IMG/VR virus record: IMGVR_UViG_3300025133_000029
Coordinates: 1 to 64,000 of that record
Reading direction: 5' to 3' (one strand)
Source: a virus
DNA: 64,000 nucleotides
This document shows, in pieces, positions 1 through 64,000 of this stretch (position 1 is the first letter of the stretch; the number at the start of each line of letters is the position of its first letter). The notes below the pieces were generated by a model. The model had not been told where the DNA came from, did no database searches, and saw nothing but the letters and a program-made list of their open reading frames with translations. The position numbers were made by a program, and so were the translations under genes.

Positions 1-32
1 TCCTGCCCATCCTTATACAGAAGCGTTTCTTT

Positions 33-108
33 AGCGGAGTGGCGCAGTTGCGGTAAGCGCGGTGGGCTCATATCCCACAGGTCAAGGGTTCAACTCCCTT
101 CTCCGCTT
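33..108 (+). tRNA. tRNA-Met(CAT), initiator-like
   Basis: AGCGGAG/CTCCGCT acceptor stem; anticodon arm GTGGG-CT CAT AT-CCCAC with three consecutive G-C pairs; GGTTCAACTCC T-arm; no encoded CCA. Bases 1-14 look like the 3' end of a preceding tRNA. Confidence 0.85.
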
Positions 109-202
109 TTTATTCTTATGATATTCGTTTTGCTCTTTTCGCATGGAGTGGGATGGATGAACTATTTTTATAGTTTGAATGAACCACGTCATAAGAATAT
201 TT

Positions 203-278
203 AAATGAATAGCTCAGCTTGGTTAGAGCATTCGGTTAATAATCGAAAGGTCGTAGGTTCGAATCCTGTCGCTGGCTT
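203..278 (+). pseudogene. degenerate tRNA-Ile-like (anticodon AAT)
   Basis: D arm (GCTC/GAGC), anticodon arm TTCGG-TT AAT AA-TCGAA and T arm are intact, but the 5' acceptor strand AAATGAA cannot pair with 3' GCTGGCT. Confidence 0.65.
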
Positions 279-295
279 TTGTGGGAGGTGATAGT

Positions 296-685
296 ATGGA
301 TGCACGAGGATTTCATTTGGATGTGGACCAAAAGAGCTTCTTTGAAGATGTGTTGCCTTCTTCGGTTGCTCGTTCATTATGTGATGACTTGGTGGAGATA
401 TGGAGCAGTGCGACGGGAGAGCCGTCAAGTAATCTTGTTGTGCAAAAATCGATAGACCTGTTGGATCTGATGTGTCGGCATCCGGGCCTTGCTTTGTATG
501 AGATACTGGCATTGGTGGAAGATTACGTTGTTGGCGATAGTGAACTGAATGAGTCAGCTCATAGATTCGTACTGACTTGGTTTATAGGTAGGGTTAAGAT
601 CCGGATGGACGAGGCCGAAATGATGCTCCCTATATGGTGGGATGCTCCGTCTGATGACCCAGGGAAGAGTATGTACTTGTATTGA
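296..685 (+). CDS. hypothetical protein inside the tRNA array
   Basis: ORF with GGAGGTG RBS before ATG 296; no motif recognised. Confidence 0.55.
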   Translation: MDARGFHLDVDQKSFFEDVLPSSVARSLCDDLVEIWSSATGEPSSNLVVQKSIDLLDLMCRHPGLALYEILALVEDYVVGDSELNESAHRFVLTWFIGRVKIRMDEAEMMLPIWWDAPSDDPGKSMYLY

Positions 686-693
686 TTGTTTCG

Positions 694-779
694 TGGGAGG
701 TGTTCCTCGCAGCGGACTGTGAATCCGCCGACATGTGTTGCGAGGTGGGCGTCGAGAGGTTTAAATCCTACTTCATCTA
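694..779 (+). ncRNA. atypical tRNA-like element (GTG loop)
   Basis: GCGGA-CT GTG AA-TCCGC anticodon-like arm enclosed by a CCTCGCA/TGCGAGG helix; degenerate T-arm AGG-TTTAAAT-CCT; no canonical D arm. Confidence 0.4.
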
Positions 780-784
780 TTTTT

Positions 785-861
785 TCAAGCAGGACGGTTT
801 TGGTGTCCAGGGATTAAATGTGCGCGCATTGTCCCGAAAGGTTCGACCCCTTTTGCTTGAG
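785..861 (+). ncRNA. tRNA-like element with non-canonical anticodon arm
   Basis: TCAAGCA/TGCTTGA acceptor; GGAC/GTCC D-like arm; AAAGG-TTCGACC-CCTTT T arm; the middle arm GGGA...TCCC lacks a 7-nt loop. Confidence 0.5.
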
Positions 862-876
862 CTAAAGAGAAATTCT

Positions 877-948
877 CCCGCGTTGGTCTAGTGGTTATGG
901 CACCGGTCTGTCGAATCGGAAAGAGGAGTTCGATTCTCCTACGCGGGG
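877..948 (+). tRNA. tRNA-Asp(GTC)
   Basis: CCCGCGT/ACGCGGG acceptor; CCGGT-CT GTC GA-ATCGG anticodon arm; G73. Confidence 0.9.
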
Positions 949-1007
949 CTATTTTTTACTGGGGTTGCGCGATAATGCTTGTTGGCATTATGCTTCTTTT
1001 GGTTTCT

Positions 1008-1080
1008 GGGGCTATAGCTCAATTGGGAGAGCGCTAGGTTTGCAACCTGGAGGTCGTCGGTTCGACCCCGACTAGTTCCA
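1008..1080 (+). tRNA. tRNA-Ala(TGC)
   Basis: GGGGCTA/TAGTTCC acceptor with G3:U70; CTAGG-TT TGC AA-CCTGG anticodon arm. Confidence 0.93.
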
Positions 1081-1092
1081 CTAGTTTTTTTT

Positions 1093-1165
1093 GCCCCGAT
1101 AGCTCAATTGGCAGAGCAGTAGTTTTGTAAACTACAGGTTCTCGGTTCGATTCCGGGTTGGGGCT
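1093..1165 (+). tRNA. tRNA-Thr(TGT)
   Basis: GCCCCGA/TTGGGGC acceptor; GTAGT-TT TGT AA-ACTAC anticodon arm. Confidence 0.92.
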
Positions 1166-1479
1166 TTTTAGAATGATTGGGATCGAGTATCGAGCTAGGT
1201 TCCAATAAAATCGAAGGGCATGGGTCGCCACCTCAAACAACTTCGACATAACCTCGTTGGGCGTTGTGAGGTTTCTTTTCTGACAGGGAAGTGTTCAGGA
1301 TGGGATTTCCTGGGCCTTGGAATCCTACCCCTAAGTAACCATGGCAATGTTTAGGGATGGTAGATTTAAGAATATAAAACGAGACTTAGCGGTCAAAAGT
1401 GATTGAATCTTAGCGCGGGGTCAAACCCGTCCAGATGTGTGCATGTTAATGTGACCACAATAACCTGTTGGTTTCTTCT

Positions 1480-1553
1480 CTATCTGTGGCGCAGTCCGGT
1501 AGCGTACTGGTTTTGGATACCAGTGGTCGTAGGTTCAAATCCTACCAGATAGA
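1480..1553 (+). tRNA. tRNA-Pro(TGG)
   Basis: CTATCTG/CAGATAG acceptor; CTGGT-TT TGG AT-ACCAG anticodon arm. Confidence 0.92.
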
Positions 1554-1556
1554 CTT

Positions 1557-1636
1557 CTCCTCCTTTACAGTCAATGGTAGACGGCATGCAGTGTGCAGTA
1601 TGCGGGTGGTAGGTTCGAGTCCTCTAGGGGGGGGGA
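1557..1636 (+). pseudogene. degenerate tRNA-like sequence
   Basis: GTC-AATGGTA-GAC D arm, GGTTCGAGTCC T loop and a C-rich/G-rich acceptor, but an irregular 8-nt anticodon loop. Confidence 0.45.
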
Positions 1637-1644
1637 GAAGATTT

Positions 1645-1718
1645 GCCTCCGTAGCTCATCTGGATAGAGCGTCAGATTTCTACTCTGAGTGTAGTGGGTT
1701 CGAGTCCTACCGGGGGTA
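1645..1718 (+). tRNA. tRNA-Arg(TCT)
   Basis: GCCTCCG/CGGGGGT acceptor; TCAGA-TT TCT AC-TCTGA anticodon arm. Confidence 0.9.
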
Positions 1719-1739
1719 TTTTTTTACTTAAAGTGCTTT

Positions 1740-1814
1740 TCTCCTATAGCTCAGCTTGGTCAGAGCAATTGACTGTTAATCAATGGGTCGGAGGTTCAAA
1801 TCCTCCTGGGAGAG
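1740..1814 (+). tRNA. tRNA-Asn(GTT)
   Basis: TCTCCTA/TGGGAGA acceptor; ATTGA-CT GTT AA-TCAAT anticodon arm. Confidence 0.93.
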
Positions 1815-1815
1815 C

Positions 1816-1920
1816 TTTTGTTCTGCATCGGGTTGGTGCCGTAATTTATCAAGAATTCTGACGGATTTTGATGAGTCGGTTTACGGTTCTCGGAAGAAGA
1901 TCTTTTGGGACAGAACAAAA
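1816..1920 (+). ncRNA. candidate structured small RNA between tRNA-Asn and tRNA-Glu
   Basis: Perfect 10-bp terminal helix TTTTGTTCTG/CAGAACAAAA enclosing two further hairpins. Confidence 0.4.
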
Positions 1921-1924
1921 ACAT

Positions 1925-2003
1925 GGCCTTGTCGTTCACGGTAGGTTAGTTAGGACGCCAGCCTTTCAAGCTGAAGAACCGGGTTCGACCCCCGGTGGGG
2001 CCA
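1925..2003 (+). tRNA. tRNA-Glu(TTC)
   Basis: GGCCTTG/TGGGGCC acceptor; CAGC-CT TTC AA-GCTG anticodon arm; enlarged D loop. Confidence 0.85.
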
Positions 2004-2013
2004 TTTTCTTTAA

Positions 2014-2087
2014 GGACCTATAGCTCAATTGGTTAGAGCTTCCGGCTCATAACCGGATGGTTTCTGGTTCGATCCCAGATGGGTCCA
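2014..2087 (+). tRNA. tRNA(CAT), Ile2-like or elongator Met
   Basis: GGACCTA/TGGGTCC acceptor; TCCGG-CT CAT AA-CCGGA anticodon arm; overall style resembles lysidine-modified Ile2 tRNAs. Confidence 0.85.
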
Positions 2088-2095
2088 TTTTTTTT

Positions 2096-2238
2096 GCGGG
2101 AATGGTCTAATGGTAAGACGGAGGCGTTTCCAGCCTTTCAGTGCAATTTCAGATCATAAACTCGAGAGGCATTTGTCTTTCATTCTTGTGTATCTTACAA
2201 GCGCGTTTCAGATGTTGGTTCGATTCCAGCTTCCCGCT
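2096..2238 (+). tRNA. tRNA-Gly(TCC)-like with a ~70-nt insertion in the anticodon loop
   Basis: GCGGGAA/TTCCCGC acceptor plus U73 (Gly identity); D arm GTCT/AGAC; GAGGCG/CGTTTC anticodon stem; TT TCC A followed by an insert at ~2133-2202; T arm GTTGG-TTCGATT-CCAGC. Confidence 0.65.
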
Positions 2239-2404
2239 CTATTTTACTGAATCTAGTATTCGGTGTTTTTCTTGTGCCAGATCCTCGCTCCTTCCTGGTT
2301 GATTCTCTAGCAGGGTTATAGATTGATTTTGCGAAATGAGAACAAGGATCGCCACCCCCTGGTCTTTGTCCAGCGCTTGGGGGTGAGGGGATGGCTCCTT
2401 TTTT

Positions 2405-2488
2405 GTCGGAATGGTGGAATCAGGTAGACACGCTTGACTTAAAATCAAGTACTCGAAGAGTGTGTGGGTTCAATTCCCACTTCCGACA
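2405..2488 (+). tRNA. tRNA-Leu(TAA)
   Basis: GTCGGAA/TTCCGAC acceptor; CTTGA-CT TAA AA-TCAAG anticodon arm; long variable arm. Confidence 0.93.
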
Positions 2489-2493
2489 TATTT

Positions 2494-2510
2494 TCTTTAG
2501 AGTCTAAAGA
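2494..2510. repeat. 17-bp dispersed palindrome, copy 1
   Basis: TCTTTAGAGTCTAAAGA just after tRNA-Leu. Confidence 0.95.
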
Positions 2511-2596
2511 TTTTTCTTATTATTGACCCTTCTAGGAAAAGGATTGGACTCCAAAGAATTTTTTCTTGCGTATCTCTATTCATATTCTCGATAAGC

Positions 2597-2633
2597 ATGG
2601 CCCTGTACTTTTATGTGCGGGGCCATTTTTTTT
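2597..2633 (+). terminator. intrinsic terminator-like hairpin
   Basis: ATGGCCCTGTAC-TTTTAT-GTGCGGGGCCAT followed by a T run. Confidence 0.55.
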
Positions 2634-2653
2634 GGCAAATAGGAGGAGAGTGA

Positions 2654-4609
2654 ATGGTACAACAAGTCGTTCCGGATATGGAGCAAAGATTGGAGAGTCT
2701 TGGTCCTGCAGAGAGGATCTTGAATCACATGTTGGAGTATGTGGATCACCTTTTCCACAATCGTATTGGTATGGTTGTGGAGGATGCCAGAACCCGAATT
2801 GGCGTTCGGTGGCATCACGTCTCATACGAAGAAAAAGATGGACAGAAGGAGGTCATTCGCCTCGACAAAGTTGGAAAGAAGACAACGCGAACCCCTGTGG
2901 GTATTTGGGGTGAAGACGATCTTATTCGAAAAGATGGTGTTGTCGTGGGCCGTTATCAGCCTGCGGGAATCTTCAAAGAGGTCGCGGTTTACATCTATCG
3001 AAACATCGCAGAGATTTGGGCGATGGATCAAGACTTCGTGGCACGCTGGGCTTCGTATGTGTTTTCGCAAGATCACCGTGATATGAAGGTGATTGTTGCA
3101 GCATTTATGTTGGTTCAGTCAGATCGTAGAGGAGATCCTATCCGGAGTGAAGAAACGGGCGAGATTCTTTTCTACGATGAAGACTATCGCGATATTGGTG
3201 AGGCGATGTGCCTTATTCGGCGTCGGGGTTCTGACTTGGGGCCTCGCGAGATTGAACGGATGTTTGATGTTTTGCGGCTTCCTGCAATCGCGGCGATTAA
3301 CCGGGAATTGGGTTTCACTTCTTCTCCCACAAGAAAGGCAAAGGGTCGCCTACCTTCGGTCGTTCGCAGATGGCTTGGGTTTAGAGAGAGAAATCGTCCT
3401 CTCTTGGATGGGATTGTCCGGGCAAGCATGAAGAGAACGGTGTGGCGTTTGTGTCAATACTCTAACTACAAACCTGCGGGTGAAGAATTCTTCCAGGTTC
3501 TGGGCTACAAGCAGAAGCAACGGGACGACGGTCGAAGAAAGATAGCTCTTGATATCGAGATGCCGCAGGCAGAGTCGTGGGAGGGTTTGTCGGAGAGTGA
3601 CATCTGCCAGAAGATATCGGATGAGCGTCTTTCCTTGAAGTATGTGGTAGGGAAGCTTCCATCTTCTGTGGGTATGACGCCAGCAGTTGTTGCAGCATCC
3701 ATGATGCATGGCGGAATGTCGGCAAAAGAAATTCTCATCGCTTCTCCCACTCTTGAGGCTTTGGGACTCCTGGATGTTCCAGAGATCAAGGCAAAGCATG
3801 CAGAGGCGTTGGCGCAGGTGGCCAAGAGAGCCGAGGACCAACGTGCAGCAAATATTGCGATGCGTATGCGCAAAAAAGAGAACGTGCAAGCTTTGGAGCA
3901 AGTGAGCGAAGCAGTTGTGGCGAAGAAGGTTGAAAAATCTTTGGAAGACTTCATGCTTTATCTTGTCATCGACAGGTCTATTTCAATGCGAGGTTCCTTG
4001 GAGAGGGGTAAACAAATGCTGCTCCAGATGCTTCCTGGCATTTTGCAGGTGGGAATGGATAAAATCAAAGTTTCCACATTCAATACAGACGGGAAGGAGA
4101 TTAGGTTCCGCCATGCTTCTGCAGAGGGGGTTGAGCATGCTTTTCGGAGTGAAAAGGCAAGTGGAGGTACTGCTTATGCAGAGGGCGTTCGGGTTCTCAA
4201 TGGGTATCCTCCCAAAGATCACGAAGAATCCATTATCTTCTTTGTTGGTGATCAGGAGGACAGAAACACAGACGGTCTTGTTCGGGCCATTAATCTTTCG
4301 GGACTGCGCCCTGCAGCGTTTGGTTTGATTGAAGTTCTGAGTCCCACACAAATGAGAGATACGAGGCGTCCACGGATTGTGGAGGCAACGGCTGCTCGTT
4401 TGGGTATTCCGTGTTTCATGATTGAAGAAGACACCTTCAGTGATCCCTATGCGCTTCCTCGGACGTTACAACGTTTGATCGAGTCGACTCCGGTTACGGA
4501 ACAAGTCACAGCGAGTCGTGCTTCGGTTGGTAGGGGACGTCGGAAGTCTTTGATTGAGAAAATTTTAGAGACAGATCTTCTTCGAAAGCCTGGATGGGCG
4601 ATGGGATAG
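2654..4609 (+). CDS. TROVE/Ro60-like helical protein with C-terminal vWA domain
   Basis: AGGAGGAG RBS; MIDAS motif DRSIS...GGT...VGD. N-terminal segments DQDFVARWASY, RLCQYSNYKP and ESWEGLS resemble TROVE blocks. The vWA call is firm; the TROVE call is inferred. Confidence 0.7.
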   Translation: MVQQVVPDMEQRLESLGPAERILNHMLEYVDHLFHNRIGMVVEDARTRIGVRWHHVSYEEKDGQKEVIRLDKVGKKTTRTPVGIWGEDDLIRKDGVVVGRYQPAGIFKEVAVYIYRNIAEIWAMDQDFVARWASYVFSQDHRDMKVIVAAFMLVQSDRRGDPIRSEETGEILFYDEDYRDIGEAMCLIRRRGSDLGPREIERMFDVLRLPAIAAINRELGFTSSPTRKAKGRLPSVVRRWLGFRERNRPLLDGIVRASMKRTVWRLCQYSNYKPAGEEFFQVLGYKQKQRDDGRRKIALDIEMPQAESWEGLSESDICQKISDERLSLKYVVGKLPSSVGMTPAVVAASMMHGGMSAKEILIASPTLEALGLLDVPEIKAKHAEALAQVAKRAEDQRAANIAMRMRKKENVQALEQVSEAVVAKKVEKSLEDFMLYLVIDRSISMRGSLERGKQMLLQMLPGILQVGMDKIKVSTFNTDGKEIRFRHASAEGVEHAFRSEKASGGTAYAEGVRVLNGYPPKDHEESIIFFVGDQEDRNTDGLVRAINLSGLRPAAFGLIEVLSPTQMRDTRRPRIVEATAARLGIPCFMIEEDTFSDPYALPRTLQRLIESTPVTEQVTASRASVGRGRRKSLIEKILETDLLRKPGWAMG

Positions 4610-4633
4610 TTTCTGTGTCGATAGGGGGGTGTT

Positions 4634-4670
4634 ATAAAGAGAGTGACTTGCTCCAAGTCACTCTCTTTAT
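4634..4670. terminator. perfect 17-bp hairpin downstream of the vWA gene
   Basis: ATAAAGAGAGTGACTTG-CTC-CAAGTCACTCTCTTTAT. Confidence 0.65.
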
Positions 4671-4688
4671 GTTTTTGAAGGAGTTTTT

Positions 4689-5390
4689 ATGAAAACGAAG
4701 AATATTGGTCGTGCAAAGAAATGGTCTCGTGTACATGTGGTCGTTTTGGTTGTGGGAGTAGCACTGTCAGTCTTGCTGATAGGTGTGTCATCAATTCTTT
4801 GGTTGAAAGTAAAAAAAGTGGCTTGGGGTATTTCGTTGCTTTTGACTGGAGGGTTCACAATGGGAATGTCTATTTATGGATATTTTCAATTACGGGAAAT
4901 GTATAATTGGAGTGAGTTGTATTGGAATACGAAGGTACCATCGTATAAAAGAAAAGGTACGGGATGGAAGAAGCTTTTGACGCATTGGTATGGACTTTTG
5001 GGTTTTGTGTGGTCTCTGCCAGTGTCTTTGCCATATGCCCTATATGTTTTCTTTTTTGTTTTATTGGGACAATATAGGTTTGTAAGAAGATACGGTTGGA
5101 CGCTAGAATTTGAAACGGTGTACAATAGCTGGGTACACAAGAAATATTGGGAAGGGAAGTGGTCTGGAGCCAATGGTGGGGCTATAACGGTGTATAGTCA
5201 TTTGTATGTGAATAATGAAGATACACAGGACCATGAACGACGACACGCTTGGCAGGTTTTTTGTTTTGGTTTCTATGGGGTTTTTATTTATGCGATCCAT
5301 TCTATTTATTTATATGCATCGGGAAAAGATGGATACAGGGATGTCTTTTTAGAAGAAGAGGCTCGCAGAGCGGAACATTTAGATCACTAG
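4689..5390 (+). CDS. membrane protein with HExxH motif (putative zinc peptidase)
   Basis: Several hydrophobic segments; DHERRHAWQ and a downstream LEEEAR glutamate. Confidence 0.55.
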   Translation: MKTKNIGRAKKWSRVHVVVLVVGVALSVLLIGVSSILWLKVKKVAWGISLLLTGGFTMGMSIYGYFQLREMYNWSELYWNTKVPSYKRKGTGWKKLLTHWYGLLGFVWSLPVSLPYALYVFFFVLLGQYRFVRRYGWTLEFETVYNSWVHKKYWEGKWSGANGGAITVYSHLYVNNEDTQDHERRHAWQVFCFGFYGVFIYAIHSIYLYASGKDGYRDVFLEEEARRAEHLDH

Positions 5391-5433
5391 AAAGTTGCGA
5401 TGGATTGTGCTTTCTTACCTGACAGGAGTCGAT

Positions 5434-6402
5434 ATGGTTTGGCAGGCATTATTGAAACCAGAGGTGGGGCAAGAACGTTTTGTGGCTCCTTGGTTTGGGC
5501 AGAAACAAATTTTATCACCAAAGGGCAGATGTTTTTCTCTAAAGGGAAGGCGTCATCGGGAGCATGGATGGTATTTTTTTGAAATCACTAAGCCCAAGAT
5601 AGTGAGGTGTGTGTTGGGCGAGGAGGCGTCTGCACCAGATGGTTGGGGGGAGAGCGAAAGAAGGGTCCAGGGATACGCTGTAGGGGATAGGTTGATTCTG
5701 GATAGTATTGGCTTTGTAAATGATCCTTCTAAAATCATTGAGCATTCGAGGTCGGTTTATTTTTTGGATCCGGGTTTAGATCGTTTTTCCAGAGTATCTG
5801 CAGTGGAATACGAGAGCGGAGATTTGTTATTTTATCAGCAAGAGTTTCCTTTGGGTCCTGAGTCTTTGGCATTGGATGCTTTTTTGGATGGAAGAGAAGA
5901 TTTGAGTGGGATAAAAGAAGTTACTCCTGCATTGCATTTTTCTTTTCTGTTTGAGCGGTGGGTTCAGGAGGAGCAGAGGGCAAGGATTCGAATTCTAGAG
6001 GAACATCGTCTAGAGCAAGAGCGCCTTTTGCGTGAAGCGGAGATGAGGGCGGAGATAGAGCGCTCAGTGGGCGATGGGGCGTCTAGAAGGGCGATGGCCT
6101 TGGTAGATTTTGAGGCGGCAGCAGGGGCGGCTTTGCGGCTTTCTGGGGCAGAACTGTTAGATGTGAGAGATGGCTATCGGGGGGAGAAAACAATTCGTTT
6201 TCGTTATAGGGAGAGGCGCTTTTGTTCGGTTATCAACGGTACTACTTTGGAAGTTATAGATTCTGGCATTTGTTTGGTGGGGAATGATCGATTATTTACG
6301 TTAGAAAGCCTTCCCAGTGTTATTGGAATGGCTATGGATGAAGGAGTTCTTCACGTTTTTCGTCGGGTAGATGATTATTATGGATATGGCGATGATGATT
6401 AG
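5434..6402 (+). CDS. hypothetical protein, coiled coil plus C-terminal DSGICL motif (possible E2-like)
   Basis: AGGAG RBS before ATG 5434; central EEQRAR...EIER coiled coil; IDSGICL resembles the E2 G-x-I-C-L active site. Confidence 0.45.
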   Translation: MVWQALLKPEVGQERFVAPWFGQKQILSPKGRCFSLKGRRHREHGWYFFEITKPKIVRCVLGEEASAPDGWGESERRVQGYAVGDRLILDSIGFVNDPSKIIEHSRSVYFLDPGLDRFSRVSAVEYESGDLLFYQQEFPLGPESLALDAFLDGREDLSGIKEVTPALHFSFLFERWVQEEQRARIRILEEHRLEQERLLREAEMRAEIERSVGDGASRRAMALVDFEAAAGAALRLSGAELLDVRDGYRGEKTIRFRYRERRFCSVINGTTLEVIDSGICLVGNDRLFTLESLPSVIGMAMDEGVLHVFRRVDDYYGYGDDD

Positions 6403-6454
6403 AGAATAAGTGGGAGTTATTGTTTCTTTTTTCTTTTACCTAAAAATCAAAAAA

Positions 6455-6471
6455 TCTTTAGAGTCTAAAGA
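6455..6471. repeat. 17-bp dispersed palindrome, copy 2
   Basis: TCTTTAGAGTCTAAAGA with A6/T6 extended arms. Confidence 0.95.
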
Positions 6472-6490
6472 TTTTTTGCAAGGAATAGTC

Positions 6491-6982
6491 ATGTCATTTT
6501 TAGAAACTGCGGTTGTTATTGGCAAAAATGGGGATCCCCTCTATTGGCATGAACCTTTGGGGAGGACTTCCGTCTATATCCCCGATTCCCAAAATTTGTG
6601 GGATGTTCTTTGGGAAAACAGGGACGATCTTTTGGGTGTTGCACACACACATCCAGGGAATGGGAAGCCAGTTCCTTCTCCAATAGATTTGGACACATTC
6701 TATGGGTGTGAACTAGGTCTAGGCTTCGGGCTGGCATGGTGGATAGCAACAGAGGATGAATTTCAAGAATTTAGACTTGTTCATTTTGATAGGAAGGTGG
6801 TTTTTCCGGGGTTGGATGAGTCTAAAGCAGAAAAATTTATTTGTTCGCCCACATCATGGATGGATTCTTCTGGTCTTTGTTATTCTACTTCGTTGTTTGA
6901 ACTGTGTAAATTGGGGCCTGATAAGCGGGTACCTGATTGGGTACATGAATTGCGTAGCAGGTCTGGCTACGAAGGAGATTAA
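6491..6982 (+). CDS. JAB/MPN+ (JAMM) metallopeptidase
   Basis: N-terminal E (LET) plus LGVAHTHPGNGKPVPSPID, a JAMM-type HxH...SxxD motif. Confidence 0.85.
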   Translation: MSFLETAVVIGKNGDPLYWHEPLGRTSVYIPDSQNLWDVLWENRDDLLGVAHTHPGNGKPVPSPIDLDTFYGCELGLGFGLAWWIATEDEFQEFRLVHFDRKVVFPGLDESKAEKFICSPTSWMDSSGLCYSTSLFELCKLGPDKRVPDWVHELRSRSGYEGD

Positions 6983-6988
6983 AAAACG

Positions 6989-7282
6989 ATGACAACAGCA
7001 TTGGTTACTACGATTCGAGATGATCAAGCAAAATTGAACATCACATGGGAAGGGCAAAACGGAGAACTTCCTGACGCGGTCCCTGCAAGCTCGAGCGACG
7101 AAGAGGTCAAAAGGTTCGCAGAGGAAGCCGTGCGAGGGGGAGACGTTCCGGGTATTTCGGCAGATCCCAATGCGGACTTTTCGAGCTTTGTCGTTCGTCG
7201 GTATGAACCGGAGGCGAGGGTTCCATATCTTCGGTTTTTCTTGCAACCCAAAACTCAGTTTGGGATTGCTCCAAAATGGTAG
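6989..7282 (+). CDS. small ubiquitin-like (beta-grasp) protein candidate
   Basis: 97 aa; strand-strand-helix-strand pattern; ends LRFFLQPKTQFG-IAPKW; directly after JAB and upstream of E1. Confidence 0.6.
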   Translation: MTTALVTTIRDDQAKLNITWEGQNGELPDAVPASSSDEEVKRFAEEAVRGGDVPGISADPNADFSSFVVRRYEPEARVPYLRFFLQPKTQFGIAPKW

Positions 7283-8142
7283 CGCATCCAGGAGAAATGA
7301 CGGCAAGGGATCGCTTCTACAGTGATAGGTTAGAGAAAACCTTTTTCATTATAGAAGCGACTTCCTTTGAGCAGCACACTCTTTGGCAGAACCACCACTA
7401 CTACCCAACTCTCTCGCTAGATTATAGAGGATTTCGAGAGGAGTCTGTTTCGTGGGATAGTCTGTCTGGGATAATTATAACGATAGGGCACTTGGGGGAA
7501 AAGCTAGTTGCTATTTCTTTATCGTGGGTTATGGTTAATGGAGTGCCTGTTCTGTTTTGGTGTCCTAGCTCGAAAGTGGTTTGCTATGACTTGATAGAGA
7601 AGTGGTTCTCTGAGAATTGTGTACCAGAACGATGGGGTAATGGTACGCGAAGGTCGTATACGGATGCGAACAACTTCAGTCATTGTAGAATTGCAATTAA
7701 AGAATATAAGGATGGCGAACACAGCAATCCTTATAAATATCCATTTGACTTTCCGATACATTCACCACCAAAGGAAATCGATCTGAAAGATTTGGAAGCT
7801 TTTGATTTAGCAAAGCGACAGAAGGATCTGGATGTTTGTTGCAGATCTTGTGGTCGAAGTGATATCCGCCTCTATCGAAGCTATGGGGGATTTCGGCGAA
7901 CCGAAGAAGATAGATGCAACGAGCATCTGGAGGAGGTCTGTTCGGGTGAGGATTTTAGGGGGTGGTATGTTCCTCTTATAGTCGATGATGCGGGGAATGC
8001 ATGGGGATATACTTCAGTTCCGCAAAATGCTATAGATGCTTTCTATGGTTTAGAAGATTTTACACAGGAAAAACCATATTGGTGTGGTCCTGGTGAAAGA
8101 TCTGATGGGATTTCGGGTTGGTCTAATCGGTCATTGGCTTAG
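7276..8142 (+). CDS. hypothetical protein
   Basis: Overlapping ORF in the operon; CxxC in the second half. Confidence 0.6.
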   Translation: MVAHPGEMTARDRFYSDRLEKTFFIIEATSFEQHTLWQNHHYYPTLSLDYRGFREESVSWDSLSGIIITIGHLGEKLVAISLSWVMVNGVPVLFWCPSSKVVCYDLIEKWFSENCVPERWGNGTRRSYTDANNFSHCRIAIKEYKDGEHSNPYKYPFDFPIHSPPKEIDLKDLEAFDLAKRQKDLDVCCRSCGRSDIRLYRSYGGFRRTEEDRCNEHLEEVCSGEDFRGWYVPLIVDDAGNAWGYTSVPQNAIDAFYGLEDFTQEKPYWCGPGERSDGISGWSNRSLA

Positions 8143-8146
8143 GGAT

Positions 8147-8707
8147 ATGATTATTGTAGATTCCTTACAAAATGATCCGACAAATGTTATTTTTTTAGAC
8201 ATGGATGGCGTTCTCAATAATAGAGATTTTTTAACAGAATCATTTCTAAGATGGAAGAGAGATAAAAAGAAGGGAATTGTTAAAGACTGGGGAATTGGTG
8301 AGGGGTTTTTGTATTTGATTTGCGAACAACTGGTAGAGCGACTGAATCGAATAACATTGGCCACAGATGCAAAGTTAGTAATGTCTTCTTCTTGGCGTTA
8401 TTCGTGGTATGAAGACTTTGAGGGACTTCAAGATTTATTCAAAAATGCAGGGATTCAAGGTGAGTTAATAGGGATGACGCCTTTGGGAGTGTCTGGAGGG
8501 GATTCGCGAGGAAAACAGATACAACGATGGTTGGATGAAAATCTTAAAAATTCTAAAGGGTGGCAAATAAATAGATTTATCATTTTGGATGATAGTTCTG
8601 ATATGGAGCATTTGATGTCGTTCTTGGTGAGGACAAGCTTGCATGGCCCCATGGGAGGTTTGCAAGACAAACATGTAAAAAAAGCAATCTCTCAATTATT
8701 AGGATAA
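8147..8707 (+). CDS. HAD-superfamily phosphatase (Swiss-army-knife RNA-repair-like HAD)
   Basis: FLDMDGVLN, MSSSWR, RGKQIQRWL and IILDD motifs. Confidence 0.8.
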   Translation: MIIVDSLQNDPTNVIFLDMDGVLNNRDFLTESFLRWKRDKKKGIVKDWGIGEGFLYLICEQLVERLNRITLATDAKLVMSSSWRYSWYEDFEGLQDLFKNAGIQGELIGMTPLGVSGGDSRGKQIQRWLDENLKNSKGWQINRFIILDDSSDMEHLMSFLVRTSLHGPMGGLQDKHVKKAISQLLG

Positions 8708-8744
8708 TAAGAATATTGTTTTTTTTGAATCCAATGGAGTTGTT

Positions 8745-9371
8745 ATGCCTTTTGGTAAACTTATTCCTGAAATGGAGACGTATTTAGCGAATCTATGTGC
8801 AGGACGTCATGTGTGGGATTTAGGTGCAGGTGATTGCATAAGGTCCTTGGGTTTGTATAACTTGGGTGCATCAAGGGTTACAGCGGTTGATAAGGCTTTT
8901 CTTAAGGGGGAGTTGGGAAATCCATCTGTTGCAGAAGGTCTTCCGGATCTATACAGAGATGATTGGTTTTCTGCGATTGCTTGTTATTTCGAAGATCTTT
9001 TTTCAGGAAATCATATTCCTAGAGATGGAATTGATATTGCCTTTGTTTCTTGGCCAGTTGACAAGCGGAGTATGTCGGGTTTAGTCAAAGTGTTGGAAGC
9101 ATCTGATGTTATTGTTTATTTGGGCAAAAATACAGATGGAACTCAGTGTGGCAATGCGGAGTTGTTTCGGTATTTACTCCATAGAGAAATATTAGTGCAT
9201 ATTCCTTGTGAGATAAACACATTGATTGTGTACGGAGATGTGAGGATGTGTAGAAGGGAGAGAATTCTTTTCGAGGAGTATTGTGCTTTTTATCATGGCT
9301 TAGTCTCTTATGATTCTGGCTATGCGCAATTGAATCAGGATATGTTGTATTGGTTAAATTTTGGGTCTTAA
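8745..9371 (+). CDS. SAM-dependent methyltransferase-like protein
   Basis: VWDLGAG motif I, VTAVD motif II, FVSWP. Confidence 0.6.
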   Translation: MPFGKLIPEMETYLANLCAGRHVWDLGAGDCIRSLGLYNLGASRVTAVDKAFLKGELGNPSVAEGLPDLYRDDWFSAIACYFEDLFSGNHIPRDGIDIAFVSWPVDKRSMSGLVKVLEASDVIVYLGKNTDGTQCGNAELFRYLLHREILVHIPCEINTLIVYGDVRMCRRERILFEEYCAFYHGLVSYDSGYAQLNQDMLYWLNFGS

Positions 9372-9383
9372 GGGGAAAGAAAC

Positions 9384-9983
9384 GTGTCAAAGAAAATAGT
9401 TATTGTGGGTGGCGGTGCTCTGGGTTCTCATCTATTGTTTGGCTTGAGGGCACAATTGTTTACTCGTAGTGGCGAAGGACTGTCTGTATGTGTTGTTGAC
9501 TTTGATGTTGTTGAGCAAAAGAACCTTTGGTCTCAATTGCATACTAAGATGTCTATTCGAAAACGAAAATCACAAGCTTTGCAGCAGGCTATGAATGGTC
9601 TTTTTGGGATTCGTATCGAAAGCAACACGAATCGTCTAGAAGAGAATAACAAAGAGGTTATTTTGAATGATGCATTCTTGATTGTGGATTGTGTTGATAA
9701 TGCAGCGACACGAATACTTATTCAAGAGTACGCAAGGGAGAAAAATATTGCGTGTCTCCATGGCGCACTTGCGGCGGGTGGGATTTTTGGAAGCGTCCAT
9801 TGGAATGAGAGGTTTGTAGTGGATGAAGATCCAGAAGAAGAGCAAGCGACGTGCGAGGATGGAGCCTTTCTACCATTCATACAATTCACATCTGCTTTGA
9901 TGGCAGGAACCATTCAGGAGTTCTTGGAGAGTGGGAAAAAGAGAAGCTTTAATCTATTTCCTTGGAATGTTTTAGAAATATAG
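9384..9983 (+). CDS. ThiF/MoeB/E1-like adenylyltransferase
   Basis: IVGGGALGS, DFDVVEQKNL..Q, K, DCVDN; candidate catalytic Cys in EQATCE; no CxxC zinc pairs. Confidence 0.9.
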   Translation: MSKKIVIVGGGALGSHLLFGLRAQLFTRSGEGLSVCVVDFDVVEQKNLWSQLHTKMSIRKRKSQALQQAMNGLFGIRIESNTNRLEENNKEVILNDAFLIVDCVDNAATRILIQEYAREKNIACLHGALAAGGIFGSVHWNERFVVDEDPEEEQATCEDGAFLPFIQFTSALMAGTIQEFLESGKKRSFNLFPWNVLEI

Positions 9984-10020
9984 GGGTTGTGACTTCTTAG
10001 AACATATATAATTGTTATCT

Positions 10021-10075
10021 TAATAATGGGAAGGGGAGATCTTTAGAGTCTAAAGATCTCCCCTTCCCATTATTA
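10021..10075. repeat. 55-bp perfect palindrome centred on 17-bp repeat copy 3 (10040-10056)
   Basis: TAATAATGGGAAGGGGAGATCTTTAGA-G-TCTAAAGATCTCCCCTTCCCATTATTA. Confidence 0.97.
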
Positions 10076-10114
10076 CAAAGTAATCACGGATTTATATTTT
10101 GGAGGATTATTCTT

Positions 10115-12034
10115 ATGCAGGCATTGGTTGAGATAGACTCTGTTTTTTCGCGAGTGTTTTGCTTAGATGAAAAAGGTCAAAAAATAAGTCTAAATCGATG
10201 GATAGAGCTATTTAGGGATGCAGTCTTGTCTGCTACATCGTATATGTCGTCTGGGTGTCAATTCTCAGATAATTATAGAAATGGAACATGGGATGGTCGG
10301 ATTAGGTTACAGAAAACCTTGTCAGGAAGAATTGGTTATTCGTTTCCAACAGGTTTAGTAGGCCATGTCGTACAAATGCTGCAAATGTCGAACATTGCCA
10401 TTAATTACTTGGATTGCAGATCGAAGCCCGTGCCTCATTGTGAGCCATTGCATGAACTAGCAGGGTTTACTCTTCGTTCTTATCAAAATCGCATGATTTC
10501 CTCTATCCTGGAGCAACCTGAGAGTATTTACTCGATAGGAGAGGAGTGGGGAGAATATCTTTATGACGGAACAGGAATAAAAACACCGCTACGAGTATCA
10601 GGACTGGGAATATGGTGTGCTGCGACGGGGGGCGGGAAGACATTAACGGTTGCAGGATTAATAGGTCGCCTTGCAGTAAAGACCCTCTTTGTTGTTTATG
10701 GAAACAATCTTGTCCTGCAGACCTATAGGCGTTTTGAAGAAGCTTTTTCTAATTGGTTTATAACAAATGATTTAACTATGGGTTTGGGAATAGAGGGAAA
10801 CCTGGACGAGGGCTTTGTAACAGTAGCTGGAATAAGCACATTATCGTCTATATTAGAGAGATGTGACAAAACAATCAGTCGTGTAAAGAAAACAATTGGG
10901 GACCTGCTAAAAGAGGGAAAGCTCTCGACCACGGCTAAAAACTTACTTCGTGAGTATTTATCGGTTTATACGAAGGTTTCAAAATCAACTAGACTTTTGG
11001 AGATAGCACAAGAACTATACAATCTAGGCGCTGTATCAGAAAAGGTCTTAAATATTCTTGGTCAGTTCCCTGTTAATTACAGGAATGCTTTGGGTGCCAG
11101 GACGGAGTTGATAGAATACTTAAAAACAGTGGAACTCTTGGTATATGATGAAGCCCATGGAGCAGGAAGCAAGATGGGTTATGGTTTTTGTCAAGAGTGT
11201 CCTGCGTATTATCGTTTGGCGATGTCTGCAACACCTTTGGATCGTTCAGACGAAGCAAACTTGAAGGTCGTGGCGTCTTTTGGTGATTTATTGGTGAATG
11301 TAACTAGTAAAGAGTTGCGGGATGCAGGCGTTCTTCCCCCGGCAGAAATATTTTTGCTTACGGTGCTTGGAGAGGTTGAGGGGAAATGGCCTGGAGCCTA
11401 CACAGACGGTATTGTGAACTATGAGGATAGAAATTCGTGGGTTTTTGATGTTCTGGCGATAGAAAGATCTTTAGGTATGCGGTGTTTGGTCCTTTTTGAT
11501 CGAATCGAACACGGAGAAAATTTGGGTGATGGAATGGAAGCGGGTAGAGGCTCTCTGCATGGAGACACAGGTAGTTTTATTATTCTAGATGGTGATTCAA
11601 GTTTGGATGAGAGAGAAGAGGGCATTGATTTATTTAAGAGTGGGGAAATTGATGTTCTTTTTGCGTCTAAGATTTTCAAGCAAGGGATTGATCTTCCGGA
11701 AATTGATGTTTTAATTGTGGCATCTGGAGGAAAGGGGAAGATTCCGGTTCTACAAGGTTTGGGGAGGGGGTTACGTGGCACGAGATTGAGAGTGTATGAT
11801 TTTTCAGACTTTCAGCACAAAATCCTTGCAAGGCACTCACTAACAAGGCATAAAATCTATGAGTCTCAAGGATGTTATAGTATTAAATACATTCAAACGT
11901 TGAATGAGTTGCGTCAGGTGCTATTAGAGAAGGAAGAAGGAGAAACAAATGACGTCGTCGATAGCGGTACCAATTCCGGAACAAGTCAAGAAGAAAGAGG
12001 AGAAGGAGGGGGACAAGGTTCCTTTGGATTCTAA
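10115..12034 (+). CDS. SF2 DEAH helicase, UvsW-like
   Basis: WDGRIRL N-terminus; AATGGGKT, DEAH, SATP, GIDLP and QGLGRGLR motifs. Confidence 0.85.
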   Translation: MQALVEIDSVFSRVFCLDEKGQKISLNRWIELFRDAVLSATSYMSSGCQFSDNYRNGTWDGRIRLQKTLSGRIGYSFPTGLVGHVVQMLQMSNIAINYLDCRSKPVPHCEPLHELAGFTLRSYQNRMISSILEQPESIYSIGEEWGEYLYDGTGIKTPLRVSGLGIWCAATGGGKTLTVAGLIGRLAVKTLFVVYGNNLVLQTYRRFEEAFSNWFITNDLTMGLGIEGNLDEGFVTVAGISTLSSILERCDKTISRVKKTIGDLLKEGKLSTTAKNLLREYLSVYTKVSKSTRLLEIAQELYNLGAVSEKVLNILGQFPVNYRNALGARTELIEYLKTVELLVYDEAHGAGSKMGYGFCQECPAYYRLAMSATPLDRSDEANLKVVASFGDLLVNVTSKELRDAGVLPPAEIFLLTVLGEVEGKWPGAYTDGIVNYEDRNSWVFDVLAIERSLGMRCLVLFDRIEHGENLGDGMEAGRGSLHGDTGSFIILDGDSSLDEREEGIDLFKSGEIDVLFASKIFKQGIDLPEIDVLIVASGGKGKIPVLQGLGRGLRGTRLRVYDFSDFQHKILARHSLTRHKIYESQGCYSIKYIQTLNELRQVLLEKEEGETNDVVDSGTNSGTSQEERGEGGGQGSFGF

Positions 12035-12668
12035 TTTGGAAAATTCAGATACATTGTCAAAGAATCCTGTGACGAAATCGAGTGGATTGGGAGACATTTC
12101 TGCAGAGTTAGAGCAGCTTTTGGAAGATCACGGGGAAGCTACTAATCATGCTTTAGAATCGCTTATCGGTAGTGAATTGTCGACTGTTTTTTCTGTTCTT
12201 GAAAAAGGTTATTTAGAGAATGGATTTGGTGGATTATTGGTCGTTCCCCGTGATGTAGCACAGCATGTTTCTTTTGCATGGACGCGACTTTTACAAGCGA
12301 TGAAGGAGAGAGGGGAATACGGGGGAAGTGTAGAGGGTAACGCTTTTATTTGTCGGATGATGCCGGATGGGAGCCTTTTCTTAAAGGCTGTGCCTATGCC
12401 TGAAGGGCTTGTTTTTTGTTCAACTCCTTTTGCACCTCCTGTGCAACAATTAGGTGGATTACCTAAATTGCCATCGCAATCTGGTCCGGTCCCCCAGAAT
12501 TTTCGTTTTGATGGAAATGAAAATCTTGAGAATGTTGAACCATTGCAAACAAATTTGGTTCCACTTCCAAGCCAAGAAAATTCGCAAGACAAAAAAGCTG
12601 CGAGTGCTTCTGGGGTAAAAAGAAGGTCTATTATACTTAGTAATAATGGCGATGTTGTTGTTGACTAA
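11949..12668 (+). CDS. hypothetical protein
   Basis: AAGGAG RBS; no motif recognised. Confidence 0.6.
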   Translation: MTSSIAVPIPEQVKKKEEKEGDKVPLDSNLENSDTLSKNPVTKSSGLGDISAELEQLLEDHGEATNHALESLIGSELSTVFSVLEKGYLENGFGGLLVVPRDVAQHVSFAWTRLLQAMKERGEYGGSVEGNAFICRMMPDGSLFLKAVPMPEGLVFCSTPFAPPVQQLGGLPKLPSQSGPVPQNFRFDGNENLENVEPLQTNLVPLPSQENSQDKKAASASGVKRRSIILSNNGDVVVD

Positions 12669-12748
12669 TTGATATTTTAGAGTTCTGGTAAGATAATCAA
12701 AATGCGTCTTAAGTATATAGTTTATAACTTGTTTTTATAAGGAGATAT

Positions 12749-13363
12749 TTGATGTCTGACTGGTCTGAGAGCGCCTTTGCATCTACAGCTTTTCTTTGGG
12801 TAGAGACAGATACACAAAGTCTATTGAATTCAGATAAAGTTGAGGAGTCTTGGCTCGGAGTGTCAATACCGGAGAAATTTGACGGAATATTTCGATCGTG
12901 GTGTCGAACGCTTTCTATGGCAGATTATCGTTTTGTGGGGTCTTTGAATTTTTGGTTATTTGCTCCCAGTATGCGTAAGGATCTGTTGGAGCGTTTTATC
13001 GGGTATGGTCTTGTTCTCGAGGAAAAGAAACCTGCTCGTCTGGGTGGGCCAAGGTGGGGAGGTGGAGGTGGAGGTGGAGGGGATTCTTTTTCTCCACAGG
13101 GTCCATCACCATCAGGTGGCGGGGATAAACTTGAGGGTCAAACGACAAAAACTTTTGCATCTGAATATTTAGAGGCATGTGAGATTTTGGGTTTGTCTCC
13201 GCATGCTCCTGAAGAAGTGGTGAAAGCAGCGTTTCGAGCTTTACAAAGAAAGCATCATCCTGATAAACAATTAACTGATGGACGGTCTTCTTCTGGCATA
13301 GATGCAGAGGCAAAGCGAATCAACTCTGCGATGGATACGATTAAGCAGCACCGTTCCTGGTAA
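12749..13363 (+). CDS. J-domain (DnaJ-like) protein
   Basis: C-terminal ACEILGL...VKAAFRALQRKHHPDK with HPD, after a Gly/Ser linker. Confidence 0.85.
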   Translation: MMSDWSESAFASTAFLWVETDTQSLLNSDKVEESWLGVSIPEKFDGIFRSWCRTLSMADYRFVGSLNFWLFAPSMRKDLLERFIGYGLVLEEKKPARLGGPRWGGGGGGGGDSFSPQGPSPSGGGDKLEGQTTKTFASEYLEACEILGLSPHAPEEVVKAAFRALQRKHHPDKQLTDGRSSSGIDAEAKRINSAMDTIKQHRSW

Positions 13364-13416
13364 TTATATATTCTTTCGAAAATTAGTTATTTACATGGGT
13401 TGTGTGGGGTTTACAC

Positions 13417-14142
13417 ATGGGATCTCGAAGTGCGTTGGGTGATGCTCCGGTGCCTCTTTCCTTAGTTTTGCGCGAGAAACAAGAGAAAAGAAAAAAACGA
13501 AGAGATAGAAGACGTCGGACAAGTAGCGCTCTATCATCCACAGATAAAGAAGAAATTATAAGGGGTGTATGTAGTGGGCGTTTTGCTCCTGTGGGGGGTA
13601 TAAAACAACAAACAGCACGCGCCGCTGATGAGATGGCCTCTCTGTGTGCAGAACTACATGCAGAATATTATGGGAGTAGGGTGTCTGATTGGCAATCACG
13701 ATCGCAGCAGAATAAAGGCCACTTGGGATGTTGCAGCAGAGCAGCGGCTCAGGCGGATATGTTAGGAGTGTGTTATCGAGATTACTTACGAGCGCAATTT
13801 TATTGGATCAATGATTATTTTTCTCGACCACCGAGATATTCGGAAATAGCAAGTCCCGGAGCTATAGTTCGTTACGAGAAGTGGAAGATTGTCAAAGAGG
13901 AGGGACAGGCACCACCTATGGTTGTTCATCCCGCGATTATGGGAAATATTGATCCAGGAGATCAGTCAGACAGTGATGTCATTGAATATGAAAAAATTGT
14001 ATTGGATCGCATGGTTCGTCAGTGGGGTAGTGAGGAGGAGGTCTGGAGAATGTTTGGTTCTCCTGAAGATACAGAAGTATTTTCAAGTGTTTTTAAGAAA
14101 ACCAGAGAAGTTTGGCGTTCCATGTATGGTAAAGATCTTTAG
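13417..14142 (+). CDS. hypothetical protein upstream of helicase
   Basis: ORF whose TAG stop lies inside the palindrome. Confidence 0.6.
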   Translation: MGSRSALGDAPVPLSLVLREKQEKRKKRRDRRRRTSSALSSTDKEEIIRGVCSGRFAPVGGIKQQTARAADEMASLCAELHAEYYGSRVSDWQSRSQQNKGHLGCCSRAAAQADMLGVCYRDYLRAQFYWINDYFSRPPRYSEIASPGAIVRYEKWKIVKEEGQAPPMVVHPAIMGNIDPGDQSDSDVIEYEKIVLDRMVRQWGSEEEVWRMFGSPEDTEVFSSVFKKTREVWRSMYGKDL

Positions 14143-14152
14143 ACTCTAAAGA
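14136..14152. repeat. 17-bp dispersed palindrome, copy 4
   Basis: TCTTTAGACTCTAAAGA, arms extend to AAAGA/TCTTT. Confidence 0.95.
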
Positions 14153-14175
14153 TCTTTGTTAGGGATTTTTTATAA

Positions 14176-17100
14176 ATGAAGAGTAAACTACCTCAGCCCC
14201 CATTGCCACAGCCTCCTCCGTCATTAGAGGCAACAGCCCACTCTCTTCCTCTTGTTCCTTTGTCGCCTCATTCAGTACCTCCGGAGATGCCTGTTTTTAT
14301 ATCGGCGAATATTCCGGGGTCTGGTAATTCCTTGCCTGTACCGAGCGGAGGAACGGATGGAATGGTTGGTGGGGCGCAACTGGCTAGGAATTCGGTTCAC
14401 CATTTCCCAACACAGCCAGTGGTGGATACCCCATCGCTTAGAGTCGCACCGACATTGCCAGAAAATGTTTGGGCAGAGCCAAAAGCTACAGCGAGTGTTT
14501 TGGATAAGTATCCTTTTCATAGTGAGGTTCAAGATGATATTTTGCGGCTTATGGCAACGAAAAAGCATTTTTCTCGAGCAGCTTTAGATTGGGTTAGACC
14601 TGGATATTTCGAAGGCGACGAGCGTCGAGCATTAGCAGCGACAATGTTAGACTTTTTTAAAGATTATGGATTTCCTCCAACCGAAGGGCAGATGTTCACA
14701 GAGTTGCAGCGGAGAGGGCAGCTTAGTGGTGAACTGAAGGAGAACTTAGAATCTTTAGTGGATAGTGTTTATCGTATTCCTCCAACAACACCAGACTATA
14801 CTGTGGAGGTAGTATCAGAGTTTGCAGAAACCCAGGCTTGGATTTCTGCAGTGTTACGTGCAGGCCCTCTCATCCGGCAAAGAAAATTTTCAGAGATGAA
14901 AAAAATAATGCGGGAAGCAGAGAATATTGGAGGGGTTCTTGAGACGGGCGGGACTTGGTTTTTTGAGGAAACCGAAGAGCGATCCCGACGCAGGAACGAT
15001 GAAGTGCATATTGCTTCTCGTATTATTCCGACAGGTGTTCCAGACCTGGATAGAATCATACGTTATGGTGGACCTGCTAAGGGAGAAGTAGGAATAGTAG
15101 TAGCCAGTACGGGCAAAGGCAAGTGCTTACGAGAAGACACTTGGCTGAGTGTGCCGGGAGGTTACAAACGTCTAGGAGACTTAATAAGAGAAGATATTGG
15201 ATTGGAAGATTTAGAAACAATATCTGAGGGATGGCATCAATTCAACAACCGACCGTTAGTATTTGATGCCAATGGTATTTGTCGTGAAATTGATAAATTC
15301 TATGCTAATGGAAACAAGATTTCTTATTCGGTGACAATGAGGGACGGGATGTCCTTAGTTGGAAGCTCGGAACATCCATTACTTGTAGTGAGGGATGGTA
15401 TCTGGACATGGATAACCATGTCCGAAATAAAAGAGGGAGATGTTGTTGCTTCTTTGCGTGATTCAAAACCTTTTGGTTTGAATTATGATAACGAGGTTTC
15501 GAATAATTTTAGCTTGGGTGGTGATTGGAATATTAGAAAGGGAAAGGAGAAGTTTACTCCTTTGCAGCGGTGGCCGACTAAAGGAAGTTCGGAACTGGCG
15601 GAATGGGTGTCCTTGTTGCTTGCAGAAGGTTATTATAATGCACCTCCAACGGCTCCCTATAGATTATCGTTTACAAATAAAGAAGATGTTCTGATAGATC
15701 GTTTTATATATCTATCACGAGAGTTATTTTCTTTGAATCTTCGGTCAGTTGCATCGGAGGATGGGAGTAAGGTTGTAATAATCGATAGCAAAGCTCTTGT
15801 TCGATATCTTTGTCTAATTGATATTCCTCCCGGACGATCAGCGGACAAGAGAGTACCTGCTTGGATTATGGACGGAGGGGAGGCAATACGGCGATCTTTT
15901 GTTTCAACTTTTTTTACGTGTGAATCGCATGTAAGAGATGACTTTTCGATAGAAATCTCGTCCGCGTCATCAGAAATGATAGAGCAGATACATCTGTTGC
16001 TTCTTTCTGATGGTATTTACTGTCGCTCGTTTGCAAAGCGTGGAACTGCGACAAATGGTCTAGATTTAGAACGTTTATATTTTCGTTTAATTGTTATGGG
16101 GAAAGAAAATCTAAGAAAATATAAGCAAATTGGCTTCATGTCGGGGAGCAATAAGTTTTTTGCTTTCCAAAAAGCATTACAAGCTCCAACATTTTCAAAC
16201 AGCTTAACGAATTTTAGAGATAAAATACATGGAGCACCATCGATATTAAGATCCATCAAGAAAAGAATACAAGAGATGGATTCAACTCCAGGAGGGAGAA
16301 TAAGGAGAGGGCTTGGATTATCGAATCGTCTAGGAAAGCGTATCAGTAATAATTTCAGAGCATCTATAGATCGGAATAGTGTTTCTTATGATTTCTGTTT
16401 GGAAATACTATCTGGATGCTCCAAAATTGAAGATGAGAAACTTCAAGGTTTATTGCAGGAGTTGAGATTATTAATTCGGTATAGAATGATTGAAGTTATA
16501 GATGTGCAAAGGACTCGGTGCTTTACCTATGACATAGAGGTCCCAGATTCTCATCATTTTATTGCCAATTCCTTTGTTTCACACAATTCGATCGCCCTTG
16601 GTCAGTTTGCTAGGAGAGGGGTCTGGGAAGGTGAAAATGTAGCTATTTTCTCTGGTGAGATGTCAGAAGAGAAATTCTCAGATCGTCTTGACGCAGCCTT
16701 CACAGGTTTGCGTATGAACGAGATTGGAAACGAAGAAGAGTTCCTTTCTCGCATGGAGATATTGCGCACACGTTTCAAGAAAAAGCTTTGGATTCGAAGG
16801 TTTCCAACAAAAGGTGCATCTATTGGGGATTTGAGAGCGTCGTTAGAGTCCATGAGGAGGGAAGGTTGGACTCCGGGTATGATTATTTTGGACTATGCAG
16901 CCTTAGTTAAGCCAGAGGTATCGAGAGATCAGAGGCATACCGAGATTCAGGAGATCCTTCAGGCTTTTAGGGGATTGTGTATTGATTTCGACGCAGTGGG
17001 TTGGACTGCACTTCAAGCATCTCGCCAAGGTGAGAAAGCATATATTATTAAGGGTGATCATGTTGCAACGTCTTGGGATAGTTTGGGGGATGCAGATTAT

Positions 17101-17247
17101 ATTTTCTCCATCAACATGACGGATGATGAGAAAGTCGCAAACCAGTTGCGTTTGTATATTATCAAAAACAGAGATGGGGATATGTCACGGATCACGATTG
17201 GTCCCTTGCAATCGGATTATGCGAGGATGTGTTTTGTTAAGATTTGA
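14176..17247 (+). CDS. DnaB/gp41-like replicative helicase with intein
   Basis: IPTGVPDLD; Walker A ASTGKGK/S split by the intein; SGEMS, IILDYA, TALQASR and IIKNRDG motifs. Confidence 0.9.
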   Translation: MKSKLPQPPLPQPPPSLEATAHSLPLVPLSPHSVPPEMPVFISANIPGSGNSLPVPSGGTDGMVGGAQLARNSVHHFPTQPVVDTPSLRVAPTLPENVWAEPKATASVLDKYPFHSEVQDDILRLMATKKHFSRAALDWVRPGYFEGDERRALAATMLDFFKDYGFPPTEGQMFTELQRRGQLSGELKENLESLVDSVYRIPPTTPDYTVEVVSEFAETQAWISAVLRAGPLIRQRKFSEMKKIMREAENIGGVLETGGTWFFEETEERSRRRNDEVHIASRIIPTGVPDLDRIIRYGGPAKGEVGIVVASTGKGKCLREDTWLSVPGGYKRLGDLIREDIGLEDLETISEGWHQFNNRPLVFDANGICREIDKFYANGNKISYSVTMRDGMSLVGSSEHPLLVVRDGIWTWITMSEIKEGDVVASLRDSKPFGLNYDNEVSNNFSLGGDWNIRKGKEKFTPLQRWPTKGSSELAEWVSLLLAEGYYNAPPTAPYRLSFTNKEDVLIDRFIYLSRELFSLNLRSVASEDGSKVVIIDSKALVRYLCLIDIPPGRSADKRVPAWIMDGGEAIRRSFVSTFFTCESHVRDDFSIEISSASSEMIEQIHLLLLSDGIYCRSFAKRGTATNGLDLERLYFRLIVMGKENLRKYKQIGFMSGSNKFFAFQKALQAPTFSNSLTNFRDKIHGAPSILRSIKKRIQEMDSTPGGRIRRGLGLSNRLGKRISNNFRASIDRNSVSYDFCLEILSGCSKIEDEKLQGLLQELRLLIRYRMIEVIDVQRTRCFTYDIEVPDSHHFIANSFVSHNSIALGQFARRGVWEGENVAIFSGEMSEEKFSDRLDAAFTGLRMNEIGNEEEFLSRMEILRTRFKKKLWIRRFPTKGASIGDLRASLESMRREGWTPGMIILDYAALVKPEVSRDQRHTEIQEILQAFRGLCIDFDAVGWTALQASRQGEKAYIIKGDHVATSWDSLGDADYIFSINMTDDEKVANQLRLYIIKNRDGDMSRITIGPLQSDYARMCFVKI
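15124..16587 (+). mobile_element. intein with LAGLIDADG-type endonuclease (488 aa)
   Basis: Starts CLREDT, block B SSEHP, LLLAEG and FFTCES endonuclease blocks, ends TYDIEV...FVSHN followed by Ser. Confidence 0.92.
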
Positions 17248-17301
17248 TTTCGTGCAGCGTGTGCGTCTACAGTTCTTTTATTGGTAATTGAAATTGAAAT
17301 T

Positions 17302-17318
17302 TCTTTAGACTCTAAAGA
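17302..17318. repeat. 17-bp dispersed palindrome, copy 5
   Basis: TCTTTAGACTCTAAAGA, arms ATT/AAT. Confidence 0.95.
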
Positions 17319-17343
17319 AATAACAAACAAAGAGGATTTTAGG

Positions 17344-17622
17344 ATGAGTAAAGATGTGAGAATAATGGAAATAGACTACAAGCTCCCGTATCGAATGGAG
17401 CTTAGCTTTTTGAATCCTTCTTCTACACAATGGATTCTTGATAAGATGGCGTTTATTAAGAAAAGTTTGCGCAGTTTAGGAGGAGGCTTAGATCCAATTC
17501 CTGTAGGAAAGAAGCCGTGGAATATTCGCAGAGTTGGGAAGAAAATCTTATTTTCCTTCACTTATAAGTATATGAAAGCGGTTTCTTTCGTAGATGTGCC
17601 AGAAACCCTAGAAGAGAATTGA
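17344..17622 (+). CDS. hypothetical protein
   Basis: Short ORF between helicase and primase. Confidence 0.5.
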   Translation: MSKDVRIMEIDYKLPYRMELSFLNPSSTQWILDKMAFIKKSLRSLGGGLDPIPVGKKPWNIRRVGKKILFSFTYKYMKAVSFVDVPETLEEN

Positions 17623-17635
17623 GGGAAGCAAGACG

Positions 17636-18721
17636 ATGCTTGATGTAGTGCGCCTATTTAGGGACTATGGGGTAAAATACTCCCGTACTACAGTGGATGC
17701 TCTGCAGGTCAAGATAAAATGTCCAGAGTGCAATGGGAAAGATAAACTCTGGGTTTGCTTAGACAGAGACCAGTACTATTGTCATAAGTGCGAGTGGACT
17801 CCATACACAGTCCAGGCTTTTTTGCGAAGTACTTTGGGTTTATTTGGCCTTGAGCTTGTTCGTGTGGAGCATGAGTATCAACGGACCTTGGATGTAGCCG
17901 ATCTAGAAGCACATCTCGCAGAAGAGATGAATAATCTGAGACAATCGTTAGGCTTTACCGAAGAGTCTGGGCAAAATGATTCGGGTAGGGGACGTCAAAG
18001 AAGCTCTAGAGCTATGACCAAGATAGAATGGCCAGAGCATTTTACTCCTTTGGGTGATATACGAATTCCACGAATCAATGAGTATGCACTTTCTCGAGGG
18101 TTTTCTTGGGATGAGATGTGTCGCCTTGGTTTTGGGGGATGTTTTGGGGGGAAACTTCGAGGTTATCTAATAATTCCTTCCTTAGAGGGGGGTGTTCTCA
18201 AGTTTTGGCAAGGAAGAGATGCTTGGGGTAGGGAAAATGTTCCCCGATATAAAACACCATCTGGAGCTTCCAACACACTATCGTTGTTTAATATCGATGA
18301 AGCATCGCACCATGAGGTTGTTGTTGTTTGTGAGGGTGTTTTTTCGGCTATGAGGGTTGGGCCAGACGCAGTCGCCACATTCGGTAACAAACTATCATTG
18401 GAACAAATAGAGATGCTACGTCGAAGAGGGGTTCGACACATCGTTATCTTTTTTGATCCCGATTCTTGGTATGTTCCAAAGTCTGTTAGACAAAGAAAAA
18501 ATGGACATAGGGCAAAACCACCTATTCAATCTGTTTTAGATCGATGTTTGGGGCGTTTTGATACTATTCGAGTAGTAGAGTCTTCGCGATATAGTAGTAG
18601 TCATGATCCGGATGATTGGGGAACTGCCAATAGTCGCCATTTGGTTTCTTCAGGAACGGGGTTATATTCTCCGATAGACATAGGGGAAATGTTGCTTCGA
18701 CGACCACCACCATCTGATTGA
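17636..18721 (+). CDS. DNA primase (Zn finger plus TOPRIM)
   Basis: CPEC...CHKC; WQGR; RY; VVCEGVFSA; FFDPD; DPDD. Confidence 0.85.
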   Translation: MLDVVRLFRDYGVKYSRTTVDALQVKIKCPECNGKDKLWVCLDRDQYYCHKCEWTPYTVQAFLRSTLGLFGLELVRVEHEYQRTLDVADLEAHLAEEMNNLRQSLGFTEESGQNDSGRGRQRSSRAMTKIEWPEHFTPLGDIRIPRINEYALSRGFSWDEMCRLGFGGCFGGKLRGYLIIPSLEGGVLKFWQGRDAWGRENVPRYKTPSGASNTLSLFNIDEASHHEVVVVCEGVFSAMRVGPDAVATFGNKLSLEQIEMLRRRGVRHIVIFFDPDSWYVPKSVRQRKNGHRAKPPIQSVLDRCLGRFDTIRVVESSRYSSSHDPDDWGTANSRHLVSSGTGLYSPIDIGEMLLRRPPPSD

Positions 18722-19203
18722 TATTTGGAGTGTTATTTATGGAGTTCTGTGATAATTGTGGGATAATGTTGTCGGGAATGGGCTCTATACTCGGAAACAC
18801 TGGTAGAATTAGATCGATGCAGGCCCTGCACCAGACACGTTGTTTTTGTCGAACAGATTTGGATGGGTTGGAAGATCTTCTCCAACGATGTCGTCGGGGG
18901 CTCGATGACATGATGGAGGAGATCCTTCCTGGTGTTGCGACTAACAAAAGAACGGTTGACAGGATTTTGGATGAGTTACCAAATGATAATCCCATTCGGA
19001 CAGAGATGCAGCAACGATTTGCTTATATCACTCGATTGCGCGAAGAGATATTGAAGCGAAAAAAGGCAATACAAAAACTACAAGCAAGTGAAGGAGAAGG
19101 AGAAGAAGATTTTAATTTAGATGACTTCTTGGATCACGAAAAGGGTTCTGATGGTGGATTGGGTTCTTTTTTGCGAAGCCGTTCAAATAGAAGAATTAAA
19201 TAG
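18718..19203 (+). CDS. hypothetical protein
   Basis: ORF with CxxC and coiled-coil character. Confidence 0.5.
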   Translation: MIFGVLFMEFCDNCGIMLSGMGSILGNTGRIRSMQALHQTRCFCRTDLDGLEDLLQRCRRGLDDMMEEILPGVATNKRTVDRILDELPNDNPIRTEMQQRFAYITRLREEILKRKKAIQKLQASEGEGEEDFNLDDFLDHEKGSDGGLGSFLRSRSNRRIK

Positions 19204-19271
19204 TTCGTAGTCTTTCTTTCTTCTTTGTTTTCTGTGTTTATATTTGGTTTTCTTGTAGAGGGCTTTGCACA

Positions 19272-20582
19272 ATGAGTATGAATGATTCTGAAGTCGGTGA
19301 ATTTGAGAATTCTCGGTTGGTTAGTGACTACGAACAAGATGTACTAGATGATGAAGTGGGTGTTTCTGATGAAGACTCTGAATATACAGAGTCTTTGTTT
19401 TTATTAGATGGTCGGAGTGCAAGTCTTTCTCGAGAGGTGCGCTATACATCAGAAGGTTTGGCAAAATGCAGGTTGTGTGGGTATGCAGCAGCCGACTTAT
19501 CGAATCACATCCGAGAAAAGCATAAAATAGAAAGGAGTGTTGGGGACGCTGTAGGCATAGAGATAGATCCTGTTTCTGATTATCAAAGGCGTCACGCAGG
19601 ATGGCCAATTTATGGTGAGCGGATTGGTGATGCGGGTAGTCTTGTTTATAGAAGCAGGCCACGAAAGAGTTTTTCTGTTTTGGAACAGTTTGGCTTTTTT
19701 TGGAATGAACGATCCAAGAGGGATAAAATGGTTTTGGGGTATGAGTATCCTGGCCCCTACACGCCGCCCATCGACCCTAATTATGTTTTTCCAAAGGAGG
19801 CAACACAAGACATCCTGTTGGGGTTCAATCTTCGGGACAGAATCAAGATTGTGGGGCATTCAGGGACAGGAAAAACGAGTCTAGTTGAACAAATATGTGC
19901 TCGTCTTGGATACAATTATGCTCGTATCAATATGGATGGATCTATAGAGCGTCCCGAGCTTCTTGGTCACTACATTATGACTGAGACGGGTGGAATGATT
20001 TTTAATTACGGCATGCTCCCACGAGCTATGGTTTTGCCGGGGACAATAATTGTTTTAGATGAATGGGACACAATGGGTGGTGTTGCATTTGTCTTGCAGC
20101 GTGTTCTGGAGGAAGCGGGTCAGCTTCAGATGTTGGAACGTGGTGAAGAAATCATAACGCTGCACGATGAGAATGTGTTCGTTGCTACATCAAACACCAC
20201 AGGGTTTGGTGATGAAGATGGTCTGTACACTGCAGGGACTTCAACACAGAATTTCTCGCAGATTCGTCGATTCACAATGAATATTGAGTTGGATTACTTG
20301 CCTCGTGAAAAAGAATTGGAGTTGTTGCAGAAGACGTATCCACGGCTTAAGAAAAGGGTTGCGGAGGCGTTGATTGAGTGTGTCTCTTTGATACGAAGTG
20401 GCTTTGTGAACGATCGTCGTTTCTTGGTGCCCTTGACGGTGGCGGATACACTCAACTGGGCGCAGAAAACAATAAGGCTGGGAAATCCAATGCGTGCTGC
20501 GAGGTTATCCTTTATCAACAGACTCCCTCCTTTAGAGAGACCAAAGTGGGAAGATGTTATTAGTCGAGTGTTTGTTGTCTAA
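19272..20582 (+). CDS. CobS/MoxR-like AAA+ ATPase with N-terminal C2H2 finger
   Basis: CRLC...HIREKH; PPIDPNYVF; GHSGTGKT; VLDEWD; ATSNT; RRF. Confidence 0.85.
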   Translation: MSMNDSEVGEFENSRLVSDYEQDVLDDEVGVSDEDSEYTESLFLLDGRSASLSREVRYTSEGLAKCRLCGYAAADLSNHIREKHKIERSVGDAVGIEIDPVSDYQRRHAGWPIYGERIGDAGSLVYRSRPRKSFSVLEQFGFFWNERSKRDKMVLGYEYPGPYTPPIDPNYVFPKEATQDILLGFNLRDRIKIVGHSGTGKTSLVEQICARLGYNYARINMDGSIERPELLGHYIMTETGGMIFNYGMLPRAMVLPGTIIVLDEWDTMGGVAFVLQRVLEEAGQLQMLERGEEIITLHDENVFVATSNTTGFGDEDGLYTAGTSTQNFSQIRRFTMNIELDYLPREKELELLQKTYPRLKKRVAEALIECVSLIRSGFVNDRRFLVPLTVADTLNWAQKTIRLGNPMRAARLSFINRLPPLERPKWEDVISRVFVV

Positions 20583-22591
20583 TGAGAAGAAGACCTCGGG
20601 ACTTGTCGAGACGTGTTGCCAGAGATCGCACAAATCCTCTTTTGAATAGACTGATAACGGTTGCTCGAGTTTTCTCTGATCGATATGATTTAGAAATCGT
20701 CTTTTCTGGCAACGAGTGTTATACAGACGGGAGAAAGATAGTCCTCCCATCGATTGCTCCGGATGCTCCAGAAGAAGAACAGGAAATCATACACGGTCAC
20801 CTTGATCATGAGGTGGCTCATATTATTGAGAGTGACTGGTTCGATGTTCATTTTCTAGAAACAGGGGTGACTAACTTATTTGGTCAGACCATAGAAGATC
20901 TTCGTGTAGATTATAAGATAGGCCAGAGATGGAGGGGGTGTTGGCAGAATCGCATGAAAACAGTGCGCTATATGTCTCTAAATTATATATTCCCTGGATG
21001 GAATATAATAGAGGCAGTGCACAGACTGAGCCTCGCTGTTTACTACAAATCCTTAAATGATAGTGAGTTGCTAAAGGCTTTTCCTGATCAGGAGTTATTG
21101 AAGAAATTATCGCCTTTAAGTGCAGTTCTATCTTTATATAAAGATTTTCCAAGCACTAAGTATTCTGTGGCTTTGGCAGTTGAAATAATAAAATTATTAG
21201 GTTTAGAGCCAGACGAACCATACGAAGAAATTCCTGACTTTGACGCGATTTCAAAGAAGGTTCAAGATGATGTAGACTTTGCGATGAGTAGAGGTGGGGG
21301 AGTTGCAGGAAGTGATGTTTGTGATGTGAATTCTTCCAACAGTGTAATGTTGGAAGAGGATGATTTCTCCGATATTGTGGAACCTGCAGATAGTGGAGTA
21401 AGTGGCTCAACATCTGATGAAACAGATGGTGATTCAGAGAAAGGTGGGATTGAGGGTGAAGAAAAAACGAAAAATGAATATAAGGACGACAGTGATGATT
21501 CTTTGGGTGACTTATCGGATAATGAGGATGCAGATGACGGAGAGAAGGATTTAGATGAGTTACACGAACATATAGAGGATGAATACAGTGTTGCTCCAGG
21601 AGACTCTCCACAAACAACTCAGCCTTGGCCTTTATCCATAGACTCTCAGAGAGAAATCGTAAAGCAATCGGTTTCTGTTTTTGAACATTTCAGGACTGAT
21701 GAATCTGATTTTTATTGTCCATATACAACGGATGGCGATTTTTGCGAGATAATGCCTGACGGAGAGTTCTCTTGGTTTACTTCAGAGCGAGGAATAGCTA
21801 AGCAAACTTGTAATGTGGCTCTGCGGTATTTGCGAATGAGTCTAATGGGTAAAAAGAAAAGCTTTTGGGAGAGGGGGCATCATACAGGAAGAATTCATCC
21901 TCCCGATCTTCACAAGCTAATTATCGGTAAGAATCCTAGAGTGTTCAAACGGCGTGTCACAAGAGAAGCAATAAAGGCTCGTGTGTCATTAGTAATAGAT
22001 GTTTCTGGTTCGATGTGCGGAGGGCGAATATTAGCGGCTCGTCGCGCAGCTATTGTTTTTGGAGAGCTTTGTCACAGTGTGGGAGTTCCTTTTGAAGTGT
22101 GTGCATTCACTACAGACTCCTCTATGTCTCGTAATAGATGGAGTTCTGTTAGTGAGGAGGAGCAGAAGCGGTATACAAGGTGGGGTAATTTAAGATTTGA
22201 AATCTATAAAACATTTTCTGAGGATTGGATAAGGGTTGGACATCGTTTGCAGAATATGGAGGCTCAGGAACACAACTACGATGGAGAGGCCCTGTTATTG
22301 GCCGCAAAGAGGCTCCTAGCCTCTTCTTGTCCCGGTGAGCGATTGATTATGCTTAAGATGTCAGATGGAAGACCCCAGCAAGCTATAGGACCTTGTCAAC
22401 CGCATCATCAATGGTTCTTGCGTCATGTGATTGAAGAAGTTGGAAAAATGGGGATCAGTTTGGTCGGGATGGGGATTCAAAGCGAGGCGATTCATGAATA
22501 CTATGATGATGCGGTGTATGTAGAAAATCCTTATGATTTAAGTGAGGTCGAGTTGAAAAAAATGAGGGAACTGCTTCAGGAAAAGAAGTAG
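20582..22591 (+). CDS. CobT-like protein (HExxH domain, acidic linker, vWA)
   Basis: YTDGRKIVLP; DHEVAH; IEDLRV; DVSGSM MIDAS; NYDGEA; SDGRP. Confidence 0.85.
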   Translation: MRRRPRDLSRRVARDRTNPLLNRLITVARVFSDRYDLEIVFSGNECYTDGRKIVLPSIAPDAPEEEQEIIHGHLDHEVAHIIESDWFDVHFLETGVTNLFGQTIEDLRVDYKIGQRWRGCWQNRMKTVRYMSLNYIFPGWNIIEAVHRLSLAVYYKSLNDSELLKAFPDQELLKKLSPLSAVLSLYKDFPSTKYSVALAVEIIKLLGLEPDEPYEEIPDFDAISKKVQDDVDFAMSRGGGVAGSDVCDVNSSNSVMLEEDDFSDIVEPADSGVSGSTSDETDGDSEKGGIEGEEKTKNEYKDDSDDSLGDLSDNEDADDGEKDLDELHEHIEDEYSVAPGDSPQTTQPWPLSIDSQREIVKQSVSVFEHFRTDESDFYCPYTTDGDFCEIMPDGEFSWFTSERGIAKQTCNVALRYLRMSLMGKKKSFWERGHHTGRIHPPDLHKLIIGKNPRVFKRRVTREAIKARVSLVIDVSGSMCGGRILAARRAAIVFGELCHSVGVPFEVCAFTTDSSMSRNRWSSVSEEEQKRYTRWGNLRFEIYKTFSEDWIRVGHRLQNMEAQEHNYDGEALLLAAKRLLASSCPGERLIMLKMSDGRPQQAIGPCQPHHQWFLRHVIEEVGKMGISLVGMGIQSEAIHEYYDDAVYVENPYDLSEVELKKMRELLQEKK

Positions 22592-22595
22592 AAAA

Positions 22596-22612
22596 TCTTT
22601 AGAGTCTAAAGA
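22596..22612. repeat. 17-bp dispersed palindrome, copy 6
   Basis: TCTTTAGAGTCTAAAGA, arms AGAAAA/TTTTCT, directly after a stop codon. Confidence 0.95.
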
Positions 22613-22713
22613 TTTTCTCGGGTAATTGTTATTTTTCTTGAGTCACATGAATCGGGATGCTAGAGAAATGTGAGGTTTCTATGAAAACTTGCCGGTTTTG
22701 GCGATGTTTCCCC

Positions 22714-22742
22714 TTGAAGATGTCCGGTTTTCGAGGTATTAT
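22714..22742 (+). promoter_or_regulatory. sigma70-like promoter candidate
   Basis: TTGAAG-17 bp-TATTAT in a 280-bp intergenic region; AAATGATC/GATCATTT inverted repeat follows at 22750-22772. Confidence 0.4.
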
Positions 22743-22872
22743 GCTAGGTAAATGATCTAAAAGTGATCATTTTTTCCCATAAAGCTATTATTTCTGCATA
22801 GATATAATTTCATATTTCTTGGCTTTGGGGTTTCTTAGAGTTCATTTTGTTTTGGCTAAGGAGGACTGAGAA

Positions 22873-23736
22873 ATGGATAAGGGTGGCGTATACGACCTTC
22901 TTTTGGGTGAGTCTCTTGTAGCAGCAACTTTGGGTGTGGGAATTGATGTTTCTGCCGAAGGAAGTCAATCATTTTCAGATCTTTGTGTAGATGATGTTTC
23001 AGATGTATTTATTTGTGAATCTTCTCTTGATATCCCGGATTGGGATAAAAATGGTATGTATGAAGAGTTTAGAAGAAATTATGCAAATTGGTTCAAAAAG
23101 CATGCTTACTCTGTAGCAGAGGGATCTCGGGGTTTTGCAGCCTTTGATGATGTGTTACAAGAAATCGAAATCAAGGTTTGGCTTGTTATGATGCAAGATG
23201 GCCGTTGTTTTGATGGTCGATGCAAGACGAGGGTTGATGTTTTTAACTATGTTCTTAGATCCGTTAGTAACTTTTTGTCTTCTATGGTTAGAGGGTTTGG
23301 TCAAAAGGCTTGGGGACGAACTGATGTTGGGCTTGGTATTCGTCGGGGCAAAGACGGAGATACAAAAGAGTCTCAGGATACTTGTGCTTACTTGGGAGCA
23401 GACAACAGAACAGAGGAGCGCTACGAGGCACGGGAGTCGCTGAAAAGGCTGTTAGCCTATGCAGAAAAGAAAGAAGAAGAAGAGGCATATTTGATTGCCA
23501 GGATTATTCGAAACCTTGCAGATCCTTGCAGGCCGCTCCTTAACTTTATTCGTCGATATGAAGAGGAAATTGAGCGTCAGTCTTTAGAAGAAGGGCAGTC
23601 AGACAGCAGCAAGAAGAACTTTGGAAGTCGAGGTGTGGAGATTGCTTCGCAGGAGGCGTATGCCAAGTATATTGGATGTTCTTGGCGTTACGTGAAGCTG
23701 GTTTTAGAAGAAGCAAGGATAGAGTTAGGTATGTAA
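22873..23736 (+). CDS. phage sigma-factor-like protein
   Basis: DDVLQEIEIKVW...FD...FNYVLRSVSN (region 2-like) and C-terminal HTH-like SQEAYAKYIGCSWRYV. Confidence 0.6.
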   Translation: MDKGGVYDLLLGESLVAATLGVGIDVSAEGSQSFSDLCVDDVSDVFICESSLDIPDWDKNGMYEEFRRNYANWFKKHAYSVAEGSRGFAAFDDVLQEIEIKVWLVMMQDGRCFDGRCKTRVDVFNYVLRSVSNFLSSMVRGFGQKAWGRTDVGLGIRRGKDGDTKESQDTCAYLGADNRTEERYEARESLKRLLAYAEKKEEEEAYLIARIIRNLADPCRPLLNFIRRYEEEIERQSLEEGQSDSSKKNFGSRGVEIASQEAYAKYIGCSWRYVKLVLEEARIELGM

Positions 23737-23738
23737 CA

Positions 23739-24407
23739 ATGAAGGTTCGCTTAATACGTCGTTTACGATGTGAGGGGTGTGGACTGATATATTTGCTTGA
23801 GGAGGCTTACAGGGGCAGGTTTAGTCTGAAGCAGAACAAGTGCGCTCGTTGTATTATTAAGATACGAGGTAGAGAGGGGAGTTTGCTCTTACCTGACTGT
23901 TTTGGGAAGTCGTATAGTGGCTTGGATCCCATGTGTGTGGAACGATGCAACCTCAGAGAGGGGTGCGTTATTGAGTATGCGGATGGAAAGATAACTGATT
24001 TGGATTTTAGCTTGGGTTTGCAAAAGCGGCCTACGGTTAAACAGTTACTACTTCGAATATTGCGTTTTTTGGCAAAGCCGGTTCATGCTTACGATCTTGC
24101 ACCCATCTTGCAGAAAATGACAAATGGTCGTTTTTCAATGAGAAGAAAGCATTGGTATGCGCAGATTGTTCAACGTTTGCGAGAAACACCACATGTTTTT
24201 GCTCTTGGGGATGGATTTTTTGTTTGGGATGGGGCCTGGAGTGAGGATCGTTTTGATGAAATTTTATACCCACGACGTCCTGCGACAGATGTTGATTCTA
24301 TACTGGAACAGATCAGAAGAGATGCTTTAGAGAAAGCAGAGGAAATAACATCTAGGTTCAAAAGTGTGGGTGGTTCAGATAATGACTCCGAGAATATTGA
24401 TGAATAG
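23739..24407 (+). CDS. Cys-rich hypothetical protein, possible winged HTH
   Basis: CEGC...CARC and PDCFG...C...C...C. Confidence 0.55.
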   Translation: MKVRLIRRLRCEGCGLIYLLEEAYRGRFSLKQNKCARCIIKIRGREGSLLLPDCFGKSYSGLDPMCVERCNLREGCVIEYADGKITDLDFSLGLQKRPTVKQLLLRILRFLAKPVHAYDLAPILQKMTNGRFSMRRKHWYAQIVQRLRETPHVFALGDGFFVWDGAWSEDRFDEILYPRRPATDVDSILEQIRRDALEKAEEITSRFKSVGGSDNDSENIDE

Positions 24408-26478
24408 TGATTTGCGCCATAGTGTCTGGCATTTATTAGACGAAGATGTAACGATTCCAACTGAGAGTATTCTAAAAGGTGATTATCGTTTTGAAGGACT
24501 TCCCATTTTTTCTGAAAAATTTGAGCTTATTGATACTTGGGATGCATTCTTTGAAATACTCGCAGATTTGATGCGGGTGAAGATATTATCGGCGGATGTG
24601 GAGACCGATGGTCTTGGAAAATTAACGCATAGAATTATTGGATATTCATTTAGCTATAATATTAACTTTAGAGGGATGGATATTGAGAGCAGGGGTTGCT
24701 TGCGTAACGTGTATATTCCTGTAAGGCATAGAACGGGTGATAGATCTTTAGATCCTAAAGATGTTGCTTTTTATTTGGGCAAAGTTTTTTTAAGGAGTGA
24801 TGTCGTTTTTCTGTTTTGGAATGCACGATTTGATATGCACATGCTTTTCAATGAAGGGATGGGGTTGGGTGGTCTTGTTATTGATGGGATGATTTATAGA
24901 AAATTATTATTCCCCGAAGATAGAGCGGGATTGAAAAGAACGTCTGAGGATCTTGTAGAGAGTACTGCAGGTGAGTGGGATAGGTGTATTCGTGTGTTTA
25001 TTAGATCTCTTTGTGGGAAAAATGGTTGGAAAATACCGGGAAGGGGAGATCCTCTTGCACGTTCTCTTTACGATTACATTCCCACGCTATGGATGGCACA
25101 GTATGCCGGTAGAGACACATATTATACGTGGCTGTGTGTTGATTTATTATTGGCAATGATTCGCGATATCCCTGGACTTATGTCGATATCTGCAACCGAG
25201 CATTCTTTAATACTTCCTCTTTTTAGGATGGAGAGAAATGGTCTTCCTGTAGATCGTGTTGAGGTGGGCTCGAGTGTAGAGAGAGCATTCTCAATACAAA
25301 AAAAATTAGAGAGGTCTTTGGAGGAAGATTTTGGATTTTCTGGTAATTTGAGGAAGGACTCGGATGTTATTTCTTTTCTAAGAGACCAGGGAGCAATATT
25401 TACTCGAGCGACAAGAGGGACGAGACATCTCCCTCCAGAAAAGCAAAACATGTCGTTGGCGGGAGATGTTCTGCGAATGCAGGCGGTGGAAGGGGTTGTG
25501 GCATCGGGTTTGGTCTATCAATGGCGAACACTCTTCGACATTCTATCGAGGAACCTGCTGAAGTTATCGGAATATATAGAGGGAGATGGGTGTGTACACG
25601 CATCATTTATGCAATTGGGCGCAAAGTCGGGAAGAATGTCTGCTAATGCACCTAATGTGATGAACGTTCCGCAGAGGAATGAGTATGCGTCATTAGTGCG
25701 GACTTGTTATCGATTAAAAAGCAATGATTGGGAGTGGTGGTTTTTAGACCTGAATCAGATTGAGCTTCGGATTATTGCTCATTGCTCAAAAGATCCACAT
25801 TTATGCGATGCTTTTATCCGCGGAGAAGATCTGCATGTATTAACGGCTATAGATATTTTTGGTTTAGATGTGTGGGATCGAGGAACATTAGAAGAAAAGA
25901 GTCTCATGCGCTCTATAGCAAAAGAGGCGAATTTTGGAATAGTTTATGGTATTGGTGCGAAAGGCTTAGCGGACAACTTGTTTAAAAGAGGAATTCTTCG
26001 GTCTGTAGAAAGTTGCGAGGAGGTTATTTTCCGGTTTAAGTCGCAGCGTCCGAGATTAATGCAGTGGGTGAGTGAAGTGAAGGTTTTAGCTCACAGGCAA
26101 GGTTATATTGATAATCTGTACGGAAGAAGAAAAGATTGTCGGTTACTGAGTGACATGTCTGTTTCAAGATATGAAAGGGAAAAGCTGGAGCAATCCATAC
26201 CAAACTTTATGGGGCAGGGGACCGCTGCGGATTTCTTTAAGCGTTTTTGGATTTCATTTGAGGATGCGTTGTTTTCGAGGTTGGGCGCAGAATACAAATT
26301 TGTTAATTGGGTGCATGATGAGATTCAGGTCTTTATCAGGCCAACCGATCGAAACTTTATGATTGAAGAGTCTCAGAGAGTTTTAGATGAGGAGTCTGCA
26401 TGCTTTGATGTTCCAATTAGTTTAAATTATCAAAGAAGTTTAGGTAGTTGGGACGAAAAGGAAGAAATATCTTTATAA
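24364..26478 (+). CDS. polA: DNA polymerase family A with 3'-5' exonuclease (true start may be 24382 or 24400)
   Basis: DVET, NARFD and YAGRD exonuclease motifs; SGRMS, DLNQIELR, RSIAKEANFGIVYG and VHDEI polymerase motifs. Confidence 0.93.
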   Translation: MWVVQIMTPRILMNSDLRHSVWHLLDEDVTIPTESILKGDYRFEGLPIFSEKFELIDTWDAFFEILADLMRVKILSADVETDGLGKLTHRIIGYSFSYNINFRGMDIESRGCLRNVYIPVRHRTGDRSLDPKDVAFYLGKVFLRSDVVFLFWNARFDMHMLFNEGMGLGGLVIDGMIYRKLLFPEDRAGLKRTSEDLVESTAGEWDRCIRVFIRSLCGKNGWKIPGRGDPLARSLYDYIPTLWMAQYAGRDTYYTWLCVDLLLAMIRDIPGLMSISATEHSLILPLFRMERNGLPVDRVEVGSSVERAFSIQKKLERSLEEDFGFSGNLRKDSDVISFLRDQGAIFTRATRGTRHLPPEKQNMSLAGDVLRMQAVEGVVASGLVYQWRTLFDILSRNLLKLSEYIEGDGCVHASFMQLGAKSGRMSANAPNVMNVPQRNEYASLVRTCYRLKSNDWEWWFLDLNQIELRIIAHCSKDPHLCDAFIRGEDLHVLTAIDIFGLDVWDRGTLEEKSLMRSIAKEANFGIVYGIGAKGLADNLFKRGILRSVESCEEVIFRFKSQRPRLMQWVSEVKVLAHRQGYIDNLYGRRKDCRLLSDMSVSRYEREKLEQSIPNFMGQGTAADFFKRFWISFEDALFSRLGAEYKFVNWVHDEIQVFIRPTDRNFMIEESQRVLDEESACFDVPISLNYQRSLGSWDEKEEISL
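24745..24761. repeat. variant palindrome copy inside polA
   Basis: TCTTTAG-ATC-CTAAAGA, read as S-L-D-P-K-D. Confidence 0.6.
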
Positions 26479-26551
26479 TTTTTTTTTAATGACGCATCAT
26501 GACATTGGTTTTTCTTAGTTTATTTTTTGTGACATTTGATTTCTTGAAAAA

Positions 26552-26568
26552 TCTTTAGAGTCTAAAGA
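26552..26568. repeat. 17-bp dispersed palindrome, copy 7
   Basis: TCTTTAGAGTCTAAAGA. Confidence 0.95.
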
Positions 26569-26572
26569 TCGA

Positions 26573-27010
26573 TTGGGTGGTGTATTGAGAAAAATATATG
26601 ATTATCTCTGTCAAAATGAAAATTGCTCCGCAGAGGTAGCAGAGCTTATGGTTCGTTCTGGACAAGAGGATGAGCAGGTTTGCTCGGAGTGCAACCAAGC
26701 TCTACACAGACTACCCCCCGCTGTTCGTGGTTGGGCACCTTCGGCAGAAAGGACCAGTGAACAATTACAAGAGAGATCTTTCCAGCATTCTATGGAGATG
26801 GCTCGAAAAGGTCATGACCCAACTCAGAAGGACAACTATCACCCATCTGAATCGACAAAGCGAAAGCGAAGGGTGAGGAACACTCAAAAAGGTATGGTTG
26901 CGAGGCATCAAGATGATTGGAAGAGGCTCTCTAAGGATGCAGGCACCACAGAGAAAATTACGAGATCTGAACTTGGTCGTCGCATGGGTTCTAAGAGTGG
27001 TGGGGGATAA
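26573..27010 (+). CDS. FmdB-like zinc-ribbon protein
   Basis: IYDYLC....C ... CSEC. Confidence 0.6.
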   Translation: MGGVLRKIYDYLCQNENCSAEVAELMVRSGQEDEQVCSECNQALHRLPPAVRGWAPSAERTSEQLQERSFQHSMEMARKGHDPTQKDNYHPSESTKRKRRVRNTQKGMVARHQDDWKRLSKDAGTTEKITRSELGRRMGSKSGGG

Positions 27011-27041
27011 TGGGGCGGAGTTAATTTTTTGATAGGAGAGT

Positions 27042-27749
27042 TTGGTTGTGGATGATTTCTTAAGTGGTGTTGAAGAGTATTTCAATGATATGTTTTCTCC
27101 CCCCAGATCTCTTCGATCGTGGTGGGAAGAAGTTCAAATAGATATGCCTACTTTGGGGGCACAGTTGGCAGAATGGCCAACACTCTATTCATATTTTGGA
27201 GCGCTTTTGGTGCAAGCTTCTGAGAAACATGAAGAAGCAAAGACAGAACTGGATGCAATAAGGGCTGATGTTCGTCTTTCTGCTTATGAGCGTAGGAAGA
27301 GCATGGGTTTTAGTGTTGGCGATACATTTCTGAAAGCAGAAATAGATTCAGACGAACGAGTAAAGACAGCACGCTTATCTCTGAGGAAAGCTTCTCGAGT
27401 AAAGAAGCTGTGTGAGGTTGCGGTGAATGCTTTTGAATCGAAATTGAAAGCAATGCGATCTTTGGGTGCTAGAGAAAGGGCAGAGATGGAGGGAATTGAT
27501 CCATCAGTCCGAGACCAGATGTCGAGGGGGACTGGGACGTCTAGGGAAGTTGGGAGGCATAACACCTTCTACTCTGGACGTCATTCGGGGAGCAATGGCG
27601 ATTTGTCTGGAACAATGCCCGATGTCGTGAGAACAACTCCCACTCGTTCTCCAGATTCATCAGAACAGGATAACATTGTGCGAGGTGCAACAAAACAGGG
27701 TCAGTTTTTCAAGCCTGGAACGGATTGGTTTTCTGGTGAAAATGAATAG
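27042..27749 (+). CDS. UvsY-like recombination mediator
   Basis: Helical core (P.LYSYF...AFESK..MRSLGA..RAEM) located next to SSB and RecA. Confidence 0.55.
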   Translation: MVVDDFLSGVEEYFNDMFSPPRSLRSWWEEVQIDMPTLGAQLAEWPTLYSYFGALLVQASEKHEEAKTELDAIRADVRLSAYERRKSMGFSVGDTFLKAEIDSDERVKTARLSLRKASRVKKLCEVAVNAFESKLKAMRSLGARERAEMEGIDPSVRDQMSRGTGTSREVGRHNTFYSGRHSGSNGDLSGTMPDVVRTTPTRSPDSSEQDNIVRGATKQGQFFKPGTDWFSGENE

Positions 27750-27900
27750 ATATTTGTTTTCGTTGTTTCATTTTTGTATGGGTTATATATATATATATTT
27801 TCAAAGCAATAAAAAGGAGGGTTAATTATCTAAAAAAACAGGAAAAAAACAGGAAAGAAAATCGGATTATCTCAAAAAACAAGCAAGGAAAAAAACACAG

Positions 27901-29364
27901 ATGACAGAGTTTATTGCAGTTAGTCAGGATGCTATTCGCGAGAGGCAAAAAATTGAAAAAGTGAGCAGGAACTCAAGCCTTCCCAAGCTTTCTTTTTTTC
28001 AGCCTAACAACGGGCATACCTATACTATTCGAATCCTTCCTCCTTGGACGAGTGAAGGGAAATTCGCGGCGTTGCCGTATATGGAAATTTGGCAACATTG
28101 GGATGTTGGACCTCAAAATATCCGAGTGAATTGTGCAAAGAGGATGTCGGACAATCAAGAGTACTGTTACGTTTGTGAGCAATTGGAACTCTTGAACAAA
28201 CATGGTTCGGAGGCGGAAAAGAAGGCTTCCGGTCGGCAACGAGCGAGTCGTCGATATGTTTATCAAATCATCGATCGCGAAGATATGGTTTACACCGCAA
28301 ATGATTCTCAAGTAGAGAAAAATCCCAAGCTTCTTGGAACGCTCAAGATCAAAATGATGGGCTTGGGGTATCGGGCACACTCGAAGATCACAACACTGTT
28401 TGCATCGGCGCAGTGGGGTGATATCTCGAATCCTTTTACAGGGGTGGATATTGAACTGTCGAAGTCGGGCTTTGACAGTGATACGACGTATTCGATCAGC
28501 CCTTGTCGAAACAGCATGCCGATATTCGCGACGGCAGATGGGAAGGCAGACAGTCGGGCTATTAGTGGAGTGGCTTCGGGGATGTATGAACTCGATGATC
28601 ATCGAAATTTCACGCCGACTACGGATGAAGATTGTCGTTTGATTTGGGCGGGGATTGCTCCGTGGCAAGCCACAGAGGAGCAGAAAGTCGCCGTTTTAGG
28701 AGAGGGCTACAAAACGAGAGCCTCTAATCAGGTGACGGATGGTGGGACACAGACACAGCCAGCGGGGCTTTTGTCTCCTCCTGCCACAGCGCCGACCTCC
28801 AATCCACTGACGGCTTGGGAGGGAAGGATTGTGGGTGGTCAGGTTTTGGGGAAAGCCGAGGTCGCGGAAAAACATGGTCATCAGTTAGAGCAGATCCCCT
28901 GGTGTTACGGAGAGCGTCCACAGCCCGTTGGAAGCCATGCAGAGTATTGTGAGAGTTGTCCTCTTGTTGCAGATTGCGTGGCGTTGTACAAGCACAATAG
29001 CGATATGCAATATTACGAAGGTCCTCCCGTTCCAAGAGCGGCTCCGGTGATTCCAGCGGCTCCAGCGGCTCCAGCGGCTCCAGTGGCTCCGGTGGCTCCA
29101 GCGGCTCCAGTGGCTTCGGCGGCTCCGGTGGCTCCAGCGGCTCCGGTGGCTCCAGCGGCTCCAGTGGCTTCGGCGGCTCCAGTGGCTCCGGCGGCTCCAG
29201 TGGCTCCGGTGGCTCCAGCAAACTATAATCAGTTTGCTACTTCGGGAGTACCAACAGCATACCAAACACCTCCTCCAGCAGCGGTTCCGGCACCACCGGG
29301 ACAAGAAGCGAGTGCCATGGCGCAAATGACTCAAAAATTGCAAGCAGCGGCACAAGGAAAATAA
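27901..29364 (+). CDS. gp32-like single-stranded DNA-binding protein with Ala/Pro-rich tail
   Basis: IRILPP, HW, C...[18 protein letters not shown]; flanked by UvsY-like and RecA genes. Confidence 0.7.
29036..29220 (+). repeat. 9-bp coding tandem repeat (Ala-Pro-Ala/Val)
   Basis: About 20 units of GCTCC(A/G)G(C/T)G encoding APA/APV/ASA. Confidence 0.9.
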
Positions 29365-29404
29365 GCGGAGGGGATTGAGGGGGTTTATTTTTTTGTTCAG
29401 ATCT

Positions 29405-29446
29405 AGAGGTTGTGAAGAAGAATATTCTTCGCAGCCTCTTTTTTTT
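29405..29446 (+). terminator. intrinsic terminator after SSB
   Basis: AGAGGTTGTGAAGAA-GAATA-TTCTTCGCAGCCTCT followed by a T run. Confidence 0.7.
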
Positions 29447-29460
29447 AGGAGAATTTGAGC

Positions 29461-31539
29461 GTGGCGAAAAAAAGAAAAAAAAGCAGCAGTGCTCCTGCTT
29501 CTCCCAGTCCAGGAGTTATGGACAGAGATACAGCATTGCACTTAGCAATCTCATCGGTCGAAAAGCAGTTTGGCAAGGGAGCTATTTATCGTTTGGGTGA
29601 CGATGGATCCGAACAGCGATCGAAGATAGATACTGTTTCAACAGGAAGCATTACTCTTGACAAGGCTTTGACTGTGGGAGGATACCCTCGGGGTCGTGTC
29701 ATTGAGGTGTTTGGTCCGGAAGCATGTTTAGATGGTGATACTTTTATCCAGTACACTGTTTGGGGTGCAGATGGGAAGAGGGTTAATCATAAAGGGGGGA
29801 CCATACGCAGGCTATGGGAGAGATTCCACGGAAAGTCTGCATCAGGAGATGGTAGGGGTAAAAAATATCTCCATCCTTCTTCTATTGGAGTAACGTTCAC
29901 GGCACCTTGTGTTAACGAAGAAAACTGTATCTTTCACAACAATATCATTGATGTTGTGCAGACGGGTTCGAAGGAGTGCTATGAATTAACAACGGTTGGT
30001 GGATCTGTCATTGTTGCGACAGAAGACCACAAGTTTTTCACGGGGGAACAATGGGTTGCTTTGTCAGACTTGAATCCCGGTGATACTCTTATGATTCACA
30101 ACAATACTCCCTTTCGAGCGAGTGATAGTTGTTGTGATGAGGATGAAAAAGAATATCGCAAGTATGTTCATGTGCGTCATCATCCAGTTGGGGGAAAGAA
30201 GATGGTGAGGGAGAGGGTGTCGAGGACGGATCCTAGTTTGTTCCGTGAGTATGAATATAGAAGACTGTCTATTGCTAGGGTGGTGGTGGAAGCTTCTATG
30301 AATAATCTTTCTTATGAAGAATATATAGAAAGATTAAATTCTGGAGATTTGGATGGACTTTCATTCTTAGAAAGGGATGACCACGTTCATCATCTAGATG
30401 AAAATATCACGAACAATGATCTGAACAATCTGTTAGTTATGTCAGCTTCGGAGCATTCCCGGCTACGTGCTTTGGATAGACATAACAACCTTCGCTTCAG
30501 GGTCTTGGAAGATCAAGTCTTTTCGATAGTTCCAGTTGGTCTCAGAGAGACATATGATATTAAAATGGAAAATCCATTTAATAACTATGTTGCCAATGAG
30601 TTTGTTGTCCACAATAGCGGGAAAACCACCATTTGCTTGCATGCTATCGCCTCGGTTCAACGATTGGGTGAGGTGGCAGCGATTGTGGATGCAGAGCATG
30701 CTTTGGATATGAAGTATGCGCGTCATTTGGGAGTAGACGTTGATAATCTTTTAGTTTCCCAACCTGACTACGGGGAGCAAGCACTGGAGATAGTAGAGAC
30801 ACTGATGCGATCGTCAGCCGTATCGTTGATAGTGGTGGATTCAGTCGCTGCTTTGGTTCCGAGGGCAGAGATAGAGGGTGATATGGGTGACTCTCATGTT
30901 GGATTGCAAGCGAGACTGATGTCTCAGGCTTGTAGGAAGCTTGCGGGTTTGGCTAATTCGACTGGGACCATTCTATACTTCACAAATCAACTCAGAATGA
31001 AGATTGGTGTTCAGTGGGGGAATCCTGAGACAACGACGGGCGGGAACGCTTTAAAATTCTATGCTTCTGTTCGTCTCGATGTGAGAAGGATAGGAAAACT
31101 GAAGAGTGGTGATGAGCTAAAGGGACACCGCGCACGAATAAAGGTTGTAAAAAACAAGGTAGCTCCACCGTTCCAAGAAGCAGAGGTAGATATTGTCTAC
31201 AACCGGGGAATCGCTCCTGAGATGGAGATATTGAATCTTGGAGTAGACTTAGGAATTCTTGAGAAAAAAGGTGCTTACTTTTCATATGATGGAGAAAACA
31301 TCGGGCAAGGAAAGTTCAGGGCGGCAGATCATTTGCTTTCCCAACCGGAATTATTCCAAACTCTTTACAATCTTGTAAGGAATGCATGTTTGAGTGAGTC
31401 TTTTGATGAAGAAGTGCCGACACTCCCAACAATTCCAATCCCAGATCAAGAGATTCGGCCTTTGCCTGTTGTTCCTCCTCGACCGAACGGTGCAAATGGT
31501 TCGGATTCAGGTGGTGGCAAGGTTCCAACACCAAAATAG
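29461..31539 (+). CDS. recA: RecA recombinase with intein
   Basis: [45 protein letters not shown] and [14 protein letters not shown]. Confidence 0.97.
29725..30615 (+). mobile_element. intein with HNH endonuclease (297 aa) in the RecA P-loop
   Basis: Starts CLDGDT, block [25 protein letters not shown]...H (HNH), ends TYDI...FVVHN followed by Ser. Confidence 0.92.
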
Positions 31540-31607
31540 TTCTTGCTTTGGTCTTCAATCTCCTTATTTTTATTTTTGGCTTTTATAGAAAATAAGGAGA
31601 TTGAAGA

Positions 31608-31910
31608 ATGAAATTCAGACCTCTGGGAGACAGGTTGGTTGTGCGTCGTGATGCCCCGGAAGATGTTACGCCGGGTGGCCTCATTATGCCGACTAACGAA
31701 GAAAAGCAGACGGGCGTTGTGTTGTCGGTCGGGAGAGGAACGGTTCTGGAGGATGGAGCCATTCGTCCTCTTGATGTTTCTGTGGGGGACCGTGTCCTCT
31801 TCTCGAAGTATGGTGGAACAGACATCAAAATTGATGGGGATGGGGTTATCATCTTTCGAGAGGCAGATCTCTTGGGAGTGTTTGAGGAATCTTCGGATGT
31901 AGGCGAATAA
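31608..31910 (+). CDS. groES: co-chaperonin GroES
   Basis: FRPLGDRLVV, TPGGLIMP, V.VGDRVLFSKYGGT and EADLLG. Confidence 0.95.
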   Translation: MKFRPLGDRLVVRRDAPEDVTPGGLIMPTNEEKQTGVVLSVGRGTVLEDGAIRPLDVSVGDRVLFSKYGGTDIKIDGDGVIIFREADLLGVFEESSDVGE

Positions 31911-31940
31911 CTAGTCGATGTTTTTTTGATTCCTTTTTGT

Positions 31941-31969
31941 AGGGTGCTTCTTTGAGGCACCCTTTTTTT
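31941..31969 (+). terminator. intrinsic terminator after groES
   Basis: AGGGTGCTTC-TTT-GAGGCACCCT followed by a T run. Confidence 0.75.
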
Positions 31970-31978
31970 ATATGAAAA

Positions 31979-31995
31979 TCTTTAGACTCTAAAGA
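31979..31995. repeat. 17-bp dispersed palindrome, copy 8
   Basis: TCTTTAGACTCTAAAGA. Confidence 0.95.
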
Positions 31996-32018
31996 TTTCT
32001 GTTTAGGAGAATTGGTCT

Positions 32019-33227
32019 ATGAGCTTGAGTACCGAAGAGCAAAATGAAATATCGATGTCTTTGTCTATCATTCCATTGGACGCCAAGGCAGCAGTCTTGA
32101 GCTTGGATGGCGTGTCTCCGCATAAGTTGGGTGACATTATTGAGTTTATGGACGATGTGAAAAAGAAAAAAGGGTTGGATCTGCCGATAATCATCTTGGA
32201 TGGACAGAGGATGTCCTTGGAGGTTGTTTCGCCTTTGGGCGAAGATAATTTTGTCTTTTTTCGATTTTCGGAGAGTTGTACATTGGAAGAAGTGACAGAG
32301 GCCAAAGAGGAACTTGAGAAAATATTTTCGAAGGAAAGGGTTGTTATTATTCCAGGATCACCGGATATCGAGTTTGTTCCTTCGGGTGGGGCAAAAATAG
32401 TGTTGTTGGATACTGGAAAATTATCGATCGGTGTTTTGACTGCCATCAATATGATTAAGAAAAAACTGGGTGATGATGTCGGAGTCATTCCAGTTAGGGG
32501 AAAATGTGCGGTTCCCGAGGTTTTTACCACAGAAGATATGGAATCGCATGGATGGTATCCTTGGATCAAATACGTCAACCTCTTGGCAGCACATATAGGG
32601 ATGTCGGAGCGTTTAGATATTTTCAGACACCTGCTCTCTAGGTTAATGGACGGCGAGGTGGTTCCCGAAAATGAGCTTGAGGAAATAGAGATAAACCTTC
32701 TAGACTTTAAGCTACTACAGACACATGAAAGCAATAGAGATGGCAATACGGTGGAGTTTGCTACTTCTATTACAAAGCACAGAGATTTATTTTTTCAGGT
32801 CCTCGAGGATTTCATCTTGGAGTTGAGGGGAGAGTCAGAGGTAGGTCGAACGCTTCCACCTCAACACTGGTTGCAGTATTTTATAGGAAAGCTTTGCAAG
32901 TCTGCGATGGGTGGTGCAGAAAATTTCAAAATTGGTCTTTTTGAAGATAGAACACCTGTAGCAGAAGACCTAGGCTTTTCGGGGAAGCCCGATCGTTTTG
33001 AGGTCATTATTAATAAGCTTAAACCATTGTCATTAACAGTGGGTGAGGTTCTGCAGCAGTATAAGAGTAAATCTGCAAGCGTAAATGGTTTGGCTTCTGT
33101 TGTTAGAGATAAGCTATCGAATGCTCTAAGTCTTATCAATCATGAAGACTTATCCAATCGGGAAATGATTTCTCATATTGAGGACGCCCTTCAGACGTTG
33201 GAGCACATGGCTAAGTTAACGAGATAA
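32019..33227 (+). CDS. hypothetical protein
   Basis: 402-aa ORF with AGGAG RBS. Confidence 0.7.
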   Translation: MSLSTEEQNEISMSLSIIPLDAKAAVLSLDGVSPHKLGDIIEFMDDVKKKKGLDLPIIILDGQRMSLEVVSPLGEDNFVFFRFSESCTLEEVTEAKEELEKIFSKERVVIIPGSPDIEFVPSGGAKIVLLDTGKLSIGVLTAINMIKKKLGDDVGVIPVRGKCAVPEVFTTEDMESHGWYPWIKYVNLLAAHIGMSERLDIFRHLLSRLMDGEVVPENELEEIEINLLDFKLLQTHESNRDGNTVEFATSITKHRDLFFQVLEDFILELRGESEVGRTLPPQHWLQYFIGKLCKSAMGGAENFKIGLFEDRTPVAEDLGFSGKPDRFEVIINKLKPLSLTVGEVLQQYKSKSASVNGLASVVRDKLSNALSLINHEDLSNREMISHIEDALQTLEHMAKLTR

Positions 33228-33252
33228 GAAAACAGATACAAGGAGTTTAGAG

Positions 33253-34035
33253 GTGGGTTCTTCTATTGATGCAACATGGCTGTTGGATTCTTGTGACAAA
33301 ACGTTTCCACATTTCTTTTCAAAACCATGCCTCTTTTTTGATCTTTGGATTGAATCAGAGATATTCGGCGGGAAAATTTTAGAGAATGTATTGCATGACA
33401 TCCAAGAGAACCAACTGGACCTAGAGGATGTCATGCGGGGGAGTGATGGGCACTCTTACTACGGTATCAAAAATTATACTACGGACATGTCAGCGGCTTG
33501 GAAGATTGTAGAGTTGTTTGGTGAAGGCATGGGTCTTGCGAACCCAGGATTTTCTTTTCGGGGGCCTTTGCGAAAGAGGGAAGGTCGGAGAGTGGGTAGA
33601 CTGCTAAGTAGTCTTGTGGGTTGGTATGTTGTTGCAGAACGGTATAACAAGAAGGAATTGATTTTCAATACGAATCCTGCGATGGTGATTTGTGAAGCGG
33701 CTCGAATTATTCGACGAGAGAAGTTCTTCATTTTTCCACATGAGCCAGAGGATCCAATCCCAGGAGCAAAGCAACTATCGCCGGAATTCCCATTGGAAGA
33801 TGACTTTTCGCAGACAGATGTGGGAGATGAGGTTGGGTGGAGTTTGGAAGAGTTTCCAAACTCTAGATCTCAAGAAGGAATGCGTCCTTTGCTAGAGAAC
33901 AATGTTTCTTCTGAACTTGGGGGGAGTCAACGTCTTTCAGAAGAGAAGAAAGGTTTTGCTTTATCAGTACCGGCTCCCCCTATCCAGGTTCCGTTACCTC
34001 CTTCAAGGAAGGGAAAGGGGAGAAAGAAGAAGTAG
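33253..34035 (+). CDS. hypothetical protein with phage ABA-sandwich-like motif
   Basis: YTTDMSAAWKIVE ... PAMVICEAA. Confidence 0.5.
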   Translation: MGSSIDATWLLDSCDKTFPHFFSKPCLFFDLWIESEIFGGKILENVLHDIQENQLDLEDVMRGSDGHSYYGIKNYTTDMSAAWKIVELFGEGMGLANPGFSFRGPLRKREGRRVGRLLSSLVGWYVVAERYNKKELIFNTNPAMVICEAARIIRREKFFIFPHEPEDPIPGAKQLSPEFPLEDDFSQTDVGDEVGWSLEEFPNSRSQEGMRPLLENNVSSELGGSQRLSEEKKGFALSVPAPPIQVPLPPSRKGKGRKKK

Positions 34036-34047
34036 GGTTTGTAATAA

Positions 34048-35268
34048 ATGTCCATACGCTTTGTTGTTTCGGCAGATATTCATTGTCACAATTTTGAGGG
34101 ATTCTCGTCTCGTTTGCCATCGGGTCTACACGAGAGGATGTTTGTGCCCCTACGATGTCTTTCTTATATGAGAGAGGTTGCGCTCAGGGAAGGTATTTAT
34201 AATTTAATCATTGCGGGTGATTTATTTGATGCCAAGGGTCGCATTCCTGTTGTGGTAATCAATCATGTCTATAGAGAACTTTGTAAGTGGTCAGAAGAAG
34301 GGTTTCAGGTATTAGTTATACCGGGCAATCATGACCACGCTTTGCGGACGGGCGAAGAGCATGGCCTTTCTGTGTTTAGGGATCTTGATGGCTTTATGGT
34401 CATTGACGAGCCAGAAAAGTTTTATTGGAGCGTGATAGACGATTTTGGGGAAGAAAACTGGGTCTATGTTTCGGCGGTTCCCTATAGAGATAAACTGCGA
34501 GAGACATATTTTTCGATATCGGAAGAAGATGAAGCGGGAGACCATTTTCTTTTGTGCGTAGCGCATGGTGTTGTGGGGGGAACACATTACCGGAAAGACC
34601 AGGGCAAATCATTCGCGGTAGAAGGGGATGGGGTTGTTGATCACGAAGGGTTGCGAGAGTTTGATGTAATTCGAAGGAACTGGCTTGAGCCTTTTGATCG
34701 ATCCATTGTTGGCCATGTGCATTTGCCACAAAAGACAGGTAGGTATGATCATATATTGATTCCGGGGATGCCATGGCAACAATATCCGCATGAGTGTGGG
34801 GAGTATCGAGGGATATGGATTCTTTCTACAGATGAGGATGTGGATGATAACCATTTGCGCGTTCCAGATATTCCTTTCTTTATCAGGGCGGATCTTCATA
34901 TTGATGGTCGTTTGTCTTCTAGGGTTAAAGGACAGGGTGGTGAAAACTTATCGATGTCGATCGTTCCAGGGAACATAGTGCTGGTGACGCCTGAGTCCTC
35001 TGCTATCGAGCAGTCTGTTGTGAATGATGCTCTGAGTAAGTTGAGGGATAGCGGTGCTTCCTTTGTGGAGTTAACAAACCCGAGAGAGAAGATGGGAGAC
35101 AAACCACCACGCATTGAGCTAAACGCGGAAGAGTCGCCCTATGATGTTTTGGATAAAGTTTTACACTCTGGACATTTGGATCTGAAGGGATTTGAGCCAG
35201 AAGAGATAAGAGACTTGGGAAATGATGTTCTTGATGAGGTCTTAGGAAAAACAGAGGAGGAAGAATAA
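34048..35268 (+). CDS. SbcD/Mre11-like metallophosphoesterase nuclease
   Basis: ADIH, AGDLFD, PGNHD, AHG and GHVH motifs. Confidence 0.9.
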   Translation: MSIRFVVSADIHCHNFEGFSSRLPSGLHERMFVPLRCLSYMREVALREGIYNLIIAGDLFDAKGRIPVVVINHVYRELCKWSEEGFQVLVIPGNHDHALRTGEEHGLSVFRDLDGFMVIDEPEKFYWSVIDDFGEENWVYVSAVPYRDKLRETYFSISEEDEAGDHFLLCVAHGVVGGTHYRKDQGKSFAVEGDGVVDHEGLREFDVIRRNWLEPFDRSIVGHVHLPQKTGRYDHILIPGMPWQQYPHECGEYRGIWILSTDEDVDDNHLRVPDIPFFIRADLHIDGRLSSRVKGQGGENLSMSIVPGNIVLVTPESSAIEQSVVNDALSKLRDSGASFVELTNPREKMGDKPPRIELNAEESPYDVLDKVLHSGHLDLKGFEPEEIRDLGNDVLDEVLGKTEEEE

Positions 35269-35269
35269 A

Positions 35270-36316
35270 ATGATAGAGTATAAAGAGTATGATCAAAAAG
35301 AACTGGTGGGATCTTGTATTTGTGTTCATTGTCAGAGTGTTGTCGATTTCAAAAAAATAAGAAGGACTTTTCTGAATGAGATTATTCGGTGTCCAGAGTG
35401 TCTAAGGATTGGTCTGTTTTACAGTAGGACCCAAGATGGTCTTCCAATCTATAGGGAAGAAGGACCTTTGCATTGGGGAGAACTGGTGAAAAATGGACTA
35501 GCGGTGCATTCTTGGACCCCGGATGACTTGAGAAACATTGCAGATGATTGGGAGTTTCGATTAAAGCAAAGCTCTTCGGACTCGGAAAGAGTGGCGAAGT
35601 ATAGAAGAGTCCCCTTAGACTTGGAGGAAACGCATAAACTTGCAACGAGAAATGTGGGATTGTTGCAAATCTATGAAGATTTCGAGTGGTTGTGTTTTCA
35701 CTGCAGGACAGAGCCTTTTAGTGCTATGGAGTTCGATGAGAAAGAAGGTGTAACTGCAGATGGAACATTACTTTGTCCCAAGTGTGGGATTGATGCAGTG
35801 ATTCCTTGCCATCCTGATTTGATGGGGATTATTAGTGGTGAAAATGACACACAGTCTTCTCGGGAATTATCTTCATTTATGGATAAGATGGAGGCTCATT
35901 ATTTCAAGAAGGATGAGAGAGTAAACGACTGGCCTCAAACTCTGGATGATTGCCTTACTTGTTTAGATGGTGTTTTGAACGAAGAGAACAAAGACTCACT
36001 GCGAAGGACAAAACGATCGGATCTTATTGCATGGCACACGTCACTCGGGCGCTGGATACGGAATAATTTTGGACTTTGGGAGAGGAATTTTCCACTTCTT
36101 AGTGATATTGCAGAGAAAGCGTTTCCTGCAGGCATGGATGACACTCATGCTATTGTGTGGCCTGCGGAGGAGGAAGTAAAAACGATTCATCCTGATAATG
36201 CTTCTTCCTGGATTACTTTTTACTTCTGGGAATATTTGCGAGAGAAGCAGCCGTTTGATGAGAGTTTGGAAAAAGAATTCTCTGTCGATGTTTTTTATTT
36301 AGGAAGAAGAAGATGA
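35270..36316 (+). CDS. multi-domain hypothetical protein (Zn ribbons; DUF6794-like C-terminus)
   Basis: CVHC/CPEC, CFHC/CPKCGIDAV and HTSLGRWIRNNFGLW...HPD. Confidence 0.55.
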   Translation: MIEYKEYDQKELVGSCICVHCQSVVDFKKIRRTFLNEIIRCPECLRIGLFYSRTQDGLPIYREEGPLHWGELVKNGLAVHSWTPDDLRNIADDWEFRLKQSSSDSERVAKYRRVPLDLEETHKLATRNVGLLQIYEDFEWLCFHCRTEPFSAMEFDEKEGVTADGTLLCPKCGIDAVIPCHPDLMGIISGENDTQSSRELSSFMDKMEAHYFKKDERVNDWPQTLDDCLTCLDGVLNEENKDSLRRTKRSDLIAWHTSLGRWIRNNFGLWERNFPLLSDIAEKAFPAGMDDTHAIVWPAEEEVKTIHPDNASSWITFYFWEYLREKQPFDESLEKEFSVDVFYLGRRR

Positions 36317-36322
36317 AAGAAG

Positions 36323-36652
36323 TTGAAAATGAAAGAAATTAAAGAGGAAAAAGAAGATTTTGAACTAGATTATGCTTGGTTGCAACGTCGGAAGGGTGTA
36401 AAGGTGATGCATCCTGTTCATGGGCTCGAGCTAAGACTTTTAGAGGGAGGCGATGAGGATTATGTTATTATGAGGTATCCTCAAAACAACATAAAGTTGC
36501 CAACAGTAAGCGAGGTTCCTCCTGAATTAGAAGCGTTGATACAAACTAGACTTGAATTGAAACGTCTTCTAGAAGGGGTGGAGACTGCTATCTCTTTTCA
36601 ATCTTTTGTTTCTTCGGGAAGGGGAATCTATAACAATGGCAAAGAAGATTAA
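36323..36652 (+). CDS. hypothetical protein
   Basis: ORF in the operon. Confidence 0.5.
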   Translation: MKMKEIKEEKEDFELDYAWLQRRKGVKVMHPVHGLELRLLEGGDEDYVIMRYPQNNIKLPTVSEVPPELEALIQTRLELKRLLEGVETAISFQSFVSSGRGIYNNGKED

Positions 36653-36872
36653 GTATGCTCAGTGCAAACTTCGTAAAGAAGTCGAAAATAAATATTATAA
36701 AGTAACGACGGCTTGGATACCTGAAAAATATGCAGTCATCAACAAAACCCTAAGAATAAGAAACACCGATACAGGTGAATGGGAAGATGGGTGGGTTGTT
36801 ACTCATTCGTTTCAGGTTTTGGACTCTCCACACCTTTCTTTTCCACGAACACTCGATGGGTATTGGCGATAA
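36636..36872 (+). CDS. hypothetical protein
   Basis: Short overlapping ORF (QCKL...TAWIPEKYA). Confidence 0.55.
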   Translation: MAKKIKYAQCKLRKEVENKYYKVTTAWIPEKYAVINKTLRIRNTDTGEWEDGWVVTHSFQVLDSPHLSFPRTLDGYWR

Positions 36873-36880
36873 ATAAAAAA

Positions 36881-36897
36881 TCTTTAGAGTCTAAAGA
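36881..36897. repeat. 17-bp dispersed palindrome, copy 9
   Basis: TCTTTAGAGTCTAAAGA with A/T extended arms. Confidence 0.95.
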
Positions 36898-36958
36898 TTT
36901 TTCCTCATCATTGTTTTCGGATAATATATGGTTTTCTTTGCTTGTGGGGAATTGAGCC

Positions 36959-37981
36959 TTGAGAATTATTTTTTATCTGATGTTCTCTATCTTTCTCTTT
37001 GTTTCTGGAGATACTCTGGGAGTATCTAAGAAGGAAAGTAATCCTACCTCTCTTCAAAGCTTCTTCAAAAAGAGCGTAATATCAGATCGTGGACTGTTTT
37101 TATATATAGAGAGAGGTTTTCTTCGGAAGAAGAAGTTCTATATAAAGAGATACACATCAAACAGATGGAGCGCGGAGAGTAGCCACGGACGATACTGGCC
37201 TGCTTCAGTGGTAAAAATATGGGCTGCGCTGGGAGCAGTTTTGTTTGCAAATGAGCTAGGCCAGGATAGTCGTCTGGTTTTGCGTGGAAGAGATTCTCGA
37301 GGTGTTTTTTCTTCGAATGTTATCTCTCTCTGTCGTCAGACATTAATCAGAGGTGGGAACCTTTCTTATGACAGGCTTTTGCGATTTGTTTCTCCTGCGG
37401 TTCTAAACTCGGTATATCGTCTTCGGTATAAGTTGAGGCGCATGTGGGTTTCTCGATTTTTCTCTTCAAGATCTCGTCTAAATCGATTTTGGATAAAGAA
37501 TTCTCGAAAGAAGTGGAATATTCTTCTTCGAGGAAAGATTAGTATTTCTAAAAAGAATTCCATATGCCGTTCGAATTGCATTTCCTTTAGCGACGTGTCT
37601 TCCATTATGAGGAGACTTGTTTTTCACGAGCGTTTATCAAAGAGAAAGAGGTTTAGGATTTCCAGTTACGATTCTCTTCACTTGCGATTGGCTATGAATC
37701 AATCGCCGCTTCGACTTAGAAGTGTAATAAGGAAATCTTTGGGGCGGAATATTATTGTTTATGGAAAATCTGGAAATGTTTTTGGTAGGTCTCGTGTAGA
37801 AATTGCTTTAATTGAGAGGGGATTTGGTGAGTATTATTTCATTGGGGTATCAATGAAATACAGAGGGATTCATAGGAGGATGGGGCAAAAGAGTGCATAT
37901 AGGCATTTAGGGAATCAAATGGAACGCCTCATTGGAAAGGTTCTCCGATATATAAAAAGAAAGCCTGTGGATTTCAGGTAA
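36959..37981 (+). CDS. secreted serine beta-lactamase/PBP-fold protein
   Basis: Signal-peptide-like N-terminus; WPASVVK (SxxK), GGN (SxN position) and GKSG (KTG-like). Confidence 0.6.
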   Translation: MRIIFYLMFSIFLFVSGDTLGVSKKESNPTSLQSFFKKSVISDRGLFLYIERGFLRKKKFYIKRYTSNRWSAESSHGRYWPASVVKIWAALGAVLFANELGQDSRLVLRGRDSRGVFSSNVISLCRQTLIRGGNLSYDRLLRFVSPAVLNSVYRLRYKLRRMWVSRFFSSRSRLNRFWIKNSRKKWNILLRGKISISKKNSICRSNCISFSDVSSIMRRLVFHERLSKRKRFRISSYDSLHLRLAMNQSPLRLRSVIRKSLGRNIIVYGKSGNVFGRSRVEIALIERGFGEYYFIGVSMKYRGIHRRMGQKSAYRHLGNQMERLIGKVLRYIKRKPVDFR

Positions 37982-38020
37982 ATGCTCATAGTTGTGTTTA
38001 GTTAGAAGATATTTCTTTTT

Positions 38021-38899
38021 ATGCGAATAGAAAAAAACAAGGGAGTGATAGTAATGAATTCAAAGAATAACCTTTTGTATTATCTTGTAGATTGGAGTGG
38101 TGTTCCTTCTTATGTGCAGGGTTTAGCGGGAGATTTTTCCCAGGTTCGTGATATCAATCCAAATTGCGATTTGCATGTTGGATGCAGAGAAGATGAAGAG
38201 GGTTGGTTTATTCTGCAGGTTCCTTGTCCAACAGGAAGCTCTTATAGGATTCTGTGGTCGCAAAAAGATGAGTTGATTTCAAAGAGCGGACACAGGACTT
38301 TGAATCTTCATGTGATGGATAAAGCAAAGCGTTCGATCACTGCACTATTGGAGTGTAATGAAAAACTAAAGTTGTTTGTTCAAGATGATGACAAAGAAAG
38401 GATTGAAGAGTTTTCTGCAATCCTGCGCGGCGCACAAGGAACATGGGAAAGCTTAGAAGACAGCTTCCGATCTCATCTCGAGGATACCGCTCGTTTTGTG
38501 GGGACTTCGATGGGAGATAAGATGAGATATGAAGGATCTGGTGGTGGGGGAGATTATCTTTTACGATTGGTGGGTGAAATCTTTTTGGCGATTTGCGAGG
38601 ACGCAGAACTCTGCAAAGAAGGATTTTTGGATATACTGGGAAGTGTTTCGCCAGAGAAGGAAACGCCAAGTATTTTTTCTCCCTTGGTTCGTCTTTTGTA
38701 TTTGTTAACATCATGGAATGGGAATCTTGAAAAAGAGGAAGAAGATCTGCCTTCGGCAGGGGATGTCGTTTCTGATATAGACTTATCAAGGATCCGCCGA
38801 CAAAATCGGATTATTCGCAATATCTTCTTGGCCTCCGATGATGGGGTGGATTTAGATGAATCCAGACCTACTCTGAAGGAGGTGCCACCAACTTTGTAA
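38021..38899 (+). CDS. hypothetical protein
   Basis: 292-aa ORF. Confidence 0.6.
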   Translation: MRIEKNKGVIVMNSKNNLLYYLVDWSGVPSYVQGLAGDFSQVRDINPNCDLHVGCREDEEGWFILQVPCPTGSSYRILWSQKDELISKSGHRTLNLHVMDKAKRSITALLECNEKLKLFVQDDDKERIEEFSAILRGAQGTWESLEDSFRSHLEDTARFVGTSMGDKMRYEGSGGGGDYLLRLVGEIFLAICEDAELCKEGFLDILGSVSPEKETPSIFSPLVRLLYLLTSWNGNLEKEEEDLPSAGDVVSDIDLSRIRRQNRIIRNIFLASDDGVDLDESRPTLKEVPPTL

Positions 38900-38915
38900 A
38901 AACTAGGGGTGAGGT

Positions 38916-40868
38916 GTGTCTCGGCAGGTTTATTTTTTCTCTTTTCGGAATGTGCTTTGTTTTGGCGATGTAGAAGTTCATCTCGATGATTCGGGTGGGG
39001 TTGTTGGTGTTTTTGGGGAGAGTGATGATTCATCTGCTTTTGATAGTAATGGGTCGGGGAAAACATCGCTTTTAGAGGGCATATACTGGACGCTCTACGG
39101 TGTAACGATAAAAAAGCGGCTAGCCGACGAGGTGATACGCTGGGACTCCACAGGCGGGGCTTGTGGGGTTGTTCGCGTTCGTACCCATGATCGAGATTTT
39201 GAGATTTGCCGATATCGTCGTGACCCAAAATACAAAAATGATCTGATCTTACGGGAGAGATTGGATGGTTCTTGGGTTGATATTTCTGGAGAAGAAAAGA
39301 AAGACATCCAGAATAAGGTTTGCAAGGTATTGGGGATATCTGCGAAGCTCTTTATGCAGATTGTTTTCTTTGGTCGTGACCAGAGATTCTCCAGCTTGGG
39401 AGACGCTAAACAAAAACAACTTATTGAAGAGGTTTTGGGTGTCGATATTTATGAGAAATCTGCACAGGTCGTTCGAGGGAAAGCGAAATCTATTCGTGAT
39501 GATTTGGAAAAAATAGAAATTAGGATAGAAGAGCAAGATAAGTTTTTAAGGTCTTTGCGCGAACGAGTTCAAGAGGGAAGGTTGGCAAAGCAGCGTTGGG
39601 AGATAGATTTTGAATCGAGGGGAGACAGGCTCAGAAAAACAATAGAGGATCTTGATGTAAAATTGTTTGAGATAGACAGGGAGCGAAAGAGGGATGTGTT
39701 CGGTCCTGGCTTAGGTCCTCTTTCGCATGATCCTCTCTTGGAAGAATTGGGGGATGTGAGAAGTAGAGAATCGGAAGTGGGAGTATCTGAGAGTCGGCTC
39801 TCTGTGATGTATCATGCTCAAAGAAATGATTGGATTAGAGAGAGAGGTCGGTTACAGGGGACGAAAGACTCAATCAACAGACAGCTGGATAGAATCAAAA
39901 GCCTAATAATGCAGGGTCGCTGTGTTTCATGTGGTCAAACCATTTCTGAGGGCTATGCTCAAGAAGAGTCAACTGCTAAAAACGAAGAGTTGTTGGCGAC
40001 TAAAAATCAATTGTCTGATGTTTCTAAAAATCTGGGTATGTGGGATGAGGCGATGATGCTTGAGCAGTCCAAACTTCGTTCAGAAAGAGAGGAGCTTGAA
40101 AACAGGAGGGTTGCTCTGGAGTCTCAGATTGGAGCAATTGAGAAGCAGCAGTCTCGTCTAGAGCATCTTGATTATCAATATGAAGATGCTCTAGCTAGAA
40201 GAAAGGATACAGAAAGGAACTTAGCTCTTTTGGGAGATGGTCTATATCCATATCTTTCCAATCTGGAGAACGTGGAAGAAGAGTTGTTATCAGCAGAGGA
40301 AGTGCATAGGGGTACGAAGGAATCTATTGATCAATTAACTTTATTGTATTCAAAATACAAAGTCTTAGAGGGTGCCTTTGGAACAAAGGGTATTAGATCG
40401 TATCTAATGGAATCTTTTTTTCCAGAGTTAAATAGAAGGCTCAGTTACTATTCGGACATCTTGAGCAATGGGCAGATGTCTGCCTATTTTTCAGCTTTAT
40501 CAACTAACTCAAAGGGTGAGGAGACAGATGGAATTAGCTTGCGGGTGGTAACACCTCGAAGGGAGGTAGGTTATGACTCTGGAAGTGGTGGAGAGCAAAC
40601 AAGATTAGATTTACCGATCATCCTGGCCCTGCAAGACGTGGCAGCGTTGCGAGGAGTTTCTCTGGGATTCTGTGCATTTGATGAAGTTTTTGATCGAATG
40701 GATAAGTCTGGGATTGATGGTATTATGGAAACGTTGCAAGATGCATCGACTAGACCACACACTCCTAATATTTTTGTAATTACGCACAAGGATGATCTAG
40801 CTCTTCGATTCTCTCGGAAAATTATTGTATCTAAGAAAAAAGATTGCACTTCTTTGCGCAATGGGTAA
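38916..40868 (+). CDS. SbcC/Rad50-like ATPase
   Basis: NGSGKTS, coiled coils, CVSC zinc hook, SGGEQ, FDEVF and ITH. Confidence 0.92.
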   Translation: MSRQVYFFSFRNVLCFGDVEVHLDDSGGVVGVFGESDDSSAFDSNGSGKTSLLEGIYWTLYGVTIKKRLADEVIRWDSTGGACGVVRVRTHDRDFEICRYRRDPKYKNDLILRERLDGSWVDISGEEKKDIQNKVCKVLGISAKLFMQIVFFGRDQRFSSLGDAKQKQLIEEVLGVDIYEKSAQVVRGKAKSIRDDLEKIEIRIEEQDKFLRSLRERVQEGRLAKQRWEIDFESRGDRLRKTIEDLDVKLFEIDRERKRDVFGPGLGPLSHDPLLEELGDVRSRESEVGVSESRLSVMYHAQRNDWIRERGRLQGTKDSINRQLDRIKSLIMQGRCVSCGQTISEGYAQEESTAKNEELLATKNQLSDVSKNLGMWDEAMMLEQSKLRSEREELENRRVALESQIGAIEKQQSRLEHLDYQYEDALARRKDTERNLALLGDGLYPYLSNLENVEEELLSAEEVHRGTKESIDQLTLLYSKYKVLEGAFGTKGIRSYLMESFFPELNRRLSYYSDILSNGQMSAYFSALSTNSKGEETDGISLRVVTPRREVGYDSGSGGEQTRLDLPIILALQDVAALRGVSLGFCAFDEVFDRMDKSGIDGIMETLQDASTRPHTPNIFVITHKDDLALRFSRKIIVSKKKDCTSLRNG

Positions 40869-40919
40869 ACATAGGATGGGTCTAGGGGTTTTCTTTTATA
40901 TATAAAGAGTTGATGAGAA

Positions 40920-42107
40920 ATGAAAATTACAAGAAATAAGGTGGAGTTGAGTCTACCAAGACTTACATCTTTGGGTGAAGAGTTTGACCTTCCCGAAAGT
41001 CATTTCACACCAGGAACAATTGGACGCGTTTCTCAAATAAAGGGTCAGTCTGCGGGAAAAACGCATGTTATTCTTGATATAGTTGGTGGCAGAGCATTGT
41101 CATCACCAAGAGTGCAGGGTTCTGGAAATAATCAATATGAACAGGAAAGAGATAGACGTCCTCCGCAGATTGATATTTCAAGAATGCCAAATATGACTCC
41201 TCGTGATCGCTTTATGAATGGGACACAGAGGTTGGAAGGGGATGGTGGGACTCCTGTTTTTGCGTCTGGTGATCCTAGACCAAGAACAGGCCCTAACAAT
41301 CAAATTGTACAAAACTCTCCAGGAACGATAGACAAGTCGCTGGCGAATCCACTGGCGCAAGAGTTAGTGGCTGGGATGTTGGGTGGAGGTATGCAAGGGC
41401 AAGCAGTACCAGTCTCTCAAGAAGAGGCAGAGGCGAGAGGTTTGGTTGGGGGGGAGGAGGTTTCTCAACCAACTATTTCACACGACAATGCTAAACAAAG
41501 ATCCCAGGAGCAGAACGAAGCGTGGGCAGCGTCTGAATTTGGTATACAGGTAACTCGAGAACAAAAAAGCACTAGAACAAGGGGTGGGAGAAGAAAAAGT
41601 AGGTACTCTTCTAACTTTGTGGTTGGTGACGATGGTGATTACTTAAGACACCCAGATGGTTCGGTCATTAGACAGGAACAAGACGGGATTAGGGCATTGT
41701 CGAACTCTGGGGTTGGAGGGATACGTCCTCCACAGGCTAAAGAAGTTCAGGAACAATTTGTGCAGCAGGACATTCAACGTAGGAAGGCAAGTAAAAGTGA
41801 GGATGGGGCGCAGGTAAAATTTGAAGAGATGCCCGAGATGGACTTACTTGATGATCCTGAAGCATTGGAGAATTTGTTGTCGACTAATCCGGCAGGAGGA
41901 ACTTTGATTCCGGGTGTTCAGGGTGGGTCTGGCATTATAACAACAGGCAATGCTCATGTAGAGAGATCGCCTGTCAGTAATGTTCAAAGACAAACTCCCT
42001 ATCCTATTCCTCCTCATATGCAAAATGTTCCCCCTCCTTCACAACAGTTCTCTGGAATGATCCCGTTAGTCCCTGCTAATCCAGACAATAATGGAATGAA
42101 TAAATAA
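40920..42107 (+). CDS. low-complexity (Q/G/P-rich) hypothetical protein
   Basis: 395-aa ORF, probably largely disordered. Confidence 0.65.
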   Translation: MKITRNKVELSLPRLTSLGEEFDLPESHFTPGTIGRVSQIKGQSAGKTHVILDIVGGRALSSPRVQGSGNNQYEQERDRRPPQIDISRMPNMTPRDRFMNGTQRLEGDGGTPVFASGDPRPRTGPNNQIVQNSPGTIDKSLANPLAQELVAGMLGGGMQGQAVPVSQEEAEARGLVGGEEVSQPTISHDNAKQRSQEQNEAWAASEFGIQVTREQKSTRTRGGRRKSRYSSNFVVGDDGDYLRHPDGSVIRQEQDGIRALSNSGVGGIRPPQAKEVQEQFVQQDIQRRKASKSEDGAQVKFEEMPEMDLLDDPEALENLLSTNPAGGTLIPGVQGGSGIITTGNAHVERSPVSNVQRQTPYPIPPHMQNVPPPSQQFSGMIPLVPANPDNNGMNK

Positions 42108-42772
42108 TGTTTACTCATGTTTTCTTTGAGCCTCCTGTAGCTTGGGGACGTCCGCAATACAACAGAAGTTTGGGTATTTTTTATCCCCATAAGCCGTCTC
42201 AGAAGTTTGGTGAGCGTTTAGCAGAAGATGTTCTTTCATCTTTTGATCCTTCAGAGATAGAGCTTCCTCATTTTGAAGCAGGGAGACCTTTGGGAATAGA
42301 TTTGGATTTTGTATTGCCTCGTCCAAAGTCACTTAGGAGAAAAAAAGACCAGGGTGGTTTAATTTGGTTTGGGAAATCCAAGAAAAATGACTTGGACAAC
42401 TTAATTAAAGCTGTGTGGGATGGCTTGTCTAAGGTTATGTGGGATGACGATGGCAGGTTGGTGCAGAGTCGTTCTCGTAAGTTTTATGCAGAGAAGTGGG
42501 GTGCCCCTCGAATTTGTATGCGTGTGTACTACATGAGAGAGGAGCCGGTATTCTTGTGTACTGATTATGGTTTCTCTGAAGGATCCTGGGATGAATCTTT
42601 AGACTCTAAAGATTTTCTAATGATTGATGAGCCTTGCGAACAAGGTAAAGAGAGTTTAGTATTATCTAGAAATGAGGATGGCCATCTAGTTATGCCTCCA
42701 AGAGATTCTAGAGAATATGATGAGCTTCTTTGGTCTTTTATGAGATCGAGGTCGGGAACATTAAATGATTAG
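42107..42772 (+). CDS. rusA: RusA-like Holliday junction resolvase
   Basis: GRP; DLDNLIKAVWDGL...WDDDGRLV. Confidence 0.85.
   Translation: MFTHVFFEPPVAWGRPQYNRSLGIFYPHKPSQKFGERLAEDVLSSFDPSEIELPHFEAGRPLGIDLDFVLPRPKSLRRKKDQGGLIWFGKSKKNDLDNLIKAVWDGLSKVMWDDDGRLVQSRSRKFYAEKWGAPRICMRVYYMREEPVFLCTDYGFSEGSWDESLDSKDFLMIDEPCEQGKESLVLSRNEDGHLVMPPRDSREYDELLWSFMRSRSGTLND
42596..42612. repeat. 17-bp dispersed palindrome, copy 10 (inside rusA)
   Basis: TCTTTAGACTCTAAAGA, read as S-L-D-S-K-D. Confidence 0.95.
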
Positions 42773-42978
42773 GATTTTTTAGCAATGAAGAGAAAAAATA
42801 GTTCCTCAAAAGGGTCTGATGCAACTAAGGCTTCTAGTGGTTCGGCGAATAAATCCGGGGAGAGCTTTTCTGCTAATTCGGGAAGTCCTCCGATCATACC
42901 AACATGCGCGTCGTGTTCACAATTGCTTACATCTTGTCGGTGTAAAGATAACAATTTGCAGAAGTAGGGAGAGGGGCT

Positions 42979-44703
42979 ATGTTGGGGAGTGCTCCGACTC
43001 CAGAGTCTGATCGTATTGTTCTTGATATTCCGCCGCACATTATGCGCAAGTATATGGAGCGGCGTTTGTCTTTGTGGGCAGAATTTTCAGGAATATATGT
43101 CGATAGGCGTCGTTTTTCTTTTGATGGTCATCAGTATTTGATGCCATTATTTGATGATAGATCGGAGCATATAGTGTTACTGAAGGCAGCTCAGATGGGT
43201 GCCACTGTTTACATGCTCGTTAAGGCGTTTCACATGGCTCTGTACCCACAGAGTTGGGGTTTTGATATTCCGATAAAGATCGGCTTTTATTTTCCCGAGG
43301 CGAGGGGGATTGGGCGAATAGTAAGAGACCGGGTGCAACCTATGTTGGAGTCCTGTTCTGATTTGCGTCCCTACTCAAGAGAAGCACGCCTGGATCTAAA
43401 GCCGGTTGGAAACTCGACTTTGTATTTTCTTTATATGGGTGGTCGGTCCTCCAAGGACTCGGTTCCTCTTAATGCTCTATTTATTGATGAGGTTCGACTC
43501 GTTAATTTACACGATGTTCATCAAACAAATTCTCGACTTTTGCATAGTAAACCCTATAAATTTAAAAATTATGTCTCTACGGCAGGGATGCCTAATAGCG
43601 ACATACATAGACTGTTTTTAAACACAGATAAAAAATGGTTTCATACTATTTGCCAACATTGCGGGACGGAGCAAATTCTTGCACAGGAGTTTCCTGAGTG
43701 CATTGCGGTTCCTGCACCTCACAGCACAGTCCAAGAATATTACTATATCTGTAAGAAACCAACCTGTCGGGGAAGGATAGAAGATAATCAGTTTGGAATG
43801 TATATAGCGGAAAATCCTGGACATGAGTATTCTGGTTATCACATAAGTCAGCTTATTTCTTATAATATTACGCCAAAAGAAATTTGGGAAAGATATAGAG
43901 ACACTACAGATTTCAAAGGTTTCTATAACGATATTTTGGGTCTTCCTTATGTTGATACAAAAAACAAACCAATATCGTTGGATATGCTTGATGATTTTGT
44001 AAATCCTTTCTTGGAGTGGGGCGACAAGTGTGGTGGTCCATACTATGCAGGAATCGATCAAATGATGGGCTACAACTACATGTTTATCATTGAACGACCC
44101 GCGGATAAAAAGTGGAGAATTGTTTGGTTTGAAATCATAGAGGACGAGAAACCATTCAGACGCTGCGCGGAGTTAATGGAAGAGTTTGATGTTCGTGTTT
44201 GTTTATGTGATGCACTTCCGAACGCCACAGAAGCTCTAGAGTTTGCAAATCATTTCAATAAAAGAGTTTTCTTGGCTTTTTCAGGTCAGTTTAAGGACCC
44301 CATAAGCTGGGAGGACGATCACAAGACGAAGAAGAAGCACAAAAAGGCTTCTCCTGAGACGTTTGGCAAATACAAAGTTCTTATAGATGCTTATCAGAGC
44401 TTGGATCATACATTGTCTCGTTTAGGAGAGGGTTGTGTGGAGTGGCCTGATCCAAGAGGACATCTTATTTCTTGTCACCCTTACAACGGGGGGCGCGTAG
44501 ACCATTATCCGATTATGGAGACCCATGCTTATCATCACTTTGATTGCCCGGTAAGAGAGCGTGTTCTTATAGAAGAAGAGACCGGAAAGTCGAGGATGCG
44601 ATGGAACTTTGCAGGGATACAAGATCCGCATGCTCTTTCGGCTTTCAATCTTGCTATGTGGGCATCAGAGAGAAAGAAGAGTACTTTTTCATTTTCATTC
44701 TAA
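42979..44703 (+). CDS. terminase large subunit (GpA-like)
   Basis: LLKAAQMGAT Walker A, FIDEV Walker B, VST, CQHC...C zinc site, LGLPY and nuclease GID...D. Confidence 0.85.
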   Translation: MLGSAPTPESDRIVLDIPPHIMRKYMERRLSLWAEFSGIYVDRRRFSFDGHQYLMPLFDDRSEHIVLLKAAQMGATVYMLVKAFHMALYPQSWGFDIPIKIGFYFPEARGIGRIVRDRVQPMLESCSDLRPYSREARLDLKPVGNSTLYFLYMGGRSSKDSVPLNALFIDEVRLVNLHDVHQTNSRLLHSKPYKFKNYVSTAGMPNSDIHRLFLNTDKKWFHTICQHCGTEQILAQEFPECIAVPAPHSTVQEYYYICKKPTCRGRIEDNQFGMYIAENPGHEYSGYHISQLISYNITPKEIWERYRDTTDFKGFYNDILGLPYVDTKNKPISLDMLDDFVNPFLEWGDKCGGPYYAGIDQMMGYNYMFIIERPADKKWRIVWFEIIEDEKPFRRCAELMEEFDVRVCLCDALPNATEALEFANHFNKRVFLAFSGQFKDPISWEDDHKTKKKHKKASPETFGKYKVLIDAYQSLDHTLSRLGEGCVEWPDPRGHLISCHPYNGGRVDHYPIMETHAYHHFDCPVRERVLIEEETGKSRMRWNFAGIQDPHALSAFNLAMWASERKKSTFSFSF

Positions 44704-44710
44704 ACTAAAA

Positions 44711-44727
44711 TCTTTAGACTCTAAAGA
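44711..44727. repeat. 17-bp dispersed palindrome, copy 11
   Basis: TCTTTAGACTCTAAAGA after the terminase stop. Confidence 0.95.
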
Positions 44728-44744
44728 TTCTCGGGAGTGTTTTC

Positions 44745-45038
44745 GTGAAACGAGAAATTTATACGTGCGATTTTTGCAAAGAAGATTTTGACCCCAAAGA
44801 AGGAGAAATAAAAGAAAAGCTTATTGGTGTAGATGTCTTTCCGGGTGGGTTTGATCGGAAGTGGATGAAAACATCTCTTTTTTCTGCAAGTAGGCATGTT
44901 TGTGTTATGTGTTTGACTGATTTTTCACTACTTTTTAAAGAGTCACAAGAATCAGTCCACGATGTGTTGGAGAATGCAGAAGAAGCCGTGGAAGAAGTTG
45001 AGGGAGGTGGTGCTATTGGTAAAGAGAAAGTGGGGTAG
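44745..45038 (+). CDS. small zinc-binding hypothetical protein
   Basis: CDFC...HVCVMC. Confidence 0.55.
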   Translation: MKREIYTCDFCKEDFDPKEGEIKEKLIGVDVFPGGFDRKWMKTSLFSASRHVCVMCLTDFSLLFKESQESVHDVLENAEEAVEEVEGGGAIGKEKVG

Positions 45039-45040
45039 GC

Positions 45041-45316
45041 ATGGGAAGGAGAGTTTCCTTATTGGAGCTTAGTGCGATCCATACGGCCCTTGGGCTATTG
45101 GGTCGTAAGATATTTCGCATAAAGTGTTGTAATAGCCTAATGCAACAGGTTGATGTCAATAGTATAAGAAGGAGTGATACAACAACACCCTTCAACTTTA
45201 GTAAACTAGTATTGAGGTGCAGTGTTTGCACTAGAGAGATTCAGCTAGATCTGTTTCTTGGTAGATTTCCTGTTTATATGGCATCAAATTATTTATCACA
45301 TGACAACGGGGATTAG
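45041..45316 (+). CDS. hypothetical protein
   Basis: ORF with CC...CSVC. Confidence 0.45.
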   Translation: MGRRVSLLELSAIHTALGLLGRKIFRIKCCNSLMQQVDVNSIRRSDTTTPFNFSKLVLRCSVCTREIQLDLFLGRFPVYMASNYLSHDNGD

Positions 45317-45322
45317 AAGAAA

Positions 45323-45661
45323 GTGCCGATTGATATAAAAACACCATTTTGTTCTTATTGGGTTGATGTGGATCCATCGAGATGTCCCGATGGTCCGGTT
45401 GAGAGAGAGATATATCCAGAAGACCTGATGCTGTTTATTATGAATGGATATTCTCCAGATGAGATTGCAGAGAGTTTATTTGCTCCAATCGATGCGATAG
45501 AGCATGCAATCATGCTCATCCCAAAAATGATGGCATGGCGTCGAGATCATTTGGCTAAAGAGTCTGCGGATTTTGATGCCAAACGTTTACCCAGTCTTTC
45601 TGAGGAGTATAGGGTGCCACATGCGAGAGATAATGTTTTGGTAAACGAAAAAATAGATTAG
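45323..45661 (+). CDS. hypothetical protein, possible HTH
   Basis: GYSPDEIAESL...IEHAI. Confidence 0.5.
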   Translation: MPIDIKTPFCSYWVDVDPSRCPDGPVEREIYPEDLMLFIMNGYSPDEIAESLFAPIDAIEHAIMLIPKMMAWRRDHLAKESADFDAKRLPSLSEEYRVPHARDNVLVNEKID

Positions 45662-45694
45662 TTTTTTCAATAGACATCGGGGATTTGAAAAAAA

Positions 45695-46327
45695 ATGGCA
45701 AAGAAAATAAAACGTATTGCACTTATAGGTAATAGCATTCTTGAGGAGGAGGATTGGCAGGCATCTTTGGTTAGTCAGGTAGGGGATTTATTTTCAAAGT
45801 TTTGTGATTCTGAAAATATGGCTCTTGATTTCCCTTGTAGTGTTTCGCCTGCATACGTTCCATTTTTTCCGCGCGGAATTGCTTATGTTGATCATATCAA
45901 AAGAGGGCAGGAGCTTGTTATTGCATCGGCATCTGATGTTACGGTTGTTCTCAACTTAGGTCATTCCTTTGATGGTGGAGGTCCAGAAGATCATCATTTG
46001 GAGGCTTTAATTCAAGCTTCGAATCTTTTGATAATATGGACCCCTACATCAGTGCACGTTGATGAGGTTTTACCGAATGATGTGGTGGGGAAAAATGCGG
46101 GGGTAATACCAGTAAGTGGCTCTGTTGGGGTTCTTGCGGCGGTTGTGTTGTATATTTGCTTAGAAAATGATTGGTCACTACAATTGAATACGCCAATCTC
46201 ATTGGCCTTGGGTGAATTTAATGACGATTCTGATTCTTTAGATTCTAAAGAAGAGGTTGAATTAGAAATAGAAGTTGAAATTATTGAAAAGTTAAAAGTT
46301 CCCGAGCCTGAAAAGGGTCTTCAGTAG
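45695..46327 (+). CDS. hypothetical protein
   Basis: 210-aa ORF. Confidence 0.6.
   Translation: MAKKIKRIALIGNSILEEEDWQASLVSQVGDLFSKFCDSENMALDFPCSVSPAYVPFFPRGIAYVDHIKRGQELVIASASDVTVVLNLGHSFDGGGPEDHHLEALIQASNLLIIWTPTSVHVDEVLPNDVVGKNAGVIPVSGSVGVLAAVVLYICLENDWSLQLNTPISLALGEFNDDSDSLDSKEEVELEIEVEIIEKLKVPEPEKGLQ
46235..46251. repeat. variant palindrome copy (central T) inside a CDS
   Basis: TCTTTAGATTCTAAAGA, read as S-L-D-S-K-E. Confidence 0.85.
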
Positions 46328-46422
46328 TTGTTTTCACTTGAATATTTTCTTTGATCTTTTTTCTTTTTTTAGATAGTTTGTGAATCATCTTCTCATTTAT
46401 TGTACGTTTTCTGGAGAAAGTA

Positions 46423-46743
46423 ATGAACAGAGCAGAGTTTTTAGACAAAATGTTTATCTCACAACTGGGAAGTGGCAATAAAGTTTTTGAGCGAGCGGAG
46501 CTTGAGGAAGCTTTTGATTTATTTTCCATGGTTATGCAGAACGTTCTCCTAGAGGGAGATGTTGTATATTTCAGAGAGTTTATGAAAATATCTGTCAAAA
46601 GAACTAAGCCAAAGGTTGGCAGGAATCCACAGACTGGTGATTCTATTGATATTCCAGCAAAGAATATTCTAAAAGTAACTCTTATGGATAAATTCGATCA
46701 GAGGTTGAATAGTTTGCCCGAGTATCCTTTAGCAGGCATATGA
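46423..46743 (+). CDS. HU/IHF-family DNA-binding protein
   Basis: MNRAEF...KPKVGRNPQTGDSIDIPAK. Confidence 0.88.
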   Translation: MNRAEFLDKMFISQLGSGNKVFERAELEEAFDLFSMVMQNVLLEGDVVYFREFMKISVKRTKPKVGRNPQTGDSIDIPAKNILKVTLMDKFDQRLNSLPEYPLAGI

Positions 46744-46750
46744 TAGATAA

Positions 46751-47335
46751 ATGGGTGTGATCGTTAGATTCTTCAGAATATCCTCACCAATTATTCAGAG
46801 GGATTTTAGGATGGGTTTCCTTATTGACTCAAGACCATCCTTAGTCAAAGAGAATAACGAGAGAGAAGATATTAAATCGAGGTTAGTATATTGGGATAAA
46901 AAGGTTCTCCAAGCTCCTGGTCGTGATTCAAAAAGACATTTCTTCGAAGATATAGAAGAGGGTGGTGAGGATGAGATTCCATCTACATTATTGGGAAAGG
47001 GAGTAAACAGGGAGGCAGGGGATGAGGAGGTAATAGAAAGACAATACGCTCTTCTCCCAAAGAAAGAAGAGGAGAATGAGTTTATCCCGATAGATAATAT
47101 ACGTGTTCCATTACTGGGGGCGCAGACAAAGGGTGCGGCAGTAAGGGCAATCTTTTTGAAAATAATTGAGCATCCAGAATACAAGTCTTCAGGGGTCGTG
47201 GGTTTCTTTATATGTCCTCTGGATGTTCCTTCAAAGAAATTGATAAATGCTTCTTCGTTTCAAACATCTGTAGCATTTTTGGATTCAAATTATTTGGATT
47301 TATGGATGGGGGATTCGTATCAGGTATATATCTAA
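46751..47335 (+). CDS. hypothetical protein
   Basis: ORF; start uncertain. Confidence 0.5.
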   Translation: MGVIVRFFRISSPIIQRDFRMGFLIDSRPSLVKENNEREDIKSRLVYWDKKVLQAPGRDSKRHFFEDIEEGGEDEIPSTLLGKGVNREAGDEEVIERQYALLPKKEEENEFIPIDNIRVPLLGAQTKGAAVRAIFLKIIEHPEYKSSGVVGFFICPLDVPSKKLINASSFQTSVAFLDSNYLDLWMGDSYQVYI

Positions 47336-47360
47336 GTAGAGGAATGGTGGGTGTAAAGAA

Positions 47361-47762
47361 ATGCGTAGAGTGTGTGTCTTTGGAGGAGCGGTTCTTTTTT
47401 TGTTTCTGCTTTTGTCTTGTAGGGTTCGGCAGAAGTTTGTTCAGGGCAAGACCGGTGTCCATTGTAATTCGATAAAAAACAACAAGAGATATAAGCGCGT
47501 AAAAAAGTCGTGCAATTATCATGTTAGAGAGCATATGCTTTCTATGGAGGCTTACTTTTCAGGATCCCTAAAGGTGTGCAAAAGGAGTCAGGTTTCACTT
47601 TATTATTTAGTAATGAACAAGTGCATAAAAATACTTATGGGGAAAGATTCCAGGTGTTCTGTTTTGGGCATAGAAATGTCGTTATTACCAAAGAATTGTA
47701 ACGAAATTGTTAATATGTTCTTTTTGTTCAAAGAGGAAGTGGAGAAGATACATTATGAGTGA
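47361..47762 (+). CDS. putative lipoprotein
   Basis: MRR plus a hydrophobic stretch and LLSC lipobox-like motif; Cys-rich. Confidence 0.45.
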   Translation: MRRVCVFGGAVLFLFLLLSCRVRQKFVQGKTGVHCNSIKNNKRYKRVKKSCNYHVREHMLSMEAYFSGSLKVCKRSQVSLYYLVMNKCIKILMGKDSRCSVLGIEMSLLPKNCNEIVNMFFLFKEEVEKIHYE

Positions 47763-48192
47763 GATACCTTTGCCTCCAACATATGATCGTATTTGTATTC
47801 AGCGTGGTCATCGTTACGAGGGGCAAGATGCTAAACTGGTGAGGTTTCGCGGTAACAATATTATTGTTGAATTTAAGGATGAGCATCAGGAGGAGTTTCA
47901 TCGTTCTTCTATGGTGACCAAAGGAGGCCCCAGAGCCAGAAGAGCAGCTAGGCTGGCCAAATCAAAGATGTCTGAAGAGACGCTAGCAGGCAAAATAAAG
48001 GATTTAATAATAAAGAGAGGGGGGATGCTTAAGCACGACATTATACATTTTTTCAAGGATCGAGCTTTGCGTGTGGAAGTGGAGTTTTGTATACAAAAAT
48101 GTAAAGATGACTATGGCTTGACAACCGACCCAAGGAAAGCAGATCCTAGAAAAGGGGGAAATGGGACGTTTTATTGCTTCCCCGAAGAATAG
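47755..48192 (+). CDS. hypothetical protein with SH3-like N-terminal module
   Basis: GGAG RBS; GQDAKLV...IIVEFKD...HRS. Confidence 0.5.
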   Translation: MSEIPLPPTYDRICIQRGHRYEGQDAKLVRFRGNNIIVEFKDEHQEEFHRSSMVTKGGPRARRAARLAKSKMSEETLAGKIKDLIIKRGGMLKHDIIHFFKDRALRVEVEFCIQKCKDDYGLTTDPRKADPRKGGNGTFYCFPEE

Positions 48193-48204
48193 GAGCGATT
48201 TGCA

Positions 48205-48627
48205 GTGGTTGGGGATGATGATTTTTCTGGGTTTGGATTCCCTGTTTTGGATGCGCCCAGTATATTACTTTCAGAGTTTGGTATAGAGGGTTTACCCTCC
48301 CGGCAAATGTCTTTAGGGGAAGGGGTTTGGTCTTGGGATAATTTGTCAGAGGATGAAATAGATACGTATGTATACTTTATGCAAGAGGGTGGGGAATCTG
48401 GACCGATCAAAATAGGGATTAGTCGAAATCCTTATAAAAGAAGATCGAAGTTACAGACAGGGAATTCGAAATATATTAGATTAGTGGCGTATAGAAAGGG
48501 TATGAGGTGTGATGAAGATAGGCTTCATTATCTTTTCGCAAGAGATCGAGAGCGTGGGGAATTTTTCAAACTATCCCAAGATTTGATAGACTTGCTTCGA
48601 GATTGGTTTGGTGAGGGGATTATTTAG
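48205..48627 (+). CDS. T5orf172/MUG113 GIY-YIG-like protein
   Basis: YVYFMQ...IKIGISRNP.KR...LQTGN...E..LH...GEFF. Confidence 0.8.
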   Translation: MVGDDDFSGFGFPVLDAPSILLSEFGIEGLPSRQMSLGEGVWSWDNLSEDEIDTYVYFMQEGGESGPIKIGISRNPYKRRSKLQTGNSKYIRLVAYRKGMRCDEDRLHYLFARDRERGEFFKLSQDLIDLLRDWFGEGII

Positions 48628-48892
48628 CGGGGTCTTTCAATTTTGGCTTTCTTGAACACAACAATGGTCGTCATGTGTCAGTGTCCTTATAGATATGGGG
48701 AAGCTGACTTGTATAAGACGATGGTGGTCTTAGAAGACAAGAGAGCTTGGTTTGAGTTAGGGGATCGAGCTTATATGATAATACTTGAGTTGCATGCACA
48801 TGTGATAAGGATGAGATGGTCGATGCCAGAAGGTTTCGACACATTAGTTCGCGGGATAGCAGACGAGGGGTTTTGGGGAATAAAATCGTAAA

Positions 48893-48909
48893 ACTTTAGA
48901 CTCTAAAGT
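48893..48909. repeat. variant palindrome copy with compensatory end changes
   Basis: (AA)ACTTTAGACTCTAAAGT(TT). Confidence 0.9.
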
Positions 48910-49052
48910 TTGATTGTATAAATAAAAGCTCTTGTGCAAGAAAAGTGTTTTTTGTATGATTGCACACAGCCCCATTCATACTGTGGCTATGTGACTTTTA
49001 TTTATATTCTATCGATTTTATAAATATCTCTCAGGCTTTGGAGAGTGCAAGT

Positions 49053-49436
49053 GTGTCCGAGAAAAAAACGGATAAGTCTATACATCTTGTTCCGGTGCCC
49101 GAGTCATTGGGGGGCGATGAGGAAGAGAATCAAAGGATAAAGAGGCGGCTTGGACTTGGAATTGATAATTATGCAACTCGTGAAGAAGCTCGATCTATCT
49201 TCCAGTTTAGGAAATTTTCTGCGCCTGTTCCCATAATCAAGGATGGTGAGGTTATTGGGATATACTTGCATAAAGGAAAGCGTCGTCGCTTTAGAGATAG
49301 GTATTGTGATCTTTGCAATAAACAACTGGAAACAAGTCCAAAGATAACAGACCATAGTGATCCTTCGATGCCTTTATATTTTTGTTCTGAAGAGTGTGCG
49401 GATTCCTGGAGATTGGACGAGGAGATTGGAATATAA
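49053..49436 (+). CDS. TRASH/MYM-type zinc-finger protein
   Basis: CDLC...YFCSEEC. Confidence 0.55.
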   Translation: MSEKKTDKSIHLVPVPESLGGDEEENQRIKRRLGLGIDNYATREEARSIFQFRKFSAPVPIIKDGEVIGIYLHKGKRRRFRDRYCDLCNKQLETSPKITDHSDPSMPLYFCSEECADSWRLDEEIGI

Positions 49437-51055
49437 TGTCAAAAAGTGTTTGGTTCGTTCGTCGTTGTCGGGGTGAGAGGGCGGGGCTTTGTCCTTCGCG
49501 GTTTATTAAGGGTCGGCATATAATTGCTTCTGATGGGATGGAGGCAATAAAGTTGTATCTATTTCACTATAATGGTTGGGTAGAGAGTTCACTTGGTGCA
49601 GTAGAGCATTCTCATGTTTTTGAAAACTATACATCGGGAATTCGTTGGGACATTAAGGTTTACTCAGAGGGTCTGAAAAGAGAACCCCTCCTCCTCCTGG
49701 CGCAGTGTATGTTTTCTTTTGATGGGAAAAAGAAAGAGAGAGTTTTTCTGTGGCCGAGTGATGATAGTGCCGATATGGCAACGACTCCTGGGCTACATGT
49801 TTCCTTTCCTTCTATTTCTTCAGATATTGAAGAGATGGTTGCTTCGCTAGGAGTTGGATTTTATTCTGGTAAGGTTTATTCAGAAAATCCGATGTCGTAT
49901 AAGCACGATGTTGTTTTGGCGGAAAGTGAAGTCGGCGTTGCGAAATTGCTATACGTAGATGCTACAGAAGTTCAAGATTTGGATCCGAGTTTGCTTGAGG
50001 AGCGATCGGGAGAGTACTCGAGTAGGGGATCTGTTTTGCAGATAGATGTTTTTCCCCATCAAAATGTTTATACTTTTGCGCAAGTTTCTGCAGATCAACA
50101 TTCTCTTCGGAGTTCAGTGTTTGAGGATCTGGGGGTTCCCCCGCTGGGGAGTGCGGCGTTTACGGAGGGTGTTGCAGAGGGGATGTATCCAAAGCAGCCT
50201 CTTTACTCTGGGGAGAGTATGCTAATCAAACGATCGGATGAGGTTCCAACAGAGCATCGTGTCTGGCGTTTTGGTGATAAGGATCGAGATAAGGAGATAT
50301 TTACAAGAGGAGGTTTGCGGGTTGTCGATGTCAGTGTCGGGGAGAAGCCTTGCTATCTATGGAAGGTTGTCCTAGATGTGTTGTGGGCAGGGGAGAAGAA
50401 GTCATACGCGGCAGTACTACTTGCGGGGAGTGGTGAAGATGCAGTTGTTTCTTATTTTACTCACTTCTTTAAACATCTCCCCTTTCGCTCGGAAACTCCT
50501 TTTGTTTTAGAGGATTTGGTTACATCGCAAGTATTATGTCTTAATCGATCGAATAGTTCTTTCTGCATCGAAGCATCGAGAATTACTCATGGAAAGGGTG
50601 AGTGGGGTGAGGCGCCTGCAGACTTTGCTTGTGAGGGGGAGAGTGGGATTTCTTTGCTAGAAGAGGCAAGGGATCGACAGGATGGTGGAGACATGGGTCT
50701 GTATATTACCGTTTTGTATACCACGACCAATAGGAGAAAGGGCTACATCCGAAGTTATGCAAAGTCACCCATACAGGCGGCAGCGTTATCGTTGGTTCAT
50801 TGGACAGCAGTCCTCCCCAAGATTGGTGACGGAGCTTTGTATAACATGGGCGATCTGCAGACATCTTTACATGGGAAGGATTGCGACATCGTTCCTGCTG
50901 GGAAGATGTATGATGTGTTGGCAGAGTACACTGGCCTGCCAACACGACATGATTGCATTGAGTGTGAAGGAGATATCTTGGCAGGGCGGGTAGGGGAGCC
51001 GGAGAAGGATGGGGAAGAGTCTGTGGAATCTGTGAAAAATGGAGAAAATCTTTAG
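49436..51055 (+). CDS. hypothetical protein
   Basis: 539-aa ORF whose stop lies in the palindrome. Confidence 0.65.
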   Translation: MSKSVWFVRRCRGERAGLCPSRFIKGRHIIASDGMEAIKLYLFHYNGWVESSLGAVEHSHVFENYTSGIRWDIKVYSEGLKREPLLLLAQCMFSFDGKKKERVFLWPSDDSADMATTPGLHVSFPSISSDIEEMVASLGVGFYSGKVYSENPMSYKHDVVLAESEVGVAKLLYVDATEVQDLDPSLLEERSGEYSSRGSVLQIDVFPHQNVYTFAQVSADQHSLRSSVFEDLGVPPLGSAAFTEGVAEGMYPKQPLYSGESMLIKRSDEVPTEHRVWRFGDKDRDKEIFTRGGLRVVDVSVGEKPCYLWKVVLDVLWAGEKKSYAAVLLAGSGEDAVVSYFTHFFKHLPFRSETPFVLEDLVTSQVLCLNRSNSSFCIEASRITHGKGEWGEAPADFACEGESGISLLEEARDRQDGGDMGLYITVLYTTTNRRKGYIRSYAKSPIQAAALSLVHWTAVLPKIGDGALYNMGDLQTSLHGKDCDIVPAGKMYDVLAEYTGLPTRHDCIECEGDILAGRVGEPEKDGEESVESVKNGENL

Positions 51056-51065
51056 ACTCTAAAGA
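51049..51065. repeat. 17-bp dispersed palindrome, copy 12
   Basis: TCTTTAGACTCTAAAGA between convergent genes. Confidence 0.95.
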
Positions 51066-52237
51066 TCCTTCCTTTTAAATATTCCAGAGATGAAAGTGTG
51101 AAATCTTCTCCAGAGTGTTGGTTTATTTGTGAGAAGCAATCTTGTTGTGAGTTGATTATTGCTTCGCTCGAGGGTTTCGTTGTGTTCGACAAGTGTTTGT
51201 ATTGTTTTGGCAAGTCTTCTGATGAAGTCTCGTTTTTTGTGTCCCTCGCCTGCCTCATCAATGCTTCTTGGTGTGAGCGATGGGTTGATGTCTGCGGGTA
51301 GGTTTTCTATGAAGCCATAGGCTTGGAAGAAGGGCTTTTTGTCTTGGGGAGACCATCTTTCGAGTTCTACTGTGCCTATATGCATATGCTCCATTACAAA
51401 TAAGGAGTATGCCAGCTCTTCTTGGGATAGAAGCTTTAAGGTTTCGAACTCATCTCCTCTGATGCCGAGATGTATTGACTTTGTTCGCGGGTCGTCTGGG
51501 TCCTCAGCAAAGATAAGAGGATTGGTGGCATCTCCCACATAAGGTCTTCTTGTGGGAACAGAGATCTCTTGTTTTTCTGGTGGATTGAAGGTGATGCTTT
51601 CGTGATGTTTCTCAATTAGCCCGAAGCTTTTGTTGTCGGTGATCGCTTCGGGGTCTGTGACTTTCCCAGTTTCCGCTTGTTTTACTCTAAAGTTTGGTCG
51701 CGGCTTGCCAAGGGCGGTCTGCTGCGCAGCAGTTGCGGAGAGGACGTTTGGTTTTGCTCTATAGGTTCGTATGGGGCCACGACTGACTTGGTTATTGTCT
51801 TCTTCTACTTTGTGAAATTGTTCGGCAAACTTTTCTAAGGATCTATGATCTTCCAGGAGAAGTTGGATTCGATATTTTATTTTGGGGTTACTGCTTTGGT
51901 TGTAAAGGAGGACAAGGTCTTCAATAGCTCCTAATCGAGCGATGTAGGACGGAGGATATGTTTCGGTGATGGCTTTGCTTTTTGTTATATTCCCAGGAGG
52001 TATTTCTATCTCCAGATCTGGCTCTGGGAGTATTAGCTTTGTTTTGTCTGATGTCGGTGGTATGTGAGGAAGCCACGGTTCTATTATCTCATAAACCGAT
52101 GGATTCTCGCTTGGAAATCCATTAGTTTCTATCACTTTCAGCACGTCTTCGTATGCTCCAGATGTTTCTGGAATGGTGACAGTCTTTAAGGTGTTGTCGT
52201 TTTGAAGGACTTCGGGTTTCTTTGTTTCGTTGGACAT
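51059..52237 (-). CDS. hypothetical protein (only credible minus-strand gene)
   Basis: 392 aa, AGGAG RBS on the minus strand, no competing long + strand ORF. Confidence 0.75.
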   Translation of the reverse strand: MSNETKKPEVLQNDNTLKTVTIPETSGAYEDVLKVIETNGFPSENPSVYEIIEPWLPHIPPTSDKTKLILPEPDLEIEIPPGNITKSKAITETYPPSYIARLGAIEDLVLLYNQSSNPKIKYRIQLLLEDHRSLEKFAEQFHKVEEDNNQVSRGPIRTYRAKPNVLSATAAQQTALGKPRPNFRVKQAETGKVTDPEAITDNKSFGLIEKHHESITFNPPEKQEISVPTRRPYVGDATNPLIFAEDPDDPRTKSIHLGIRGDEFETLKLLSQEELAYSLFVMEHMHIGTVELERWSPQDKKPFFQAYGFIENLPADINPSLTPRSIDEAGEGHKKRDFIRRLAKTIQTLVEHNETLERSNNQLTTRLLLTNKPTLWRRFHTFISGIFKRKDL

Positions 52238-52271
52238 CTTAGGTCTCCTGTTCTGGTTTCTTGGTGGTTGA

Positions 52272-52340
52272 TTCTTATTAGAGAGTTGATTTTTTTTCTA
52301 ATAAGAAAAACCTTGAGTTTCTAGAGAAGTTTAGTATCTT
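52272..52340. promoter_or_regulatory. divergent promoter region with inverted repeat
   Basis: TTCTTATTAGA...TCTAATAAGAA (52272-52307); TTGAGT-16 bp-TATCTT. Confidence 0.4.
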
Positions 52341-52392
52341 CTGGTTATAGATGTAATGCTTTTTTCAGTTTGAGCAAGAAGGAGACCTTCTG

Positions 52393-53082
52393 ATGTCCAC
52401 GATCCCCAAGAGGAAGAAAGACAAGAGTGCTTCTGGTCAGCCCGACGTAGAATATCGAAGAGATGGCCACGGGAACATAGTGGGGCAAATCCACGTCCCT
52501 GCCGCCACTCCAGTAGAGGATGGTGTGTTAGTGGTGGATGATGTGGAGGAGCGAAAGAGGGAGGAGACTGAAGAGAGGCTTCGCCCTATGGACGTGGCTC
52601 CATTGGGGGGAGCAGAATTGATGTTAGCGCTGCTTCTCTTTCAACAAATCACAGTAAAGCAGATGGAGGTTGTGATTCAGGAGAAGCCCGATTCCATTGG
52701 AGCTATTAGTGGGACGTTGGAATTTGTTGTGGATGACGAGGAGATATTAGCAGGTCTTGTGACTTTGGCAGACAGTCGTCAACAGAGTTTCACTGAGATG
52801 TTTTCTTTGATGTCTTCGGAAGATTTTCAAAAACTTCTTCGGGGATTGTCGAGTATTACTGCGGCGTGGTCGGCGAGAATAAATCATCTGACGGAACAGA
52901 ATCAACAGCTATTTGCGATGTTGGAGATGGCGAAGGCAGAGGTGGAGCGTCAAGACGGTATGGAGAGAACAGAAGCGGGTATTCTGGTTCCGGCAGGTCT
53001 GCATCAGCGTGTCGAATCTGAGTCTGAGGATGGAGAGAATGGTAAAAAAGAGGGTGTTACGAGCGATCTCATAATTGCATAA
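52393..53082 (+). CDS. hypothetical protein
   Basis: AAGGAG RBS; coiled coil. Confidence 0.65.
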   Translation: MSTIPKRKKDKSASGQPDVEYRRDGHGNIVGQIHVPAATPVEDGVLVVDDVEERKREETEERLRPMDVAPLGGAELMLALLLFQQITVKQMEVVIQEKPDSIGAISGTLEFVVDDEEILAGLVTLADSRQQSFTEMFSLMSSEDFQKLLRGLSSITAAWSARINHLTEQNQQLFAMLEMAKAEVERQDGMERTEAGILVPAGLHQRVESESEDGENGKKEGVTSDLIIA

Positions 53083-53104
53083 ATAGAGATAGAGGTTATT
53101 CATT

Positions 53105-53689
53105 ATGGTTAGCGACGTTATGTTTTCTTCTAAGAATGATAATTGGGCCACTCCCGATGATTTCTATGAGAAAGTGGATAGTATATTCTCTTTCTCTTTA
53201 GATGTTTGTGCATCTACTAGTAACGCAAAATGTTCGGTTTTTTACACCGAAAGCGACGATGGCCTCACGAAGCCATGGTTCGGCACATGCTGGATGAATC
53301 CTCCCTATTCTGATGTGATGTCTTGGATAGCAAAGGCACAGCAGGTGGGGCAACGTGATGGTGATACCGTTGTTTGCTTGGTCCCATCGAGAACAGAGAC
53401 ACGCTGGTGGCAGCTTTTTGTGAAGCATGCACAGTGTGTTGTTCATATTCGTGGTCGTCTGCAATTTAGGAGCGACGATGATGACGCCAACAGCAATCAC
53501 TCTGCTCCATTTCCTTCGAGCTTGGTTATTTTTCGAAAGAATCCTCTAACGGAAGATGAACTCGAGTCCTTGTCGGAACTGGGGCATGTTGTGATAACGT
53601 ATCATCCATCTTCCGTCTTGGTGGTTGAGGGTAAGAAAAAAACTCAATCTGACTTAGATTGGGAAAAAACATTTATGCAATGGCCATAA
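53105..53689 (+). CDS. phage DNA N6-adenine methyltransferase (Dam_2/PF05869 type)
   Basis: WATP, LDVCA, WMNPPYS, PSRTET.WW, RGRLQF and APFPS. Confidence 0.9.
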   Translation: MVSDVMFSSKNDNWATPDDFYEKVDSIFSFSLDVCASTSNAKCSVFYTESDDGLTKPWFGTCWMNPPYSDVMSWIAKAQQVGQRDGDTVVCLVPSRTETRWWQLFVKHAQCVVHIRGRLQFRSDDDDANSNHSAPFPSSLVIFRKNPLTEDELESLSELGHVVITYHPSSVLVVEGKKKTQSDLDWEKTFMQWP

Positions 53690-53708
53690 TTTCGCATGGA
53701 GTCTAATA

Positions 53709-54308
53709 ATGAAGTCTAGCTTAGAGATTGATTGGTCTTGGTTTAAAAAGATAAAAGAAAAGGAGGGGGCATCTTTCTCTTTGGGACTTCTGGGTAGGCC
53801 ATACGAAATTAGCAATGAGCGTCGTCTCTTTGGTGCTGCGTCTCGTTACTGGGCTGTTCAGATAGAGTGGGGAATTCCTTCGGAACAGTTATTCACAACA
53901 GAAGACATCCAACCTCGCTGGGATGATAATAAAATTGCTGAGGAAGAGACAGTTCTTCTTTTAACTGAGAGAGAATTTGGGAATGTCATCACGAGGGGGC
54001 TAAGAAACAGAGAGGATTTCGAATCGTATATTGGGGGAGTAGAAGATACTAATGAATTGCTAGGCAAGGCGGTTTTTAAAAACAATGAGGACCCCCGACC
54101 AGCAGCCCTGAAGCATTATTGGTATGTGCTTATTGAGTTTCCTTATGCATGTTTTGTGCAAGATAGTTTTCAATTTGCAGCGGGGAATGAAACACTTTTG
54201 CTTTTAACTCCACATGAGATGGAAGGAGCTTTGTATCGATCCGCGAGGAATCCTGAAGATATAATTTCGTTCTTACGGGAACATTCTTCTGAGGATTTGG
54301 TTGACTAG
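53709..54308 (+). CDS. hypothetical protein with internal duplication
   Basis: Two units of YW.V.IE...ET.LLLT..E.....R..RN.ED. Confidence 0.65.
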   Translation: MKSSLEIDWSWFKKIKEKEGASFSLGLLGRPYEISNERRLFGAASRYWAVQIEWGIPSEQLFTTEDIQPRWDDNKIAEEETVLLLTEREFGNVITRGLRNREDFESYIGGVEDTNELLGKAVFKNNEDPRPAALKHYWYVLIEFPYACFVQDSFQFAAGNETLLLLTPHEMEGALYRSARNPEDIISFLREHSSEDLVD

Positions 54309-54311
54309 AAA

Positions 54312-54328
54312 TCTTTAGACTCTAAAGA
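54312..54328. repeat. 17-bp dispersed palindrome, copy 13
   Basis: TCTTTAGACTCTAAAGA. Confidence 0.95.
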
Positions 54329-54333
54329 TTTTC

Positions 54334-55269
54334 TTGAGGAGGTATTTTATCTTGTCAGATAACAGAGGCGGTGAATTCTTAACTTCAGAATCTTTTGAAG
54401 TGGATCAGTTGATTTTTGAAGGGGGTTTTGCTTATAAGGAGAGGGATGAAATAAAAAGCTCATTCTTGCCACATACAATGGATGGGATTTTAGATGGAAA
54501 AGAGACTCTCAGCGTTGAGGTCCAAGACGCATTAAGCAGAACATCGGCTAAGTCATCTTTTCTAGAAGCTCGAAAACGAGTAATGAAAACTCTTGGAGTG
54601 GAGGAGTCTGCGGGGGTTGTTCTCATGACAGACAGCTTGAGGGAGATTGGTGCAAAGCATCCACGTAAAAAAGAAAGCTCAATAAGAAGATCAGATTTAT
54701 TTAAACCAAGCAGTATAGAATATAGCCGATGTGGTTCGTGTTGTGAGTCGTTTACTCTTTCATTGTCTCATAAAAGTCATGCAATGGTGTTAGAGGCATT
54801 AAGTAATGGAACTTCTCCAATTAGAATAGAAGTTAGCAACGATGATGGAACTTATGGACCAGAAACAAGAGAAGTCTCTTTTTTTGAAGATCTTTTAAAT
54901 TGGTTTCAAAATATTGTGCCTATCCCATTAGAGGAGGCATGGTCGAGAATGTTGGTATCACCAGGACATTACGAGGCTTCTGGCATTAATGCTTATCGAT
55001 GCCAGCTTTTTGTTAGAGATGAAGAGACTGGTCTAGGGGAATGCACCATACATGAAGAACGTCCTCGTGTTTGTCGCGAATTCCGCCCATATTCTGATGG
55101 TGGTTATTTGAGATCTAGAGGAGGAAATCCATACGTAGAGTGCAGTTATAGGATACATCACAATGAAGAACAGTCGGAGGTGTATAGACATTTATTAAAT
55201 AGATTTGTGGAAACGGACTTAACAACAAACCCATACGATGTGCTAGATGGAGAGGGTGTAGAAGAATGA
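54334..55269 (+). CDS. YkgJ/CxxCxxCC-family Cys-cluster protein
   Basis: SRCGSCC...C.LF...CTIHEERPRVCREF. Confidence 0.7.
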   Translation: MRRYFILSDNRGGEFLTSESFEVDQLIFEGGFAYKERDEIKSSFLPHTMDGILDGKETLSVEVQDALSRTSAKSSFLEARKRVMKTLGVEESAGVVLMTDSLREIGAKHPRKKESSIRRSDLFKPSSIEYSRCGSCCESFTLSLSHKSHAMVLEALSNGTSPIRIEVSNDDGTYGPETREVSFFEDLLNWFQNIVPIPLEEAWSRMLVSPGHYEASGINAYRCQLFVRDEETGLGECTIHEERPRVCREFRPYSDGGYLRSRGGNPYVECSYRIHHNEEQSEVYRHLLNRFVETDLTTNPYDVLDGEGVEE

Positions 55270-55712
55270 GTGATAAAGAAAATAAAGAAGTGGAAACGTT
55301 TGAAACAACATCGGACAATCGTGAGGAGGAGTTGGATGAGATCCAATCGATTCTTTCGAAAGTTTCAGAAAGTAGGTCAGAGCTTCCAGATAATGAGATA
55401 GAAGATCGGTGGAGTGCAGCTCAAGAATTAGTTTTTGTTGTTGCCGAAGCTCTTACCAGTGAAGAAGAGGATGTTAGAGGGGCAGCTTTTCAATCTCTGA
55501 TGGCAATGGGTGATGTTGCTTTATCTATTCTTCCGAATCTTAGAGATATTATGCAGAGTCCCAATTTCGGAGATTTGACAAAGAAAAATAGAATACAGCT
55601 TTTAGCTTTGGCGGGTCATTTGATACGATTGCAAAAGAGGGCGATGGAACAGTTTGGTGGTTTCAATGCATCCAAAGGTTCTCCGCGGACATATGTAGGG
55701 GTTTCAAGCTAA
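55266..55712 (+). CDS. helical (HEAT-like) hypothetical protein
   Basis: EALTSEEEDVRGAAFQSL. Confidence 0.5.
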   Translation: MSDKENKEVETFETTSDNREEELDEIQSILSKVSESRSELPDNEIEDRWSAAQELVFVVAEALTSEEEDVRGAAFQSLMAMGDVALSILPNLRDIMQSPNFGDLTKKNRIQLLALAGHLIRLQKRAMEQFGGFNASKGSPRTYVGVSS

Positions 55713-55726
55713 GGAGAATAGTTTTC

Positions 55727-56548
55727 ATGCCGCAACTTTTAAGTATACCCAACAAAGAGTTTTATCCGGATTCAGTAGACAAGTTCAAGTCTTTATTGCC
55801 GGATCCAGACACTTTGGATGATTATCAATATTGTGTCTATGAGTGGATGTGCAAGATGTTCGAAGAACAGCTTCGCCGTCGCGCCATTTATAGATGGGTT
55901 GCTGGTCATGAGGGTTGTTTGTGGACACATACTTATGAAGGTGCAAAAAAACCTTTCATGAAGGCACACCAAGGAAATCCTTCATGGACATTCTGTACAG
56001 GCGTTTCGCTCGAGTTGTTTTATTTATCTTGGAAAACATGGATGGGTGAATTCTATGGTTCTGAGATAGACATGCATCACGATTTCATATGGACTGTGAG
56101 GGGGCATTTTGAAAGATGGAAGTCTCCACCCCAGGAGCCATATTATCGTGGCGCAGGAGGGGGCTTTGAGGCCCTGCAGGGGCACTTAGAGGAGAGGTGG
56201 AAGAAGTATGGGGAGTCCGAAGGGGAAGATGTGGGCTCAATGGATTGGGTGAAGTTTTCGCACCACCAAGACTTAGACAGTGCTCGCTTCGGTTCGGTTG
56301 TTCAGTTCCGTCGCACTACAGGAAAAATGGGCAAGGGGCATGCGGCGGTTTTGATAGGTATGGAAGATCGCGGAAAGTACAGGGCTTTGCGTGTTTTTAA
56401 TTCTAACTACGATTATGCGTTAGATTATAATTTTGGAAAGGTTTCTCCCAATGGTGGCATTGGGGTGACGTGGTACCAAGAGAATAAGCCATATAGTGAT
56501 GGGACTTATAGAGCTTCTGAGTATGGGACATTGATCATCCCTGAATAG
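55727..56548 (+). CDS. hypothetical protein, possible NlpC/P60-CHAP-like Cys-His hydrolase
   Basis: TFCTG ... GSVVQF...GHAAVL...VFNSN. Confidence 0.4.
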   Translation: MPQLLSIPNKEFYPDSVDKFKSLLPDPDTLDDYQYCVYEWMCKMFEEQLRRRAIYRWVAGHEGCLWTHTYEGAKKPFMKAHQGNPSWTFCTGVSLELFYLSWKTWMGEFYGSEIDMHHDFIWTVRGHFERWKSPPQEPYYRGAGGGFEALQGHLEERWKKYGESEGEDVGSMDWVKFSHHQDLDSARFGSVVQFRRTTGKMGKGHAAVLIGMEDRGKYRALRVFNSNYDYALDYNFGKVSPNGGIGVTWYQENKPYSDGTYRASEYGTLIIPE

Positions 56549-56629
56549 TTCCTTTTTTTTGACATATTTTTGTTTATATCCTTTTTAGTTTGGAGTGTTT
56601 TTTTACTCCACAAAAAGAGGAACATTTAT

Positions 56630-57370
56630 ATGTTTAGATCTGGAGACTTCCCTGGAAAGTTGTTTGTTTTTGAGGGTCCTGATGGGGTTGGTAAAACATC
56701 TTTGTCGAAATATGCGCATGCGAAACTACTTGATTTACATGATAATGGTGGGTGGTTCCCAGGAGCGACTCGAATTCTTTGGATGCGCCAACCCACGACA
56801 CGTTGGCGTGAGAAAATAAAGGAAGCGGATCCAAAGAACTGGCTCCAGGTTCTCTATATGTTTATGCGAGATAGGGAGAGGCAGTGGGAGGAGGAGCTTC
56901 GACCTGCGCTGGAAGATCGATGCATTGTTGTGATGGATCGGTATTTTTTGTCGAGCCTTGTTTACCAGGGGCTTTGTTTTTCTGCGATGTTTCGTGGGGA
57001 GCTAGAACATGCAGACAAGTTGAGGTATCAAAGAAATGTCTATGACATAATAAGAGGTCATAGCGATTTCGTTGTTCATCCTTATATGACTTTTGTTGTA
57101 GATGAGGATGATTTGATTATTCATGAGCGGCTTCAGGCTTCTCGTGGGGATACTATTGACGTTTTTGACGAAAACTCTATACAGACTCGAGTTAGAGAAA
57201 TTTATCGATATTTGTTGAGTTGGGACATAGATGATTGCTTAGAGGTGGGTCTTCCGACAATGACGACTATACACGGTCGAGGCAGATCAATAGAATCGAT
57301 ATTTGAAGATGATTTGCGAGGGATGTTGATAAGGGCCTTGGGGTATACTAAATTGGCTTCCCCTATTTAA
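56630..57370 (+). CDS. tmk: thymidylate kinase
   Basis: FEGPDGVGKTS, RQP and MDRYFLSSLVYQG. Confidence 0.88.
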   Translation: MFRSGDFPGKLFVFEGPDGVGKTSLSKYAHAKLLDLHDNGGWFPGATRILWMRQPTTRWREKIKEADPKNWLQVLYMFMRDRERQWEEELRPALEDRCIVVMDRYFLSSLVYQGLCFSAMFRGELEHADKLRYQRNVYDIIRGHSDFVVHPYMTFVVDEDDLIIHERLQASRGDTIDVFDENSIQTRVREIYRYLLSWDIDDCLEVGLPTMTTIHGRGRSIESIFEDDLRGMLIRALGYTKLASPI

Positions 57371-57387
57371 AAAGAGATGTAATTGTT

Positions 57388-58740
57388 ATGGTAAATGCAG
57401 ATAATCTAAAAACTTGTGTGGCAATATTTAAAGATGCAGTTTGTTGTGCCATTGGTGGGGACAATAGACCTCTTTCTATCATGCTATTGGCTTCGGCGTG
57501 TAAGTCGAGAGATATAGAAGAGGAAATAGCGGCTTCTGTTTTTTATCATCTTGCAGAGAACAATGGTTTTAGCTCAACTCCCTATTTTTCATACGATGGC
57601 AAAATGGCAAAACTTTTGGAAATACCTGAGAATGTAAGGCACGGAAGGACGCTGAGGAACTTACAAAAGTCTTGGATTGATTATTTTGAAGTTTTTTCAT
57701 TAGAGGATATGGAGATGTCATGGGAACAGGTGGGTGAAGATTGGGCAAGGCTTGTGACAGATAAATCTCTACATTTCTTACTGGAAAAGGTTTTTGATAG
57801 GGAGGTATTGAGGCTAGAGAAGGTTCTGAAAATTTATGACGATTCGATTGGGGGGAAGGCAAAGAAGGTTAATCAAAGTGATTTGGCAAAGTCGTGTGTG
57901 GAGTTAGGGGATCTTGTTTTTGCGTATCCGTGGGCGACTCATTTGATGATACAGAACTCTGGTGATGGAGGGGAGCCATGGATACATTTACATATTAATT
58001 CTGGCCTGGATGCTATTCCCTTCATGCGGGAATACTTTCTTCCAGGTTTTGAAGAAGCTTCAAGGGAAGGCGCACACCTACGTTGGCAGGGGACACCTGT
58101 TATAGTCTTTTGGCACCAAGCTTTTGAGAATAAAGAAATTATTGCGAAGACTTGCGGACCAAAATATCGACCAGATGTCGATGATATAAATGCTCCATCT
58201 ATGGATTCTTTGATTTTATGGATGTTGTTGACAAAAAAAATAAAGGACTTGAGGAGAGATGTAGATTTTACAGATAGGATATCGAGGACAAAAGATGAAA
58301 GATTGTTCTCATTAGACTTGGATGACAATTCGGATAGTTCTGTTTTGTTTTTTGCGCCAAATGAACAGATCTCGATGCTTTTTTGTTTTTCTGTGGGCTT
58401 ATTTGAGGTTTTGCATGGAAGAGACGATATGGTTTCTAGAGAGGATGAATACTACGTTTATTTTGTTCTTCGAAGTGTGGGTAACTTCCAATTTATGATT
58501 TATGATCATGAAATAAAATTGAGTCCAAAGGATTCAGTGGATCCGGGGATGTTTGCAGCGGGGGGTGTGGGAGACTATGAGCTTGCAGTGTTTTTCACAC
58601 GAACAAAAATTATAAAAGACGGTGGTAGTCTTGAGCTTAAGGATATTCTCAATGCGGGTAGTAACGATATGTATTGGGGTGAAATCTTTCGTTACAAAGT
58701 TGAGGGTGTAAATCCATTTTTGTTAAGGAAGTCAGTGTAG
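57388..58740 (+). CDS. hypothetical protein
   Basis: 450-aa ORF. Confidence 0.65.
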   Translation: MVNADNLKTCVAIFKDAVCCAIGGDNRPLSIMLLASACKSRDIEEEIAASVFYHLAENNGFSSTPYFSYDGKMAKLLEIPENVRHGRTLRNLQKSWIDYFEVFSLEDMEMSWEQVGEDWARLVTDKSLHFLLEKVFDREVLRLEKVLKIYDDSIGGKAKKVNQSDLAKSCVELGDLVFAYPWATHLMIQNSGDGGEPWIHLHINSGLDAIPFMREYFLPGFEEASREGAHLRWQGTPVIVFWHQAFENKEIIAKTCGPKYRPDVDDINAPSMDSLILWMLLTKKIKDLRRDVDFTDRISRTKDERLFSLDLDDNSDSSVLFFAPNEQISMLFCFSVGLFEVLHGRDDMVSREDEYYVYFVLRSVGNFQFMIYDHEIKLSPKDSVDPGMFAAGGVGDYELAVFFTRTKIIKDGGSLELKDILNAGSNDMYWGEIFRYKVEGVNPFLLRKSV

Positions 58741-58811
58741 CGAACTGGTTTTTTTTATGACATCTTGGATATAACTAGATTGGACAATTAATCATTGTAG
58801 GAAATCTAGAT

Positions 58812-59660
58812 ATGTCTGAAACAAAAAATATCCTATCTCCACCTATGGATGATGCGGAAATCGCATCTCTTTCTCATGTTGAAGTGGAGGATACAATTCA
58901 ATTGCCAAAAACCCACGAGGGTTGGCTTAAGCGGTTTTTAGCTTATTTGAACATATTTGGATTCCTTAGAGTTTTCTTTGGTCAAACTCGAGATTCTACA
59001 AATCGACCCAATAATATTCTCATGTTGTTTTATGCAGCATGTCTTATACATGCGTCTGTTTTGGTTGGATCTGTGTACTTTAAGGGGGCAAGATATCATT
59101 TGGTCTTAGATTGTCCACCGGGGACAAAGCAAAACTACATAGGCAAGAAGATTTTAAAGAAATCTTTAGAGTCTAAAGAAAAGTCTTCCAAAAAGGGGTT
59201 GCGGGGAAAGATAAAAAGGGGGGCTAAGAGTTTAGCTAAGAGAATAAAAAATAGGTTGTCGAGGAAGAGGGTTCGTCGAACTTTTAATAATCCATCACCC
59301 ACCGCAGTTTCAAAAAAAGAAAAAATCATATGCGGTGGTTTAAAGATTACAATACATTTGACTTTGCAGCCGTCGCCTTCTTTGCCTGGGGCGGTGTACT
59401 GGACGTGTTTTTGGGCATTAGTTTTTATAGGAATGTTGTATATGGGAAGGCATCAGCAGACTCGGGATTGGTCTGTTGATCTAATGTATGCGTGGAAGGG
59501 AGGAAGTAGAAGAGATGGTTTGGATTCGAGAACTGCATCTATTTCTGTTTCTGGAGAAGGAGTGAGTTTTGATACAGGAGATGCAGGGGGTACAGTGACT
59601 GCCCCTCCAAGTGTAGATCCTCGGGGAACTATGGGAGATAAGAAAGGACATAGTCACTGA
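58812..59660 (+). CDS. membrane protein with basic loop
   Basis: Two hydrophobic segments flanking a Lys/Arg-rich region. Confidence 0.6.
   Translation: MSETKNILSPPMDDAEIASLSHVEVEDTIQLPKTHEGWLKRFLAYLNIFGFLRVFFGQTRDSTNRPNNILMLFYAACLIHASVLVGSVYFKGARYHLVLDCPPGTKQNYIGKKILKKSLESKEKSSKKGLRGKIKRGAKSLAKRIKNRLSRKRVRRTFNNPSPTAVSKKEKIICGGLKITIHLTLQPSPSLPGAVYWTCFWALVFIGMLYMGRHQQTRDWSVDLMYAWKGGSRRDGLDSRTASISVSGEGVSFDTGDAGGTVTAPPSVDPRGTMGDKKGHSH
59163..59179. repeat. 17-bp dispersed palindrome, copy 14 (inside a CDS)
   Basis: TCTTTAGAGTCTAAAGA, read as S-L-E-S-K-E. Confidence 0.95.
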
Positions 59661-59691
59661 TCGGTATAAATGTCGGGGGAGAATTGAAGAT

Positions 59692-60564
59692 TTGGAGGTT
59701 TCTATGACTATTGATCGCTATTCTTTTGTTGCAAGCTCGAGGAGAAGAAATAGAGAAGTTGAAGAGAAAGAAGTGGATTCGAGTTCTGAAGCACAACATC
59801 CTCTTTTTGGTGAAAGCAATTCGGAGTGTGTAGAGGACAGTGGGAGTATTGCGGAGTCTCGAGTGCAGGAGTTGCGGGTTAGGGAAATCTTCCCTTCTCT
59901 CAATTACTTTTTTAGTTTTTTCAAATCAATGCGAAGCAATAGGGAGTATCGTGTTCTTGTCCCAGTTGATTCTTTTTGTAACTGTATAAGGAATAAGAAC
60001 AGTGATGAGTTGTGGAATTCTCTTGTTTCGTTTGGTGGTGAGCGGGTTTTGTATGCTTCTGTAGTTAGCTCCCCTAAAGGTCTAAGATCTTTTTACTCAT
60101 GTTCTTATTTAGAGTGTGTTCTTGAGAAGCATATGGAATCGTTTATAGAAAATGAAACTGGAGAAGATTATCCTTCCCCAAATAATGATTTTCTTTCCAG
60201 AACCATTTCTGATGTTTTAGAAGTTTGGTCTTGCCATGGTTATAAGGGTTTCGTAAGGGAGGTTAGAAAGCATCTACGTGTTTGGAAGTACTTTTGTTTT
60301 CTATTTTCTCTTTGGGATAATATTGTAAAACAGGGACCATCTAATATTTCTGTACAATTAATGCAAAGTATTCGAGATGATATGTCGAGAGTTTTTTGCG
60401 ACAAGGCTAGTTCTCCATTATGGTCTCAGGAAATATGGAGAGATGAGTTTCGAGAGATGGGACAAGAAATTTTTGCTCGTATGGAATTAGAGTCTCCTGA
60501 TAAGGTTTCTGTTATCCGAAGAATGTCATCTTCCTGGGATCGTGTGATATCAAGATCGTCTTAA
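59692..60564 (+). CDS. hypothetical protein
   Basis: 290-aa ORF. Confidence 0.6.
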   Translation: MEVSMTIDRYSFVASSRRRNREVEEKEVDSSSEAQHPLFGESNSECVEDSGSIAESRVQELRVREIFPSLNYFFSFFKSMRSNREYRVLVPVDSFCNCIRNKNSDELWNSLVSFGGERVLYASVVSSPKGLRSFYSCSYLECVLEKHMESFIENETGEDYPSPNNDFLSRTISDVLEVWSCHGYKGFVREVRKHLRVWKYFCFLFSLWDNIVKQGPSNISVQLMQSIRDDMSRVFCDKASSPLWSQEIWRDEFREMGQEIFARMELESPDKVSVIRRMSSSWDRVISRSS

Positions 60565-60588
60565 TCTTTTGATGGGGTAGTTTTTTTT

Positions 60589-61332
60589 ATGATAGCAGTC
60601 GACGGAAGAGAAATAGTTTATCTGGGGATTCCATACTCGCATAAGGATGCGGAAGTGCGGCGAAAGAGGTTTGAGATCTCTTGTCTTGTTGCGAGTATTC
60701 TTATGAAGAATGATGTTGTTGTATATGCGCCAATTACTCATTGTTATCCTATCGCGGTAAAACAAGGTCTTCCTCATGGTTGGGACTTTTGGGAGAAGTT
60801 TGACACCGCATACCTGCGCTGCAGTAAAGCTTTATATGTTGTAACCATGGAAGGTTGGGAGAGTTCGAAAGGGCTAAACGCAGAGATTCAAATAGCAGAA
60901 AACCTGGGGATACCTGTTTTTTATTTGTCTTTGTATGAGAAGGTGAATATCAAAGTAGAAGAATATATGAATACAGGCGTGGAGGTTGCGGAGTTTGCTG
61001 AAACTCCAAAAGAGACAACTGTATTAGATCCGCCTAGACTTCCTTTCTTTTTAATGCCTCAGTATAGAGAAGCTGGGTGTTTGGATGTGGTTAATGTTTA
61101 CAACCGTGTGGATGGGGATCTGGAGATGGTATATCAATTCGCAGCACCACCAACAACACAGGTGGAATTTGAGGTTATTAATCATCGTACGTATGGGGTG
61201 TTGGTTAAATACAAGGATCAGATTATTTATGTTTCTTATAGGGATTGTTCTTCTTTGCGAGACATTGAAGAAGGTGGGATTTATGATGGATCTATGAATG
61301 AGGACTTTTTTGTTCGTATGGGAGAGAGGTAG
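60589..61332 (+). CDS. DUF1937 / nucleoside deoxyribosyltransferase-like protein
   Basis: YLGIPYSH, YAPITH, D...L..C and GWESSKGLNAEI. Confidence 0.75.
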   Translation: MIAVDGREIVYLGIPYSHKDAEVRRKRFEISCLVASILMKNDVVVYAPITHCYPIAVKQGLPHGWDFWEKFDTAYLRCSKALYVVTMEGWESSKGLNAEIQIAENLGIPVFYLSLYEKVNIKVEEYMNTGVEVAEFAETPKETTVLDPPRLPFFLMPQYREAGCLDVVNVYNRVDGDLEMVYQFAAPPTTQVEFEVINHRTYGVLVKYKDQIIYVSYRDCSSLRDIEEGGIYDGSMNEDFFVRMGER

Positions 61333-61334
61333 AA

Positions 61335-61351
61335 TCTTTAGAGTCTAAAGA
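61335..61351. repeat. 17-bp dispersed palindrome, copy 15
   Basis: TCTTTAGAGTCTAAAGA, arms AGAA/TTCT. Confidence 0.95.
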
Positions 61352-61385
61352 TTCTCAATGTGGTGACAATAGAGAGAGTGGTGAA

Positions 61386-61583
61386 ATGGATTATTCTTCA
61401 GTCGAACTTTTTGTAATTGAGCATCGAGATCGATCGGCACTTGTTCTTATTGAGGGTGAGGAGGTGGTGCTTCCATATTCTCAATGTGGGGGCTTGCATC
61501 GAATCGATACGGATAAAGAGGGTGTTGTGGAAGTGCCTGATTGGATATTGAGGGACAGAGGGCTTGAGGATTGCATTTCGTAG
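61386..61583 (+). CDS. small hypothetical phage protein
   Basis: DRSALV...LPYSQ...VPDWI...GL pattern. Confidence 0.55.
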   Translation: MDYSSVELFVIEHRDRSALVLIEGEEVVLPYSQCGGLHRIDTDKEGVVEVPDWILRDRGLEDCIS

Positions 61584-61586
61584 GAG

Positions 61587-61910
61587 ATGACGAAATTGAA
61601 AAAAGATGGTCAAAAAGAAAATAAACGAGTGGTTATAACGGTTGAACTCTGGGAGAGTGATGTGGAGTTTATGCGAAACTTTATGGATGAGGTTCGCAAT
61701 TTCACAGGTGGGATTGTTGAGGTCTTTGGTGTAAGGACAGATCTTTTGCTATCCCCGTTCTTTCGAAATACGTTATTAAGACAGGGCCAGTCTTTGGAGA
61801 AGATGATAGAAGTTGTGGGACTATCTAACGTTTATCGAGATAACCTTGGGGATCCTCTGTCAGTGTCTAATTCTTGCTCTTGTTGCAAATGTGAAAATAA
61901 AGACTCTTGA
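61587..61910 (+). CDS. hypothetical protein
   Basis: AGGAG RBS. Confidence 0.5.
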   Translation: MTKLKKDGQKENKRVVITVELWESDVEFMRNFMDEVRNFTGGIVEVFGVRTDLLLSPFFRNTLLRQGQSLEKMIEVVGLSNVYRDNLGDPLSVSNSCSCCKCENKDS

Positions 61911-62035
61911 ATAAATATTGAACCTTTCTTATATTTTTCTTGTATAGTTCTTATAGCTCATTGGTGATGAGTTGTATCTTTTTATAAGTCGAGGTGTTAC
62001 TTGATATAGATATTTTAAGGGACCGGGGAGAGAAT

Positions 62036-63028
62036 ATGAAAAAAATAGTATTGATTTGGGAGAGAAACTCTGAAGAAGACTTGGAGTATAATAGAGAAAT
62101 AATTGAAGGAATACAGTTGTCCGGAGATATTTTAGGGGTGTCTGTGGACGTTTTTGAACTGAATCCTGTATATCGTTTTTATGGTAACGATATACCTGAT
62201 TCCGCATATCCAAATGTCCCAGAATATGATGACATGGTTCTGGGGTTTTGGATTGGGTTTATACCAAAGCGAGAACATTATCAGAGTGTTTATGACTTTC
62301 TAAAGTCCAGAAATGTTGTTCTTGTGAACACCCCAATCGAGCATCTGCGGGGGATAGAGTTTGATTTGGAGAGTTATAATTCTTTGGGATTTAGAACACC
62401 TCTGAGTGTCGAGGTTCGCGATAAAGAAACGGGCCTAGATGCTGCGGAAAGAGATCTAGGTTTTCCTGTATTTGTCAAAGGAAGAGTGCAGTCCCTGAAG
62501 CAGCGGGGTCCGAGTGCTTGTATAGCCTATGACAAAAAAGAGCTAGCGGATATTCTGGATGTGTATATAGAGGCAGGAATGCAAGCAGGTTTGTGCGATT
62601 TGATTCGCGATGGATTGATTTTACGTCGTTATCATCCCTTGGTTTCAGGGAGAAAAACGGACTATGGTTTTCCACAGGGGCGAGAGTTTAGGGTCCTTGT
62701 GTTCAAAGGAATGGTTGTTGGTAGAGGTTATTATTGGCGGAATTTAGATCCACCTCATTCTGAAATATCAGATGATGAGAAGAAACAAATTGATCGGCTG
62801 GCGGAGATGGCTTATCAGGCTTTTGATATTTCTTATATGTCTGTAGACATTGCCCAAAAGGCGGGTAATATGGAGTGGATTCTTGTCGAAGTTGGTGATG
62901 CTCAGTTCTCGGGGATAAACCATATTAATCCTCTGTGGTTGTGGCAGAATATTTTGAGGGCTCTTCTGGGAATATCGTGTGGAACGGTTATTCAAGAAAT
63001 ATCCTCGTTTGCCTCTATGACATTCTAG
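62036..63028 (+). CDS. ATP-grasp domain protein (DUF4343/R2K-like)
   Basis: PVFVKG..SLK, REFRV, SVDIA and LVEVGDAQFSG. Confidence 0.75.
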   Translation: MKKIVLIWERNSEEDLEYNREIIEGIQLSGDILGVSVDVFELNPVYRFYGNDIPDSAYPNVPEYDDMVLGFWIGFIPKREHYQSVYDFLKSRNVVLVNTPIEHLRGIEFDLESYNSLGFRTPLSVEVRDKETGLDAAERDLGFPVFVKGRVQSLKQRGPSACIAYDKKELADILDVYIEAGMQAGLCDLIRDGLILRRYHPLVSGRKTDYGFPQGREFRVLVFKGMVVGRGYYWRNLDPPHSEISDDEKKQIDRLAEMAYQAFDISYMSVDIAQKAGNMEWILVEVGDAQFSGINHINPLWLWQNILRALLGISCGTVIQEISSFASMTF

Positions 63029-63084
63029 TTTTTAGCAGGGTAGTACTCAGGCGAGGTTTTTTTTTAGAAGGAGTTCTAATTCTC

Positions 63085-63669
63085 TTGAGTAAATTGCCTA
63101 GTCCGCCGTTGCCGAATGTTCCTCCTCCGCAAAAAAAAGTGTCCCCTGGCATTGTCACAGAAGATCCCAGTAATCAAATAAACTTCTTTTCTCCCCCCCC
63201 TTCGGTTTCTTTGTCTCCACCCTCTTCGCCCCCTCCGGCTCCACCCTCTTCTCCTCCTCCACCACTTCGAGTAGTTCCGCAACCACCACTATCCAGTTCA
63301 GAGGTGGTGTTTTCTCCTCCTTCTCTTGAGGGAACGAATCTTGGCTTCATAAGTCCTACACAACCCATGCCAGTTGTTCCTTTACCAGAGTCTGTTTTAC
63401 AGGAGAGACGAAAGAAGGAGATAGAGGCAACTATAGGAAGAAAAAGAGGTCGGGCTAAGTTTGTTTCCCCACATGAGTTCAGGATGGTTTATCGGTATCC
63501 TGAAGGAAGTAGATTTTCTAAAGTTTCTCATTTACATGATAAGGATTGTCGTATACTTATAAAGCGAACAGCAGAAGATCCACAGTGTGAGTCAGGCAGG
63601 TGTTGGGTGGAGTTTAAAGATGGTCTTCATGTTTGTGTTCCACGAAGTCGCATTTTCACAAAAGAGTAA
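63085..63669 (+). CDS. proline-rich protein with SH3-like C-terminus
   Basis: AAGGAG RBS before TTG 63085; poly-Pro/Ser region; ...CWVEFKDG...PRS. Confidence 0.6.
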   Translation: MSKLPSPPLPNVPPPQKKVSPGIVTEDPSNQINFFSPPPSVSLSPPSSPPPAPPSSPPPPLRVVPQPPLSSSEVVFSPPSLEGTNLGFISPTQPMPVVPLPESVLQERRKKEIEATIGRKRGRAKFVSPHEFRMVYRYPEGSRFSKVSHLHDKDCRILIKRTAEDPQCESGRCWVEFKDGLHVCVPRSRIFTKE

Positions 63670-63694
63670 AATACAGTGAGTGCAGGGAGTTATT

Positions 63695-64000
63695 ATGTCT
63701 TATATCTGTATTGTTGATGATTTGCCCCCAGAGATCATTTCAATGCTTCAGGCTTTCTATAGCCGTAGCCCAAAGTCTATTCGTATTCGCTTAGAGGAGT
63801 TGGGCTATATCCCCAATAGGGACGAATGGATTATAAGTGTATTATCGGAGTGGATTGGGGATTTATTGGGCAACGAAGGGAGAAACGAAGAAAACGCCAA
63901 AGATTTTGAGAGATTCGAGGGCATTATAGAAGAATTTCGGGGAGCAGATAAGAGGGGCATTCAAGAGAAGTTGGAGATGTTCTATGTGAATTATGGGCAC
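63695..64000 (+). CDS. thyX: FAD-dependent thymidylate synthase (ThyX-like), N-terminal part, truncated by the window
   Basis: My translation: MSYICIVDDLPPEIISMLQAFYSRSPKS...EMFYVNYGH. The YSRS and YGH motifs match two-domain ThyX proteins. Confidence 0.7.
   Translation, partial: MSYICIVDDLPPEIISMLQAFYSRSPKSIRIRLEELGYIPNRDEWIISVLSEWIGDLLGNEGRNEENAKDFERFEGIIEEFRGADKRGIQEKLEMFYVNYGH

Follow-up and report, generated by a model that had tools for sequence, protein, structure and literature searches.

The window (the whole stretch of DNA analysed here, 64,000 nucleotides) comes from an uncultured, lytic-looking marine giant phage. No close phage record was matched in GenBank by megablast with 20 kb of sequence, and the nearest phage isolates are only ~30% identical in TerL. 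The window contains 15 exact copies and 3 variants of a 17-letter palindrome, TCTTTAGA-S-TCTAAAGA, with a 13-bp core TTTAGA-N-TCTAAA. The sites and the features directly associated with them are as follows (no strand is assigned to the sites):

2494..2510, exact site, centre G; intergenic, 4 nt past tRNA-Leu (2404-2489) and 143 nt ahead of gene 2654
6455..6471, exact site, centre G, flanked by A6/T6; gene 5434-6402 precedes it and gene 6491-6982 follows
10040..10056, exact site, centre G; intergenic, ahead of a UvsW-like helicase
~10021-10075, perfect palindrome of ~55 bp with site 10040 as its core
14136..14152, exact site, centre C; its TAG is the stop codon of gene 13417-14142, and dnaB follows 23 nt downstream
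17302..17318, exact site, centre C; after dnaB (end 17247) and before a probable ATG near 17345
22596..22612, exact site, centre G; 4 nt past the stop of a CobT-like gene
24745..24761, variant site (TCTTTAGATCCTAAAGA); within the DNA polymerase A gene, read S-L-D-P-K
26552..26568, exact site, centre G; intergenic, past polA
~31941-31970, canonical GC-rich terminator, separate from site 31979 and ~10 nt upstream of it
31979..31995, exact site, centre C; gene 32019 lies 23 nt downstream
36881..36897, exact site, centre G; 8 nt past the stop codon at 36872
42596..42612, exact site, centre C; within the C-terminal extension of a RusA-like ORF, read S-L-D-S-K
44711..44727, exact site, centre C; 7 nt past the terL stop
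46235..46251, variant site, centre T; within ORF 45695-46327, read S-L-D-S-K
48893..48909, variant site, A...T at positions +-8; 1 nt past the stop codon at 48891
51049..51065, exact site, centre C; located where 49436-51055 (+) and 51059-52237 (-) converge, overlapping both 3' ends
54312..54328, exact site, centre C; 3 nt past the stop codon at 54308
59163..59179, exact site, centre G; within ORF 58812-59660, read S-L-E-S-K
61335..61351, exact site, centre G; 2 nt past the stop codon at 61332

All 15 exact copies reported in the preliminary description were recovered (0 expected in 100 shuffles), and its three variants (24745, 46235 and 48893) proved to be the sole additional matches in the window at up to 3 mismatches. 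The degenerate copy that it had placed at 2541 matches at 12 of 17 positions, which is not significant. The scan of the whole contig (161 kb), which had been proposed as a check, revealed 44 exact copies, against 0 expected, and 54 core copies. A 66-kb contig, probably the missing tail module, carries 16 more sites, giving ~70 sites over ~227 kb of phage sequence. The full form in the phage is RRRA-TCTTTAGA-S-TCTAAAGA-TYYY. Isolated half-sites are absent (52 of 57 TCTTTAGA half-sites lie inside palindromic sites). A scan of 596 Gb of cellular genomes resulted in 66 matches, all singletons (chance estimate ~69), and no host or prophage array of the palindrome was found there. In a metagenome scan with a 15-mer, nearly all of the matches listed were chance singletons, L065 being the only true relative among them.

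The sites follow each other at ~3 kb intervals and are spaced far more evenly than random. In the window, the gaps measure 1524 to 5715 bp, in line with the earlier estimate of about 1.5-5.7 kb without clustering. In the suggested comparison with a Poisson null, the gaps had a coefficient of variation of 0.39 (window) and 0.50 (whole contig). Placing sites uniformly gave 0.92-0.97, and drawing them at random from the real intergenic junctions gave 0.83-0.90 (p 5e-5 to 4e-4 for the window, <5e-5 for the contig). No gap exceeds 5.7 kb, whereas ~13 kb was expected for the largest; without site 59163, the local gap would be 7.0 kb. The location of the copies at gene junctions, on or just after stop codons, was also borne out: 44 of the 54 sites are intergenic, the non-coding share of the contig being only ~14%, and many overlap a stop codon or start 1-8 nt past one. 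Ten sites lie inside ORFs as called, or ~9 allowing for the uncertain ORF start at 17302, where the site was counted as inside the ORF by a crude gene call. Of the tandem intergenic regions, 23% contain a site, compared with 22% of the convergent and 36% of the divergent ones; 8 sites lie in divergent promoter regions. The phage's GTAAATGC box follows 8-21 nt after the end of approximately 8 sites, and 2 sites overlap the start site; a GTAAATG promoter-like box is located at 22748, 136 nt downstream of site 22596. The first 84 kb yielded no second conserved intergenic motif, such as a promoter.

The centre of the site is G in 25 copies, C in 23, A in 3 and T in 3, irrespective of gene strand; with all genes read in one direction, this even balance of G and C means that a G:C pair is wanted there in either orientation. 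Restriction avoidance via the GANTC centre was considered and rejected, as GANTC is not depleted (794 observed vs 597 expected). The flanks, said to extend the dyad, do pair beyond the 17-mer (mean 3.0 bp vs 1.75 bp with flanks swapped between sites), but the excess complementarity at each flank position is small, and their pattern is that of an upstream purine run mirrored by a downstream pyrimidine run (RRRA...TYYY). Similarly, the compensatory outer change at 48893 is present as claimed, but it is a single case, and the outer-position changes at 92305 and 112767 of the contig are uncompensated. In the L005/L174 lineage, the dyad is broken (non-complementary) at position +-7 in 5 of 11 sites. 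The case for selection on symmetry itself is weak.

These observations bear on what kind of element the palindrome is. An RNA hairpin formed in polycistronic transcripts, with a role in leaky termination, RNase processing or 3'-end stabilisation, would fit the copies just past stop codons, the stem flanked by an A-run and a T-run, and the folds of -12 to -43 kcal/mol at some copies. However, the core hairpin is weak (-7 to -13 kcal/mol, and at several sites not significant by z), G:U pairs are no more favoured than A:C, and the 15 invariant bases far exceed what a hairpin needs. Furthermore, the phage has canonical GC-rich terminators separate from the sites, e.g. the one 10 nt upstream of site 31979, and the sites themselves differ from intrinsic terminators in having 2 G-C pairs in the stem and in lying also in divergent regions and ORFs. 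The balance of G and C at the centre despite one-way transcription and the broken dyad in the relative lineage also speak against an RNA element, which we consider very improbable. Taken together, the symmetry, the lack of orientation preference, the separate terminators and the unconstrained hairpin-breaking position in the relative argue for duplex recognition, and the palindromes therefore look like double-stranded DNA sites, not RNA hairpins. A cruciform or single-strand DNA hairpin for replication priming or recombination-dependent replication, to which the preliminary description also gave room, stands no better. It would agree with the enzymes encoded by the phage (RecA, UvsW, SbcC, RusA, and a DnaB helicase with a Toprim protein), with an even spacing of ~3 kb near the scale of Okazaki fragments, with a palindrome functional on both strands and with flank pairing slightly above the permuted control, but 17 bp is short for extrusion, the dyad is broken in relatives, we know of no primase or resolvase that requires such a site, and the association with a ParB clade described below would be left unexplained. 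Identical, mostly intergenic copies could also be left by a selfish short palindromic repeat (REP/MITE-like) spreading through non-coding DNA. The over-dispersed rather than clustered spacing, the syntenic positions in a relative at ~50% protein identity, the lack of flanking terminal repeats or target duplications and the absence of isolated half-sites make this origin barely credible.

Among the options named at the outset, that of genome-wide, parS-like cis sites for a dimeric phage protein is the best supported. The binders proposed with it fared less well: the proteins at 22873 ('sigma-like') and 51059 have no Pfam or PHROG match, and nothing supports HU at 46423, HU being a non-specific binder. 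Outside the window, at 92.5 kb of the contig (92526-93884), lies the gene of the likely reader, an orphan ParB-family protein with a ParB/Noc/KorB fold. This protein carries the Pfam domains ParB_N and HTH_ParB in the order typical of the ParB/Noc/KorB family. In a phmmer search against PDB, it matched Noc, Spo0J and ParB (6e-8 to 1e-6), to which it is closer than to KorB (E 0.12). The AF2 model of its core (pLDDT 80-93) had exclusively ParB, Noc or KorB structures, including CTP-bound ParB, as top Foldseek matches, with TMt 0.64 for the KorB-KorA-DNA complex 8qa9. CTP box III (ENLQRxDL) is intact (ENLQRxDLSPxE, AENLQRKDLSPFE). Box II (GERRxRA) is degenerate, with SGFSRFK in the phage and SGFRRxxA in the clade, and CTP clamping by the phage protein is therefore uncertain. 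The disordered N-terminal tail is acidic and then lysine-rich. A site is located 210 bp upstream of the phage's own parB. No ParA (AAA_31) match was found in G000, G001 or the L005 contig (incomplete genome), with controls matching in 14 of 14 cases; with dispersed sites instead of a clustered parS centromere, the arrangement differs from ParABS. The ParB_N-methyltransferase fusion, in turn, belongs to the beta-class adenine methylases and most resembles DpnA-type enzymes.

Conservation in relatives, another of the checks proposed, was observed. In L005 (TerL 56% identical), the 13-bp core is present 6 times in 21.7 kb, with different outer bases and at syntenic places kept despite ~50% protein identity: site 44711 has its counterpart directly past terL (11685), and site 42596 corresponds to site 9311 of L005. 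A single-sequence ParB search of IMG/VR found nothing, and a word-index protein search with ParB returned the protein itself and three remote ParBs only; the ParB clade was found by an exhaustive HMMER search of IMG/VR. Five lineages with ParB homologues each possess their own dispersed TTAG-N3-CTAA palindrome, and a sixth uses N4. These palindromes are often directly upstream of parB. Thus, TTTAG(A/G)-N-TCTAAA occurs five times in 16 kb with P0010 (35% identical, L174-176), GTTAGG-W-CCTAAC four times in 19 kb with P0006 (37%, L170), two of them upstream of parB, and ATTAG-N3-CTAAT four times with P0019 (L207), whereas P0012 and P0011 have ATTAGT-NN-ACTAAT beside parB. For P0013, the predicted ATTAGT-type site failed to appear and the site is TTCAAACGTTTGAA; for P0014, a repeated palindrome is absent from the 9-kb contig. 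Any palindrome at >=3 copies was found in 0 of 36 control loci and in 0 of 24 IMG/VR loci of distant ParBs (22-38% identity), so the array is a trait of the close clade and not general to phage ParBs. Site and ParB clade travel together, in an association inflated by shared ancestry since the lineages are related phages.

The same duplex sites could be read by another protein. An HTH_23/Terminase_5-like protein (91502-92212) adjoins parB and might be a KorA-like repressor or a small terminase, with ParB unrelated or a partner only. ParB proteins are established readers of 13-16-bp palindromes of TTAG-N3-CTAA-like architecture, whereas to our knowledge homeodomain-like HTH_23 domains have no dispersed palindromic targets. 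L170 and L174-176 have the HTH protein (30-32% identity) conserved along with ParB, an HTH_23-type gene is found near parB in L207, and a palindrome lies 44-244 bp upstream of the HTH gene in G0, L174 and L170; co-occurrence therefore cannot separate the two proteins. Moreover, the KorA operator of RK2 has the same TTTAGC half-site as that of KorB (PMC11790492). However, no HTH homologue is detectable in the short contigs L177, L178 and L179, where parB is flanked by the palindromes, and we regard the HTH protein, or another dimer, as an unlikely reader.

We thus favour (probability about 0.6) the interpretation that the palindromes are duplex docking sites, read by a dimer of the phage's orphan ParB/KorB-family protein and kept evenly spread. 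The dimer would read the core as double-stranded DNA, and selection would keep ~70 sites so that no stretch lies more than ~3 kb from one. ParB would nucleate at each site, like KorB on RK2 or Noc on the Bacillus chromosome, and would probably spread or slide from there as a CTP-gated clamp, aided by its lysine-rich tails; the whole phage chromosome could in this way be marked or coated, and a site abutting a promoter would double as an operator. The purpose could be silencing or timing on a global scale, compaction, or the marking of self DNA. The spacing constraint leads to the prediction that the clamp travels ~3 kb or less. In a more far-reaching and rather doubtful version, ParB would coat the entire ~230 kb chromosome as a CTP-gated clamp with histone-like basic tails, forming a virus-encoded chromatin or 'self-marking' layer. 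Such a coat would compact the genome, time transcription globally, or shield DNA from host or phage nucleases, and would be conserved with co-evolving sites across the marine phage clade. Many sites hug stop codons, which would also fit a 3'-end RNA element and speaks against ParB docking. ParB-type CTP clamps are known as centromere binders (ParABS), as a division-site regulator (Noc) and as a plasmid-wide repressor (KorB); docking by the phage ParB, if true, would add the organisation or regulation of whole viral genomes to the roles of this switch.

Several known systems resemble the array. Cluster A mycobacteriophages have stoperators (L5 gp71), asymmetric sites that follow the direction of transcription and are recognised by the immunity repressor. 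Like them, the array consists of numerous short sites scattered over small intergenic gaps of a phage and putatively has a single phage protein as reader, but its sites are perfect palindromes without orientation, and the stoperator reading put forward earlier is not supported. Cluster O mycobacteriophages possess a 17-bp dyad repeat TGTTCGGNNNCCGAACA with a 3-nt centre and no known function or reader (34 copies in Corndog; PMC4351075). The two have in common a 17-bp dyad, tens of copies throughout the genome, invariant arms, similar positions in related phages and no meaningful orientation to transcription; sequence and spacer differ, and even spacing or a link to ParB is not mentioned for Cluster O in the passages considered. 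Noc of Bacillus subtilis, an orphan ParB paralogue without ParA, has ~70 NBS sites over the chromosome. Here the likeness consists in an orphan ParB, tens of palindromic sites over a large DNA, and the position of Noc among the best PDB sequence and fold matches. In contrast to the phage protein with its acidic and then lysine-rich tail, Noc has an N-terminal membrane-targeting amphipathic helix; its site sequence is unrelated, and the phage replicon is a virus.

The IncP-1 plasmid RK2 (60 kb) encodes KorB and has 12 OB operators TTTAGCSGCTAAA (PMC11790492). The operator, TTTAGCGGCTAAA, is a 13-bp palindrome TTTAGC-S-GCTAAA (PMC11790492), and the phage core is likewise a 13-bp odd palindrome in the TTAG-N3-CTAA frame, identical to OB in 5 of 6 bases per half-site although not in the whole sequence. 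RK2 has 12 operators as against ~70 sites, spaced at 3 kb, in the phage. In the incomplete phage genome, neither a ParA/IncC partner was found nor a KorA identified, and the phage protein differs from KorB in the degenerate GERR box and the added lysine-rich and acidic tails. On RK2, the co-repressors KorA and TrbA lock the KorB clamp at promoters; the HTH neighbour of the phage parB is a candidate co-repressor. The arrangement of the sites is known from RK2, and no description of such ParB-type site arrays in phages was found in the literature searched. In both replicons a ParB-family protein is encoded, a site lies upstream of its own gene, and copies are dispersed over the whole replicon, some by promoters and others far from any. 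If the proposed pairing holds, the co-evolving sites and proteins of the six lineages would represent a natural specificity series around the KorB operator frame.

The palindrome TCTTTAGA-S-TCTAAAGA occurs in the window in 15 exact copies, whose starts (2494, 6455, 10040, 14136, 17302, 22596, 26552, 31979, 36881, 42596, 44711, 51049, 54312, 59163 and 61335) agree with the preliminary description, and none would be expected in shuffled sequence. The variants reported at 24745, 46235 and 48893 are the sole additions in the window when three mismatches are tolerated. The window is the opening 64 kb of an IMG/VR phage contig of 161,002 bp, in which the 17-mer has 44 exact copies; its 13-bp core, TTTAGA-N-TCTAAA, is present 54 times when up to one mismatch is tolerated, and isolated half-sites are essentially missing. 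Cellular genomes totalling 596 Gb contain the 17-mer 66 times, each time as a single copy; as chance alone would give ~69 (our own estimate), the array belongs to the phage.

The even dispersal claimed for the sites held when compared with random placement. The coefficient of variation (CV) of the gaps is 0.50 in the contig and 0.39 in the window (0.97 and 0.92, respectively, for uniform placement; 0.90 and 0.83 for random draws from the real intergenic junctions), with spacing P-values from <5e-5 up to 4e-4, and the widest gap is 5.7 kb (~13 kb expected). Ten sites are ORF-internal as called, although site 17302 is probably intergenic, as the start of the surrounding ORF is uncertain. The four in-ORF sites of the window that were translated all use the single frame that the motif leaves open (S-L-E/D-S/P-K), and for most of them, loss of the site would leave a gap of 7-8 kb. 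Two doublets are present in the contig, 102297/102354 (57 bp centre-to-centre, identical to 8445/8502 in L170, a locus of a distant lineage) and 142154/142261 (107 bp apart). A perfect ~55-bp palindrome (window 10021-10075; -43 kcal/mol as RNA) is centred on site 10040, and at site 66825, past the window end, the dyad is extended by 14 bp per side.

Genes and gene groups of the contig referred to in the text.
Window 33-2489: array of ten tRNA genes (Met, Ile, Asp, Ala, Thr, Pro, Arg, Asn, Met, Leu) at the contig start
Window 2654-9983: vWA protein and neighbours, weak VWA_2 match only
Window 14176-17247: DnaB-like helicase, intein with LAGLIDADG domain
Window 29455-31539: RecA, intein with HNH domain
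Window 42107-42772: RusA-type Holliday-junction resolvase, ~85-aa C-terminal extension holding a palindrome copy
Contig 83739-85157 (minus strand; L159:388-1806): second ParB_N protein, fusion with a beta-class N6/N4 DNA methyltransferase (adenine methylase)
Contig 91502-92212 (minus strand; L027:7502-8212): HTH_23/Terminase_5-like protein, 236 aa, divergent from parB
Contig 92526-93884: ParB-family protein, 450 aa, ParB_N and HTH_ParB domains

Among the proteins encoded by the contig are DnaB, RecA, PolA, a UvsW-like helicase, CobT, SbcC, RusA and HU, and also a gpA-type TerL, a head protease and a major head protein. The first palindrome lies 4 nt past the last tRNA of the array. Another contig, IMGVR_UViG_3300006923_000020 (65.9 kb; loci L036-L039), carries 16 palindromes that conform to the same extended consensus and whose gaps have a CV of 0.44; it has no DNA or protein similarity to the phage contig, the motif alone being in common. 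Among its genes are those for a 1288-aa portal carrying large insertions, a sheath-like protein of 956 aa and baseplate proteins, plus a 2655-aa ORF, and the contig's near-identical sibling is found in metagenome 3300002518, which also contains the ParB contig. Therefore, it is probably the missing structural/tail module of the phage genome, which would then probably possess ~70 sites over at least 227 kb.

A scan of related phages recovered the motif, in line with the genome-wide cis system proposed from the window. L005, a locus of a relative (TerL 56% identical, other proteins ~40-60% identical to those of the window), holds the 13-bp core six times within 21.7 kb; the copies are syntenic, among them one immediately past terL and one past the RusA homologue, and their outer bases are unlike those of this phage. 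The L005 counterpart of the site in the RusA extension appears to lie just past the gene end. In the locus L065, with 71% DNA identity around 105 kb, the site is retained. Such conservation leaves no room for a selfish repeat that spread recently.

The putative reader of the sites is the ParB-family protein. Its matches among PDB sequences are Noc, Spo0J and ParB; the predicted model has a confident core, and all its fold matches are ParB, Noc or KorB, including the KorB-KorA-DNA complex. The model shows disorder in both tails (lysine-rich N-terminal, acidic C-terminal). Of the CTP-binding boxes, box III (ENLQRxDLSPxE) is intact, whereas box II reads SGFSRFK instead of SGFRRxxA as in the clade. 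No ParA was found in the phage DNA examined, the contig being rated 68% complete (CheckV). A palindrome copy also lies within the 3' end of the ParB_N-methyltransferase gene, and the palindrome centre is GANTC. An exhaustive HMMER search revealed a small clade of ParB homologues, most of them with a palindrome of their own.

ParB homologues and palindromes at their loci.
P0010 (35% identical), L174-176, metagenome shared with L005: AAAA-S-TTTAG(A/G)-N-TCTAAA-S-TTTT, 5 in 16 kb
P0006 (37% identical), L170: GTTAGG-W-CCTAAC, 4 in 19 kb, two of them upstream of parB, 57 bp apart
P0019, L207: ATTAG-N3-CTAAT, 4 copies, one 71 bp upstream of parB
P0012 and P0011, L178 and L177: ATTAGT-NN-ACTAAT, flanking parB
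P0013, L179: TTCAAACGTTTGAA, 2 copies upstream of parB
P0014, L180 (9 kb): no repeated palindrome

For P0013, an ATTAGT-type site had been predicted, which was not borne out. A palindrome with at least three copies was present in none of 36 control loci and none of 24 loci of distant phage ParB proteins. The sites of this phage, L005/L174, L170 and L207 have the frame TTAG-N3-CTAA in common, which is also that of the operator of KorB, TTTAGCGGCTAAA (PMC11790492). Note that the ParB lineages share ancestry, and the association of site and protein is thus not fully independent.

The HTH_23/Terminase_5-like protein is still a competing candidate for the reader, or may act as a KorA-like partner: its gene adjoins parB, is co-conserved there in L170 and L174 and has a palindrome upstream, and an HTH_23-type gene is close to parB in L207 as well. 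It may also be a small terminase. As for the hairpin signals considered in the preliminary description, the aligned sites give the consensus RRRA-TCTTTAGA-S-TCTAAAGA-TYYY, in which a purine flank is mirrored by a pyrimidine flank and the centre base is G25/C23/A3/T3. The central G:C pair is wanted in both orientations even under one-way transcription (window genes are nearly all on the + strand, GC skew +0.25), which fits a dyad-symmetric duplex site and not an RNA loop. The flanks show a small excess of complementarity, with G:T no more favoured than A:C, and the core hairpin is weak. Distinct GC-rich terminators are present, one of them 10 nt upstream of site 31979, and the share of intergenic regions with a site is 23% for tandem, 22% for convergent and 36% for divergent ones. 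At position +-7, the sites of the L005/L174 lineage have G or C on each side, and just 6 of the 11 are complementary there, so there is no selection for hairpin integrity in that lineage.

Some of the sites are placed like operators. The element GTAAATGC, with TATA ~12 nt further along, forms a promoter-like family of ~47 copies, predominantly in contig 131000-161002 (window copies: 22748 and 37978), most of which precede short minus-strand cassettes followed by GCCCC/GGGGC terminators; some copies directly adjoin a palindrome. The distance from palindrome end to a downstream GTAAATGC box is 8, 11, 18 or 21 nt in about eight cases, and two further palindromes overlap the predicted start site, so ~10 sites have an operator-like position. 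The majority of sites are not close to a promoter that could be recognised, and the first 84 kb yielded no further intergenic motif.

In the papers searched on phage ParB, KorB and dispersed palindromes, no description of a phage-wide ParB site array was found. The nearest phage analogue in print is a 17-bp dyad repeat found in Cluster O mycobacteriophages, to which no function is assigned (PMC4351075). We rate the orphan ParB and its dispersed sites as a KorB/Noc-like network in which ParB would bind the palindromes; it would be scaled up to a giant phage with even spacing maintained.

What the first reader, a model, noticed from the sequence alone, without database searches (positions are those of the whole stretch)
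2654..9983. Putative phage-encoded ubiquitin-like conjugation system coupled to a Ro60/TROVE-vWA protein
Seen in sequence: one co-oriented locus carries a JAMM peptidase (6491-6982), a 97-aa protein directly after it ending ...LQPKTQFG-IAPKW (6989-7282), a minimal E1/ThiF with a candidate catalytic Cys and no zinc CxxC pairs (9384-9983), a protein with an E2-like GICL motif (5434-6402) and a TROVE-like/vWA protein (2654-4609), right after a tRNA array. Established: E1 + Ubl + JAB (+E2) is the core of prokaryotic Ubl conjugation and sulfur-carrier pathways, and JAB peptidases trim Ubl precursors to expose a C-terminal Gly. No thiamine, Moco or cysteine-synthesis enzyme is present in the window, which argues against a simple cofactor role. 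Inference: the phage encodes its own modifier system. JAB would remove IAPKW, E1 would activate the Ubl, and the Ubl would be passed via the GICL protein to a target (the Ro60-like protein, host defence proteins or RNA). I do not know of a characterised phage-borne Ubl system linked to Ro60.
Basis: partly seen in the sequence, partly recalled or inferred. Interest (0 to 1): 0.92.

Follow-up and report, generated by a model that had tools for sequence, protein, structure and literature searches.

The report
Huge-phage ubiquitin-like activation cassette
This large phage carries a conserved five-gene set (a small ubiquitin-like protein, its trimming protease, its activating enzyme, a cysteine-bearing partner and a metal-binding vWA protein) that sits inside the tRNA gene arrays of many huge phages and that I could not find described in any paper.

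Summary
The genes are real and lie at the stated coordinates. JAB (6491-6982), a 97-aa beta-grasp protein (6989-7282) and a minimal ThiF-type E1 (9384-9983) form a true ubiquitin-like (Ubl) processing and activation trio.

- The Ubl family ends in a near-invariant RPKTPFG, followed by tails of 0 to 192 residues.
- The modelled E1-Ubl complex places that tail in the ATP site (ipSAE 0.80, best control 0.00).
- In 72 huge-phage loci, vWA protein, 322-aa Cys protein, JAB, Ubl and E1 keep the same order and strand. Most loci lie inside tRNA arrays.
- Relatives occur in bacterial assemblies, including cultured Myxococcota chromosomes.
- All ten loci that lack JAB encode a Ubl ending exactly at FG.

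- The "E2" has an invariant Cys and only weak UBC/RWD-like fold matches. No sequence profile supports it.
- The "TROVE/Ro60" N-domain rests on weak leads only. The vWA/MIDAS domain is solid.

Four window genes (233 aa, 288 aa, HAD_SAK_2, 208 aa) are local insertions, not part of the module. I found no sulfur-acceptor enzymes.

This scan has noted the same cassette before on other DNA. I found no paper describing it. Verdict: a new variant of prokaryotic Ubl systems, target unknown.

The parts
33..2489 (+). tRNA gene array (10 tRNAs by ARAGORN, plus a tRNA-like gene with an insert at 2096-2238). It is the conserved genomic setting of the cassette.
   Evidence: 66 of 72 related phage loci have at least one tRNA within 10 kb, and 54 of 72 have at least three.
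2492..2512 (.). Copy of a 21-nt palindrome (a terminator-like hairpin with flanking A and T runs) that precedes the vWA gene.
   Evidence: 15 sites in the window against 0.01 expected. One search shows more than 40 copies in the 161-kb record.
2654..4609 (+). 651-aa protein, the first gene of the cassette. It has an N-terminal domain of about 420 aa of unassigned family (a possible TROVE-like lead only) and a C-terminal vWA domain with a complete MIDAS motif (D440, S442, S444, T506, D533).
   Evidence: for the vWA domain. for the weak TROVE leads. for the absence of a TROVE HMM match.
4689..5390 (+). 233-aa hydrophobic protein. It is a local insertion and not part of the conserved cassette.
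   Evidence: No family match. Found in 0 of 72 related loci.
5434..6402 (+). 322-aa Cys protein ('X322'). It has two OB-like beta-barrels, a long helix (165-211) and a C-terminal alpha/beta domain (225-305) with invariant G278, C280, L281 and D285. It is the candidate Ubl carrier; an E2 identity is unproven.
   Evidence: (pLDDT 89.6). The sequence tests for E2 were negative.
6453..6473 (.). Palindrome copy between the Cys protein gene and JAB. It probably marks a transcription-unit boundary.
6491..6982 (+). JAMM/MPN+ (JAB) metallopeptidase of 163 aa with a complete catalytic motif (E5, H52, H54, S63, D66).
6989..7282 (+). 97-aa ubiquitin-like protein precursor. It is a beta-grasp fold whose conserved C-terminal motif ends at Gly92, followed by a 5-residue tail (IAPKW).
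   Evidence: (pLDDT 92.3).
7276..8142 (+). 288-aa protein (phrog_18096 at its N-terminus). It is a local insertion.
   Evidence: Found in 0 of 72 related loci.
8084..8707 (+). HAD_SAK_2 phosphatase-like protein (the HAD domain of 'Swiss Army Knife' RNA-repair proteins). It is a local insertion.
   Evidence: E 9.5e-24. Nearby in only 3 of 72 loci.
8745..9371 (+). 208-aa protein of no detected family, with a DLGAGD motif that recalls SAM methyltransferases. It is a local insertion.
   Evidence: Nearby in 2 loci, on the other strand.
9384..9983 (+). Minimal 199-aa ThiF/MoeB-type E1 adenylating enzyme. It has GxGxxG, D39, K62, D102-C-x-D105-N, R110 and an invariant T156-C157-E158-x-G160. It has no CxxC zinc site and no rhodanese domain.
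10038..10058 (.). Palindrome copy (the core of a longer hairpin at 10019-10077) that closes the unit after E1.

Best explanation
The region holds a conserved huge-phage module for making, trimming and activating a small ubiquitin-like protein, most likely for covalent attachment to a target.

Supported by computation here; none of the chemistry was assayed:
- The 97-aa protein models as a beta-grasp fold. Its family ends in RPKTPFG followed by a variable tail.
- The JAB gene next to it has a complete metalloprotease site.
- The E1 has all adenylation residues and one invariant Cys.
- The modelled complex puts the Ubl C-terminus in the E1 ATP site.
- These three genes always travel with a vWA/MIDAS protein and a Cys-bearing OB-fold protein, usually inside tRNA arrays.

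Inferred sequence of events:
1. JAB cuts after Gly92, removing IAPKW.
2. E1 adenylates Gly92 and probably forms a thioester on Cys157.
3. The Ubl passes to Cys280 of the 322-aa protein, which would act like an E2, or goes directly to a lysine of a target.
4. The vWA/MIDAS protein recruits or is the substrate.

The OB folds and the tRNA-array setting suggest the target is tied to RNA or translation.
For: - E1: Pfam ThiF E 1e-20. Its motifs are conserved in at least 97% of 105 relatives.
- JAB: the motif is kept in 65 of 65 members.
- Ubl family: 216 relatives found. The G is present in every true motif match; tails are 0 aa (14), 1 (34), 2 (14), 3-5 (14), and otherwise up to 192 aa.
- E1-Ubl(1-92) complex: ipSAE 0.80, best control 0.00. 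That mark was reached by 58 of 80 solved complexes and 2 of 110 mismatched pairs. The runs agree in at least 95% of contacts and the partner pLDDT is at least 90. Ubl residues 84 and 86-92 touch E1 residues 9, 11-14 and 103-107.
- Synteny in phages: vWA, X322, JAB, Ubl, E1 in the same order in 72 loci. JAB 72/72, Ubl 72/72, vWA 71/72, E1 69/72.
- Bacterial versions exist in 80 loci.
- All 10 cassettes without JAB encode a Ubl ending at FG, against 13 of 92 with JAB (Fisher p 5e-8).
Against: - No conjugate, thioester or cleavage has been observed. Everything is computed.
- The complex score may reflect the model's memory of solved E1-Ubl pairs.
- The fold matches for the Ubl and for the X322 C-domain are below the level where a match is safe.
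- No sequence profile links X322 to any E2 family. It lacks an HPN or conserved His motif.
- The link between JAB loss and a tail-less Ubl rests on only about 3 well-supported independent contrasts, which is not significant after allowing for phylogeny.
- The best curated E1 matches are to sulfur-carrier activators, ThiF and MoeB.
- No target is identified.
Confidence: 0.55

Rival explanations
1. The chemistry is the same but there is no E2. As in archaeal sampylation or Thermus TtuB/TtuC, the E1 alone activates the Ubl and hands it to targets. In this reading the 322-aa Cys protein is a target, an adaptor or an RNA-binding partner rather than a thioester carrier.
Against: Cys280, with the motif G-x-C-L...D around it, is conserved in at least 97% of 141 phage and bacterial relatives, which is typical of an active site rather than a substrate. 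X322 sits directly beside JAB in every locus.
Confidence: 0.25
2. The Ubl is a sulfur carrier. E1 adenylates it, a host persulfide converts it to a thiocarboxylate, and the sulfur is used for a thio-modification. Given the tRNA arrays, this could be thiolation of the phage tRNAs, with the OB-fold Cys protein as the RNA-binding transferase.
For: The best curated E1 matches are ThiF, MoeB and SAMP-activating E1, though far below their cut-offs. The cassette lies inside tRNA arrays in most phage loci. X322 combines OB/TRAM-like barrels with an invariant Cys. From established knowledge, SAMPs, TtuB and Urm1 serve both as sulfur carriers and as modifiers.
Against: The 161-kb record, which is 68% complete, has no PP-loop thiolase (ATP_bind_3), no rhodanese and no MoaE, and none is in the conserved cassette. 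The C-terminus is aromatic-Gly, not the Gly-Gly of known sulfur carriers (the comparison is from my own knowledge). The cultured myxobacterial versions have no tRNA genes nearby. A vWA/MIDAS partner has no role in known sulfur relays.
Confidence: 0.15
3. The small protein is a carrier or leader domain, and the variable C-terminal tail is the real product. JAB would release the tail as a peptide or small domain, and E1 might modify it, as in RiPP or polyprotein maturation.
For: Tails are very variable and reach 192 aa. 4 of the 54 tails of 20 aa or more have CxxC...CxxC motifs. From my own knowledge, ThiF-like enzymes also act in peptide natural-product pathways such as MccB.
Against: Most tails are only 0-2 residues (62 of about 130). 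JAB-less cassettes have no tail at all. The conserved part is the beta-grasp domain and its terminal Gly. The E1 model binds that Gly, not a tail.
Confidence: 0.03
4. The genes are unrelated neighbours that happen to lie together in an accessory region of this phage.
For: Four unrelated genes are interleaved in this window. A terminator-like palindrome separates the two halves.
Against: The five genes keep the same order and strand in 72 phage loci at 35-50% protein identity. The cassette persists while homing endonucleases and other inserts come and go. It is retained in bacterial genomes.
Confidence: 0.01

Closest known systems
E2-independent prokaryotic Ubl systems: archaeal SAMP1-3 / UbaA / HvJAMM1 and Thermus TtuB / TtuC with a JAMM peptidase
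   Same: A small beta-grasp modifier with a C-terminal Gly, a single MoeB/ThiF-type E1, a JAMM peptidase and no recognisable canonical E2 (the properties of the systems are from my own knowledge and PMC4443979 and PMC4895103 as listed).
   Different: The Ubl is a new sequence family ending in aromatic-Gly, not Gly-Gly. The E1 lacks the zinc CxxC pairs. Two extra obligatory partners are present, a vWA/MIDAS protein and an OB-fold Cys protein. The module is carried by huge phages inside tRNA arrays. No sulfur-acceptor enzymes were found.
Sulfur-carrier pathways with JAB trimming: Pseudomonas QbsE/QbsD/QbsC and mycobacterial CysO/Mec+/MoeZ
   Same: A JAB peptidase encoded next to a Ubl and an E1. 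In Qbs the JAB removes residues that follow the terminal Gly of the precursor (my own knowledge). Here the same role is supported by the variable tails and by tail-less Ubls in JAB-less cassettes.
   Different: Those systems sit with biosynthetic enzymes that use the thiocarboxylate. None is present here.
Bacterial antiviral Ubl conjugation systems: CBASS Cap2/Cap3, Bil (BilA-D), Bub
   Same: The logic of E1 plus a Cys carrier, a JAB and a Ubl. PADLOC E1-E2 (Cap2) and BilD models match the phage E1 at E down to 4.5e-9, over the adenylation domain only.
   Different: There the E2 is a recognisable Prok-E2 domain, often fused to E1. X322 shows no profile similarity to Prok-E2_B. Those systems are host defences, whereas this one is phage-borne, with a vWA partner and a tRNA-array setting.
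vWA-MoxR 'FtsH ternary' conflict systems with a full Ubl-conjugation set (Kaur et al. 2020, PMC7159879)
   Same: A vWA protein genetically linked to JAB, E1 and Ubl genes in bacteria, including multicellular forms such as myxobacteria.
   Different: Those systems have MoxR and FtsH ATPases, a RING-type E3, a Ubl-E2 fusion and caspase-like effectors. None of these is in the conserved cassette here.
Ro60/Rsr (TROVE + vWA) with Y RNAs
   Same: The same two-part architecture: a large N-terminal domain followed by a C-terminal MIDAS vWA domain. The full-length profile comparison with five bona fide TROVE-vWA proteins is collinear (probability 66%, E 5.6e-5). Language-model neighbours are TROVE and DUF2828 clusters at 0.85. 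tRNA genes lie next door.
   Different: No TROVE HMM match anywhere in the family. The N-domains alone align at only P about 0.03. No Y RNA reaches Rfam's threshold: YrlA scores 25 bits against 69.

Membership tests
ThiF/MoeB/E1 adenylating enzymes | Match to the family profile above the curated cut-off | tested here: met
   Pfam ThiF 74.3 bits against a cut-off of 28.1, E 1e-20.
ThiF/MoeB/E1 adenylating enzymes | Rossmann GxGxxG loop, ATP/Mg-binding Asp residues (DxxDN) and a conserved Lys and Arg | tested here: met
   G9, G11, G14, D39, K62, D102, D105, N106 and R110 are conserved in at least 97% of 105 relatives.
ThiF/MoeB/E1 adenylating enzymes | The Ubl C-terminus docks in the adenylation site | tested here: met
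   Prediction only. ipSAE 0.80 against a best control of 0.00. Ubl residues 86-92 contact E1 residues 9, 11-14 and 103-107. The result may reflect likeness to solved complexes.
ThiF/MoeB/E1 adenylating enzymes | Zinc-binding CxxC pairs (MoeB/ThiF/Uba4 type) or a rhodanese domain | tested here: not met
   No CxxC in the 199-aa protein or in the family consensus. No rhodanese in the record.
ThiF/MoeB/E1 adenylating enzymes | A catalytic Cys that forms a thioester | not testable with these tools
   A candidate exists: Cys157 in TCExG is conserved in at least 97% of relatives. Its chemistry needs an assay.
JAMM/MPN+ peptidases | Catalytic E...HxH...SxxD metal site | tested here: met
   E5, H52, H54, S63 and D66 are present in 64-65 of 65 family members. 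Pfam Prok-JAB scores 25.0 bits, at the cut-off of 25.
Ubiquitin-like beta-grasp modifiers | Beta-grasp fold | tested here: met
Ubiquitin-like beta-grasp modifiers | Conserved C-terminal Gly, exposed or followed by a removable tail | tested here: met
   G92 is present in 63 of 64 cassette Ubls and in every true motif match among 150 representatives. Tails range from 0 to 192 aa.
Ubiquitin-like beta-grasp modifiers | Sequence membership in a described family (ThiS, MoaD, ubiquitin, Prok_Ub) | tested here: not met
   No Pfam, NCBIfam, PHROG or PADLOC match for the window protein, and no Pfam match for 69 relatives.
Ubiquitin-like beta-grasp modifiers | Gly-Gly terminus (sulfur carriers, ubiquitin) | tested here: not met
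   The terminus is F/Y/V/L-Gly: FG 104, YG 14, VG 7, LG 4.
E2 / UBC-like (including Prok-E2) | UBC/RWD-type alpha/beta fold | tested here: inconclusive
E2 / UBC-like (including Prok-E2) | Conserved active-site Cys after the fourth strand | tested here: met
   C280 follows strand 273-276 and is conserved in at least 97% of 141 relatives.
E2 / UBC-like (including Prok-E2) | HPN motif or a conserved His near the Cys | tested here: not met
   No HPN. The 'TDH' that follows the Cys in many relatives is absent from the window protein and is not conserved.
E2 / UBC-like (including Prok-E2) | Profile similarity to UQ_con or Prok-E2 families | tested here: not met
   Pfam on 58 members: none. PDB profile: none. 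PADLOC E2: 1 of 58 at E 0.02. hhalign against 15 Prok-E2_B domains: P 0.36, the same as the controls.
Ro60 / TROVE | Match to the TROVE profile | tested here: not met
   No PF05731 match in the protein, in 32 relatives, in the whole 161-kb record or in 5 bacterial genomes that carry the cassette. The control genomes did match.
Ro60 / TROVE | N-terminal TROVE ring followed by a MIDAS vWA domain | tested here: inconclusive
   The vWA half is met (hhalign probability 89% against the Ro60 vWA). The N-domains align collinearly over 232 columns, but at P 0.029; the controls gave P 0.07-0.45 over 12-47 columns. The language-model neighbours are TROVE and DUF2828 at 0.85, which is a lead only.
Ro60 / TROVE | Partner Y RNA | tested here: inconclusive
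   Rfam YrlA scores at most 25 bits against a gathering score of 69 in the window, and there is none at gathering in 7 related loci. Unusual tRNA-like RNAs in the array were not modelled here.
vWA domain with MIDAS | DxSxS...T...D metal-ion site and a match to vWA profiles | tested here: met
   D440, S442, S444, T506 and D533 are conserved in at least 97% of 128 relatives. VWA_2 matches 32 of 32 relatives, best E 7e-10. PDB BatA/BatB vWA at E 5e-4.
Ubl sulfur-carrier pathways (ThiS/ThiF, MoaD/MoeB, TtuB/TtuC/TtuA) | A sulfur-acceptor enzyme or persulfide donor encoded with the pair | tested here: not met
   No ATP_bind_3 (TtuA/Ncs6 type), rhodanese or MoaE in the 161-kb record, and none in the conserved cassette. 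The record is 68% complete and the host could supply them.

The most novel reading that the evidence does not exclude
The Ubl machinery is functionally joined to an RNA-binding particle. In this reading the vWA protein is a very divergent Ro60-like ring and the OB-fold Cys protein binds RNA, both encoded within the phage tRNA array. Ubl attachment would then control, or act directly on, tRNA or RNA surveillance during infection. That would be the first link between ubiquitin-like tagging and an RNA quality-control particle in prokaryotes and their viruses.
Probability: 0.2. Interest if true: 0.92.

Novelty: new variant of a known kind. Interest (0 to 1): 0.8.

Why it matters
Ubl systems with an E1 and a JAB are known in archaea and bacteria, in sulfur transfer, sampylation and the antiviral CBASS, Bil and Bub systems. 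Here the machinery is carried by the virus.
- It is conserved across dozens of huge-phage lineages. The vWA component alone has more than 1000 relatives.
- It always comes with two partners of no described family.
- It is nested in the tRNA arrays that characterise these phages.

If the module conjugates, it is a phage-side protein-tagging system that could remodel host or phage proteins, or counter host Ubl-based defences. If it is tied to RNA, it opens a new link between tagging and translation.

Versions in cultured Myxococcota chromosomes make it experimentally accessible. The conserved Lys or Arg four residues before the terminal Gly would leave a diagnostic four-residue remnant after trypsin, which can be used to map targets.

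Tried and rejected
**Near-identical DNA.** A megablast search of GenBank phages found nothing. A pattern scan for the Ubl in viral contigs found nothing. The only GenBank phage relative is Virus Rctr197k, which has the same gene order.

**E2 identity of the 322-aa protein.** Each of these gave no support:
- Foldseek against the PDB: no match at E 1e-3 or better.
- ESM Atlas by shape and by features: uninformative.
- Pfam on 58 members: no Prok-E2 or UQ_con.
- PDB profile of the C-domain: no E2.
- PADLOC: 1 of 58 members hit E2, at E 0.02.
- hhalign against one Prok-E2_B domain and then fifteen: no better than reversed or unrelated controls.

**TROVE identity of the vWA protein's N-domain.**
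- No hit from phmmer or a profile against the PDB, from Pfam on 32 members, or from the TROVE HMM on the phage record and five bacterial genomes.
- tblastn of the phage collection with the N-terminal 420 residues found only Rctr197k.
- A search for shorter relatives found only fragments of the same family.
- Among 301 Verrucomicrobiota genomes sampled, none had a TROVE match at E 1e-15 or better.
- hhalign of the N-domains alone gave P about 0.03, which is not significant.

**Other checks.**
- Y RNA: Rfam YrlA is far below threshold, and there is no RNA family hit in the Archangium locus.
- Genes between the two halves of the Archangium version: no informative family except DUF1684.
- Zinc ribbon as a core part: only 4 of 54 long tails and 7 of 70 loci have one, so I rejected it as core.
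- Phylogenetic test of JAB loss against a tail-less Ubl: only about 3 supported independent pairs, so no significance.
- RiPP-like and chance-neighbour readings: considered and rejected on tail lengths and synteny.

Full report
**Setting.** The window is the first 64 kb of a 161-kb IMG/VR virus record that CheckV estimates to be 68% complete, so the phage is a large or jumbo phage. A tRNA array of ten genes ends at 2489. The region 2654-9983 that follows holds nine co-oriented ORFs.

**Checking the observation.**
- Pfam recognises a vWA domain in the 651-aa protein. The single-sequence match is weak, but VWA_2 matches 32 of 32 relatives.
- Pfam Prok-JAB matches 6491-6982 at 25.0 bits, exactly at the cut-off.
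- Pfam ThiF matches 9384-9983 at E 1e-20, and HAD_SAK_2 matches 8084-8707.
- The 97-aa protein, the 322-aa protein and three others match nothing.
- PADLOC E1-E2 (Cap2) and BilD models match the E1 over its adenylation domain only.
A 21-nt palindrome occupies the upstream part of the longer ORF at 6410.

**The small protein is a Ubl.**
- An exhaustive HMMER search found 216 relatives. They share a C-terminal motif, most often RPKTPFG.
- The Gly is present in every true motif match.
- What follows it varies: nothing (14 cases), 1 residue (34), 2 (14), 3-5 (14), or unrelated sequence of up to 192 residues. This is the signature of a Ubl precursor.
- With a 69-sequence alignment the AlphaFold model is confident (pLDDT 92.3) and has beta-beta-alpha-beta-beta order with a less ordered tail after residue 88.

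**E1 and JAB are catalytically complete.**
- Across 105 phage and bacterial relatives, the E1 keeps the GxGxxG loop, D39, K62, D102, D105, N106, R110 and a T-C-E-x-G motif whose Cys157 is the only conserved cysteine. There are no CxxC pairs.
- The JAB family keeps E5, H52, H54, S63 and D66 in 64-65 of 65 members.
- A complex prediction of E1 with Ubl(1-92) scored ipSAE 0.80 (median of three runs) against 0.00 for the best of three controls. That mark was reached by 58 of 80 solved complexes and 2 of 110 mismatched pairs. The runs agree in at least 95% of contacts and the partner pLDDT is at least 90.
- In that model, Ubl residues 84 and 86-92 touch E1 residues 9, 11-14 and 103-107, which are the nucleotide loop and the DCxDN site.
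- This supports binding in the manner of MoaD-MoeB. It could partly reflect the model's memory of such complexes.

**The five genes are one module.**
- Virus Rctr197k, the only GenBank phage relative, has the same order next to its tRNA array. Its Ubl continues about 60 residues past FG.
- Look-ups of three distant relatives of the 322-aa protein showed vWA, that protein, JAB, a small ORF and ThiF in a row on contigs of 64, 288 and 484 kb.
- A viral-contig scan gave 70 more loci, on contigs of up to 618 kb.
- With HMMs built here, all 72 loci have JAB and Ubl downstream of the 322-aa gene, 71 have the vWA gene upstream and 69 have E1 downstream. The genes are always on one strand and in the same order.
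- The window's 233-aa, 288-aa, HAD_SAK_2 and 208-aa genes are absent from nearly all of these loci, so they are local insertions. Elsewhere, homing endonucleases occupy the same gaps.
- In the window, copies of a genome-wide terminator-like palindrome lie at 2492, 6453 and 10038. They bracket two units: vWA to the Cys protein, and JAB to E1.

**Setting in other genomes.**
- 66 of 72 phage loci have at least one tRNA gene within 10 kb and 54 have three or more, with up to 41. The tRNA genes lie on the same strand as the cassette in the seven loci I checked, and tmRNA genes are nearby in two of them.
- A scan of one genome per prokaryotic species found 110 relatives of the 322-aa protein.
- Many are MAG contigs that look phage-like. 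More distant versions (26-32% identity) lie in cultured Myxococcota, including complete chromosomes of Archangium minus and A. gephyra. There vWA, the Cys protein and JAB are adjacent, the Ubl-E1 pair lies 5-9 kb downstream, and no tRNA genes are nearby.
- The genes between the two halves gave no functional clue.

**What JAB does.**
- Ten loci lack JAB, and the 322-aa gene is followed directly by the Ubl gene. In all ten the Ubl ends exactly at FG.
- With JAB present, only 13 of 92 do (Fisher p 5e-8).
- On an E1 tree there are only about three well-supported independent contrasts, two or three of them in the expected direction, so the link is suggestive but not significant after allowing for phylogeny.
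- It fits a role for JAB in exposing the terminal Gly. Deconjugation is not excluded.

**The proposed E2.**
- The 322-aa family has at least 126 members with invariant G278, C280, L281 and D285, and these are conserved in at least 97% of 141 phage and bacterial relatives.
- The model (pLDDT 89.6) shows two OB-like barrels, a 47-residue helix and a C-terminal alpha/beta domain in which the Cys follows the fourth strand.
- All sequence tests were negative, and there is no HPN or conserved His.
- The protein is therefore a conserved Cys-bearing partner with a possible UBC/RWD-like fold, not a demonstrated E2.

**The proposed Ro60/TROVE protein.**
- The vWA half, with a full MIDAS site, is solid. 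The family has more than 1000 members on huge-phage contigs.
- No TROVE profile matches it anywhere.
- A language-model search of the first 420 residues returns TROVE and DUF2828 clusters first, at 0.85, which the tool rates as a lead only.
- I collected five bona fide TROVE-vWA proteins from Myxococcota. The full-length profile comparison is collinear, with probability 66% and E 5.6e-5. Most of that signal is the vWA half (probability 89% on its own).
- The N-domains alone align over 232 collinear columns at P 0.029. Controls gave P 0.07-0.45 over 12-47 columns.
- The label remains open. I put it near even odds.

**Sulfur-carrier alternative.**
- The curated models closest to the E1 are ThiF and MoeB, far below their cut-offs. 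Dual-use Ubls exist, and the tRNA setting is suggestive.
- Against it, the record has no PP-loop thiolase, rhodanese or MoaE, none is in the conserved cassette, and the terminus is aromatic-Gly rather than Gly-Gly.

**Literature.**
- Searches combining jumbo, huge or megaphage terms with ThiF, JAB, ubiquitin-like, vWA and TROVE found no description of this cassette.
- The 2021 comparative overview of jumbo phages mentions TROVE proteins in some phages and MoxR-vWA chaperones, but no JAB, E1 or Ubl.
- A 2026 review of jumbo phages does not mention ubiquitin.
- The nearest published idea is a bacterial vWA-MoxR system joined to a full Ubl-conjugation set, which has different components.
- This scan's own notes show the same cassette was met at least eight times on other DNA, with similar verdicts: core confirmed, E2 unproven. 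One of those reports later partly fell. I used the notes as leads for the bacterial occurrences and tested that point myself.

**Verdict.** The Ubl, JAB and E1 trio, and its fixed association with the vWA protein and the Cys protein, are well supported. Conjugation chemistry, the E2 role, the Ro60 likeness and the target are all inferred. The module is best filed as a new, phage-borne variant of prokaryotic Ubl systems.

Noticed in passing
window 2096-2238: Rfam's tRNA model matches end to end (42.8 bits) across 143 nt, so this is a tRNA gene with an insert of about 70 nt. ARAGORN does not call it.
   Followed up: no
window 2492, 6453, 10038, 14134, 22594, 26550, 31977, 36879, 42594, 44709, 48891, 51047, 54310, 59161, 61333: A 21-nt palindrome (AATCTTTAGAGTCTAAAGATT) flanked by A and T runs occurs at 15 intergenic sites in the window, against 0.01 expected, and more than 40 times in the 161-kb record. 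It looks like a shared bidirectional terminator or regulatory hairpin. The copy at 10019-10077 is much longer.
   Followed up: partly
window 8084-8707: A HAD_SAK_2 gene (the HAD domain of 'Swiss Army Knife' RNA-repair proteins, E 9.5e-24) is inserted between the Ubl and E1. Similar genes lie near the cassette in only 3 of 72 related loci.
   Followed up: partly
L009 (KX853510.1, Virus Rctr197k) 16235-18226, minus strand: The homologue of the vWA protein is annotated only as a misc_feature ('similar to conserved hypothetical protein'), yet it reads as an intact 663-aa ORF. The Ubl homologue of that phage (10844-11344) runs about 60 residues past FG.
   Followed up: partly
L113, L123-L125, L127, L131, L135, L141, L159 (cultured Myxococcota): In myxobacterial chromosomes the module is split. 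vWA, the Cys protein and JAB lie together, and Ubl-E1 lies 5-9 kb downstream. No tRNAs are nearby. In Archangium gephyra the genes in between include an 871-aa protein of no family and a DUF1684 protein, and a large hybrid histidine kinase lies upstream.
   Followed up: partly
L040 11865-12243; L046 17517-17879: Phage-encoded tmRNA genes (116 and 109 bits) lie within a few kb of the cassette, inside the tRNA arrays.
   Followed up: no
alignment A5 (C-terminal domain of the 322-aa family); window 6370-6402: Many family members end in an acidic tail, often finishing in W (for example ...DEDW). The window protein ends in ...YGYGDDD. A free acidic tail could be a ligand for the MIDAS site of the neighbouring vWA protein. 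This is untested.
   Followed up: no
P0060 and P0079, residues 221-275, and 11 other members of A5: Weak PADLOC matches to RmrT (best E 4.6e-4; 13 of 58 members) cover the helix and the first strands of the C-terminal domain. The meaning is unclear and it may be a compositional effect.
   Followed up: partly
window 10115-12034: A UvsW-like superfamily-2 helicase (phrog_16, E 6e-55) begins the next module, right after the long palindrome.
   Followed up: no
P0267, P0280, P0292, P0313; 7 of 70 loci: A minority of Ubl genes are fused to, or followed by, a small CxxC...CxxC zinc-ribbon domain. This recalls eukaryotic ubiquitin fused to zinc-binding ribosomal proteins.
   Followed up: partly
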